A stretch of DNA of 64,000 bases, taken from contig CM075988.1 of the NCBI GenBank assembly GCA_038087875.1, positions 26,476,001 to 26,540,000 of the forward strand, given 5' to 3'. Within the stretch, counting starts at the first letter, position 1. Each line of letters starts with the position of its first letter. Below, piece after piece: positions 1 through 64,000 of the stretch. The notes below the pieces were generated by a model. It made no database searches. It had not been told where the DNA came from and saw only the letters and a program-made list of their open reading frames with translations. The stretch is from Malacoraja senta. Taxonomy: Eukaryota. The position numbers and the translations under genes are program-made.

Positions 1-2862
1 GAATCCCCGATCTCGCGGAGGCGCGCAGGTATAGTAAGTACTGTACCTGTAAACACCGGGGAGGTCTTCATGGAGTACGGAACCGTGGTAGTTGGGCAGG
101 ACCACAAGTAAGACTGAAGTGTAGGGGACTTCGGCCCCCTCTTCCTACCATCCTACTGGCCAACGTACAGTCACTAGAAAACAAAGTGGAGAAGTTAAGG
201 ACAAGGCTGCTTTACCAAAGGGAGCTGAGGGAATGCTCTGTGTTCTGTTTCACAGAGACATGACTCACCCCCAGCTCCCCAGACTCACCAGTCCAGCCTG
301 AAGGGTTCTCCATCCACCGTATGCACCATACGCAGGCATCTGGGAAAGGGAGAGGAGGGGGCGTCTGCCTCATGGTCAACTCTGCGTGGTGCTCAGACGT
401 GGCATTCCTATCCAACTCCTGCTCTTCACACCTCGAAAATCTGGCGGTGAAGTGCCGTCCCTTCTACCTACCGAGGGAATTCTCCTCCATCATCCTGACT
501 GTGGTCTACATCCCACCCCAGGCAGACATCCGTCTGGCACTGGAGCTGCACGCCGTGGTCAACCAGCCGGGAACTTCAACAGAACCAACCTTAAGAAATC
601 GCTCCCTAACTTCCACCAACATGTCTCCTGCAGCACCAGAGGACCAAACACCCTCGACCACTGCTATACGACCATCAAGGATGCCTATCGCTCTATCCCT
701 CGCCCTCACTTCGGTAAATCCGACCATACCGCGGTGCTGCTTCTTCCTGCCTACAGGCAGCAATTGAAGAGCGCATCCCCAGAGATGAGGACTGTACAGA
801 GCTGGTCGGGGAGGGGGGCGGGGGGGGGCACAGGAACAACTCCAGGACTGTTTGGAGTCAGCAGACTGGGCAATGTTCAAGGACTCGGTAACGGACCTGA
901 ATGAATTTGCCACAGTCGTTACAGACTTCATAAAGAAATGTGTGGAGACTGCATCCCAACAAAAACCTTCCGAGTGTTTCCTAACCAGAAGCCTTGGATG
1001 AACCATGAGATCTGCATTCTTCTGAAGACCAGATCCCGGGCATTCAGGTCTGGAGATACAGAGGTCTACAAGAAGTCCAGATACGACCTTGGTAAGGCCA
1101 TCAAAAAGGCCAAAAGGGACCTGCTCCAAGCTGGAGGATGAGACGGATGTTCAGCAACTGTGGCGGCGCTTAAATGCAATCACCTCGCAGCTCAAATGTC
1201 AGCGATGCATCACTCCCTGACGAGCTCAATGCATTTTATGCACACTTTGATAGGGAGAACACTGATGTGCCTTCCCGAGCACCCATTCACCGTGATGATA
1301 TTTCGGTCACAGTCACAGAGGCCGACGTCAGAAGATCCTTCAGGGGGGGTGAATCCTCAGAAGCGCCTGAACCTGATGGTATGCCCGGGCATGTTTTAGA
1401 AACCCGTGCAGACCAACTGGCTGGAGTTTTTACAGACATTTTCAACCTCTCACTTTTGAGGTCTGAGGTTCCCACCTGCTTTAAAAGGGCATCAATAATA
1501 CCCAGTGCCCAAGAAGAGCAAGGTGACGTGCCTCAATGACTATCGACCAGTGGCACTAACGCCTGTGGTGATGAAGTGCTTTGAGAGGCTGATCATGGCG
1601 CAAATCAACTCATACCTCGACAAAAACCTGGACCCACTGCAGTTCGCTTACCACCACAACAGATCAACGGTGGATGCGATCTCACTGGCTCTCCACTCCG
1701 CTCTGGACCACTTGGACAACAAAAATGTCAGGCTGTTATTCATTGACTACAGCTCGGCGTTTAATACCATCATCCCCTCCAAGCTGGTTACCAAGCTCTC
1801 AGATCTGGGTCTCTGCGCATCCCTCTGCAATTGGATCCTCGACTTCCTCATTCACAGACCACAGTCTGTCAGTATTGGTAGAAATGTGTCATCCTCGATA
1901 ACAATCAGCACAGGAGCACCTCAAGGCTGCGTGCTCAGCCCCCTGCTGTACTCACTCTATACTCATGACTGCGTAGCCGGACATAGTGCGAACTCCATCA
2001 TCAAGTTTGCCAACGACACCACTGTAGTGAGACGAGTCAGAGTATAGAAGTGAGATCGACCGATTGACCAAATGGTGCCAGCACAATAACCTGGCTCTCA
2101 ACACCAGCAAAACCAAGGAACTGATTGTGGACTTCGGAAGGGGTAGGATGGGGACCCACAGTCCCGTTTATATCAACGGGTCGATGGTGGAAAGGGTCAA
2201 GAACTTCAAATTCCTACGCGTGCATATTTCCGAAGATCTCTCCTGGTCCCAGAACACTGATGCAATCATAAAATCAGCGTCTCTACTTCCTGAGAACATT
2301 ACGGAAAGTCGGTATGTCAAGGAGGACTCTCTCGAACTTCTACAAGTGCACAGTAGAGAGTATGCTGACCGGTTGCATCGTAGCTTGGTACGGCAACCTG
2401 AGCGTCCAGGAGCGGAAATGGCTACAAAATGTAGTAAACACTGACCAGTCCATCATCGGCTCTGACCTCCCTACCATCGAGGGGATCTATAGCACGCGCT
2501 GCCTCAAAAAGTTCTGCCAGCATCATCAAGGACCCACACCATCCTGGCCACACACTCATCTCTCCGCTGCCATCAGGTAGAAGGTACAGGAGCCTGAAAT
2601 CTGCAACATCCAGGTTCAGGAACAGCTTATTCCCCACAGCCATCAGACTATTAAACACAACTTCAAACAAACTATGAACTATAGCAGCCTATTGCACTTT
2701 ATCTGTGTATTTATATGTATATATTCTATGGTATATGGTCACACTGATCTGATCTGTATTTATACCTAAAATATTCTGTTGTGCTGCAGCAAGCAAGAAT
2801 TTCATTGTCCTATCTGGGACACATGACAATAAACTCTCTTGACTTGACTTGACTTGACTTGA
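1..2862 (+). mobile_element. Degraded Rex1/Babar-clade LINE (APE endonuclease + RT), 5' end outside window
   Basis: Frameshifted fragments ([49 protein letters not shown]); 3' AATAAA + (TTGAC)n tail. Confidence 0.88.
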
Positions 2863-2955
2863 TTTGATAGACAATCGGAATCTTTTTCCCAGGGTGTAAA
2901 AATCAAATACTAGAGGGCATAGCATTAAGGTGAGAAGGGAAAAGTTTAAAGGAGA

Positions 2956-4238
2956 CTAGACTAAGTGGGACCCGTTGGGTCCCTGTCACACATGAGGCTT
3001 GGTCCCCCAACGCAATATTCCACCACTCACCCATAGCCTCCAACTGCACAGGCACAGCTCATTTCCCCTCATCCCTAGCACTCTCTTCCCCCTCCTCTTC
3101 ACCCTCCCTTTTCTTCACCTTCCCTTTTCTTTCCCTTCCCCTCCTCCCCTTCCCAATCCTCCCTCACCTCTCTCTCCCTCTCCTTTCCCCTACCCTCAGT
3201 CACTCCCTCCATAACTCCTCTCCCCTCCCTACCACCTCCTATCGCTCTACTCCCCACCTCCCCCACTCACCTCCCCTATCTCCCCCACTATCCCTCCTCA
3301 CCTCCCCCACTGCCCTCCTCTCCCTCTATTCCCCACTCCCTACCTCCCCCACTCCCCCTCCTCTATTCCCCCCTACTCCCCCTCCCCCACTCTCCCTCCT
3401 CACCTCCCTCTTCTTTTCCCTCTCCTACCCTCCCCCAATCCCTCCCTCACCTCTCCTTTTCCCTACCCTCAGTCACTCCCTCCCTCCATAACTCCTCTCC
3501 TTTCCCTACTCCCCTCCTCTCCCTCTATCCCCTCTCCTCCCCCACACTCCCTCCTCACCTCCCCAGGATCTCGAGGCTGCCGCTCCTCTACGTTCTTGCG
3601 TGCCCCAGAGAGGCATCAGCCGTCGGCGCCCTTAGAGCCAGGCCTCGGATCCTCGGCTCGGCCCGGAAGCACCAGCAGCTATGGGGGGAAAGACGGGGGA
3701 AGAGCCATGGGGAGAGGGGCGTATCATGGGGAGGGGGGCAGGAGCCATCGAGGGGAACCAAAGGGGCTGGAGCTGTGGGGCATTGCGATGGCCGTGCGTT
3801 TGGGACTCACAGCGGGCGCTGAATGCTCCCCTCCGCCAGGATCAGACTCTCCGCTTTCCGTTTAGCGACATCTCCGACTCCGAGCCAGGCCGCTTCCGAT
3901 CCCTCCGAAAATTGTGTCCAGTTGGAGACTGCAGCCGGCCATCCTCAGCTCCAGTAAAGAAGCGATGACACAGGAAAGGGCGGACCGTCCCGGGGATTGA
4001 CAGAAGAAACTAATCCGCGCTGCGCTGACTGGCAGGAGAGGAGATTGATCTGCGCTCGCGCGGTTTTTACGATTTTTAAACCTCGCTAACTTTTACAATA
4101 TACTACCGATCGGAACGAAACTTGTTGCACTCGGAGCACAGGAGCACGGTGAGTGAGCTGACGAAAATCGTAGTGCTATTTTTGCGCAAATAGAAAAAAC
4201 GCGCAAACCGGAAGAGCACAAGATCAGAGTTTTAGTTA
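2956..4238 (-). mobile_element. Non-autonomous Helitron-like element with C-rich tract and CpG-rich interior
   Basis: On - strand ends with hairpin GGGACCC-AAC-GGGTCCC, then 7 nt, then CTAG|T (2956-2983); 5' TC terminus not seen. Confidence 0.6.
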
Positions 4239-4385
4239 CCAACAGAGATACCACACCCCCTCTGCCCACCTGTCTGTCTTTTCGATAGGACGTATACCCC
4301 TGAATATTCAGTCCCCAGCCCTTGTCCTCTTGCAGCCATGTCTGTAATTCCCACAACATCATACCAATTTCTAACAGCCTCAAGC
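4239..4385 (-). mobile_element. CR1 LINE endonuclease fragment
   Basis: TWLQEDKGWGLNIQGYTSYRKDRQVGRGGVV. Confidence 0.65.
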
Positions 4386-4544
4386 AGCATGTCCGAGTCT
4401 GACTTTTATTTTGACATCTGCAGTTACGTAATCTTTGAGCGATTACTGGTGGTAGTCTTGTCGCAGTGAAGCCTGATTCCAAACGAACAATTTTCTCACG
4501 GTATTCGGTCAAGATTTTCGATTAAATCTTCGCAATTGCACAGA

Positions 4545-4638
4545 ATGATTACCTCAGTGAAAATGTCACTGCAGTTGTTTTGGATTATAATAGAAGACAT
4601 TGTAAATTTAATCACCACGGCTTTAAAGGCTTTTCCAG
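4545..4638 (+). CDS. BCO2: Candidate BCO2 coding exon 1 ([31 protein letters not shown])
   Basis: ATG-initiated 94-nt frame ending CAG|GTGAGA in phase 1, matching the phase-1 acceptor at 15510. No homology support visible. Confidence 0.5.
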
Positions 4639-7600
4639 GTGAGAAATTCTTAAAATAAACTTTGATTCTTCCCTCGTAAAGTACTTACAAATGTTTATTG
4701 GTTTATGTATTATATTTTGGAGTATTTTGTTTTTCTTGGTCCAGCAATTATCCTTACAACGGAGAAGGGTGAATCCTGGTGCACTGATAATCGCATGTGA
4801 ATGCTGCGACGCTCTCGTTAAATCAGTTTAACTCTCGCTCTAAAATTAGTTAAAACGGGTAATAAATGGATTAAGGAAATTCGATGTGACAATATCTCGG
4901 TGGTAAATATGTAATAATAAGCAGTACGACTTGAAACTGTATTGGCAAAAATGTATGTTTCTATAAAGCCTTATCACGGAGAGCTTTCGGAACGTTCTTA
5001 AAAGTAGTACCTTTATTTAACGATAAATGGCATGTGTTTTTTAAAGTGCGTTTCGATGAGGATGGAATTGGGGATGGTGGTGAAAATCCGAAATGTATAT
5101 TTTTAAAGTCAATTTGATGTTCCTAATGGTCATAATACTCCTAATGGTCATAATGTTCAAATTCAGAGTGGTGGGTGAAGGTGATTAGATTGAAGGGTTA
5201 GAAAGTGATAAATCTATTCATTAATAGAGACATATTGATAGAAACATAGAAAATAGGTGCAGGATTAGGCCATTCGGCCCTTCGAGCCTGCACCGCCATT
5301 CAATAAGATCATGGCTGATCATCCATGATCATATTGATGAGGTGCTGTGGGAGATGATATAAAAGGGTAGTGTGTTAGCAGGAGTTATTTTTGATGGATG
5401 TTAAGGTTTATGAAGAGCAACGAATTGGTGTGTGATCAGGGGATTATTGCAACAGTCACGTTTTTAGATGACAGAACCCTGCATGAAGTTTCAACAGCAG
5501 CCAGGGGGAATGGTGGGCATTGGTGATGTGGTGGAAGTGAAATTATTAATTCTTTGAAGAGAAACATTCAAAATGTGGTCATGTTGGATTGCAAGATTGC
5601 ATAATCTTGTTTAGTCTGACACGATGACCAGGCATTGACAGGTTTGTGACAATGATGGGAACTAATGACTTCTATCATCTCAAAGTTTTATTAGACAATC
5701 TTGTAGATCACCCTAAGGTAGGAACTTGATTATTTTAGCATCAAATTGATATAAGTTGTAGAAAGAAAGCAGTTGACTGAACATTGAAGGCTGGTTGATA
5801 AGTAATATTAAAACAATACTAAATTTAATTTTTGAACATATGGATTTTGAAAGCCACAAGCAGTAATCTTAAAGTAGACAAAAAGTAGACACATAAAGTA
5901 GAAACAGGCTAGGAAAATACTGCTTCCATATAACCTCCATGCAGTAATTAGACACCATTGTCTCTTCCGAACGCAGTCTATCATTTTCACTGAGTGACCA
6001 TTGATATTAACAAGCAGTCACTTTTAGTAGCACGTATAATAATGCATTATTAAAAAATGTAACATACAGCCTTTCATATTTTTAGTATGCAGTAACAAAA
6101 ATAAACATAGCTCATAAGTTATAATAGCAGAATTAAGCCATTTGGCCCATCATCCACTCTGCATGCAATTCTATCATTGTTGATCTATCCCTCTTAACTC
6201 CATTCTCCCCATAACCCCTGACATTCATACTCATCACGAATGTCAATCTTCGTCTTAAAAATATCCATTGACGTCCTCCACAGTCTTCTGTGGCAATGAA
6301 TTCCACAGATTCACCACCTTCTGACTAAAGAAATTCCTCCTCATTTCCTTTCTAAAGGTACACCCTTTTATTCTGAAGTTATGGCGTCTGGTCCTAGATT
6401 CTCCCACTAGTGGAAACATCTTCTCCACATTCACTTTGACCAAGCCTTTCACTATTCGGTAAGTTTTAATAAGGTACCCCCTCATCCTTCTAAACTCCAG
6501 CGAGTACAGGGATTATTCTCATAAACCTCAGATCCTCAGATTTGGGGAAAATTGCTCTCAATAATCGAAATGCAGTCTGACCAGTGCCTTATAAAGTCTC
6601 AGCATTACATCCCTGTTTTTATATTCTAATAATCATCTAAGAATCGTAGCGTTTTTCTGGTCAACGGATTTTGAAATCTTCTAAGCTTTTCGGTGACAGT
6701 TGGCTTGACGCCAATGAGCGTAGCTTGACTTCTCTTGACATAGGTGCTGTCGTAGGTTGTCGCCAGGTGACATAGGTTGTTGCTGGTGCTGACTGGTGAA
6801 TTCCATTGGCAACTACCTATGTTGACTGGTGACAGGTACCGGCAATTGAATTGTCTTAAGTTGTCGCCGACAGGGTCGTACCTTGTCATAGCTTGTGGAC
6901 GTAGGTTGTCGTACATCACCTCTCGCTTCTGAAAGTCAAATAGAGAGGCCATTAATTGCTCCACAATGCCCACAACCAGTGAATAAATAAAAAGAAAAAT
7001 AAGTAAGATCAGGAAGTTGGATCATTCTTATTAAAAGTTTTCTTTCTTATATTTTTTTATAAATGGAACAAAAAACTCCAAAGAAATATTGTGCCAAAAA
7101 CAGACAAGGTTGCCATAACCGCTCCCCCATTCCACTCACATATTTTTCTATCAAATTAAAATAATATTGTATGCTGACTATGTTAGAAATATAAAAATAT
7201 TTTATATGACAAATTGTGGAAGTTTGTTTTCATTTTCAATAATGTGTAATGAAATGTGTTACATATAATTTTTAACAGAACCTAGAATTTTGACAAATAA
7301 ATGTGGAAGAGAAAAACTATAATCTGTTTATTCCTCCCAACAAACATACACTTGTCGATTTAAAAACCTAATTTCTATGTGCACAAAATGGTTTGCATTA
7401 TTGACGAAATAACAATCCTGTATTACGTGACTGGTACTCGATACATTATGATTTGTAATTTAAAAAAGAGCTGTACAACCAAGTAGAAGCTAGTTCTGTA
7501 TTTTCTTCATAAAATAATGATTTTTCTATTGAAAATGTGAGCTCAAAAGAACAGAAGCAAATGAATCATATATGTTTTAAAGCTTTAATTTGACTGGTAC

Positions 7601-10600
7601 TCGATACATTATGATTTGTAATTTAAAAAAGAGCTGAACAACCAAGTAGAAGCTAGTTCTGTATTTTCTTCATAAAATAATGATTTTTCTATTGAAAATG
7701 TGAGCTCAAAAGAACAGAAGCAAATGAATCATATATGTTTTAAAGCTTTAATTTGAAAGCTGCAAGACGAGAACAGGCACAGCAGTTAAGTCTCAGTAAT
7801 ATCTGGGCTTTTATTTTGACAGGATTGGAATTGGTTCACATCGGAGGCGGTGACATTAAGATTCCAACAGTGTCATTTTCATCTCGGTATACATTATAGA
7901 TATGGCTCAGGTTTTGTCGGCCGGCGGTTTTCAACAGTAGGAGGGGGAAGACTGCAAGTTCGAAAAACCTAGAGCTCGTTTTGCCGAACATCCTGCAGTA
8001 TTTAACGGCAAGAGTACAATTCCTGCCGAAGGCAATCCGATTGATAGGCTTCAACCTTTCATGCTGTAAGATATTACGGCTTCAGCATGTGGATAAAAAC
8101 AAGCACAGGTTTTCAGTACACGCCTGTGTGGGTCTACTTTATTTTGTAAAAGTACATAGCACATACACATATTCACGAGACTGATGAGATATTGAATATA
8201 TCACATAACACAAATCATACCATTCTGGTACTCAGTTCTTAAAGTTAGCCTTCTCCACATTAACAAAGTCTATGAGAATGGATCGTTGGATTGGAGGAGC
8301 TAATGAGATAAGAAGGGAGGGATGTACGATTCGAGCGTCTTTGGGAGGGGTTCTCAGTCGTGAGTTTACCTTGGATTATGGTGGTGGGAAAGGGGAAAAT
8401 CTAATGCTTCCTTATTCCAAGGGTGGGGTGATGGTGATCTTGGAGGACCTCTGGCGTTGGGTAACGGTGAAGCAGATGCCATTTTGGAGGTCAGACTGTT
8501 GTTAAGGAGGAAATAGTGAGTTTAACCGCAGATTTACACGGTAGGTTGTTGAATTCGGAGAAGTTACTTCCTTCAGTAATAATTACCTGATTTCACCTGG
8601 GATTTCAATCACGTGTTTTGTATAGGGGGGTTGCACGTAAGGTCACTGGGTCATAGGGCTTGACGCACGGAGCCGCTCAATCCATCTGGAGGACATCCGT
8701 AACTTCCGGTATATGTTATTAATGCTAGAAACGCGTACTTTCCTACCTGTTAAAAACCGCCAAAATGTTGCATTTTTTCGCTGTAAAAAATTGTGGAAGT
8801 CGGGGTAAGTGTGAGAGACATGTACCCAACTTCAGAATTCCAAAAGTGAAGCGAAAAGAAGGTAAAGAGAAGCGAGAGCTGAAGGGACAACAACAGCTAA
8901 AGTGCTTGTCGAACATTGGCCGTGCAGATATCGGAATTGAAAATATTGGGAATTATCACGTTTGCTCACTGCATTTCATTAACGGTAAGGCATTATTTGG
9001 TTTTTTTCTTGATTCCTTTGGTATCTAAAAAGTCTCAGAAGTGATAAATCTGGTTGTAAATTTTGCTTCAGAGGAGTTTTCTTTTTGAATGTGAAAACCC
9101 ACTTGTGAATCATGGGCGATTGTAAAATTTTACAGCCAGATTTATCCCTTCTGAAACTTTTTAGATGAAAAAGGAATCAAGAAAAAACACAAATAATGCC
9201 TTAGTTGATGAAATGCAGTGAGCAAACGGCCAATGTTCGCCAAGCACTCTGGCTGTTGTCCCTTCAGCTCTCGCTTCTATCTACCGTCATTTCTCCTCAC
9301 TTTTTGAATTCTGAAGTAGGCTAAATGTCTCTCACGCTTATCCCGATTTCCATAATTATTTACAGCGCAAATTTGACAATTTCGGCGGGTTTTAACGGGC
9401 CCGCTACGCTGGAAACAATGGTGAGAGCTTACCTGCAGTTCATCATTTGGCGTAGCGTAGCAACAGTACGGGTCATGGGGTCGTGACCCGACTGCCGTGA
9501 AACCTCCCTATAGAAAATATAAAAGCAACCAGTTCCAGGTCATTTTGCATAATTCTAGGAATGTGGTATGATTTCCATGTCTGGTAATTTCTGCACCAGA
9601 TGCATATCATTTGACATATACCCACTTTGTAACCTCTGATGATCCTAAACGTCTAACGCCCCCTGCCCCCCAAGCTCCATATCTCTCACAGCCTTGTCCC
9701 TCCAATTTATTCTTATGGAGACCCTGATCTCCAACATCTTTTCCAGGGCACTGATCCTTGGAGAACCGAATGCTTCCCACTGAAGCCTGGACTGCCTATG
9801 ACTGATGAGTTTCTCAGTCTGAGGCCTTGGGCTATTGAAGTTTATTGCAGCAGGCCCCTATTAAAATAGGTGAATCACAGACGATTCCGCACAGTACAGT
9901 GTTCTGTACTGCTACAACAATGAGTCTAGGCAGCCTTATAATATTGAAATAGCTAGTCCATTTTCGGTAAGCATTTTAGTTCTAGTTCCATTTAAACCTG
10001 AAGTGCATGAGTTTGACGTCTGGATTTTAACCTCTGACATGCATATAACTCACATTTGAAAATTAAAACAGATGTTTAATGCTTGCAATTATATATTATC
10101 ATATTAGAATCATTTCAAACTCAAATAACATCTTCCTACTTTTACTCGTTTAAAATAGATTTCTATTATAGGGAAACCACAACACAACCACTAATAAAGT
10201 TGTTCATTTGTTATTAAATTCACGCCAATCAATTTTTGTTGAAAGTTTGACATTTACCCTGTGACTAGATATCCTGCTTGTTTTGCCAACTAATTAATGC
10301 AATCCAGATGGAATTGACTGAACCAGCACAAATTATCATGACATTTTAAATGTGAGTTGCACGAAAGCACGATATATGTATGTTTTCCATTATTGTTTGT
10401 GCCAGCTGGAGATTCAATGCTTATAAAACAGGCAAGAACAAAATGCCGCTGGCCACAATAGACAATAGGTGCAGGAGTAGGCCATTCGGCCCTTCGAGCC
10501 AGCACCGCCATTCAATGTGATCATGGCTGATCATCCCCAATCAGTACCCCGTTCCTGCCTTCTCCCCATATCCCCTGACTCCGCTATTTTTAAGATCCCT

Positions 10601-13600
10601 ATCTAGCTCTCTCTTGAAAGCATCCAGAGAACTTGCCTCCACTGCCCTCTGAGGCAGAGAATTCCACAGACTCACCACTCTCTGTGAGAAAAAGTGTTTC
10701 CTCGTCTCCATTCTAAATGGCTTACTCCTTATTCTTAAGCTGTGGCCCCTGGTTCTGGACTCCCCCAAAATCGGGAACATGTTTCCTGCCTCTAGCGTGT
10801 CCAAGCCCATAACAATCTTATATGTTTCAATGAGATACCCTCTCATCCTTCTAAACTCCAGAGTGTACAAGCCCAGCTGCTTAATTCTCTCAGCATATGA
10901 CAGTCCCGCCATCCAGGGAATTAACCTTGTAAACCTACGCTGCACTCCCTCAATAGCAAGAATGTCCTTCCTCAAATTAGGGGACCAAAACTGCGCACAA
11001 TACTACAGGTGTGGTCTCACTAGGGCTCTGTACAATTACAGAAGGACCTCTTTGCTCCTATATTTGATTCCTCTTGTTATAAAGGCCAACATGCCATTTG
11101 CTTTATTCACTGCCTGCTGTACCTGCATGCTTACTTTCATAGACTATGTACAAGGACCCCCAGACCCCGTTGTACTTCCCATTTTCCCAACATGACGCCA
11201 TTTAGATAGTATTCTGCCTTCCTGTTTTTGCTACCAAAGTGGATAACCTCACATTTATCCGCATTAAACTTCGTCTGCCATGCATCTGCCCACTCCCCCA
11301 ACCTGTCCAAGTCACCCTGCATTCTCATAGCATCCTCCTCGCAGTCCACACTGCCACCCAGCATTGTCACCTGCAAATTTGCTAATGTTACTTTGAATCC
11401 CTTCATCCAAATCATTGATGTATATTGTAAATAGCTGCAGTCCCAGCACCGAGCCTTGCAGTACCCCACTAGTCACTGCCTGCCATTCTGAAAGGGACCC
11501 GTTAATCCCTACTCTTTGTTTCGTGTCTGCCAACCACTTCTCTATCCATGTCAGCACTCTACCCCCAATACCATTTGCCCTAATTTTGCCCACTATTCTC
11601 CTATGTGGGACCTTATCAAATGCTTTCTGAAAGTCCAGGTACACTACATCCACTGGCTCTCCCTTGTCCATTTTCCTAGTTACATCTTCAAAAAATTCCA
11701 GAAGATTAGTCAAGCATGATTTCCCCTTCGTAAATCCATGCTGACTCGGACCGATCCTGTTACTGCTATCCAAATGTTCGGCTATCTCATCTTTTATAAT
11801 TGACTCCAGCATCTTCCCCACCACCGATGTCAGGCTAACTGGTCTATAATTCCCTGTTTTCTCTCTCCCGCCACGAAACATTCTTTAAATTATGATCATT
11901 ATCTTGCACAGGCACATTTTAATATGTGTTATGTATTTAATGTACTAAGAATCTGATAAGTGTACATCAGTTTTACATTACTCTGCCCCAAGTCGTATAT
12001 TCCTGATATTCTGCACTTATTCATAATTTCAGGTTGTGTTGTTGCCAAATATTGTTGAGGTTCGACAAGGCCTTTTGCGAGTTGCTTTAAGGTTTGCTTC
12101 TGATGTGAACGTGTGGAGGAGGGGTGCTAATCTGCAGAAAAATATGAAACGTGAACCTGCTCCACATTTAGAATCTGCATACTCTCTCCAAGCAATGTTG
12201 GTCTCAAGTTTTGAAATTTAATAGTGCCTTCTGTGCACATCCAGAAAAAAAGAGTGTTTCTCACATTGGGACTCTGCTCTTTTCAAGTTGGCAGATGCAT
12301 GGCAGAAGCAGTTTAATGTGGATAAATGTGAGGATATCCACTTTGGTGGCAAGAACAGGAAAGCAGATTATTTGAATGGTGTCAAGTTAGGAAAAGGGGT
12401 AGTACAACGAGATTTGGGGGGGACCAAACTGTCAAGTAAAGTGTTATAAGTTTTAACCAGATCTCTTTGCATTCTACTACACTCACAAGGATAACGTCCT
12501 TGTTGACTCAATTTCTTCTCACACGTCAAATGTGCCATCCCTGGAACTAATCTAGGAAATCTTTGAAGAACTTTGTGACGAGTGCATCATTTCCCATGTA
12601 AGTAGATAAAGTCTGTGTAATATACTCCAGGTGCAATTACACTAAGACCCAGTACAATAATACTTAGTCTTCCTTACACCTGTAATCGAAACCTCCCGAC
12701 TAAAAGCTAACCTGACTGTGTTCCCGTTGCCTAGCTACGACCACATACCAACACGTGATCTCTGACAGCAGATGTCTGACACAGAGGGTGATGACTCCCA
12801 GAAATTGTCTGCTCTGGATAATGGTAGAGACTAGATCATCGGGTTTATTTAAAGAAGAAGTGGATACATTTTTAAATGATTAGGGAATTGAAGGCAATGG
12901 GGAATAGGCACAGAAGATGAGATGAGGTTAAGAGCAGAACAACCATTTATAATTGACTGGTGGGTCAGACGAAGGATTGAGTAGCCTACGCCTGCTCCAA
13001 CTATTGTGGTTTTTGCAATGAAGCATATGAACATGATCTATGAGTCCCCCCCCCCCCCCCCACACACCAATCCCCCCCCTATTCTATTACACTTTCCTCC
13101 AACAATAAAAGTTTATAATTCAACCATGGAATATGTGAATAACTTCACTTAACTCAAAAGCCACTTCTCAGCAAAGATAGACATCGATGAAAAAATGTAT
13201 TGTTGCCTTCAATACACAGCCTTTGCTTGAGTGAGACAAAGGGAATTTGGGAATCAGGAGCTCAATCCTGCCCCAAAACGCATGATCTACTGAAGATGAT
13301 CACCGGTCTCCAAGAAGCTTCTGAGACTTGTACTGTCTACAGTCAACATTATACCACCCATGCAGCCGCCATAAAATCCTCCAAATCCAAAAAAAGGACA
13401 AATGGACTAATGTCAGTGGCCTCCACCAAGCCAACATCCCCACTGTTGACACTCGCCTTTGGACAGGCCATAACATTCACACGTCGAAAACCACATGGCA
13501 GAAACAGAAACTACATTCAGAGATCTCTCATTTAAAGTCATGACCAAGTGGACAGTAAAAATAGATTGAAGGATGTGCTCAAAGTTTCCATCCAAATCCC

Positions 13601-16600
13601 CTCAGGCTCATTGCCATTCAAATTGGAGGAGCAGTTGGGATAGTATTAAGAACCTTGCGTTCATGCATTGGGAGAGCACAGGGGTCCTGAGTAAATGGCA
13701 AGAGTGCACCACTTCATCAACTACCTATTTACCGAACAAGACACACAACTACATAAAAGTTAACTTCAACATCCACCACAGCGGATTCCCCACATTCCTC
13801 AATTGATGGAAGGCAATAAAATCTAATCTTCCTCTTTATTCTCTGCGGTCGGGGCAGTCGAGGTATTCGCAGTCGGGGTGATCGAAGCTCCCGCAGCCGG
13901 CGATCAAAGCTCCCGCATCGGGGCGGTCAAAGCTCCTGTGGTTGGAGCTCCCGGAGCCGGTCTCTAACCAGAGCCCGTGAGCTCCACGATGTTAAAGTCC
14001 GCAGGCTCCCATGATTGGCGCTCCAAGGTCGATGCCCGTCAGGGATCATCAGCTCGGCAATGTTGTCCCGTAGTCTCCCGTGGTTGGAGCTCCCGCAGTC
14101 GGTCTCCAGCAAGAGTCTGCCAGCACCACGGTGTTAGGCCGCAGTGCTGACGGAGATACGATACAGGAAAAAATCGCATCTCCGTCGAGGTAAGAAATTT
14201 TAAAAAGTTTCCCCCAACCCCCACCCCCCACATAAAACAAGCTGAAGAACACTAAAACATACATTTAACACATACTAAAAAAACAACAAAGGAAGGGACG
14301 AGACAGACTGTTGGCGAGGCAGCCATTGCTGGCACAACCTGGTGAAAATTGCACACAATACTCCCGGCATGGTCTCACCAGGGCCCTGTACAACTGCAGT
14401 AGGACCTCCTTGCTCCTAAACTCAAATCCTCTCGCAATGAAGGCCAATATGCCATTAGCTTTCAGTGACTGATTTACAAGCACACCCAGGTCTCATTGCA
14501 TCTCCCCTTTGCCTAATCTGACACCATTCAGATAATAATCAGCCTTCCTGTTCTTGAAACCAAAGTGGATAACCACATTTATCCACATTATACTGCATCT
14601 GCCATGCATCTGCCCACTAACCCAACCTATCCAAGTCACCCTGCAGTCTCATAGCATCCTCCTCGCAGCTTACACTGCCACCCAGTTTTATGTCATCCAC
14701 AGACTTAGAGATGTCACATTTAATTCCCTCATCTTAATCATTAATATATATATATATCGACCGCCCTGACGCGGGAGCTTCAATTGCCCCAACGTGGAGG
14801 CTTCGACTGCTGGCTGCGGGAGCTTCGATCGCCCTGACTGCAGATGGCTCGACTGCCCCAACCATGGGAGAATAAGGAGGAAAGAAGATTAGACTTTATT
14901 ACCTTCCATCACAGTGGGAATGTGGGGAATCCACTGTGGTGGATGTTTATGTTAACTTTTGTGTAGTGTGTGTCTTGTTGCTTTTTTTAGTATGGCTGTA
15001 TGGTAATTCACATATCACTATACCTTAATTGGTCAGATGTTACTGTAGATAACTTTGTTGTGGATTACACACCGCAGAGTGTACAGAGCCACAGTCTGTA
15101 GTGTTGTTCTTCCTAAACCACTGTGTGTAATAAAACGACATCACTTGTATTCATAAAGATTACAAGTTCTAGCATAAAGATTAAATTCATGGCTAATTCC
15201 ATAACAATATAATTAGTGCTTGACAGCTTTTGAATTACTGAAATGAGCAAGTTTAAACTATCAAAAATATGCCAACGTTTTATCTATCAATGAGATAGAT
15301 CATGGTTTTGTTATTTTTGAAATCTTAGTGCTTACAATCACAGATCAATATGAAGAAAACACTGGGCTGTGAAAATAAATGTTACTTTAACTGCAAAAAT
15401 CTGTGTCTTACAATGATTTTGTTTTAATGGACATCGGCCATCTAGCATCAATGTTCTGTGTTTATACATCACTTCAAAGGTCGTCCTGTTCTAAACTACA
15501 TTTTCTTAGTTTTTAGGCAGCTGCTTCCGAATACACAGAAGACAACGATATACTATTCCAGGGTAAAGGGATTAGAGAGTATCAGCCCTCTGCTCAAATC
15601 TATTGATGAAACTCCAGAACCCATTTTAGCAAATGTCAAAGGGGACTTTCCCAAATGGTTAAGGGGAAATCTGCTGAGAAATGGGCCTGGGAAGTTCGAA
15701 TTTGGAAATGACAGGTAGGCATATTTTCTTGCCCATGTTTTATTGCACAAAATACTGTCAGTTCCACAAGATGCTTCACTGCCTGGTCAAGCAATTTAGT
15801 TTAGTTTAGAGATACATCATGGACACGGGCCAACCCAACTGTCTTGCTGTCATGATTCTCCCATTCATCATGTGAAGTTATTTATAATACGCAGGGTACA
15901 AGAATAGTCGGTATGAAAGGCAGATAGAATTTTCTTTCCAATTTCCTATACTTGTCACATATTCTTGTAATGTAGAAGGTGTGAAGTTGTTTGTACGTGT
16001 AAGACGGAATTGCTGATGCTGTTTAAACTGAAGATAAGACACAAAAAGCTGGAGTAACTCGTCGGGACAGGCAGCATCTCTGTAGAAAAGGAATGGGTGA
16101 TGTTTCGGGTCGAGACCCTTCTTCTCAGTTGTTTGTAGGTCAGTTACCTAAAAGTGGTGACGTTAATGTTCATGCCATTAAGTTGCAAGTTACCCAAGTG
16201 GAGTACACTGGCTCTCAGGACAATCACATGAAACCCATTCCCTCCACTTATCTCTCTGTAACTTATTGCCTCTTACATGCCTGTCAACTATCCCACGATT
16301 CTCCTGCCACCCACCAATACCAGGGACAACTTACTATCTATTAACCACATAAAACACTGTCAACCATGCTCAAAAATGTATTCAATGGTTGATCAAAATA
16401 CATGTACCTAAAATTGATTGGGGCCTCTCAGGCGACCATTTACACTGGTCAGTCAGCGGGTTCACCAGTCAGTGGGTTTAGAATCAATCAATAAATATTT
16501 TGTTCAAAGGTCTGCCCCTCATAAATTCAGTATCAGATGAGACCCAGAGTCATGTGCAGCTTAACCGGCTTTGCCTAATTAACCTATCCTTTTATGCTAA

Positions 16601-19600
16601 TTGAAGACAACGGAGATAGAGTATGTTGAAGGGCTATAGAGTGTGGGGAGCAAGGTTTGTGAACTTGAAAGAAAATCAATACTTTGTCAAATTTTTGTGA
16701 CAAGATCCAATTTCTAAGTAGCAATGTTTTACTAAACCTGGTCTATTCTCATTTTAGATATAACCACTTGTTTGATGGCATGGCCTTGATGCATCAGTTC
16801 AGAATTGATGATGGTATTATAACATACATGAGCAAGTTTCTACAGAGTGACGCATACTGCATCAACAGCGCACATGACCGAATCATGATATCGGAGTTTG
16901 GAACGGTAGCCATGCCGGACCCATGTAAAAGCATTTTTGAACGCTTCACTAGTCGATTTGATATATTGGGTAGGTGTCAAATATATCAATTTAATTTGTC
17001 ATTGAAACCTTGGAAGGTCAAGCTTAATGTTTACTTCAAATACCGTTTTGTTTTAAGATGCAACAGATAATGGCTCTGTGAACTTTGCGTTGTACAAGGG
17101 GGATTACTATGCTACCACAGAAACTAATTTTATCCACAAAGTGAATCCACATACCCTTGAAACAGAAGAAAAGGTAAGATTCACTTTATTGTTTTATGAA
17201 TCAAACTTCATTTTGTGAAGATTATTTCAAATATGATACTTCTTTGCTGTTGGAAACAAAACTTAATTCAAACATGATTACATTGATATTGTAGGACTGG
17301 AGTCTCCCCTGCCCTCTATATTTGCAGTGTGCTGCTAATGTGACCATTGGCCACTCTCCAGAATTTCTGGCTGAACTTTGTTAGTCAATAATTGCTAGAA
17401 TTCCTCATGAATTCCTTTATTTGAATTTGGGATGAGAGCAATCTTGATCTGAGAGCTGATGTAGGTTCCCGTTTTTCTTTATCCATTCTCACTATGTGTT
17501 TCATCTGATGAAAGGGTCTCGACCCGAAACATCACCCATTCCTTTTCTCCAGAGATGCTGCCTGTCCTGCTGAGTAACTCCAGCTTTTTGTATCTATCAA
17601 CAGTATGTATTTCATCCTTTCACTATTCGTATGATTAATCCTCCATTGATCCCATGAGAAATGGCTTCCTGTGAATGATCGGCTCACTTGTCAATGGCCC
17701 AGCTGCCAATGTATTTTGGGAAGTGACTAGCACCTCTCCCTTGAATGTAGTAACTTTCTCAGTGACCCATCTGCCAACATCTGCTGATGAATGACCAGTT
17801 CACCCTTCCTCACTGACTGCAGTAACTGTGACAGAAAGCTCTGACTTGTAAAGTAAAGTCTATTGCCAAAAACAATGGAAAAAGAAGCTGTCCCCATCCT
17901 CTAACACTGATTCTGCACCCTCCTATCTTCCTATCCAATGTTTGTGCCATCTAGTTATCTCTGTTTTTTTAATGAGTCCAAAGGAATATAGGTGGAAGGG
18001 GACAGGTCCAGGTGGGGCATCGGGAAGAGAGGGGGAGACAAAGGTGGTGCTAGGTATTTTTAGGTTAGTAACCTAGAATTGGAGATTTCAATGTTCATAC
18101 CGTTGGGTTGCAAGCGATCTAAGCAGAATATGAGGTGCTGTTCCTCCAGTGTGCATGTGTCCACACTCTGGATTAGTGTCAATGGTGGCTTGACAGTCAA
18201 AATGTCAAAATACTTCCAATCTATATGACTCAATGACAACTGACACCTAAAAGCCTTCAAACTACCTGGGGAGTGACTCAATGTGAAACACCTTCAAACT
18301 ACGTAGGGACTCACTTAATGTGAATCCAATCTCCTTTCGGCCAGAGAAACTGTGAAAGTGAAATATTTGCATTTTAAAAATAATCTCTGTTGTTTATGAT
18401 GTTCTTTCTAGATAAATTTGACCAAATATATTGCAGTGAATGGAGCCACAGCCCACCCACATTATGATCCAGATGGAACAACATACAATATGGGCAACTC
18501 CTATGGCAAACATGGTATATCTACCTGTTAACAACGTAACCATTCTGTTAATGTCTACAAACATCCTCTGAGAACTATAGAGTTGGATCTATTTCAAGCT
18601 TAATAAAACTTTATTTTACATATGAACAGGTGCATTGTACTTTCACAAGTGAAGTTCTTCTTGTCAGCTGGCATTAGTGTAAGAGAGTCAACACTTGTAA
18701 TCCGTGATCCTCTTCATTCAACTACTCCTAACCCTCACCCTTAACCTTGTAAATCCAACAACTGAAAATTATTGTAAAGTATTAGACTTTTGTGCTACTC
18801 TTCTGCTGCAAGATCTTGCATGTTAATGTTTGATGCAGCCAAGCTAAGTAAAATACAAAAACAGATTTTGGCAGTTTTATTTGCAATTGGACATCCAACA
18901 AATTGTGCTTGGGAAATGCATCAGCACCAGTACAATAGAAATGTGTCTTACATTAAAACCGGAATACATTCCAGAAGCTGTAGGTGTAGTCCAGACCATA
19001 ACATAGACCAGACACCCCACCATTGACTCCATCTACACTTCATGCTACCTTGGAAAAGAAGGCAACATAATCAAAGGCTTGTCCCATCATGGACATACCT
19101 TTTTCTCCCAAACGTTTGGTTTTCAAGAGGGAATTGGAAAACCATTTGAAGGCCAAGTAAGTTGGAAAAGAGTGAGGGAGTGGAAATGGCTGTACTTCTC
19201 TACATACCTTGACCCAATGAGCAGAATGGAACAAAAGAAAGAATTGGAATAAAAATTGTATACTTTCAGATCCATGGGCTACATTTTGATTTTCTCTGCT
19301 GTACCAATTCTGATTTCATGATTTCTGTTCCAAATGATTTCTTGGATGAAATTGTAGACTATTCATACCTAGAAATTGCATCACATAATAATGCAATCTA
19401 ATTTCAGTGAAAAATAAAATGTGTTTGAAAATCAGAAACTTTGTCCATGGACCTGAAAGTATATGATGTTTGTTCCAATTCTTTCTGACGATGCATGGGG
19501 CCGGGACATTCACACTGAATCCAGCAACCTTGGACAGCACGTTAACACCACGTGGCCAGTTACCTCAGTTCCATCAGTGTGGGTCTTGTCTGCATGGAGT

Positions 19601-22600
19601 TACATACCATCTCTGTGAGACAAGGAGACATTTTTAGTTTACATAGTTTAAAGATACAGGGCAGAAACAGGCCCTTTGGCCCACCAAGTAGCAATGTTAC
19701 AAAATTTTGAGATTTTAAAAATAAAGTCTGCAATTTATCCCATCAGATAAAGCATAAAAAGAAGTTTAATTTGACACTTAATTCACTTTCATATCTTCAG
19801 TATTAAAAAAGTTATGGCCATTATCATACTCAGAAATTTGCATCTAGTTCCCTATTGCTTTTCCATTGACTTAACACAAAAGCTGTGATCGAGGACAGTT
19901 AAAAGCCCATAACTTTCTTAAAAATTATGATAACTGAAAGGAATGTTCAGTTATTATAGATTGAAGCATTCTGAAACAAATATGAAACAATCTTACTTCG
20001 AAGACATGAAAGTAAAGCATATAATTAGTTAGTTACCTAATTGTAGCTAATTACAAAATTCAATTACTAGATCTAAACATCTATCAATTTCTTAAGAATA
20101 GATTAACATTTTTAAATAGCCTAAGTGTCCAAATAACATTCACACAATAATTCACAATATAACATAATTTTTAAATCTAATTTTCATGAATTTACAGGCC
20201 AAATGGAAGGAATTGAATGTTTAATACCTGTAAATTAATGGGCATTTAATTCATCTTGTGAGTGAGGATTTCTGGAACGCGATCTTTTGGAACGTTCATT
20301 TGCGGTGAATTTAACCCCGTATTGGCATGAAAAATACTGCCGTTAATTCGGGGAATAAAATCACCGTGTCGCATGAAAAAATGTGAATTAAAGGCTTCTT
20401 AAGAAGCACTTTTATACATTTAAAGAAACCACTTTCGTTTACCTGTCCCGTGTGTGAAATCCGTCCCCGTTATCGGCGTTGACGCTTCAGGAGTTGATTT
20501 TAAAATTACTCTAGCGCTGACATTGGCGATTTAATAAAAATAAAAAATACACAAAAGGCCACTAGGAACGATTTGTCAGCCAAGGCTTGTACTCCAACAA
20601 AATATTAACCAGGACAAGGGAGGAGAAACCCGCGTTTTAACCTCGCCCCCCCCCCCTTAAAGGCGCCAAAATCGCGCACACGGCCAGTGGCAGAATTACA
20701 GCGCGACTGAAGGTAAGTTTTGTAACATACCTACACCAAGTCTGCGCCAACCACGATCACCCCGTACACTAGCACTATCCTATACACTAGGGACAATTTA
20801 CAATTCTTACCAAAGCCAATTAACCACAAACCTGTATGTCTTTGGAGTGTGGGAAGAAACTGGAGCACCCGGAGAAAATCCACACAGGCCACAGGAAGAA
20901 TGTACAAACTCCATACGGACAGCACCCGTGGTCAGGATCGAACCCAGGTCTCCGGCGCTGTAAAGCAGCAATTCTAGCACTGCGCCACCATGCTGTAACT
21001 TTGAGCACCTTATATCTTTTCCTCCATCCACCTGGTAATTTCTTCACCTGACTGATCTCGGAAAAGACTGTCTGTTTTGGTGTTGGGCATGTGACTACTG
21101 TGACATGCCAAACCTGCCTGATTGAGTGCAAGTGGAGTTGGCTTGGGAGAGGACACTGATGTCTGAAGAAGGGTCGCAACCCAAAATGTCACCCTTTCCT
21201 TCTCTCCAGAGATGCTGCCTGTCCCGCTAAGTTACTCCAGCATTTTGTGTCTACACTGATGTTGACCCAACTCCAGGCTCATCACCCTTGCCTGACATTT
21301 TTCTATATCCACTAACATTGTGAACGACCTAGCTGTTAACTCCTGAATGCTGAATGCACTCAACCTCTTTGTTCAGTTTCATTTTTAGTTTAGTTGAGTT
21401 TAGTCTTCCTGGCTTTTGCTCCAGCAACTCTACGAGCTGGACCTGGGTGGGAATGATTACCTTTGCATGCAATGTACTGGTGAAGTGAGATCAGACGAAG
21501 GTTTCAACGCTGAGAAACACAAGTGTGGATCTAATCGACTGATTATGCTTTGTGTTTTATTTTGTAGGTACGATGTTTAATATCATTGCAGTTCCTCCAC
21601 AGATGTCAGATGATGAGGAGACACTTCAAGGAGCAAAGATAGTTTGTGGCTTTGAACCAGAGGACAGCTTAAACCCTTCTTATTACCACAGCTTTGGTTT
21701 GTTGTACTTACTAATTGACAGCTGAAAATATGAACCAATATTTACATCTTCGTGTATTAAGGATGAACTGCAATATTTCTCTCTCGTGTTTTAAAACACG
21801 TTTTTACCTGTATATAATATCACAAGCTATCTAAAATATAACTTTTGTTTATTTTTAAGAATAGCACCATTTTTGGATGAGTACCTGATCCAAGCATCAG
21901 GCACGTACTGCAGTACCTAATCAATGTCAAAAGGAATGGCAGAAGATAAATAAAGAAAAGCATAAGGAGAAATTATTAATAATTTTAAAGATTGCAAACT
22001 AGGAGAAGATTGAGGGAGATAAGTTATAAGTGGATGGCCATTACAGAAGTCTCTACATATTATGAAACTTTGTAAAATGATTGATTCAAAAAATGAATGT
22101 TGTTATTTTCTTTCCAAGTGGAGGGGGTAAACATGCATTAATTCAGTAATCCTGTATAATTTATTCATCTCCATTTTCAAAAGGATATGTCTAATCTAAA
22201 ACTGGAAGGATATTATCTACTCACAAGGTGGTATAAATTTCCAACAGAAGCAATTGAGGTTGCATTAAATAATATTTAAAATATACCCTGGCTGAAGCAA
22301 AATAAAACAAGTGATGAAAAATATATAAAATAAGCATTGAACTTTGTAATCATATACTTACAGGATTTTATTTTTCTGTGACAGGAATGACCAAAAACTA
22401 CATCATCTTTGTTGAGCAACCTCTAAAAATAAATGTAATGAAAATTCTCACATCCAAACTCAGGGGCAAAAGTATTGGTTCTTCAATAAACTGGAATCCA
22501 GAACTCAACACCATTATCCATGTAGCAAATAAACACACAGGAGAGGTAACTCATTGACATTATACCTTATGGAAAATTTTGTTTTTGTTCATACTTTCAG

Positions 22601-25600
22601 GTATCAGGTATAATTTATGTACCAAAGGCTAGAGGGTGGAACAAACTATTCAGTGTTCTGAGATTATACACTATGAAGAAGGCTATTCATGTTGGGAATT
22701 CACTTAAATTATGCAATTAATAAAGTAACAATAGCCCAATATTGTCTGCCACATTAACCATATAATCAGCAGAAAGTTGGCGAATGCTTTACTTTCTTCA
22801 AGAAGGAAGAACGTTTGGCCCAGGTGGACTATTCTCAATCTGGCATCACATGCTTCCAAAATGGCTTGCTCCAACAGGGTGTTGTGATAAGCCTTTTAAT
22901 GAGTCAGCTAGCTGCTATTCCAGCTAGATAAAAATGAGGTGCAGATGGAGAGAAGGGGAATGGCCAAAGAACTTCCCTAACTGCTCTATTGTTAAATATG
23001 CATCTTAACATCAGAAAATGAACATTGAAGATCCTGAAAACACCTTGTTTGTTTCCTGATTTTGCAGAGGTAGCTAATCTCAGCCAGTATGCCCATCCAA
23101 GCTCTATAAATGGTACAGGAGAAAATGAATTAATAAACCTCAGAATCAATCAGCATTGATATCTATTGGAAAATTTATGATTGCAGACTTTGTGCATGAT
23201 TAGGAGTGTTGCTAGGAGTGGTGCTCAATGAGGAGAGAGTCCTGCAGGCATTGATGACCTTCTGTTGTACCATGCTGTTACTGCATACAAGGTGAGATAG
23301 ATGGCAAGAGTGGGAGAATATTGGATAAAGTACAGTTTCTGGAAGCATCAGAACAAGGTGATATATGGTAGCATCTCACCCCAAATCCATTGTATCATGA
23401 GTAAGGCAGAAGCTGGGAGCCACTCACCTGCCAGTATATGTGCAACGCCTACAATACTCAACCTCCATACCATGCACACCAAAGTGATCAACTTGATTGG
23501 CACCTTATCCCCCAGCCCAATCATTCATTCCCTCTGCCAATGTTGCAGTGTGTGCTACCCACAAAATGCACCAGTTATTCACCAACTTACTTCCTATCCA
23601 TGTTCTGTCACAAAGAACAAGGGCAGCAAATGTGTGGAAATAGTACCACCTGCAAATTACCCTCTGAATTGCACATCATGCCAACTTGGAAATTATTCTC
23701 TGTCCCTTCATTGTTGCTGGATCTAAATCCAACTCCTTACACAACAGCAATATGGAAGGAGAAGAAAAGAACAGCTGGAGGAACTCAGCGTGCCAAGCAG
23801 CATCTGTGGAGGGAAACGGACAGATGTTGTTTCCGTTCCTGACTTCTGAATGATGGGTGGGTCTAAAGAAGGGTCTCTATCTGAAACATCATCAGCCATT
23901 AGTCTAAAGAAGGGCAATGACTCAAAATGTCTGGCCATGGAGGCTGCCTTCCTCCGGCAGTTTGTCTTTTGCTCAGGTTTCCAGCATCAGCAGTCTGTGG
24001 TGTCAGCATTATGCATGGACCTTCGTTTGAAGCACTGCAGCTGTTAAGGAAGGTCTCAAGATCGAAATTCGGGATAAAGCCAGTAAACTATATATTTTTT
24101 AAGTTGTAAAGTTGTTGCATCCCTCGGGGTTGAATTGTATTTGAACAATGGTCTTCCTTAATGCTCAGATTGCATTAACATTTCTCAGGCCAGGTGTCAC
24201 TGGGCAAATGAACAATTGCTCTAGATACATAATTGAAGGAACTTGCAGTCAAATTTCACCACCATGACTGAATCTTTCCCCTCCCACTCCAGACAAGATG
24301 TCTCGAACCCGGGCACCAGGCAGGCCACACAACATTTGGGACTCTTGATTCTTGTGGCAGGGAATAGTGGTTTCTCCCCTAACTATACCATCTCCAATGA
24401 CAATTACTCTTTTCTTGTCTGCTCTTGAATGGCTCCCTGAACCACAGTGCCCTGGTCAGGTTGCTCATCCTTCCTACAGCCCCCACACTCATCTGCACAG
24501 AGAGCAAGAATCTCACACCTGCCTGATTGAATAGGAACATGCAGCAAGTGCACTACTTGGATTTTAATTCTTATTTTGCCCTGGGTGAGTTAAATCTCTA
24601 CCTTAAAATTCTCTCTGGCCATGGGAGGAAAATGGCAGAGGGCCAACAACGTTGGTTAATTCCTCAGTTAAATGCGGTTGGAGAGTGTTGGACAAGGGAG
24701 CTAAGAATAGAGGAACAGATGAATGGTACTTTAAAAAGACAATGGTGAACCAATAAAGTAATTAACACTGTGAGCGTACACTTAACTATGTTAGCATTTG
24801 ATAAATATTGGTACTGATGAAGAAGATATTTGAATTTTCTCAGGTGACAGGATTATGGAAAATTTAACTTTTATTAAGTATCTTCACGTTCTTTTATAGA
24901 TCATTCCATTAAAATATTACACCAAAGCCTTCTGCATATTCCACCATATCAATGCCTTTGAAGATGATGGCTTCATTGTATTTGATATTTGCCACTTTGA
25001 AAGTGGGCATTTCCTGAATAATTTAACTCTGCAAAACCTGCAGAAAGATGGGGAAGAGTTGGATGAGGTAAAACCAAACTCTCTTTACACTTTCTCAGCT
25101 TTACATTTGACAGATTTAGAACTAGAAATAATAGCGCATTTCAGATGAATGATTATGAATATTGAAAATAATTTTAGAAATAAAATTTATTCATTGTGAA
25201 AAAAAAAAAAAAAAATTGTAAGTAGAGAATTTTAAAAAGGCAGATGCTGAAAATCTGAAATGAAAATATAAAATGTTGGAAACATATGTTCGCAGAACAT
25301 GCAGCACAAGATAGGTCCTTCAGCCCACAATGTCTGTTGCAAATATGATGCCAAGACCAACTCTTTTCTGCCTCCACATAATCCATATCCCTCCATTCCC
25401 TGCATATCCATGTGCCTATCTAAAAGTCTCCTAATGCTACTAGAGCATCTGCCTCTACCACCACCCCAGGCAGCGTATTCCAGGCATTCACCACGCTCTG
25501 TGTAAAAAAACTTCCCTCGCTTATCTCCTTTAAACTTCCCCCCTCTCCCCTTAAAGCTCTGACCTCTAGTCTTTAATATTTCCATCCTGGGAAAAAGATT

Positions 25601-28600
25601 CTGACTATCTACCATATCAATAACTGAAAATGTTGTATACTTCTATATCAGCTCTCCCCTCAACATTCAGCATTCTAGGGAAAACAATCCAAATATTTCC
25701 AACCTCTTCCTGTAGTTAATACCCCTTAATCCAGGCATCATTCTGGTAACCATCCTCTGCACCCTTTGCGCATAGTTTTCCCCCCTATCAGAACTAGGTC
25801 ATGCTCACTTTGTGCAAACATTAACAACTCAAAGTGTGGTATATTGCTGATGTAATCTACATGCAAATCTGACAAGCCAGTCAAAAGTTTTAATGAACTG
25901 TACTGATATCTGTGGACAGAAACATTAATGTTCATCCAAATATTTTTTTTAGATATTTACAACTTAGAGATTATGTTAAATCACATACACAGGAATACAG
26001 AACTAGAGAGACAGAGACTCTTGATGAATGTTTGATAAACATCCTAATACAGTTAAATTAATATCTCACATTTATAATACTCTTTTAGATAGTGAGATCC
26101 CGTCGATGGAATTATATAGACAAGCATGGGAAAATGAATTAGCTCAACCTATAACGAAAGATATTTGGGATGAAAGTCTACAACACATACATCAATGCTC
26201 GTTAAATGCCAGACATTCTTTAATACAATTTAAAGTACTGCATAGACTGCATTATTCTAAAACAAAATTAAATAGAATTTTTCCTAATATCTCCCCTGTC
26301 TGTGACAAATGTCAATATTCAGCGGCTAATTTAACCCATACTTTTGTAAATTGTATAAAAAAAATTAAAAATTCTGGACGGATAATTATAAAATTATTTC
26401 CGAAGTTGTTAATATCCAATTAGATCCCGACCCTAAACTAATAATATTGGGAATATCAGAACAATGCCTAAAACTTACAACAAGCCAAAGAAATGTCCTT
26501 GATTATAGTATAATAATTGGGAAAAAATTAATATTAACATTTTGGAAAAACCCAACAACCCCCACAATTAAAATGTGGATTATGGAGATGTCGGCGACCT
26601 TACATTTGGAAAAAATTAGACTTGTCTTAATTGACAAACCAGAATTATTTGCTAGAATATGGTCTCCATTTATAGATTATTTGAAGGGGTAGATTGGCCC
26701 AGCACGCGAGCCTGACTGAAACTTGAATCCAGGATTAGATGAATAGTTATGTTTTTTTAACCTATGTACCTATCTCCTAAGCTGTATTATTGATAATTTA
26801 CTCTATTTTTTTTTAATTCTCTTTTTTTTCTATCTTCTCTTTCTATCTATAAATAAAAATAAACAATTAGAAGCAGTGTTAATACGTAATTGATAAATGA
26901 GGATCCCAGCTATTTTGATAGCTGGGACCCTGGGACCCTAGATACTAATAATATGTTAAATCGTTAAACAAAGTCTGTATTGGTTTGGATTATGATATGC
27001 ATATGCTTCTAATAAAAAATATTATTAAAAAAAGAAAAAAAAAGAAACATTAATGTTCAACGGTCCTGGACCTGAAATGTTAACTCTTTCTCTTCTTGTC
27101 GATTCTGTCTGACCCACTGAGTGTTTCCTGTATTTTCTGGTTTTTAAACTAAATTGTATTCTGGTAGTGAACAGGATTTGTGCTGGACATTTCTTTATGC
27201 ATTGAAAAGTTTGAAGACTTTACATAGTTCATTAATGTTGTGTTTGACTTCTTTGTCAGATTTACACTTCTATTTCAACAGCAATATGTCCCAGTATAAC
27301 GAGTGTTGTTCATCTTTATGTTGGCTACTTTTGACCAGTGTACTATGTCAGGCACATCGAAATGGGGCAAATCATAGAACACAGTAAAAACACAAAGTGG
27401 TGGAAACACTGGTTAGGTCAGACAACAACTACAAGGAGGACCAGGGTTAACATATGACAGATGAGCTGGCCTGCTCAGATCTTCCTGCATTTTTGTTTTC
27501 ATTTCAGATTTTCAACTCCTGCGGCTTTTGGATTTTCAATCATGGACGGATATTTAGCGATTAATTGAATTAACAGCATATCATGTGTAAAATAGATATG
27601 AAATAGAACATTCATTTTCTGCCAAATTAACATATATTTGTTATAAATTTAATTTTCTTGCTGTTATTTGAATAAGAAAATAGACCATTTTCAGCCAGAG
27701 AGTTGTGAATCTGTGGGATTCTCTGCCACAGAATGCAGTGGAGAATTCACTGCATGTTTTCAAGAGAGTTAGATTTAGTTCTTAGGGCTAACAGAATCAA
27801 GGGATATGGGGAATAAGCAGGAACGGGGTACTGATTTTAGATGATGAGCCATGATCATATTGAATGGCTTGAAGGGCCGAATGGCCCACTCCCGCACCTA
27901 TTTTTCTATGTCTCTAGGTTTCTATGAAAGGCAAATCATATTGACCAATATGTAGGATGGTTTGAGGCTTTACCTAAGTTAATAGATAAGGGGCTACCAA
28001 TGGGGAGAGTACAATGAAGAGTCATGAAACAAGTTGCTGGGGGAACTCGACAGGCCAGGCAGCATCAAAGTCCAAATACTTTCTGTGTCAAAAATGTATT
28101 GCAAATGTTTTTACAGATATGCTAATCGATTTTAAATTATATTCTGTTTAAGATATATAACACAGGTCCAAAAGGATTTCCACGAAGATTTGTCTTGCCT
28201 TTGAACATCTGCTCCAACACACCAATTGAACAGAACCTCAATACTTTGACATACAGCAGCGCATCTGCCTTCAGAACGGCTGATGGAAAGGCATGTTCTT
28301 TATTTGTTACTGGCATGTCAATGTTTGTTTAATTTGTGCAAGTTTATTTTTTTTGTGCAAGTTTAGTTTATTTTTGTAATAAACTGTATCTTGTTTGTGG
28401 TCAGCTTCCTCATGGATGATTCTTGTTTGTGGTCAGCTTCCTCATGGATGATTCTTGTTTGTGGTCAGCTTCCTCATGGATGATGTCTGAAGCTAAATGT
28501 ATTCATTTAAATTTAGAAGAAGTCATATTGTTGAGCCCTTGATCCCTTACCCCTTAAAAATACCAGGATGCACATTCATTTTTGACAGGAAGTGTACCAG

Positions 28601-31600
28601 GCATCTGCTGATGGTAAACACAACAGCCAGACAGTGCAGCATTCAGTAGGAAATCCTGATTCGAGACTTGAATACTATGCTCCATCTGTGGAATGTTTTT
28701 AACTTCCCACAACTTCCCACAGCTGAACACAGTCTCAGCAACACAAATAACCTTTGGTTAACACTGTTTAAGGGATAATTACAGTGCCCTCCATAATGTT
28801 TGGGACACATGACTTCACAGGCATTTGTGATTGCTCAGGTGTGTTTAATTGCCTCCTTAATGCAGGTATAAGAGAGCTCTCAGCACCTAGTCTTTCCATC
28901 ATCTTTGGAAACTTTTAATGCTGTTTATTAACATGAGGACCAAAGATGTGCCAATGAAAGTCAAAGAAGCCATTATGAGACTGAGAAACAAGACATCAGC
29001 CAAACCTTAGGCTTACCAAAATCAACTGTTTGGAACATCATTAAGAAGAAAGAGAGCACTGGTGAGCTTACTAATCGCAAAGGGACTGGCAGGCCAAGGA
29101 AGTCCTACACAGCTGATGACAGAAGAATTCTCTCTGTAATAAAGAAAACCCCCCAAACACCTGTCCGACAGATCACAGGTGTGGATTTGTCAATGACCAA
29201 TGTCCGCAGAAGACTTCATGAACATGAAATACAGAGGCTACATTGCAAGATGCAAACCACTGGTTAGCTGCATAAATAGGATGGCCAGGTTACAGTTTGT
29301 CAAGAAGTACTTAAAAGAGCAACCACAGTTCTGGAAAAAGGTCTTGTGGACAGATGAGACGAAGATTAACTTATATCAGAATTATGGCAAGAGCAAAGTA
29401 TTAGGAGAGAAGGAACTGCCCAAGATCCAAAGCATACCACCTCATCTGTGAAACACGATGGTGGGGGTGTTATGACCTGGGCATGTATGGCTGCTGAAGG
29501 TACTGGCTCACTTATCTTCATTGATGATACAACTGCTGATGGTAGTAGTATAATGAATTCTGCAGTGTATAGACACATCCTATCTGCTCAAGTTCAAACA
29601 AATGCCTCAAAACTCATTGGCCAGCGGTTCATTCTACAGCAAGACAATGATCCCAAACATACTGCTAAAGTAACAAAGGAGTTTTTCAATGTAAAAAAAT
29701 GGTCAATTCTTGAGTGGCCAAGTCAATCACCCGATCTGAACCCTATTGAGCATGCCTTTTATATGCTGAAGAGAAAACTGAAGGGAACTAGCCCCCAAAA
29801 CAAGCATAAGCTAAAGATGGCTGCAATACAAGTCTGGCAGAGCATCACCAGAGAAGACACCCAGCAACTGGTGATGTCCATGCATCGCAGACTTCAAGCA
29901 GTCATTGCATGCAAAGGATATGCAACAAAAAACGAAACATGACTACTTTCATTTAAATTACATTGCTGTGTCCCAGACATTATGGTGCCCTGAAATGGGG
30001 GGATTATGTATAAACAATGCTGCTTCTTCTGTAAAATGTCTAAAATTCCTTCTGGCATACAACATTTTTTTTCTGTGACTTCTACAGATTTGGTGTGAAT
30101 CTGAGAAACTATATGCTGATGACTTGCTGAACGAAGGTGGGTTGGAGTTTCCGCAGATTAACTATGCAAAGTACAACACAAAAAAATACAAATTTTTCTA
30201 TGGATGTGGAGCAGGTCATTTGATAATGGATTCTCTCATGAAGATGGATTTGGAAACAAAGACATTTAAGGTATGAATGAAGTTAAATATAATAGTGCTG
30301 TCATAGTACATGTAGACTAATTCTTAGTTAAAGATCTGTGTTGTGACTTTTTCCTGTATTTTATCTTTGAATGAGCAATCAGACACTAACAAAACCTATG
30401 ACACATTTGACGCGTTTTCACCAACTATCCCCCTATAATTATTCAACAGTGGAATTTTGCTCAATGGGCATTGTTTCATTATATTCAGACCTATCTACTA
30501 ATGGAGACACAACTACAGATGTTGAAATCTTGAGCAAAACACAAAGTGCTTGAGGAACACAGAGGGTCAGGCAACATCTGGGAGGAAATGGACAGATAAT
30601 GTTTCGGGTGAGAACCGTTCTTCAGACTGGTCAGTCTGAAAAAGGGTCCCAGCCCAAAACATCACCTGTCCATTTTGTCTGCTGATGTTGCTTGATCCAC
30701 TGTATTCCTCCAGCACTTTGCTCAAGATTTCAACATCTACAGTTCATTGTGTTTCCATTATTAGATAAGTCTCCAGCACTTTGTGTTTTTCTGTAATAAT
30801 GGTTTTGTTTACAATCCCAATCTTCTGAATTTTTTTAATTCCAATCATTTGGAATCATTGCAGGATTCCAAGGCAATATAACATTGTTACTTTCTAATCA
30901 TTGTCTATCAGTCCACTACCTCCTCCAATTCCATATCTTCAGATATCCTGTCTTCCATCTGAACATTACTCATACTGGTTCCTTTAGTATCACCGAACTG
31001 CTGCCAAAACCTTCTGATAGCCAATTATCATTTTGAGATTTCTCCTCCCAATAATCTCTTGATTGGTCTTTCAAAATGTCTTTTCGCTGACTGGTTAGCA
31101 CGCACCAAAAGGTTTGCACTGTACCTCAATACACGTGACAATAAATTAAACTAAATTCTGTTAACTTCAGTTCAACCAAATCATTCCTGCCTTCATCCTA
31201 TCCTATACTATTGTACATAGCTACACACTTGGTCCTTGCTAACCAGATGTTGACCTCAGTGGCTGGCTGTTGGCTTTGCCTTGTAACTTGGCATTTCTAG
31301 AACTCATTCTTTAATTCTTTGGATGTTTAAGGGTTTCATGGGTAAATTCTGCAAACCCTCCCCCCACCACTCCCAACCAACCCCCCCCCCTCCTGAGTAT
31401 ATCAGGTGATTAACTAGTTATAAAGCCTTTTGTAAATGTTGTAATATAAATATCTATTTGCCTTTGACCTAGCATTCAACGTTTTCTTTATCTTTGTGAA
31501 GAGGTTTGGCTGAGGTTTATGCATCAAGGTCAATGCTTGAATTTTTTTCTCTCCACAGATCTGGAAAGAAAAAGGCTACTTTCCATCGGAACCAATCTTT

Positions 31601-33352
31601 GTGCCGTCTCCTGATAGTGTAGAGGAGGATGATGGAGTTATTTTGAGTGTAGTCATTTCACCAGATCAGGTAACCAGCATTTATTGTCTTACCTCAGAAT
31701 TAATTTTCATTAGGGTAGGGTACATCTTTAGTTTAGTTGGACAAGGGTGTTAAGGGATATGGAACCACAGCAGGTAAATACATTTAATTTTCATCAACCA
31801 CCATCTATTTGAATGGTGCAACGGATTCAATGGTGTGAGGTGCTTATTCATAAGATCTTAAGACATAGGAGTAGAATTAGATCATTCGGCCCATCGTGTC
31901 TGCTCCTGCATTCAAGCATGGCTGATCTATCTTTCGCTCTCTACCCCATTCTCTTGCCTTCTCTCCATAACCTTTGACATCCTTAATAATCAAGAACCTG
32001 TCAACTCCGCTTTAATGATGCCAAATATTTGGCCTCCACATCTGTCTATGGCAATAAATTCCACAGATTCATCACCCTCTGATGAAAAAAATTCCTCCTC
32101 TGTCATTCTAAAGGTCTGTTCCCTCTGGTCCTAGACTCTCCCATTACTGAAAACATCCTCTCCACATCCACTCTATACAGGCCTTTCATTATTTGGTAGG
32201 TTTCAATGAGATTCTCCCTCATGCTTCTAACCAAAGACCATAGAAGGCTTGCTCTAGTATCTTTGCTTCTAACCTCCAGCAAGTATAGGCTCAGAGCCTT
32301 AAATTATCCATTATTATTGGTCCTGTGAATTTTTGGTCATTAAAGGGGTTTTCAAAAAGGTACCCAGTTTAACACATGACAAAGCCAACAGTTTCAAGCA
32401 CCAGGCAACACAATGTAAAAGTTAACATTTGTAGATGCTGGAAATCTGAAATAAAAACAGAAAAAATGAGATTCTGAGTAGGTTGGGCCAAATCTATGGA
32501 GAGAAACAGGAATAATGTTTCGGGTCAATTATATTTTCTTCAGAATTGCAAAAGCGAGAAAGTAAACATGTTTTTACTTGCAAAGAGGACGAGGGGTGGA
32601 AAGAACTAAGGGAATGTCTGTGGAGACCAAGGTTGTTCAGGTGGCACAAATGCATTTAGTGCTGTGCGAGTGAATGATGAATGCTTGTCAGTTACAATTG
32701 AACTCTCCCGAGGAGTGTAAGTAGAGGAAGGAGAGAAGAAAGCAACATGCAGGAATGATGCCCTGGGACCTAATCTCTCTCACCTGCCCATCCACTCCAC
32801 CCATATATCCCTACCGCCATTATGGATAACTTACACCAACTGGTTAACCGGCCAGGCAGCGTAGCATTGGGATGGGAGAGGAAGTGTCGGGTCACTGCTT
32901 ATCATGTTGTGTATGGGGAATATTGGGGCCATGGTAGCAACATGCTAGATTCATAACTCCTACAACTTCCAGTTCACTAATGAAGCTTCATGAAAGATTC
33001 TCGCTGTGTTGTCATGCTCTCTGCTGGGAACATGAGTTGTGAATGATGACCTCACCATATTTTCATTAAATCATCAAGTATTTGAAATGCGCGTGAAAAT
33101 GCAAGGATTAATGTTTCACAAGGATTAGTGTAGCTCTACATCAAAGTTAACTGAAGGAATATATTTTATATAAAACTGGTTTTTTATATTTATGACTTTA
33201 ACTGTTATTTCACTAAAGACCCTGCTATTGTTTTACAGTGCAAGAATAGCATGGTGCTTGTGTTGGATGCTAAGACCTTCACTGAGAGGGGTAGAGCAGA
33301 AGTGCCTGCCCAAATGCCATTCGGATTTCATGGTGTCTTTGCAAAATGTTAG
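4545..33352 (+). CDS. BCO2: Beta-carotene oxygenase 2 family gene, 12 exons (4545-4638, 15510-15714, 16758-16969, 17058-17173, 18412-18514, 21568-21696, 22385-22545, 24900-25067, 28153-28290, 30088-30270, 31559-31669, 33239-33352), ~577 aa
   Basis: Exons join in frame with matching phases (1734 nt incl. stop). Motifs: [74 protein letters not shown]. Orthologue versus BCO2-like paralogue not resolved. Confidence 0.9.
6113..6625 (-). mobile_element. CR1 LINE 3' fragment
   Basis: RGYLIKTY...[13 protein letters not shown] and CR1-type 3' UTR. Confidence 0.8.
7428..7755. repeat. Tandem duplication, 2 x 163 bp
   Basis: Copies start at 7428 and 7591; one mismatch seen (gctgtaca vs gctgaaca). Confidence 0.9.
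8624..9509. mobile_element. Foldback non-autonomous DNA transposon (ISL2EU-like) with THAP-domain remnant
   Basis: Termini AGGGGGGTTGCACG / CGTGAAACCTCCCT flanked by AT; long inverted arms; ORF 8765-9028 has NC...FRIP...VCSLHF. Confidence 0.7.
10455..11872 (-). mobile_element. CR1 LINE, 5'-truncated, frameshifted RT
   Basis: [42 protein letters not shown] and conserved 3' tail. Confidence 0.92.
13190..13700 (+). mobile_element. Old RTE-clade LINE 3' fragment
   Basis: [23 protein letters not shown]...RLWTGH resembles the RTE/BovB RT C-terminus. Confidence 0.55.
13730..14338 (-). mobile_element. Non-autonomous composite retroelement, copy 1
   Basis: Shares ATGGCTGCC start, T-rich/G-run segment, GC-rich internal repeats and 3' tail with the copies at 35878 and 58200. 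Confidence 0.6.
14340..14745 (-). mobile_element. CR1 LINE RT fragment
   Basis: [31 protein letters not shown]. Confidence 0.8.
15510..15714 (+). CDS. BCO2: BCO2 exon 2
   Basis: ttttcttag acceptor (alternative AGs end at 15516 and 15520); ...[30 protein letters not shown] donor. Confidence 0.88.
15996..16126 (-). mobile_element. Short Penelope-derived element with hammerhead-like motif
   Basis: 11-bp TSD agttgtttgta (15985-15995 / 16127-16137). Confidence 0.7.
16758..16969 (+). CDS. BCO2: BCO2 exon 3
   Basis: ttttag acceptor; [14 protein letters not shown]...[18 protein letters not shown] donor. Confidence 0.93.
17058..17173 (+). CDS. BCO2: BCO2 exon 4
   Basis: [47 protein letters not shown]. 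Confidence 0.93.
17505..17603 (+). mobile_element. Short Penelope-derived element with hammerhead-like core
   Basis: CTGATGA-AA-GGGTCTCGACCC-GAAAC-ATC; 12-bp TSD tatgt(g/a)tttcat. Confidence 0.7.
18412..18514 (+). CDS. BCO2: BCO2 exon 5
   Basis: [34 protein letters not shown]; first Fe-binding His motif; AG/GT boundaries. Confidence 0.93.
19645..20995 (-). mobile_element. tRNA-derived SINE interrupted by a DNA transposon
   Basis: A/B-box head (TGGCGCAGTG..., GGTTCGATCC) near 20930-20995; tail at 19645-19688. Confidence 0.75.
19689..20733. mobile_element. Non-autonomous TIR DNA transposon
   Basis: TIRs TAGCAATGTTACAAAA / TTTTGTAACATACCTA; 7-bp TSD caccaag. Confidence 0.8.
21163..21252 (+). 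mobile_element. Short Penelope-derived element
   Basis: Begins CTGAAGAAGGG; 10-bp TSD acactgatgt. Confidence 0.7.
21568..21696 (+). CDS. BCO2: BCO2 exon 6
   Basis: [10 protein letters not shown]...LNPSYYHSF; second Fe-binding His motif. Confidence 0.93.
22385..22545 (+). CDS. BCO2: BCO2 exon 7
   Basis: [14 protein letters not shown]...[17 protein letters not shown]. Confidence 0.93.
24900..25067 (+). CDS. BCO2: BCO2 exon 8
   Basis: [31 protein letters not shown]...; third Fe-binding His motif. Confidence 0.93.
25285..25765 (-). mobile_element. CR1 LINE 3' fragment
   Basis: VDSQNLFPR...KTRGQSFK...[10 protein letters not shown] and 3' UTR. Confidence 0.75.
25935..27042 (+). mobile_element. 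5'-truncated L1/Tx1-type LINE
   Basis: ORF2 C-terminal CCHC region (IQFKVLHR...CDKC...LTHTFVNC), AATAAA + A-rich tail, 17-bp TSD agaaacattaatgttca. Confidence 0.87.
27697..27925 (+). mobile_element. CR1 LINE 3' end
   Basis: Reverse complement of the CR1 tails at 10455 and 53658. Confidence 0.75.
28153..28290 (+). CDS. BCO2: BCO2 exon 9 (GC donor)
   Basis: [17 protein letters not shown]...[11 protein letters not shown] followed by AAG|GCATGT. Confidence 0.88.
28389..28484. repeat. Tandem repeat, 3 x 32 bp
   Basis: tcttgtttgtggtcagcttcctcatggatgat. Confidence 0.9.
28782..30020 (+). mobile_element. Degraded Tc1-like transposon, right end truncated
   Basis: TA|CAGTGCCC terminus; frameshifted transposase with [24 protein letters not shown]; inverted copy of the terminal motif near 29969-29992. 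Confidence 0.9.
30088..30270 (+). CDS. BCO2: BCO2 exon 10
   Basis: IWCESEKLY...[25 protein letters not shown]...KTFK; AAG|GTATGA. Confidence 0.93.
30489..30770. repeat. Inverted (palindromic) pair of Penelope-derived short elements
   Basis: Arms symmetric about ...CTTCAGACTGG|TCAGTCTGAA... Confidence 0.75.
31559..31669 (+). CDS. BCO2: BCO2 exon 11
   Basis: [46 protein letters not shown]. Confidence 0.93.
31858..32290 (-). mobile_element. CR1 LINE 3' fragment
   Basis: Similar to the 6113-6625 copy. Confidence 0.75.
33239..33352 (+). CDS. BCO2: BCO2 exon 12 (terminal)
   Basis: [37 protein letters not shown]; fourth Fe-binding His motif. Confidence 0.93.
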
Positions 33353-33632
33353 ATTGGATTATAGTGAGTCCACGCTTTGCTGTTACTACACTTGCTTCAC
33401 TCTGTTACTTCACGGGAAATGTACCATAGTTCAAACAAAAGCTTGCAATTTTTATATTAGCAAATAATAATAACAATTGTTTCCAGTTAAACAACTCTTA
33501 GTATGCTCAACGTGTGTGGTATGGGACAAAGAATGTTCATCATCCCAGTGGGAAAAAAGACCATTGTTAGAGCTCAATTTAAACAATCCCTAACTCCCTA
33601 AATACATACCAAATGTAGATTAAAAGGATCAG

Positions 33633-33638
33633 AATAAA
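33633..33638 (+). promoter_or_regulatory. Candidate polyadenylation signal of BCO2
   Basis: AATAAA ~280 nt after the stop; other AATAAA hexamers occur further downstream. Confidence 0.35.
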
Positions 33639-34030
33639 GTTAGATTGCCACCCTTTAGAGGAAGTCTGAAAATAATCTTGACCTTTTTTTCCTCTCTGTT
33701 GTGCTAAATAGTCACTGCGGGAATCATATAATATAGAATAGATTGATGCACATCACTTAAGCCCATGTTGATTTAGTGATGAGTGGGTAATTTCCCAAAA
33801 TATATTGTTGAATCTCTCAATGATCATTCATTCAAATGCAAGTTAAATAAATTTCTCTGAGAAAATAAAATTTAGAGATTTAGAATCTGATTAGCAAGAG
33901 TAAGCATGGTGACTCTCGTGATCTTGGGAAGAAACAATGGCTGTGAATAAATAGTTTCCAATATTCTCCATGGCTGAATATTGTTTTTTGGATCTGCTGT
34001 GGAGTATTTGATGGACTGAATGCTGTAATT

Positions 34031-34493
34031 CAGGGGTCTCCAAACTGCGGCCCATAGGCCATTTTATCCGGCCTGCAGCAAGCTCTTAACACATTCTGGG
34101 GGAGGGAGAGGCCGAGGGTACCCGGCGCGCTGTCTCCCCGCTCCTGGACCTACCCGGCGTGGCCCTTCCCTGCACCCGGTCCCCGTACCGGTTGCAACCC
34201 GGGGGCGGGGAGACACTGCACCGTGTACCCTCGGCCTCTTCCTCCCGCTCCCTCTGCTCCAGGGACACTCACCCCCCCCCCCACCCGACATCATCGCCGT
34301 CCTGCTGGAGAAGACGGGGCCCGCGGTAGTTTACATCGAGACAGATATAGAGATAGATAGAGAGAGAGAGACACACAGACAGACAGAGAGAGAAACAGAG
34401 AGAGACAGACAGAGACAGACAGAGAGAGAGAGAGAGAGAGCGACAGAGAGAGACTGAGAGATAGAGAGGAAGACAGCGACAGAGAGAGAGAGG

Positions 34494-34556
<63 letters not shown>

Positions 34557-34683
34557 AGAGCAAGACGGAGAGAGAGAGACATTACATTTATAAAACTGAC
34601 ATTTCTTTATTTTTTCCTGCGGCCTGCAAAAATGTGCTAAATATATAATGTGGCCCTCATACTACAAAGTCTGGAGGCCCCTG
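34031..34683. mobile_element. hAT (Charlie-like) MITE containing a (GA)n microsatellite
   Basis: TIRs CAGGGGTCTCCAAACT / AGTCTGGAGGCCCCTG; 8-bp TSD ctgtaatt. Confidence 0.87.
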
Positions 34684-35877
34684 CTGTAATTAGCAACGTT
34701 GTCACATGCTGCCATCAGAACAGTTGAAGGCAAACCCATGGGCTTCATGGATGGTCAAAACACTGGAGTAGATAAAGATAAGTTATTTCTATTACAGGGG
34801 GAGTTGGGAGGATAAGATAGAATCTAAAAGTTAGGACAACGTCTTTTGAAAATGAAGTTGGAAACTCTTTTACACTCAGAGAATAGTAGAAGTTTGGGTA
34901 GCTGAGGAAAATGCCAGTCACTGGCATATGTTCAATTAAATATCAATAAATTGACAGATTTGGCTTAAACCCTGGTGTGGAGAGACACAGGCTTGGGGCG
35001 GGTAAATGGCTTAACCTCACCGGCCAAGGGTCTGGAAGATTTATTGAACAGTGATTGGATAGGACATGAAGGTAGCACTGCTTAATCATTTACTTATTGG
35101 TAAGGAATTATTGGGATAATGCAGAAATTGGCTCTAATCATATTTATTCAGACTGAAGAGTCTGAAGAAGGGTTTCGGCCCGAAATGTTGCCTATTTCCT
35201 TCGCACCATAGATGCTGCTGAACCTGCTGAGTTTCTCCAGCATTTCTGTCTACCTTAAAGTAATTGCTACTTGACTTATTAACTTGTATACAATAGTTAG
35301 CTTGTAGTGACTGATCTGTACATGTATCTTCCTATTGCTGAATATAGAAAATAGCATTAAAATGTGATTCCTGAATTGTATGCAAGAATTGTTGATTTGT
35401 GAAAGACGATCCTGGACTATTAACACAGAAATATTTTATCCATGTTCCCAGAACATTTGCATTGCAGCTTTTTATGGAGAACTACTTAAGTACATGTTTC
35501 ATATTTAATTGCAGGATTTTCATATTTCATATTTATTTCATATTTTCATATTTAGTCAGGATTGAACCCGGGTCTCTGGCACTGTGAGGAAGCAATTCTA
35601 CCACTGTGCCAATCTGCCATGTTGCTTGATGGTGATGTATAAATAGCATCCACATTACTCTGCATTGGGTGCAGGGTCGATATCCAGCAGGGTCTGAAGA
35701 AGGGTTCTGACCCTAAACATCACCTATTCCTTTTCTCCAGAGATGCTGCCTGATGCGCTGTTACTCCAAATTTTGTGTCTATCTTTTGTGTAAACCTGCA
35801 TCTGCAGTTCCTTCCGACACAGTTTATCTCTATTCCTTTATGTCTCGCAGAGCCCCCAACCGACGGTGGGGGCACTG

Positions 35878-36742
35878 CGAGATGGTTGCCCTGCCAGCAG
35901 CGTGTTAGTCATTTCTACTTTTTTTGTTCTTTTAGTATGTTCAAATGTTTGTTTTAGTGTCTCTCGGTGTGTCTTGTGTGGGAGATGGTGAGTAGGGGTA
36001 AGGGGGAAACCGCTTTTGGTCGCCTCCTCCACGGAGAGGCGACTTTTTCCATGTCGCCTCCCTTGCACCTAACATCAAGGACTGGTGCGGCCTTTCCCGG
36101 AGTCGGGCCCGGAGCTTCAGCAGCGGGCGCAGCGTGGACTTTTTCCGATCGCTGGCCAGCGGACTGTTCAGCCTGAAGTCGCGGTCTGCGGAGCTTCTAG
36201 CTGCGGGAGCGGCGTCCGGAGCCTGGGATCCCTTGTTGGGGATCCCCGGAGGAGAAGAGCTCCAACTATCGGCCTGCAGCCTACAACATCTTGAAGCTGC
36301 AGTCTGCGGAGCTTCTAGCTGCGGGCGCGGTGTGGACTTACCTACCGGAGCGGGATCCCTCGTCGGGGATCCCTGGAAAAGAGCTCCGACCACCGGCCTG
36401 CGGCCTACATCATCTTGAAGCTGCGGATTCCGGTAGGGAAGCACCAATTCGGGACTTAATTTCCAGAAGAGAGGGCCTGTACATCTGGCCGCCCGCAGCG
36501 GCGACCGCAGAGGTTTATGGCCCAGACCACGGAGGAACAATGGAGGAGGACTGACTGTACTTTGTGCCTTCCACCACAGTGAAGAATGCTGCGGCGGATG
36601 TTTGTGTTAAATTTTATTGTGTATTGTGTGTTCTTTTTTATTGTACCGCTGCTGGCAAATTAATTTCACTGCACTTTATTGTGTATGTGATGAATAAAAA
36701 TCTGATTGATTGATTGATTGATTGATTGATTCATTCATTCAT
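35878..36742 (+). mobile_element. Non-autonomous composite retroelement, copy 2
   Basis: GATGGTTGCC start, ~125-bp GC-rich internal repeats, AATAAA + (GATT)n tail. Confidence 0.65.
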
Positions 36743-37189
36743 TCATCTCCAGACTCCCTCTGCTGGTGAATTCTGGTGAGCCAACCTGGCAAAAACAAGT
36801 TCGACAACGACACAACAGGGTCAAGTTGAGTTTATTGACATCTGCACAGGTATGGTGAGGTACCCTGACTCTAACCCTACCCCTAACTCTAATGCAGGTG
36901 CAATGAAAATCTTGCAGCCACATACTCAGAAAAATGCACAAAAACATGAATTATATATAGAATTCTGTAAGACCATAAAGAGAAAGATTATATAAATAGG
37001 AATACTTTAGTGCAAAGCAAAATTAGGAAAAAAACAAGTAGTGCAATTAGTAGAAAGTAGGATGTGGGCTGTGTGGGCTGGTTCAGTAAGCTGATAGTTG
37101 TAGGAATGTAGCTGAACCTGTTGTGGAACTTTACCTGCCCGATGATTTACCATCATACTCTATATACCTCACTTGATGTTTTCAGTGTT

Positions 37190-37797
37190 TAGAGATACAG
37201 AGCAGAAACAGGCCCTTCGGCCCAACGAGTCTGCCCCGACCAGCGATCCCCCCACACTAACACTATCCTACACACTAGGGACAATTTACATTTATATCTG
37301 AAGAAGGGTTTCGGCCCGAAACGTTGCCTATTTCCTTCGCTCCATAGATGCTGCTCCATGCAAAGAGTTGAACAATCTCCACTATAGGAAATAGGCGACG
37401 TTTCCTTCGCTCCATGCAAAGAGTTGAACAATCTCCACTATAGGAAATAGGCAACGTTTCGGGCCGAAACCCTTCCGGGTTTCGGCCCGAAACGTTGCCT
37501 ATTTCCTTCGCTCCATAGATGCTGCTGCACCCGCTGAGTTTCTCCAACATTCTGTGTACCTTAGATTTTCCAGCATCTGCAGTTCCTTCTTAAACACATT
37601 ACATTTATACCAAACCAATTAACCTACAAACCTGTAGTGTTGGAGTGTGGGAGGAAACCAGAGCACCCAGAGTACACCCATGCAGGAACCGGGGAGAATG
37701 TAAAACTCCGTACAGACAGCGTCCATAGCCAGGATCGAACCCGGGTCCCCGGCGCTGGGAGGCAGCAGCTCCACACGCTGCACCACCGTGCCGCCCA
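37190..37797 (-). mobile_element. tRNA-SINE with nested Penelope-derived insertion (37297-37598)
   Basis: SINE head GGCACGGTGGTGCAG...GGTTCGATCC; nested insert has 11-bp TSD ttacatttata. Confidence 0.8.
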
Positions 37798-40450
37798 TAA
37801 TCCACTGAGATCTCCACCATTACCGAGGTGAAGGTGACAGGACACACAGGAGCATAATGGAATAGTCTCTGTATGCCTGGACAAGTGAGGTGTAAATAAC
37901 GGTCACACTGGTCATCCACAACAACGCAGCTCCCCTACTTAGCCTCCCATTCACCACCATAGCCCCTCGATCTCTCCTCCCCCTGACTGCACAATATATA
38001 CAAGTTATGTACGGTGTATATAAATGCTTGGATTACTTTACTAATATATACAATTATTTATTGTTGCTTCTTTTCTCTAATGACAACCCTTTACTTAAGC
38101 TTAGCGTCAATAATTATAATCGTTAGTTACAACGGCCTTGTCTGCCATTTGTCAGTTTGTGGTTTACTTGACGCCTGTACCCAACATCGACAGGTTCCTG
38201 AGGAAAGAATGGCAGCAGGAGGTGTGATTGAATAGCTGTTTCAAAGCACTGATGCAGAATCACTGGGCCAACAAGCCTTCCTGTCAGCCATGACACTCAA
38301 CGGTTCAAGTAATCGGTGTGGTCAGAGTTGTCACAGTTCTCACAAAGTTAAAGAGAAACAACAGCCAGCTCTATGTATCACAGCCTGACCCTCAAATCAC
38401 ATCCTGTCTCTGGAGAAAACAAATAGATTTGGTGGTGGAAAGGTGAAGTCTGCATGTGTTACAAATACTGCTATGTTGGCAATTATCAGTCGGATTAACA
38501 GGAGAAGCAACGTTGGTTTTACAGCTCCCTTTCACATTTTACATTCCCACTTGTTTGATGAGGATACGGTGTTCCTCATGGTTAGCGATATCAGGACTCG
38601 ATTCTTCTTTGTACAAAATGACTAAGGCCAATGCTCAAAAGCAATTTCTTTACAAAAGAGACTGAATATTTTCCAGCTAGATGTTCAAGTTGCATACCAT
38701 CTACTTGTAGAAAAGACACAAAGTGTTGTAGTAACTCAGCAGGTCAAGCAGCATCCCTGGAGAACATGGATAGGTGATGTTTCTGGTTGGGACCCTTCTT
38801 CAGACTGTGTCTGAGTAACTCCAGCATTTTGTGCCTTTCCTTGGTAAACCAGCTCCTCCAGTTCCTTGTTTCTACCGTATATTTGTATATAGTTTTCCAG
38901 ATGGTAATTGCATGTGCCCAGACAGTCTATTTGTGCACTTGCCCTGCTGCTCAGCTGAGAGTAATGACACAGGTCATTCACCAAAGCCCTGCCCACTCTG
39001 CCACACTTCCAACCAGTTTCATTTGTCCATCCACCACCTATCCCGTGCCACACTGGCTCCATCAGTGAATGCAGGTTCCACACGAGTGCCCGCCTCACGA
39101 GTGTGTCACTGGTGTTGGAATTAATGGCACACGTTTCCACATTCTCTACACCAGTGGAGCAGGTCCCTGGCTGCACTTGCAGTGTGCCACTGTGCCCTCG
39201 TATTAGAAGGAATAATGTACAATGTCCGTGTGACCCACTGGTGGTGTGTATGTAGCGGCCACTGCAGTGTGAATCTTCCAGCACTCACCAGCAGGACCTT
39301 CTTCATGTTCAATTGCTCATTACCACTAACTCAATACAGGAGATTCTTTGTTTCTTTCTGAGTTGATTGGAATCTCTTGGAAGATGCTCACAATGTTCAA
39401 GATGCATTTTACAGGTAGACTTTGCTTTTAAACGAAGAGAAAATTTTCTTTTTAGATTGGAAACTTTCATTTTATTGAATTTCTTTTGCATAATTAATGA
39501 AAGTTCAAACATTCCTATGTGGGTGTCATTTGTATTCCAATGCAGGCAGGCGGAGTATGATGACATGATGCTACTGGACAGTCAGAGGGTGGTGCAACAG
39601 TTTGTGCTTCATGTTTCCCCTCAGGTGCTGTCTCTGGGAATTAGCTCATTCCCCCGGTGTGGACACCGTGCCACAGTGGCACCTGGATTCTCTAGAATCG
39701 TAGACTTGTTCAGCACAGAACAACGCATGCATACTGAGTAGCGTGGCTTCCCGAGCTCATCCTATTTGCCTTTGGCTGGTATCCCCCAAAAACTCCCCTG
39801 TCCATGTATCTGTCCAAATGACGTTTAGACATTGTCTCCACCACCTCCTCTGGTAACTCATTCCATATGCCCACCACACTCAGTTGGAAAACCTGTCTCT
39901 CGGTCCCCTTTAAATCTGGGTGCCTCCAAATCTTTCCAAGCTTTAGAGATGTCCAGTTTCATCCTACATGGCAAAGATATGATGGTAGGTTAAGGGTTTC
40001 ACTGTACCCTATCCCTTAGTAATATGGCGGAATAGATTGATGGGCCAATGTGAGCCAATATGTTGCAGGAGTTTGGGAAATAAGGGGGAGGAGATGATGG
40101 TACTGATGACATTGGTCAGATGGGCCGAATGGACTCCTATATTATAATATATAAGCAATTGAATACAAAGGACAACTGTTGGTTGTGAAGGTTTTCAGCA
40201 GGTCAGTCAGCATCTGTGGAAGGGGAAATAGAGTTAATGATTCAGGCCAGAAAGACTCCTGGGTGCCATTGAGCTGGGAACTCGGTGCCCTCCACTGTAG
40301 AGCTGCTCCCCACAGGGTGACGGTCAGGCCGGAGAGAGCAGTGCGAGTGGGCTAGACCGGTGCTGGGGACGGGCACCTCCCTGCGCTGACAGTCCACCTC
40401 CCACATCACGTCTCCTGTCCCCTTGGCTGTATACCCTCCCCACCAACCCA

Positions 40451-41772
40451 GTGGGGGAGGGGAGTCACAGTGGGGGGCAGTGGGAGAGGGGGGTCGCAGT
40501 GGGGAGCAGTGAGGGAGGGGAGTCACAGTGGGGGGCAGTGGGGGAGGGGGGTCACAGTAGGGGACAGTGGGAGAGGGGGGTCGCAGTGGGGGGCAGTGGG
40601 AGAGGGGCGTCGCAGTGGGGGACGGGAGTCACAGTGGGGGGCAGTGGGGGAGGGGGGTCGCAGTGGGGAGCAGTGGGAGAGGGGCGTCGCAGTGGGGGAC
40701 GGGAGTCACAGTGGGGGGCAGTGGGGGAGGGGGTCACAGTGGGGGCAGTGGGAGAGGGGCGTCGCAGTGGGGGGGCAGTGGGAGAGGGGGGGTCACAGTG
40801 GGGGGCAGTGGGGGAGGGGGGGTCGCAGTGGGTCACTGTGGGGGGCAGTGGGGGAGGGGGGGTCACAGTGGGGGAGGGGGTCACAGTGGGGGGCAGTGGG
40901 GATCAGTGGGGGAGGGGATCACAGTGGGGGGCAGTGGGAGAGGGGGGGTCACAGTGGGGGAGGGGGGTCACTGTGGGGGGCAGTGGGGGAGGGGGGGTCA
41001 CAGTGGGGGAGGGGGTCACAGTGGGGGGCAGTGGGGGAGGGGGGGTCACAGTGGGGGAGGGGGGGTCACTGTGGGGGGCAGTGGGGGAGGGGGGGTCACA
41101 GTGGGGGAGGGGGTCACAGTGGGGGGCAGTGGGGGAGGGGGGGTCACAGTGGGGGAGGGGGGGTCACTGTGGGGGGCAGTGGGGGAGGGGGGGTCACAGT
41201 GGGGGAGGGGGTCACAGTGGGGGGCAGTGGGGGAGGGGGGGTCACAGTGGGGGAGGGGGGGTCACTGTGGGGGGCAGTGGGGATCAGTGGGGGAGGGGAT
41301 CACAGTGGGGGGCAGTGGGAGAGGGGGGGTCACAGTGGGGGAGGGGGGGTCACTGTGGGGGGCAGTGGGGGAGGGGGGGTCACAGTGGGGGAGGGGGGTC
41401 ACTGTGGGGGGCAGTGGGGGAGGGGGGGTCACAGTGGGGGAGGGGGTCACAGTGGGGGCAGTGGGGGAGGGGGGGTCACAGTGGGGGAGGGGGGGTCACT
41501 GTGGGGGGCAGTGGGGGAGGGGGGTCACAGTGGGGGAGGGGGTCACAGTGGGGGGCAGTGGGGGAGGGGGGGTCACAGTGGGGGAGGGGGGTCACTGTGG
41601 GGGGCAGTGGGGATCAGTGGGGGAGGGGATCACAGTGGGGGGCAGTGGGAGAGGGGGGGTCACAGTGGGGGAGGGGGGGTCACTGTGGGGGGCAGTGGGG
41701 GAGGGGGGGACAGTGGGGGAGGGGGTCACAGTGGGGGGCAGTGGGGGAGGGGGTTGTTCACAGTGGGGGGCG
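40451..41772. repeat. G-rich minisatellite (CAGTGGGGGAGGGGGGGTCA-type units)
   Basis: ~1.3 kb of short degenerate units, strong G skew on + strand. Confidence 0.95.
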
Positions 41773-42376
41773 AGGTTTGTGACAGTTTCCCAATGTACAA
41801 TGTTGCTCATGTCCACCACCCATTGTCCACCACCCTTGGTTCCACAGCCTTGTCTCATTATCCGTTTAGCCGGACCACCAGAGGTCACGACCTTGGGGGG
41901 GGGGGGGGGGGACTGAGATACGGGCCCACAAAGCCGGCCTCGGAAGTTGGGTGTGGGAACGGATCTACCGGCTCCAGACGGGCCAGAGTTTCAGAGCCCC
42001 GGCCGCAGGGGGTCAAATTCAACCCACCGATTGACTCAGATGTTCCTAAGTTATAGGAACAGAACTAGGCCATTCAGCCCATCAGGTCTACTCTGCCATT
42101 CTATCATGGCTGATCTATTTTTCCATCAATCCCATTCTCGTGCCTTCTCCCCATAACCCCTGACACCCTCACCTATCCTGGGCACCGCATTTTAGGGGGG
42201 AAATTCCGTGGGGCGATTATATCCGGATTACAGGGGGGTCTGGACCACCAGTTGCCAGAAGATCAGTGGTGGACCTGTATCAACATACAGCCTGAGCAGA
42301 TGTCTAGTGTAATGTACAGGAAGGTACTTTCCTGCGATTGTTCAGACTGAAGAACTAGAAGCCTTGTAATGAATCT

Positions 42377-42514
42377 TCACTCTGCTGGGCAGTGCTGAGA
42401 CAATTCACTATAAACAGTAGGTTGATCGCAAGTCTGTATTATGTTGCATCTTTGCACAGTGGAGCATACAAAGTCCTGATCGATTGTCTGTATTGTGGAG
42501 TATGTGATGTCATC
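42377..42514 (-). CDS. Ig receptor terminal exon with ITIM and ITSM
   Basis: Long polypyrimidine tract + cag; [45 protein letters not shown]. Confidence 0.75.
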   Translation of the reverse strand, partial: DDITYSTIQTIDQDFVCSTVQRCNIIQTCDQPTVYSELSQHCPAE

Positions 42515-45500
42515 CTGAGGTGCAAGGTGAAAGAAAAAAGAAATGAAATTTGAATCGATTGAAATACAATAACTTGCTATTAACCTGTAGGATAGTGCAT
42601 GTCCTAATTATGTATGCATCCATTTTCCCAGTCAGAGTACATGACACCACACTGACACAGTTACATGCCTAGCCAAGATCAGGCTACTCTGCAAATCTGG
42701 GGCCCAGTTATAGAAACATAGAAACATAGAAACATAGAAATTAGGTGCAGGAGTAGGCCATTCGGCCCTTCGAGCCTGCACCGCCATTCAATATGATCAT
42801 GGCTGATCATCCAACTCAGTATCCCGTACCTGCCTTCTCTCCATACCCTCTGATCCCTTTAGCCACAAGGGCCACATCTAACTCCCTCTTAAATATAGCC
42901 AATGAACTGGTCTCGACTACTCTCTGTGGCAGAGAGTTCCAGAGATTCACCACTCTGTGTGAAAAAAGTTCTTCTCATCTCGCTTTTAAAGGATTTCCCC
43001 CTTATCCTTAAGCTGTGACCCCTTGTCCTAGACTTCCCCAACATCGGGAGCAATCTTCCTGCATCTAGCCTGTCCAACCCCTTAAGAATTTTATCCCCTT
43101 ATCATACTGAGCAGTGAAATCATAAATCTTAAAATAATCTTTTAAAAAGCATCTTAAAATGTTACACATTTATTTTTCCTGGAGCTAATTTTGGTGGAAA
43201 TAACACTGTCGCTATAAAAGCTATACGTCCCCAAAGCTAGTTCCAACTGAAATAACACTGACTCGGGATTCAGAAACATTAAGATTCCCAAGATCTGGAA
43301 TGCTGCTCCTTCAGTTTATTATTAAATTTCACCCCTTCAATTACGGCTCAGTTACACATTGGGCTGAGGTTAATGTGATGGAAAATATATACTCAGTTTC
43401 AGTTTAATTTTGTCCCATTGTTGAACTGTCTGACCCCAGCTGCAATGCCCATTGGACTGCAGGATCCTGAAGTGAAAAGGGAAAGTCCTGGCCAAAAATG
43501 GACACAGAGTGCTGGAGTAACTCAGTGGGTCAGTCAGCATCTGTGGAGAACATGGATAGGTGACGTTTCATAGAGGGCTGGAGTAACTCAGCGGGTCAGG
43601 CAGCATCTCTGGAGAACGTGGATAGGGGACATTTCGGGTCGGGACTCTTCTTCAGACTGACCATATATTGTCAGAAGGAGTGTTTTATTGTCATATGTCT
43701 CAGATAAAACAATAAAATTCTTACTTGCACCAGCACAACAGAATATGTAAACATAGCACACTGTAAACAATATAATAAACAAGAAAAAAATTCAGTGTGT
43801 GTATACAGTTATATACACATACACACATATACATACATATATATACATACATACACACACACATATATATATGTATATATATACATATATATATATATAT
43901 ACACGCACACATGTACACATAAAAAACAAACAATAATAGTGCAAAAAGACAAACCCAGATGGACCTCCAGTGATTACTAGGGATGCCGGTGTAGTCATGT
44001 GTAGACCAACACCATGTCCCCACAACTAAATAACTTGGCGACATTCACAGATTATGTTGGAATTGTGCCAATTTCACCACGACTCTGGACATGCAAGACC
44101 ATGGTCAAGATAACTCAACTATTCTGGTGCAGATTAAGTATGTTACTAATTCCTGGCAGTTTGTGCCTAACTCTGGCACCCTGTAAAACACCCACTACCA
44201 CATGCACAGAGACTGCAATCAGTCTTCAATACTAACTGGTAACTGGTAACCTCACTACTGAAACCGTTTCCAGCATGTGTTTGTCAGTAAAATGGACTTA
44301 CTTGTGATTCCACAGGTTGTACTGGAGCATTCACTACTGCCCTAGAAAAGCAATGTAAAGGTCAGTGATGATTACTGAGCCATATCATTTCTATATGAAT
44401 TGTTTCCACAACATCTACTTATTTTACTGCACAGTGGCGCAGGTGGTAGAGCTGTCTGTGTGGAGTTTGCACGTTCTCCCTGTGTCGGCGTGGGTTTCCT
44501 CCAGGTGCACCGGTTTCCTCTCACACCCCAAAGACGTGCAGGTTTGTAGGTTATTAGACCTCTGTAAATTGTCCCTAGTGTGTGAGGTGTGGATTGCTGG
44601 CTGGTACCAATGGCAGTGGCCAATCTAGCACGATCTGTTTTGCTACCGTGTTCTTCATCGCCCCTCCCCTGAGGTAGGGCCCCAATCCCAGTCACTATTC
44701 TGACAAATTACACTTCCAACCTCTGCAGATTAATGTTGGTGTCTTCAGGGGGACGTTTTTGCAATGGCACCATGTTATTGATATATTTTATCTAGCCTTC
44801 TCACTTATCAAGAAACCCGATTAGATCAAGTGATGAGTTGGATTTACATCACACCCAGTTTCATTCTCTCCATTGACGTCAATAACAAATGATTTCTAGC
44901 ATATTGGAAAACGAATGTTCCACCCAATCCTGTGGGTTTCCTGTTCACTCAGTTATTAAAGCTCCTTTTGATCTCCTGCTGTGGGGTGATGAAGCAAATC
45001 GAAGTGTCAGAAAGGATCTGGTGGCGTTCGTAAATCTGCCCAGGTCCTCTCACACACATCCTTTCTTTCCACTCCACCCCCTCTCACCCCCACCCCTGCA
45101 CTCACACCCAGTTTCCTTCCCCTCCTCAACCTCCTCCTTCTGGCTCGAAGGGCCGAATGAACTACTCCTGCACCTATTTTTCTATGTTTCTAACCAGGTA
45201 GCCTGGTCCGGCCTGCCTCCAAGACCCAGGCCACTGAAAAGGTCCATGCCCTCTCACAGCTCTCTGCAATCAAAGGCCTTCAACCGTTATAATTGCCACT
45301 GATGGTCAAAGAATTCAAAACTATTAAAATACATTTAAACAATTTTTTTTAAAGAAAATACATAACTAAAAACACAAAATATAAACAAGTGAGACAGTTC
45401 AATCACTTATGAACAGTAACTTTCTTTTGAAGACTTTCTACTTGCCATGCCCTTGGCTAAGCTCTGGGTGAGATGCAGAGTTCTTTGTCCCACTCCGCAG

Positions 45501-48500
45501 CAGGTCAGTGCTCCAGCACTCTGCCTAGTGGTAGGTCTGACAACAGATGGGGAGGTCAGGCATCGACCCACTAGGTTGCCCAGGAGTTCCACAAATGGTT
45601 CAGCGTGCACTTAGAACCATTGTACAGAACCATTGTCTCTTGGACAATTCCATTCAATTTAAAAAAACATGTATGTGCAAATATCATTAACTTTGTGTTT
45701 GAAGTCTATCAGTAAAATACTTCATCTTTTTGAGTTTAGTTTATTGTCACGTGAACCCAGGTACAGTGAAAAGCTTGTTTCCATAAACTATCATACAATT
45801 CATGTTATTATCAAGAGGGAGAACCCTCAGTTAATTTCTCCATTTCTTATGAAAAAGCAGCTCTTTTCCCAAAGACTAAAATGTTTTAAAAATAACTATT
45901 TCCGATGACTGTTAACAAGGTGTTCTTGATACACAAAATCTTTAGCTATGTGCAGAAACCATTCAAATAGAAAGCATAATTGAATAATAATATTAAGCAT
46001 TATGAATGTGATATCTGAAGTTTACCTGTGTGGGAACGTGGCTTTCACTTTGAGTATCAAACATGTAAGTAAAATGGTAACGAGCAGGACCAGTCCTGTG
46101 ACCCCCAAACCAATTCCAACGGCCATCTTGTGAAAGGATGCATCACTGTCATTTGACAAATCTGCAATGTGACAAAAGTGACAACATATGTACAGGTTTT
46201 TAACATCCATCAATATAGCAAGATTCTGCTGCATTCATTTCAAAAGGTAATTTTTTCTGACACTTTTTATCCTCCTCACAGGACCACCGTCTACATTCTG
46301 CATCTTCCTCTGACCCTAGGCTGCTCTGATGTGCACTTTGATCCCACTGACCTGTGAGTAGGTAGGCTAATTGGCTTCTGTAAAATGCCCCTGACTCAGG
46401 TGCGTGGATGTGCTAGCATCAATGGGAAAGTTGGGGAAGGAAATGGGATTTGTGTAAATGGGAGCTTGTTGGCATCTACTCGAAGGGCCAAAGGGCCTGC
46501 TTCCTTACTGTATGACTACGAGATTCTTTTCTGTTCATGTGTGGCCTGCTGGCAAAGTTGGCACTGATAGTCCATCCCCTCTTCCCTTTGTTACTACTTA
46601 AACTTTCAGACAGTTTATTCCACATCCTTATCACATGTGTTGCCTCTGGTTGTTTTGACATAAGTTATCTGGTCATCACAACATCATTATCTATGCAACC
46701 TTACCTTGAATTGGAAACCATGCTTCCTGCAAAACATTTCTTACACTTCTAATATACATCAGTGGCTGTACAGCACTGAGATGTACTGACGATGTGAGTA
46801 GGCTGATTATGTACAAGCCCCTCTACCTTGCTTTCTCCCCCAGTCCTGCACCATGGGCATGTTGCAGCCCACGCCTCCTTACCCAGACTCACGGAGCTGT
46901 TCCTTGGAGCCGCTGTGCTGTTCCAATCATCCATCCTTTGTTCTTTACCTGAGAATAGCCAAAGTAGTTTATTGTGATGTGTACCGTAGTAAAGTGAAAC
47001 GTTGTTGTTGTTGCTATGCAGTCAGCAGAAAGACAATTCATGATTTGTAGTAATAAGAAATAACAAATGATACAGAGAGCATCTGTAAACTAGTTGGTAA
47101 ACTACATGGGGATGTTTATTCAGAACCATTCTGAAGCTGTATTCTGATAGATCCAGTGTGGTTTATCAGTACAAACTATCAACTCTGAACTGGATGGTGC
47201 AACCAACGCCCATTGGATCAAGTTCCCGTTCTCCCTGAAGATCACAGCAGACACTCGACACTCTCTCCTTTGCTGTGGCTTCACTTCCCTTCCTTTTACA
47301 ATCCACACGGTGACTTCCTGATTTATTTGCTGGCATCTTTCCTGAGAGAGCCAAGATTGTGATTGTAGTCTACTGAGCTAAGGAGCATCACAGCTCATTA
47401 TCTTACACCTTCCCACTAAAGAAGGGATCAGATTGGAAAGAGCTGCTTGAGCCAATTTCTCCTCCCTAGTTTAATAGTTAATCAACACATTATTTAGCTT
47501 AGTTTATTTGCCATGTGTTTCAAGTGAAAAGCTTTCAAATATAAATATCACCAAGCTAAGTTTAACTAGGTCAAAGCAGTTTGCAGCAAATGTCTGATGT
47601 TAAATAATTTGGTGTTTGCTTGGCTGGATCAGTATTTAACACATCCATAATTACACTTCTGGAAGTGGTGGTGAAGCTTTCTTTGAACTACTAGAGTGTA
47701 CAAGGTACTCCTGCAGTAGGCAAGAAATCCAAGATCTTAAATCAGCAGAATGGATTCCTAGTGTGAATAATTAATAAATAGGTCACAGTGTACAAAGAAG
47801 GAATTTTGCAGATGTTGATTTACAACAAAAAGACAAAGTGCTGGAGTAACTCAGCGGGTCAGGCAGCATCTCTGGAGAACATGGATAGGTGACGTTTCAC
47901 AGAGTGCTGGAGTAACTCAGCGGGTCAGGCAGCATCTCTGGAGAACATGGATAGGTGACGTTTCACAGAGTGCTGGAGTAACTCAGTGGGTCAGGCAGCA
48001 TCTCTGGAGAACATGGATAGGTGACGTTTCGAGTTGGGGCCCATATTCAGAAGAATGCTCTTGACCTGATTCATCACCTATCCATGTTCTCCAGAGATGC
48101 TGCCTGACCCGCTGAGTTACTCCAGCATTTTGTGTCTTTTTTCAGTAGGACATAGGTTACATTCATATTTATACTTTTCATATTTCATATTATATTTTCT
48201 CATGACATGAGAGATCATTCAGCCCATCTAGCCTAGATTAATCCCATCAATCCCACTTATTTCCTTGCAATCGATACATGCAATCATGTCCATCCCCCTC
48301 CCCTACTCCTGTTACACACCCACTGACCCACGTGGGATGTGGCTGGAGCTGAGCTCATGGACAGTTGTGCGGTCACAGGGAGACCGTGCAAACTCCAGAC
48401 ACACCATCGTAAATCAGGGTTGAACCTGGATCACTGGACTGACATACTCTGCTATCCATCTTACTCTGTTGCTCAATGTGCATGGCATGGGGGTGCAGCG

Positions 48501-51500
48501 GTAGAGCTGCTGCCTCACAGCACCAGAGACCTGGGTTTGATCCTGACTACGGGTAAAGTTTGTTGGGAGTTTGTACCTTCTCCCCCCGTGACCTGCATGG
48601 GTTTTCTCCGGGTGCTCCAGTTTCCTCCCACACTCCAAACACGTGCAGGTTTGCAGGTTAATTGGCTTTGGTAAAATTGTAAATCGACCCTAGTGTGTAG
48701 GGTGGTGCTAGTGTACGGGGATCACTGGTTGGCACGGAATCGGTGGGGTGAAGGGCCTGTTTCTGCGCTGTATCTCTAAACTAAAACTAATTCCATTCTC
48801 CATGAAACACACATTAACACACAAAGACCTACCTTGAACAGTTAAGCTCCAAGTCTCTTGCTGAATTATGCCTTGTTCCTTCACCTTGCAGTAGTAGATT
48901 CCACTGTCATCTTCATCCAGGGACTCGATATACAGAGAAGCGTCTCCCTGACTCCCATTGCCAGAGGCAAATGAGATTTTCTCACTCATATAAAATTTAT
49001 AAACCTTTCCTCCAGAAAGTGTCATTATCTGTCAGAGGTTATGGGAGGAAGGCAGGAGAATGGGGTTAGGAGTGAGAGATAGATCAGGCACGATTGACTT
49101 GATGAGCCGAATGTCCTAATTCTACTCCTATTCCTTGTGACCTCATAAAGTAAGAGTTGCATCTTTATGAATGCTTCATGCCCTGCCCATGTTGTTTGTC
49201 CTTCCCTGGGTTGGAAATCAAAAGCTTACAGCAAGCACAGGAGAGTTGATGGTGAATGGGACAGATGTTATTGAGAGCTATGGATGATCAGCTTCTTCAT
49301 ACATCACTCTTCACTAAGTAGTCTGATGATTTCTCTCTTCATGAGTACATTAGACACCAGGATATTCATTGTCATTATATTGTAGTTATTTTGTGAAAGC
49401 TACTTCACTCTAAAAAAAGTACAATTTTAACTAACACTGCTCTTAGGCTTCAATAACAGTTATTTTTCCAGTTATTAGCTAAGGTATAACAAAACTGCCA
49501 AGCCACCAGTTACTTTAATCTCTCCCATGCAACGTCAGAACTGTTACACATGTGTATTTCTTGCTGATGCTGAGGCTTGCTTAACGCTCAAAGCATCAAA
49601 ACTACCTCAGTACAAGATTAACCTCTTACTAAAGTGTACAAAACACTTGGGCGGCACGGTGGCGCAGCGTTAAGATTTGCTGCCTCACATCACCGGAGAC
49701 CAGGGTTCAATCCTGACTACGGGTGCTGTCTGTATAGAGTTTGTACGTTCTCCCCATGGCCACGTGGGGTTTCTCCGAGATCTTTGGTTTCCTCCCACAC
49801 CCCAAAGACGTACAGGTATGTAGGTGAATTGGCTTGGTGTATGTGTAAATTATCGCTATTGTGTGTAGGATGGTGTTAATGTGCAGGGATTGCTCAGTGG
49901 GCCGAAGGGCCTGTTTCCGCGCTGTATCTCAAAACTAAACTACTGTAAACCAAGCTCTGTGGGTTGTACAGATGTGCGTTGTACAGATGTGCGTTGGACA
50001 GATGTGCGTTGGACAGATGTGGCTTGGACAGGTGTGGGTTGGACAGATGGCCAGGCTTTCAGGTGGTGTCCTCCAGGCCTGTGGTCAAAGCAGTGTGGAC
50101 TGCACCGTGCTCCAGAATGCTGTGGGAGGAGCTGGAAGAGTTGCTGCTTCACAACTCCAGAGACCCAGGTTCAATCCCAACCCGTGTGGAATTTACACGT
50201 TCTCCCTGTGACCACATGGGTTTCCTTCAGGAGCTCTGCTTTCCTCCCACATCCCAAAGACATGTGGGTTTGTAGGTTAATTTAGCCTCTGTTTAAAAAC
50301 AAGATACCCCTATTTTGTAGGAAGTGACTGCGAGTGGGGTAGACATAGAACTAGTGTGAACAGGTGATTGATGGTTGGTTTGAACAGTGGGCCGAAGGGC
50401 CTTTTTCCATGCTGTATCTCTAATCAAAATAGATAATACCTGGTGAATGGATTCAGCTCCATTTCTCTGATACAGGAATGGTTGCACTAGAATAAAGACT
50501 TGACACTGTGTCACCACCAATGCTGCTTCCTTACATACCTTTCTTAATATGACAAAGTGATTTATCAACATTTGAAAATGGTGAAAGTTTCAGTAACTCT
50601 CAGCCGCGTGTCGTGTATATTTATTTACCACTTTATCCGATTCATTACTGATTTTACTTCTGATGGTCCACTCGATGTCCAAGTAGCCATTGGGATTGGA
50701 TCTCAGTTGGTATTTACAAGGTACGGTGACATTATCTCCAACTTGCCTCCAAATCAGCTTGCGCTTGTTTGTTTCAACTGCCACGCCTAGAGCACAACAT
50801 AAAGAACTTAGTAAACATCGAACTTGCAACAGCCTTCCTGCTGTACACTGCGGCATGTTCTGGAGTGACAGTACAGCACTATAGAGATATGCACACACAG
50901 CTATGTCCACATTCTCCAATGTCATTGTGTTTCAGTGGGGAACATGCAGAGTGTGATCAGTAGAGCCAGGATTTTGCCATAAATGCAATGTGCCTTTTCA
51001 TGCCTTTTTTGATGATTTCACCAGGATAACGCCTTTTTCACGATCGTGCCTAAATCAGCCTTTTTTTGCCGTTTTGCTGAAAGGTCATGCTATTTTCTCT
51101 TGTTGTACCGTGATTACAATGACGTTTTCTATGTTAACATTGTTAATATTAATGTTATTATTAACGTGTTATCATAGTATAACTTACAAGAAAACTTCCA
51201 CCACCAGTGCAAAACCAGGGCGCCACCGACAGTCGTTCATTCGTTCGTGCCGCTGCCCGCTGGTTCACTTTTCTCCAAGATCTATTTAAGAAAGAACTGC
51301 AGATGCTGGAAAAATCGAAGGTAGACAAAAAATGCTGGAGAAACTCAGCGGGTGAGACAGCATATATGGAGAGAAGGATTTCGGGTTGAGACCCTTCTTC
51401 AGACTGATGTGGGGGGGGGGGCGAGAAAAAAAATGGAAGAAGCGGAGTCAATAGGACTAGAAGGAGAGCTGGGAAGGGTGGGGGGAGGAGGGAGAAGACA

Positions 51501-54500
51501 AGAGCTATGTAAAATTAGAGAAGTCAATGTTGATACCGATGAGATGTAGACTACCCAAGCGAAATACCCAAGCTTGTCTCTTCACTACATTTACAGCTGG
51601 CTCCAGTTGCAAATCTGAGTTTGAGTGATTTGTGCAAGGCATTCATTGATGCTGGAATTCAACTGTGGAAATTGGAAAACAAATCTCTCAGAGTTTTTTT
51701 AGAGAAATAGACAGAGGAACATATACCAAGCGAGTCATCATTACGGAAACATTATGTTGAGAGCAACTTCAACATTGTTGTGCATAAAATTAGAGATGAA
51801 GTTGCATGCAACAAAATATGGATCTCAATAGGTGAGACAACCGATGCTGTGTGGAGATATGTTGCCAATGTGGTCATCGGTACACTGGAAGCAGGTCAAC
51901 CATCAAAGGAGTATTTGTTGACATCGGAAGTATTGGATAAGTCAAGCAGCTCAACTATTGCTCAGTTGTTTACATCTTCACTTGCTGTACTTTGGCCAGA
52001 AGGTATAAAACACGAGAATATTCTTCTGTTTGTGACTTAAAGTTTTATTCCCCAAAATGTTGCATTAGCTTAGCTCAAGGACTTCATAGAATTGCCAAGC
52101 ACATACATAGCTTGTTTCCAAATGTTAAACGCCTAGTTTCCAATGTTAAGAAAATCCTCAGAGTACCGTCACGTGTGCAGTTGTTCAAGGAAATGGCACA
52201 CGAGATTCCGCTACCTCCTCAGCCCGTTTTGACTAGGTGGGGTACATGGCTCTCTGCTGTACTCTACTATGCTGAAAATTTGGAAAGATAAAAGAAATCG
52301 TCAACTGTTTTGGAGAAGAAGAATCTGCTGCAGTCAGGATCGTCAGTGAAATCATGCAGAAATAGTCCCTCCACCGCGATCTTGTGTTTATTGATTCCAA
52401 TTTTGCAAACTTCCCACAAGCTTTCACTTCCCTTGAGAAACGTGGTGAAACATTAGTGAATAACTTGCAGGTTTTCAACAAAGTAACTGACAATATTCAT
52501 AAAGTTCTTGGCGATGTAGGTAAAGACATACAAGGAAAATGTGAGAGCTAACAAAGATCTTGAAGAAATACAAAACATAGCTAAAGTTCTCAAAGGTAGT
52601 TGTAATACACAAGATATCAACATGAATATAGAGTCAATAGCTTGTTTCGAGTATGCACCAGTGACCTCAGCTGGGGTAGAAAGAAGATTTTCACAACTGA
52701 AGCATACTCTGTCTGACAGACGGCATAGATTAACACCAGATAATTTGAAAAAAATATGCTCGTAATTTTGTGCAATCAGACAACTTCGGTCATTTAATGA
52801 AATAGACCTTCATAATTATTATTTTTAACCATATTTTGGTGGTGGAAATAAATGCCTTTTTATGCCTTTTTGTCATAAATGCCTTTTTGTGCCTTTTTTG
52901 TAATTTTATTATGCCTTTTTGCCTGCTTATTTCATGTTTTTTTAGTGCCTAAACATCCTGGCTCTAGCGATCAGTGACTCAGTTTAGTTTAGTTTAGAGA
53001 TACAGAACGGAAACAGGCCCTTTTGGCCCTCCGAGTCCGCGCCAACTAGCGTTCCCCACACATTAACACCATCCTACACACATTAGGAACAATTTACACT
53101 TATACCAAGCCAATTAACCTACAAACCTGTACGTCTTTGGAGTATGGGAGGAAACTGAAGATCTCAGAGAAATCCCACGCAGTTATGTAGAGAACGTACA
53201 AACTCTGTAGTCAGGATCAAACCCGGGTCTCTGGCGCTGTGAGGCAGCAACTCTACTGCTGTGCCACTGTGCTGCCCAGTTGACTGAAATAAATCCCAAT
53301 GAAAGATATATTGGCCAGCATTCATTCCTCAGTAAGTACTCCAGCATTTAGTGTCTATCTTCGTTTTAAACCAGCATCTGCAGTTCCTTCTTACACAATT
53401 CAACCTAATAATCCTCCTGAATACTCCCATGGGCCACTGCTTTTCTCTGGTTTATTAAATAGTGGATTTTTGGATGATGAATTAAAAAGATTCTAAATGG
53501 TCTTCAATTGTCATCTTGGGATAATCATTGGTGAAGCAACCTTTATCAGGCCAAACTGAGAGTAAGTATAAAAGCACATTTTCCTCATGGTACACTTTGC
53601 CATTGATGACCCAATGTGTAGCGTTTATGTGCTTCATTCAAACACCTTCCTAGTGATACATAGATACATAGATACATAGAAAATAGGTGCAGGAGTAGGC
53701 CATTCGGCCCTTCGAGCCTGCACCGCCATTCAATATGATCATGGCTGATCATCCAACTCAGTATCCCGTACCTGCCTTCCCTCCATACCCCCTGATCCCC
53801 TTAGCCACAAGGGCCACATCTAACTCCCTCTTAAATATAGCCAATGAACTGGCCTCAACTACCCTCTGTGGCAGAGAGTTCCAGAGATTCACCACTCTCT
53901 GTGTGAAAAAGTATTTCCTCATCTCGGTCTTAAAGGATTTCCCCCTTATCCTTAAGCTGTGACCCCTTGTCCTGGACTTCCCCAACATCGGGAACAATCT
54001 TCCTGCATCTAGCCTGTCCAACCCCATAAGAATTTTGTACGTTTCTATAAGATCCCCTCTCAATCTCCTAAATTCTAGCGAGTATAAGCCAAGTCTATCC
54101 AGTCTTTCTTCATATGAAAGTCCTGACATCCCAGGAATCAGTCTGGTGAACCTTCTCTGCACTCCCTCTATGGCTATAATGTCCTTCCTCAGATTTGGAG
54201 ACCAAAACTGTACGCAATACTCCAGGTGTGGTCTCACCAAGACCCTGTACAACTGCAGTAGAACCTCCCTGCTCCTATACTCAAATCCTCTTGCTATGAA
54301 GGCCAACATACCATTCGCTTTCTTCACTGCCTGCTGCACCTGCATGCCTACTTTCAATGACTGGTGTACCATGACACCCAGGTCTCGCTGCATCTCCCCA
54401 TTTCCTAATCGGCCACCATTTAGATAATAGTCTGCCTTCCCGTTTTTGCCACCAAAGTGGATAACCTCACATTTATCCACATTATACTGCATCTGCCAAA

Positions 54501-55614
54501 CATTTGCCCACTCACCCAGCCTATCCAAGTCACCTTGCAGTCTCCTAGCATCCTCCTCACAGCTAACACTGCCCCCCAGCTTAGTGTCATCCGCAAACTT
54601 GGAGATGTTGCTTTCAATTCCCTCGTCCAGATCATTAATATAAATTGTAAATAGCTGGGGTCCCAGCACAGAGCCTTGCGGTACCCCACTAGTCACTGCC
54701 TGCCATTGTGAAAAGGACCCGTTTACTCCTACTCTTTGCTTCCTGTTTGCCAGCCTGTTCTCTATCCACATCAATACTGAACCCCCAATACCGTGTGATT
54801 TAAGTTGGTATCCTAATCTCTTATGTGGTACCTTGTCGAAAGCCTTGTCGATCCTTCAATGCCAAGTCAGGATGTTCAATTATACAATTATTAAATATCC
54901 ATTTCCTTTTCAATCTACTTCATAACAAATAGAGTCATAGCCAAACAGCACAACTAAGGCTCCTCCATTCCAATAAGACCTTTAGTGATTCCTCTGTTCA
55001 TCACTGCTAACAGATTTCCGATCACATAAACTTCTGCCATTCTTCATTCAGTGGGACCTTGTCAAAGATCAACAGAGCCCCAGATAACCTACATTAACAA
55101 CACGGGCCCATCAATACATTGTGTTCCCACATCAAAAAACTCAATGAAATTGATCGGACAAAGTCCACTCCTGACAAAGTCACGCTCAAGGGTCCCGACT
55201 GGAAACGTCACCTATCCACATTCTCCAGAGATGCTGCCTGACCCGCTGAGTTACTCCAGCACTCTGTGAAACGTCACCTATCCATGTTCTCTTAGATGCC
55301 GTTACTGTTAGATGCCGTTTCTGGGCCTACTAATGCCGTACCTCAGAATGTTTTCCAATAGCTTTTCTTTTCACTGACATTAGCCTCTCTGGCCTATAAT
55401 TCTCTGTCTAATCCGTGCCGTTCTGTTTGAATGAGGGTACCGTCCTCACTGTTCTTCCCCCACCTGGCACCTACGACCGGCACGGGTTCAACAATCTCAT
55501 AAATAAATATACAAGATTTAAAAGAATAAATAAAGTGAATAAAACTTAATAAATCTTACCTTCTGTAAGGCACCAGAAGAAAATGATTACCACCAGGAAG
55601 TTCTTGCACATCAT
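42377..55614 (-). CDS. Single V-set Ig-domain type I membrane receptor with ITIM/ITSM tail (exons 55614-55560, 50786-50629, 49028-48833, 46948-46893 or -46883, optional 46726-46705, 46161-46026, 44341-44302, 42514-42377)
   Basis: All exons have AG/GT boundaries and compatible phases, giving signal peptide, V domain (C...LDIEW...GDASL...DSGIYYC), stalk, TM, and tail with ITYSTI and TVYSEL. Confidence 0.78.
42710..43093 (-). mobile_element. CR1 LINE 3' end
   Basis: Near-identical to the 3' part of 53658-54845; (ATAGAAAC)n tail. Confidence 0.85.
43675..43955 (-). repeat. Rex1-type LINE 3' tail with (TA)/(CA) microsatellite
   Basis: Matches the 3' tail at 2690-2830 in reverse orientation. Confidence 0.6.
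44302..44341 (-). CDS. Ig receptor cytoplasmic exon
   Basis: ttttctag acceptor (phase 2), [19 protein letters not shown] donor (phase 0). Confidence 0.7.
46026..46161 (-). CDS. Ig receptor transmembrane exon
   Basis: [45 protein letters not shown]; hydrophobic helix followed by basic residues; ttgcag / AG|GTAAAC. Confidence 0.82.
46705..46726 (-). CDS. Candidate 22-nt micro-exon (EAWFPIQ)
   Basis: gttttgcag|...AAG|GTAAGG; restores frame only after the phase-0 stalk donor. Confidence 0.45.
46883..46948 (-). CDS. Ig receptor stalk exon with two alternative donors
   Basis: tattctcag acceptor; [19 protein letters not shown](VSL); donors GTGAGT (phase 0) and GTAAGG (phase 1); NST and NSS sequons. 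Confidence 0.55.
47795..48142. repeat. Penelope-derived 66-nt units: three tandem plus one inverted
   Basis: gtgctggagtaactcagcgggtcaggcagcatctctggagaacatggataggtgacgtttcacaga units. Confidence 0.85.
48481..48790 (+). mobile_element. tRNA-derived SINE
   Basis: A/B-box head and (CTAAA)n tail; ends ~40 nt from the exon 3 donor of the Ig gene. Confidence 0.75.
48833..49028 (-). CDS. Ig receptor exon 3, second half of V domain
   Basis: [10 protein letters not shown]...[23 protein letters not shown]...WSLTVQ; DxGxYxC motif; G|GTAGGT donor. Confidence 0.87.
49030..49148 (+). mobile_element. CR1 3' fragment abutting the Ig gene exon 3 acceptor
   Basis: tgtcagaggttatgggaggaaggcaggagaatgggg... matches other CR1 tails in the window (e.g. 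42050-42168). Confidence 0.7.
49649..49940 (+). mobile_element. tRNA-derived SINE
   Basis: GGGCGGCACGGTGGCGCAG head, GGTTCAATCC B box, aaactaaac tail. Confidence 0.8.
49959..50050. repeat. 15-bp tandem repeat (~6 copies)
   Basis: gttg(t/g)acagatgtgc units. Confidence 0.85.
50629..50786 (-). CDS. Ig receptor exon 2, first half of V domain
   Basis: [53 protein letters not shown]-strand Cys and C-strand Trp; ctag acceptor, GTAAAT donor. Confidence 0.85.
50961..52966 (+). mobile_element. hAT transposon with decayed transposase and nested Penelope fragment (~51285-51570)
   Basis: TIRs TAGAGCCAGGAT / ATCCTGGCTCTA; 8-bp TSD g(t/c)gatcag; [20 protein letters not shown] and [13 protein letters not shown] (hAT dimerisation-like). 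Confidence 0.87.
52981..53277 (-). mobile_element. tRNA-derived SINE
   Basis: Same family as 49649-49940, reverse orientation. Confidence 0.8.
53658..54845 (-). mobile_element. Young 5'-truncated CR1 LINE, uninterrupted 338-aa RT C-terminal frame
   Basis: ORF 53758-54774 with [10 protein letters not shown] and KFADDT; intact 3' tail. Confidence 0.93.
55560..55614 (-). CDS. Ig receptor exon 1, signal peptide
   Basis: [18 protein letters not shown] then G|GTAAGA phase-1 donor. Confidence 0.75.
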
Positions 55615-56716
55615 GTCTTATTTCAAACACTTAATCTTTGTTTTAATGTGTCGCTAATTTTTGCTGATTATAAAAGATTGTTGATTTCCACACTGACAAC
55701 GTGAGGCAACTGTACCAGGTTATGCTCAATGTCACAGTGGTTGCATTGCTGAGATACGATGATACCAGCTCAGAGACAGTCACACAGATAATCACATCCT
55801 TGTGGTTACGGATATGCATCACTCTGATATCTGTCAGAACTGATGGTTCCTGTGATTATATCACAGTGACAGTCAAGAGAGGAACCAATTTCATCCATTT
55901 TGCACATGACACTTCATGATTCAGATATCTAAAGAGAACTTTCCTCAAAGTTCTAGAAATCCTCTCTTCAACTGGTTATTCAGTTGCATCCTGAATGCTG
56001 TGTGCTTTCACCACCCTTCACCATATACATTGTGGCAAGTCATCATTTAAACACAACTAAGCCAAGATATAGTTATCACTGTCACTGGGCCTACTAATGC
56101 CGTACTTCCTGAATACCTGTTCCTTCCAATTGTTGCAGGGACATCTGCTATTAGAGTTGATTGTAGGGGCTCACATTAGAATCTTTGAAATGTTACACTG
56201 AACTGCTCAATAATATCTTGCATCCAGTGTGTTGGTATAACTGACCTTTCACCTTTGACAAACCCGCTGACCTTCCAGATTAGGATCTTGACCTTTGGCC
56301 ATGTACAGTGCAGATGAACCCAGCAACTGACAGATGCTATACAAAGACACTCATCTTCAATGCCAATGACTCAGCAGGAATGATACAACCTGTGCACTAC
56401 CATTCTGCTCTTTACTTGACACGATAATAGAGAGACGTAGGCAAGAATGTACAGAGGAGTCATACAGCACAAAAACAGGCCCTTCAGCCCATCGAGTCCA
56501 CTCTGACCATCAGGCACCTCCTGAAAAGCGCTATATAAATAAAATCTATTATTATTATTATTACTTACACTGGTCTTACACCCATCCCGTTTTATTTTCC
56601 CACTTTCCCCAACAGCCCCCCAACAGATTCCACCACTGATCTGCATCCTACGGCCAATTTACGGTGACCAATTAACTCACAAATCTTTGGAATGTGGAAG
56701 AAATCTTTAACAAGTT

Positions 56717-57313
56717 TGAAGAAGGGTCCCAACCCAAAACGTCACCTATCCATGTTCTCCACAAATGCTGCCTGACCCGCTGAGTTACTCCAGCACTCTG
56801 TGAAACGTCACCTATCCATGTTCCCCACAGATGCTGCCTGATCCGCTGAGTTACTCCAGCACTCTGTGAAACGTCACCTGTCCATGTTCTCCACAGATGC
56901 TGCCTGACCCGCTGAGTTACTCCAGCACTCTGTGAAACATCACCTATCCATGTTCTCCAGAGATGCTGCCTGATCCGCTGAGTTACTCCAGCACTCTGTG
57001 AAACGTCACCTATCCATGTTCTCCACAGATGCTGCCTGACCCGCTGAGTTACTCCAGCACTCTGTGAAACGTCACCTATCCATGTTCCGGCAGCATCTAT
57101 GGAGCGAAGGAAATAGGCAACGTTTTGGCCCGAAACCCTTCCGGGTTTCGGCCCGAAACGTTGCCTATTTCCTTCAGGGTTTCGGCCCGAAAGGTTGCCC
57201 ATTTCCTTCGCTCCACAGATGCTGCCTGACCCGCTGAGTTACTCCAGCACTCTGTGAAACGTCACCTATCCATGTTCTCCAGAGATGCTGCCTGACCCGC
57301 TGAGTTACTCCAG
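56717..57313 (+). repeat. Tandem array of 66-nt Penelope-derived units with internal inverted hammerhead-stem segments
   Basis: Period 66 (56740, 56806, 56872...). Confidence 0.9.
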
Positions 57314-58199
57314 GACTTGTGTTTTTTTTTAAAATGAAACACACACTGTCACAGGGAGAAGGTGCAAACACCACCCAGACAGCACTCCCAGTGAAGGTTG
57401 TTCCTGGATCGCAGCAGCAATGAAGCAGTGTCTCTACTAACTGCACCACTGTCCTGAGCATGATTTAATCCCCCTTCAGTCTACAATGGACCCAGCCACG
57501 AGGCAAGGAAGGCCTCAGTTATGAGTTTCTTTTCCAACATCACATCTCACATTAGTCAGACAATGAAAAAATAATACATTATCTTTCTTAAAATAAATCG
57601 ATTTAAATTAATATTAATGTTTAATGCTAGCTAAGGGTTAAAGTGAGAGGGAGAATGTTTGAAGAAAATCTAAAGGGTACATTTTTCAGTCTTCAGTCCT
57701 TTCGCTTCTGGGCAAGGTCCTGACCCGAAACGTCACCTGTCCACTCCCTCTAACGATGCTGTTTTGGAAGGAACTGCAGATGTTGATTTAAACTGGAGAT
57801 CGACACAAAAAGCTGGAGTAACTCAGCGGGTCAGACAACATCTCTGGAGAAAAGGAATAGGTAACATTTTGGGTCGAGACCCTTCCCCAAACTCAGTACC
57901 ATCTAAGTCAGAGTCCGGGGAAAGGTCTCGACCCGAAACGCCACCTGTCCACTCCCTCTAACGATGCTGTCTGTCCCGTAGAGTTACTCCAGCACTTTTA
58001 TTTAAAGTTCATGAGGAAGATTTTTTGCAGCAGCTTTTGGCGAGCCACTTTATCAATGTTGTATGTGGTTACAACAAAGAAAGAAAGGAGCAGACAGAAT
58101 TTCCGATATTTGAAAATCACTGAATCAGCAGCATGTAATTCCCCAGAGATTGTGGGTGTAGTTCTCAGACAGGATGGTCGACTCAGCCACCAGTTTGTA

Positions 58200-59018
58200 G
58201 TTCAAGTTGAAGTTTACATTTATTGTCACAGGCACCAATTGGTACAGCGAGATTTGAATTGCCATACAGCCATACAAATAAAAAGAACACAATGCTCGAT
58301 AGAATTTAACATGAACATCCCCACACAGCGGAATCATTGTTTCCCACTGTGAGGGAAGGCAATAAAAGTTCAGTCCACTTCCTCTATGTTCACCCGTGGT
58401 TGGGGCCTATTGAGGCCTCCGCAGTCATCGCTACGGTGGCCCGATGTTTCAGGCCCTCTCGCTGGACGATGGAACTCAGCGGCTTGGAGATCCGAATTGG
58501 CCGCTTCGTACCGGAGACCGCGGCTCCCGAAGTCCACAGGCCGATCTGGGCGGAGCTCCACACGGCAATCTTCAGCGAAAGATCCCAGGGCCCCGCGTTG
58601 TTAAAGTCAGCGCCAACCGCGGTTGGAAGCTTCACAGACTACAGCTCCACGATGTTCAGGTCGGCAATCCCAGCACTCCGGAGCTCCAACACAGCAACCC
58701 TAGTAAGGCAGCACCCCGCTCGCAATGGTTCTTCAGTGCTGCGCCGCTGCTGAAGCATTGGCCGGTCTCCAGCAGGAAAGGCCGCACCAATCCAGATGTA
58801 GGCCGCGAGGAGGGGGCGAAGATGCTGCCCGGAGAATAGACGCGTCCACGACCAGGTAGTGACTGAGAAAACTGTTTCCCCCTCCCCCCCCCCCCCATCC
58901 CCCACCCCCCACATAAAAATACTAAAAGACCTCCAAAACAAAACATTTTGCCAGACCATAAAAAAAAGAATGAAAGGAAAAACAGCTGCAGGCAAGGCTG
59001 CCATACTCAACGGCCCCT
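58200..59018 (-). mobile_element. Non-autonomous composite retroelement, copy 3
   Basis: Same 5' motif and 3' tail as 35878-36742. Confidence 0.6.
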
Positions 59019-59454
59019 TCTAATCACGGTACTGCAATTATTTTTTTTGCTGTAGCTTTAAGATAGTGGGTCGCAGTTGATCTTGGATGACTGGAGATGA
59101 GGATCACTGCGGGATGGAGATGCAGTGTGTGAACATTCACAGCGAGCGTGCGACTGAAACAGCATGCGTCCAACATTGTGACCCAGCCCAGCAGGATGCG
59201 TGTAGCCTGCAACCAGTGTCAAGCGCATGGTTTTATGCATTGGCGCAGAGACAGACAGAGAGAGACACAGCATCCCCACACCCACCACACTCGCTAACTC
59301 TCCCAGCCCATCCACATTCACACCACATTTCACAGTTTATATTGTGTCAACACTTTGCCAAGGAAGTTCACACACACACACCTCTTGCAACAGAAGATAG
59401 AACAACGCTAGCAGCAATGCTCAGGCAATCAGTACCAGTGTAACAGATCAGCAG

Positions 59455-60138
59455 GGTACACAAAAGTGCTGGAGAAACTCAGCGGGTGCAGCAGCATCTA
59501 TGGAGCGAAGGAAATAGGCAATGTTTCGGGCCGAAACCCTTCTTCAGACTGATAGGGGGTGGGGAGAAGAAAGGAAAAAAGGAAAAAAGGCGGAGGAGGT
59601 GCCCGAGGGCTGGGGGATGGGAGGAAACAACCAGAGGGCTGATGAAGGGGAGGGGACAGCAAGGGCTAGCAGAGTTGGGAGAATTCAATGTTCATGCCCC
59701 CAGGATGACGACTGCCCAAGCGGAATATGAGGTGCATTTCCTCCAATTTCCGGTGTTGCTCACTGTGGCCATGGAGGAGACCCAGGACAGAGAGGTCAGA
59801 TACGGAATGGGAGGGGGAGTTGAAGTGCTGAGCCACCGGGAGGTCAGGTTGGTTATTGTGGACCGACCGGAGGTGTTCGGCGAAACGATCGCCAAGCCTC
59901 CGCTTGGTCTCACCGATGTAGATCAACTGACATCTAGAGCAGCGGATGCAATAGATGAGGTTGGAGGTGATGCAGGTGAACCTCTGTCGCACCTGGAACG
60001 ACTGCTTAGGTCCTTGAATGGAGTCGAGGGGGGAGGTGAAGGGACAAGTGTTGCATCTCTTGCGGTTGCAAGGGAAGGTGCCCGGGGACGGGGTGGTACG
60101 GGAGGGAAGGGAAGATTTGACAAAGGAGTTACGGAGTA
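59455..60138 (-). mobile_element. Penelope-like element 3' fragment (GIY-YIG endonuclease + terminal repeat)
   Basis: FTCITSNLIYCIRCSRCQLIYIGETKRRLGDRFAEH...GGMN, followed by CTGAAGAAGGGTTTCGGCCCGAAAC. Confidence 0.9.
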
Positions 60139-60354
60139 ACAGATCAGCAGTCTGGAGTACAGTGTGCTAATGTCTAGGGCCAGCAGTGGAATGAGAATAT
60201 GACCATGAGTATTCCCTCGTTTTCCCTTCATTCTACCTGTTGTACCTGTTGAACCTGTGCATGGCTTGTACTCATGTATCCTATTATCCGATTTGATTGG
60301 TTGGCAGAAGACGACAAAGAAAAGGCTTTCATTGTATCTCGGTACACCTGACAA

Positions 60355-60698
60355 ACATAGACAATAGGTGCAGGAGTAGGCCATTCGGCCCTTCGAGCCA
60401 GAACCGCTATCCAATATGATCATGGCTGATCATCCACAATCAGTACCCCGTTCCTGCTTTCTCCCCATATTCCTTGATTCCGTTAGGCCAAAGAGCTAAA
60501 TCTAACTCTCTTGAAAACATCCAATGAATCGGCCTCCACTGCCTTCTGTGGCAGAGAATTCCACAGAATCACAACTCTCTGGGTGCACAACACTCATCTC
60601 AGTCCTAAACCCCTTGTTCTTAAACTGTGACGCCTGGTTCTGGACTCCCCCAACATCGGGAACATTTTTCCTGCATCTAGCGTGTCCGATCCCTTACA
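60355..60698 (-). mobile_element. CR1 LINE 3' end
   Basis: Matches 10455-10820. Confidence 0.78.
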
Positions 60699-63197
60699 AT
60701 AATAAACGATGTCCGTGTTGACTCCGCTCAGTGTTGTGGTGAGGGTTTCCCCACCCTCTGTGACTGTATGCCCCGTGACCCGGCCTCTCCTACTGATGTT
60801 GCCCCAACCTCCATCTGACCCCCACAACCTCCCACTCAACCACTGATGTCCACATCCATCAGAACATCAACACAAGCAGGAGGCGGCCATTCGGCCCATC
60901 ATGCCTACCTCACGCAGATAAAAGATCATGGCTGACCTTTTATCTGCGTTCCTTTCATGTAAAACCTACAACTCTCGATTCCATGAACAATCCAATCAAT
61001 CTGTGCCATCATCCCCAGCTGAACATCTCCAAAGATTCATCACTTCCTCAGTAAAACATTCCCCTGTCATCTCCTCCTCCAAATGGCCACCATCTAATGG
61101 TCGTACATGGGCAATACTCCCTCTCCTCAGTCCTGATGCAGGGACTTAACATGGAATATCGATTTACACTTTTGACCTCCACAGATGCTGCTTGACCCGC
61201 TGAGTCTTTCCAACGTGTTGTTTTGTGTTCCAGATGTGCAGTCACTATTGTCTTCCTAACACAAGCTTGTCTGCTCGTTGGGCTGCAGCCTTGCTCCTAG
61301 ATTCCCAGAGAAGGGCCTCACCAGGAGAACGCTGACCATTGCACTGCTGTGCCGAGCTGGGAACTCCTTCCTGGAAATACTTGAATTTATGACTGATTTT
61401 CTTGCCGTGAACATTGGTGAAATGCAAGATTTTCCCAACGGTTCTGATTGTGCTCCTTCTGTTGTCAAGGTCAGGGTATATATTTGAGGCAGTCCTCTTC
61501 ATATTTACTTTCCGTCATTATTTTTCAAATTCACATTCAGCTGTGAATTTTTTTTTAAAAGCAGGCAGATTACTTTCAAACGAACAGCATTCAGTCAGAA
61601 AATAGAGCGCCCAAGGCAAGTGTTACTCGTGATTCACAACTTTGTAACTATAGTGTTATTTTGTCAAACTTATTGTGCAATCAGTTGTTTTGTTCTGGTG
61701 CATGGTCGAGAAACGGCTGCAACGAAAAGGTCAACGAGATTATCTGTACAAAACCCAACGTGCTGCAGGTACTCAGCTTGTCAGGCAGCATCTGTGGAGG
61801 GAATGACTGATGATGTCAGGATACCTTCAGACTGTGTTTTGCTCAAGATTCCATCATCTGCAGTTGCTGGTGTCTCAAGACTATCAGTACATGCTCCCTC
61901 TCAACTACCTCCCACTAATCAGCACAAGGCAGGCGTTTATACCAAAGTTATAAAAATATATAAAAGTCACCCATCCTATTTCTCCAGAGATGCTGCCTGA
62001 CCCGCTGAGTTACTCCAGCACTTTGCATCTATCTATCTTTGGTATAAACCAGCATCTGCAGTTGTTTGTTTCTATGGACGGTTTCTAGTCAGACTGTTCC
62101 ATTGGCGCTGTATCACACCTCTGAGCAAGCACTTCCAACCCACGCAGAGAGTGCCACAAAAATAAAAACACTTTCCCTTGTTGTGACATTTAGAAAACTC
62201 TCCTGGGCCTGAAGTCGTAGATTCCAATCTTGCTGCCACGTGACATGGTGGTAGATTCACTGGAACTTGAGTATATCCATGGACAAAGACAGGGGAAGAC
62301 TCCTGTCCTTCATGCCTGCTTGATGCAAGGCCACACGTCGCCCCAACCTCTTTCTAACCTTTACAGCTGCACCATCCCATCAGAATGCATCACAACTCGG
62401 GTTTGGCAACTGCCCTGCCCCAGATGGCAAACGTCCTAGATGCAGCTCAGTTCATCATGCAACAGACTCCCCCATCAACTCCATCTACACTTCACGCTGC
62501 CTCAGGAAAGCAGCCGATATATAGAACCACTCCTACCTGGTCATTCTCTCTCCTCTCGCGTTGAAAGCACATACCACAAGCAGCTTCATTCTTGCAGTTA
62601 TCAGACTCTCGAATGCACCCCACCCACACACTGTAGGATGTATTCCCCATCCTCCAATCTGCCTCATGGCCACCCTTGCACTTGTTTTTATCTGCACTTT
62701 CTCTGCCGCTGTAACTCTGCACTCTGTTTATTTTCTATTTTGCACGATCTGATGTACTCACAGATAGTGTGGTCTAGAAACATAGAAACATAGACAATAG
62801 GTGCAGGAGTAGACCATTCGGCCCTTCGGGCTAGCACCGCCATTCAATATGATCATGGCTGATCATCCAAAATCAGTACCCCGTTCCTGCTTTCTCCCCA
62901 AATCCCTTGATTCTGTTAGCCTAAGAGCTGACAGGATAGCACACAAAACATATTATCTTGGTACGTTTGCAATATTAAACCAATATTATGTTCATTTTCA
63001 GACTATTCAGAGAGAAGATTTATTGCCATTATCGGAGGTCAATCAGGGACAGGCAATAAATACTGGCATGCCAGCAATATGTCTAAAACAACTCAGTAGC
63101 CTTCTACTACATCATTCTTTAAGTTTGTTTCTATTCAGTGTATTGAGGAATCCATTGCTTGTTGCCTTAAGGTGGTGGAACAGCTGCATCCATAGGA

Positions 63198-63665
63198 ATT
63201 TTGAAGAGAGTTGTGGATGTAGCCCAATCCATCACACAAACCAACCTCCCTTCCATTGACTCCATCTACACCTCACGCTGCCTCGGCAAGGCCAGCAGCA
63301 TAATCAAAGACCAGTCTCACCCCGGTCACTCCACCATCTCCCCTCTCCCATCGGGCAAGAGGTACAGAAGTGTGAAAACGCACTCCTCCAGATCCAGGGA
63401 CAGTTTCTTCCCAGCTGTTATCAGGCAACTGAATCATCCACTCACCAACTAGAGTGCTGACCTCCCATCGACCTCATTGGAGACCTGTGAACTATCTTTT
63501 ATCGGACATTATCTTGCACTAAATGTTGTAGCTATAGCCTGTATCTGTACACGGTGGACATCTTGGTTGTAATCATGTGTCGTCTTTTGTGGTCATGTGC
63601 TGACTAGATACCACGCAAACAAAAGCTTTTCACTGTACCTCGGTACATGTGACAATAAACTAAAT
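63198..63665 (+). mobile_element. Rex1/Babar-type LINE 3' fragment
   Basis: RVVDVAQSITQTNLPSIDSIYTSRC...LPSGKRYRS...DSFFPAVIR; gtgacaataaac tail. Confidence 0.78.
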
Positions 63666-63887
63666 GATATCCTGGCTTCATGTCACTGGGTCCAAATCCT
63701 GGGGTGGAAGATCGCGACCTTCATGTGGTCCGCCCTGTTTCAACGAATGCAATCAACTTGCCGTGCACAATCAAATATGATCAAATAGAACAAGTTGTCC
63801 TACAACTTTAGGCTGTGCACGCCATACGCAAGAAGAAGAAGAAGGTCCAAATCCTGGAACTCACTCCCAAGTCCATGGATTGAGATC

Positions 63888-64000
63888 CATGGTGGATGTG
63901 GAGAGGATGTTTCCACCAGTGGGAGAGTCTAGGACTAGAGGTCATAGCCTCAGAATTAAAGGACGTTCTTTTAGGAAGGAGATGAGGAGGAATTTCTTTA
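63888..64000 (+). mobile_element. CR1 LINE fragment running off the window
   Basis: [36 protein letters not shown]. Confidence 0.75.

Follow-up and report, generated by a model that had tools for sequence, protein, structure and literature searches.

Short hammerhead-headed insertions in a Malacoraja senta locus: probable retrotransposed 3' tips of a Penelope-like element, with a preferred 5' boundary at the ribozyme edge

The window analysed here, a 64-kb stretch of Malacoraja senta DNA, carries parts of two host genes on different strands: exons of an RPE65/carotenoid-oxygenase family gene at 16759-17175 on the forward strand (Pfam, E 5e-10) and an exon with an immunoglobulin V-set domain at 50593-50931 on the reverse strand (a weak match, E 0.006). 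It also holds the remains of other mobile elements, namely reverse transcriptase (RT) frames and a piece of a DDE_3 transposase at 1499-2444, 10541-11884, 53758-54855 and 28932-29942 (with Pfam RVT_1 matches at 1499-2044 and 53761-54855). At 40300-41900 there is a minisatellite, about 1.5 kb long and rich in G (GC 67%, skew 0.54). Dispersed through it are copies of a short module headed by a hammerhead ribozyme motif. A sequence-only reading of this DNA had noted more than 15 related copies, which proves to be an undercount: an nhmmer profile made from 12 copies and searched against the 64-kb window gave 48 matches at about 23 loci, amounting to 3,280 bases or 5.1% of the window.

Four copies had been described as insertions flanked by their own target-site duplications (TSDs), and a direct-repeat search recovers all four at the same positions, each with its own TSD and each beginning at a minimal type I hammerhead. 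Copy A (15996-16126, reverse strand) is a long-tail form whose 3' end lies at +130, counted from C3 of the core; it is damaged at the first bases of the core and has an exact 11-bp TSD (15985-15995/16127-16137). Copy B (17505-17603, forward strand, 3' end at +98), in which CpG decay has broken stem III, has a 13-bp TSD with one mismatch (17493-17505/17604-17616) and sits in an intron of the RPE65-family gene, copies A and B both lying in non-coding parts of that gene. Copy C (21163-21252, forward strand, 3' end at +89) has lost G12 and has an exact 10-bp TSD (21153-21162/21253-21262). Copy D (37297-37598, forward strand) is compound, with an intact hammerhead at 37298-37325 (the best copy quoted earlier, correct to the letter), an inverted partial unit at 37442-37476 and a restart at stem II (37477) that runs on to an end at +129, all within an exact 11-bp TSD (37286-37296/37599-37609). 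A 26-nt piece occurs twice inside copy D (37360-37385 and 37416-37441) and nowhere else in the window.

Independent insertion of the short copies, as had been proposed, is thus supported by a separate TSD at each of the four sites. The TSD length of 10-12 bp given for them is right at its lower end, the full range here being 10-15 bp. In three of the four insertions the TSD overlaps the first 1-2 bases of the element (microhomology). Among 23 regions of the window tested for TSDs, five were clear (these four and the piece at 59455-60135 discussed below), four weak and 14 without any. Applied to 300 random placements, the same scoring gave no value of 10-19, 24 values of 7-9 and eight of 20 or more, these last being probably tandem repeats. 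Chance repeats were rejected as the source of the inserts. The simpler remaining copies include a short one at 35159-35257 (forward strand) with an intact core and a U-G stem III, and a long-tail form at 35692-35820 (forward strand), at neither of which the flanking-repeat search found a TSD; a copy of intermediate length at 51286-51498 (reverse strand), which retains part of an upstream pyrimidine-rich UTR and has a weak 10-bp TSD with one mismatch; and a copy at 55188-55302 (forward strand) that starts at about +6 and contains a partial 66-nt unit. The 3' ends fixed by TSDs lie at +89, +92 and +98 and at +129 and +130, and the window's 3' ends form two classes about 35-40 nt apart. [quoted passage not shown]

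The window also contains a longer, parental form of the module. This 5'-truncated copy (59455-60135, reverse strand) is a 681-bp piece between exact 15-bp TSDs (59440-59454/60136-60150) and comprises a linker, a GIY-YIG endonuclease, a 3' UTR and the hammerhead module. Its open frame (59666-60135, open to 60166, reverse strand) has a CX4CX2C linker and a GIY-YIG endonuclease with the C,C,H,H residues; Pfam GIY-YIG (PF01541) matches it at E 2e-4 with 22.0 bits, just under the cut-off of 22.6. The module follows about 120 nt past the endonuclease stop, after a pyrimidine tract (59548-59600, reverse strand) that ends in TCAGT immediately before the core, at the start point of the short copies. 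The parent's minimal type I hammerhead (59517-59549, reverse strand) has its C3 at 59547, a predicted cut after 59520 and, in this copy, a broken stem III. Since the module follows a GIY-YIG frame here, the short inserts are very probably the 3' tip, in sense orientation, of an endonuclease-coding PLE, and the Penelope origin ascribed to them earlier is well founded.

The parent has a C-terminal GIY-YIG domain directly before the terminal repeat, which is the arrangement of EN+ PLEs, and the optional tail, the inverted and partial-tandem copies and the TSDs are likewise PLE characters. Its linker agrees with the CX2-5CXXC pattern given for Neptune and Nematis (Craig 2021, PMC8557442), and on this shared linker the parent may be assigned to the Neptune type. 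Twenty-five protein relatives of the window endonuclease were found at E <=0.001 among 294 candidates; those with a species name all come from sharks or rays, the closest being from a skate (73%), and two relatives, P0016 and P0022 (56% and 50% identical to the window frame), have RT and GIY-YIG in one chain. In public read runs long copies are present genome-wide, and read contigs extend upstream of 60136 with one common sequence. A search of the viral collection found no viral relatives of the endonuclease, and exact scans for the ribozyme motif had no match in the viral, metagenome or prokaryote genome collections.

The family consensus, as the earlier reading had recognised, conforms to the minimal type I hammerhead: CUGAAGA, then an extra A, a stem II of 4 bp, GAAA, a palindromic C-G pair without a loop (the palindrome ACGU, bearing out the palindromic stem III noted before), UC/UU and a helix I of two pairs. 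The layout is the same in a distant relative described below. Two caveats had been raised, namely the extra A after the core and the short stem I. The former, like the palindrome, is standard for such motifs (PMC4209133); the latter is real, helix I having two pairs in the consensus and one in the copy at 37298, and several copies lack its 5' strand because their first base lies 1-5 nt ahead of the core. The solo minimal hammerheads that Cervera and De la Pena (2014, PMC4209133) describe from truncated metazoan PLEs share with ours the missing loop III, the palindromic 15.2-16.2 pair, the extra base between A9 and stem II and a short helix I, and thousands of single motifs, including those of fish Neptune, Poseidon and Xena, are ascribed there to truncated PLEs; helix I is of two pairs here, however, and boundary statistics and cartilaginous fish are absent from the available text of that paper. 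The stems are paired in 93.5% of cells in 13 window and five distant copies, a value that none of 500 shuffles reached. Three of the six stem I/II pairs changed on both sides, but these amount to two or three events, mostly between the two families, and CpG decay accounts for many of the G-U cells.

Most copies are nevertheless damaged. Among the four insertions the core is intact only at 37298, and just two of the 21 window copies in which the 5' part is present have an intact core, stem II and stem III. A tally of 'hammerheads' in a genome of this kind would consist largely of dead copies. In 12 copies, CpG positions of the core are changed in 15/36 cells and non-CpG core positions in 7/120, against 47/427 cells at non-CpG positions downstream (counts that include subfamily differences). 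Decay of the hammerhead is mostly CpG loss, and the low rate of non-CpG change in the core relative to CpG and downstream positions indicates that the motif is conserved in the source elements and decays once inserted. The hammerhead model search that had been proposed as a check did not recover it: no hammerhead family was among 14 Rfam matches at E up to 5, likely because the models expect a stem III with a loop. Matches to Rfam mir-722 were dismissed, being inverted junctions of copies. Folding of the intact copy gave a hairpin, or a dimer via the palindrome, and not the hammerhead fold, an outcome that carries little weight for a motif believed to depend on protein. Dimer cleavage is reportedly treated by Lunse 2017 (cited in PMC6765202).

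The boundary and TSD statistics cover the window and one read overlay. Fifteen of 28 hand-listed window units have their 5' end at -5 to +2 of the core (P about 1e-8 if truncation points were spread evenly over 90 nt; the list omits four units scoring under threshold). Two of the others extend into the UTR and the remainder start further in, some of them partly as local alignment drops diverged 5' parts. The public reads (two DNA and two RNA runs, the latter poly(A)/oligo-dT) aligned to 59380-60220 break at the same place. Among the 24 rows of loose ends listed (there are 2,045 more), those at 59549 (-2) number 132, 221, 746 and 394 records in the four runs, those at 59550 (-3) 875 and 336 records in the RNA runs, and a second class at 59553, which continues into pyrimidine-tract variants, 109, 616 and 474 records. 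The flanks at 59549/59550 are heterogeneous (agreement 0.33-0.38 in 5/6 rows listed), and depth on the module is roughly 4-10x that on the endonuclease region. In X1 the summed contig depth, which is not a copy number, comes to about 2e7 for the module and 37 for the flank; it suggests several hundred thousand module copies, a figure we do not use as evidence.

This boundary coincides between window and reads and lies 27 nt before the predicted cut site, which substantiates the earlier claim of a non-random boundary away from that site. It is hard to reconcile with a boundary set by self-cleavage of the ribozyme, even though the core, stem II and cut triplet are conserved with the distant relative and half of the stem pairs compared above changed on both sides. 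Cleavage would place the boundary at +28; none of the 28 listed 5' ends falls at +27 to +29, and no loose end lies at 59519-20 among the 24 rows listed (with 2,045 more). Moreover, ribozyme mutants of an anole element still insert in vitro, the ribozyme of this Poseidon element (PAc) being dispensable there, and no reads end at its cut site (PMC11167929). The boundary data thus argue against self-cleavage as the maker of the template's 5' end, a cleavage-defined boundary is contradicted for the listed copies and rejected, and we regard this explanation as extremely improbable.

The distant relative, whose endonuclease is about 50% identical, was found at 80 loci, of which a single metagenome supplied 75. 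Its ribozyme is the same and lies about 110 nt past the endonuclease, and its 3' ends fall at +85-100 in 33 hits and at +135 or beyond in 36. The 5' ends of its 24 truncated copies, a small sample chosen by the endonuclease, by contrast scatter from -241 to +117, with only two within -9 to +4; since they do so despite the same ribozyme, the 5' pile-up is not caused by the fold of the ribozyme alone. None of the 24 truncated copies has a convincing TSD, and none of the 80 loci is a full-length element with a 5' pseudo-LTR. A TATAAA lies about 35 nt before the hammerhead core in the distant relative (L002:2175-2180 and related loci), and the window family has no such box.

What the distant relative lacks is the near-palindrome TCAG-T-CTGA over the first bases of the core. 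This absence, together with that of the pile-up, is in favour of a second account, which leaves the identity of the inserts as above and takes the boundary for the place where RT, copying a longer RNA, stops or switches template at this near-palindrome, with the self-complementary cDNA end pairing with the target or another cDNA to yield head-to-head pairs. Such pairs exist in the window, one at 30500-30760 (an older subfamily with a CAGT joint on both arms) and one at 38706-38875 (second arm from about +60); their arms contain CAGT or TCAGT (30625, 30636, 38803) and reach -4/-5, and palindromes at inverted PLE junctions have been described in rotifers (PMC3846280). The simple, TSD-bounded copies, however, end at -1/-2, where the palindrome is incomplete, and a 4-bp palindrome is a weak signal, so that we consider an RT stop unlikely.

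The sequence before the core, a long pyrimidine tract followed directly by CAG, also resembles a 3' splice site, and in D. virilis Penelope an intron has been mapped as ending at the 5' edge of helix I (Cervera and De la Pena 2014, PMC4209133). The short copies could then derive from RNA that was either spliced or splice-cleaved, and an exon joined on by splicing could extend the helix I that has two pairs in genomic copies. Yet no upstream exon common to the copies is seen and the TSDs abut the module; the loose ends are heterogeneous, the rows listed ending at the G or A of CAG and not after it; and no RNA joint falls at the boundary among the 15 joints listed (with 156 more). Splicing thus seems to us a quite improbable origin of the boundary.

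At least five inverted pairs occur in the window, and several loci carry tandem units. Besides the two head-to-head pairs, these compound structures comprise a hammerhead unit with one core-less 66-nt unit (43494-43660, reverse strand); an inverted structure with 66-nt units (47788-48146), which has a weak 10-bp TSD with one mismatch; an array of 66-nt units broken by an inverted insertion of a second subfamily (56713-57327, forward strand); an older copy (57714-58002) that encloses a younger, inverted one (57760-57893); and an older inverted unit with a copy starting at about +21 (61750-62065). The 66-nt units start at GAAAC and are without CUGANGA and stem II. At 57714-58002 about 50 nt of the older copy are duplicated, as if the 5' end had annealed to a homologous target, and at 57088-57215 there is a similar insertion of one subfamily into another.

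Some of these junctions recur. The 66-nt junction has a single form in ten occurrences at four loci, and one fold-back junction is common to 37465 and 57131; complex junctions shared by separate loci make re-mobilised non-coding templates possible, and suggest renewed transcription and movement of some compound copies, which may thus lead a partly non-autonomous life. The recurrence would also fit a separate non-autonomous SINE- or retrozyme-like family, in which a few masters beginning at the hammerhead are self-transcribed, perhaps cleaved and circularised, and mobilised in trans: a fixed 5' end is expected from a master gene, and non-autonomous partners of PLEs are known (PMC8557442, PMC9977147). 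A SINE-like element would, however, have a head or promoter of its own unrelated to its partner, whereas the whole module is collinear with the end of a coding element and unmodified from it, and the last unit of copy D is 95% identical to the parent's module and 92% to the short copy at 35171-35257. The 66-nt units, being without a core, fall outside the definition of active retrozymes (bioRxiv 10.64898/2026.07.22.740005), and no two consecutive tandem units with whole ribozymes were found within the window, where active retrozyme arrays are accordingly rejected. The scarcity of intact cores (2/21) and the RNA reads on the module, which are even across both strands as for passengers in host transcripts, also speak against such a family. 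With an endonuclease-coding PLE in the window and long copies genome-wide, with mostly dead ribozymes and core-less units, the non-coding retrozyme/SINE-like family of the sequence-only reading is not needed, and we think it improbable.

In our overall explanation, which we consider likely, the inserts are retrotransposed copies of the 3' terminal module (the pseudo-LTR tip) of a Neptune-type PLE. PLEs are described as using a nick and internal priming, with 8-10 bp TSDs and 5' microhomology (PMC3846280), and their pseudo-LTR holds an internal promoter (PMC2377424). For the 5' boundary, run-off from an RNA starting just before the core is a plausible cause, to which we give somewhat less than even credence. 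In line with established PLE biochemistry, the element's endonuclease nicks the target, and RT starts internally on the RNA, at one or other of two positions about 90 and 130 nt past the core. The template RNA would start at the initiator-like TCA(+1)GT that immediately precedes the core, either of a tandem copy, in its 5' pseudo-LTR, or of a solo copy. The initiator consensus is YYANWYY, and the TCAGTCT before the core fits it with +1 at -3. RT from the first pair of sites would run off the RNA 5' end after 90-130 nt, the run-off cDNA being joined to the target via 1-2 nt of microhomology, and RT from the downstream pseudo-LTR would give the rarer long copies; in the short copies the ribozyme would be a passenger.

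Several observations weigh against run-off. The head-to-head arms extend to -4/-5, beyond the proposed start at -3; the distant relative, with the same ribozyme and geometry, has scattered 5' ends; and the complex junctions common to separate loci hint at some non-coding templates. In D. virilis the RNA starts about 120 nt before the intron end (PMC2377424) by which helix I is marked (PMC4209133), and that precedent is thus not one of a start at the ribozyme edge. No RNA 5' end was seen, the read overlay listing no position at which many molecules begin or end, although fragmented poly(A) libraries can hardly show one. A G directly precedes the -3 boundary in three of five copies and one joint, which would fit cap copying, but this is too thin to count. 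On the endonuclease region (59670-60130) RNA reads have a strand bias of about 2:1 in X21, probably antisense to the element; those on the module are even, and X24 looks unstranded.

More tentatively, transcription may begin at the front edge of the hammerhead, so that the module of 90-130 nt plays the part of a retroviral R region and the run-off inserts correspond to strong-stop-like cDNA. If this is true, full-length copies would rebuild the pseudo-LTR automatically, and hundreds of thousands of short copies would map the RNA start and both RT starts, some of them being self-sufficient templates. A fixed boundary is of interest for the regeneration of the PLE pseudo-LTR and the role of the ribozyme (PMC2377424, PMC8557442), questions that become testable where a very large number of copies have both ends fixed.

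It is already published that truncated PLEs carry minimal hammerheads, that these occur in fish, that retrozymes derive from PLEs and that TSDs measure 8-10 bp. The fixed 5' boundary at the ribozyme edge, which searches of the openly readable full-text literature did not turn up, is one regularity beyond a mostly known feature. Neptune-clade EN+ PLEs (Craig 2021, PMC8557442) resemble the window family in the C-terminal GIY-YIG, the CX2-5CXXC linker, a hammerhead near the 3' end, 5' truncation, an adjacent inverted copy and an optional 30-40 bp tail, but their 5' truncation is described as variable and ours is strongly fixed. In Anolis Poseidon PAc (Frangieh 2024, PMC11167929) two internal RT starts shortly after the hammerhead likewise set the 3' ends; PAc belongs to another clade, however, and the main text of that paper reports no fixed 5' end. 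Animal non-LTR retrozymes (PMC7229834; bioRxiv 10.64898/2026.07.22.740005) share the type I hammerhead, an origin from PLE terminal repeats and long TSDs, and are known in a chondrichthyan, but they are described as tandem units each with a whole ribozyme, where we find single copies or core-less tandem units. New insertions of Chlamys-9/Chlamys-N4 (PMC9977147) are also short through 5' truncation (median 128 bp), although in a green alga (Chlamydomonas), from a clade with an N-terminal endonuclease and generally without a canonical hammerhead.

Two predicted 'receptor-transporting protein 3-like' proteins among the relatives of the window endonuclease (P0001 and P0012), from a skate and a distant shark, have PF13695 joined to this Penelope endonuclease, representing either an old shared fusion or two annotation artefacts. 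In P0005, a read-through prediction from a carpet shark, the C-terminal residues look as if encoded by the same hammerhead module, from which the endonuclease-hammerhead layout seems common across elasmobranchs.
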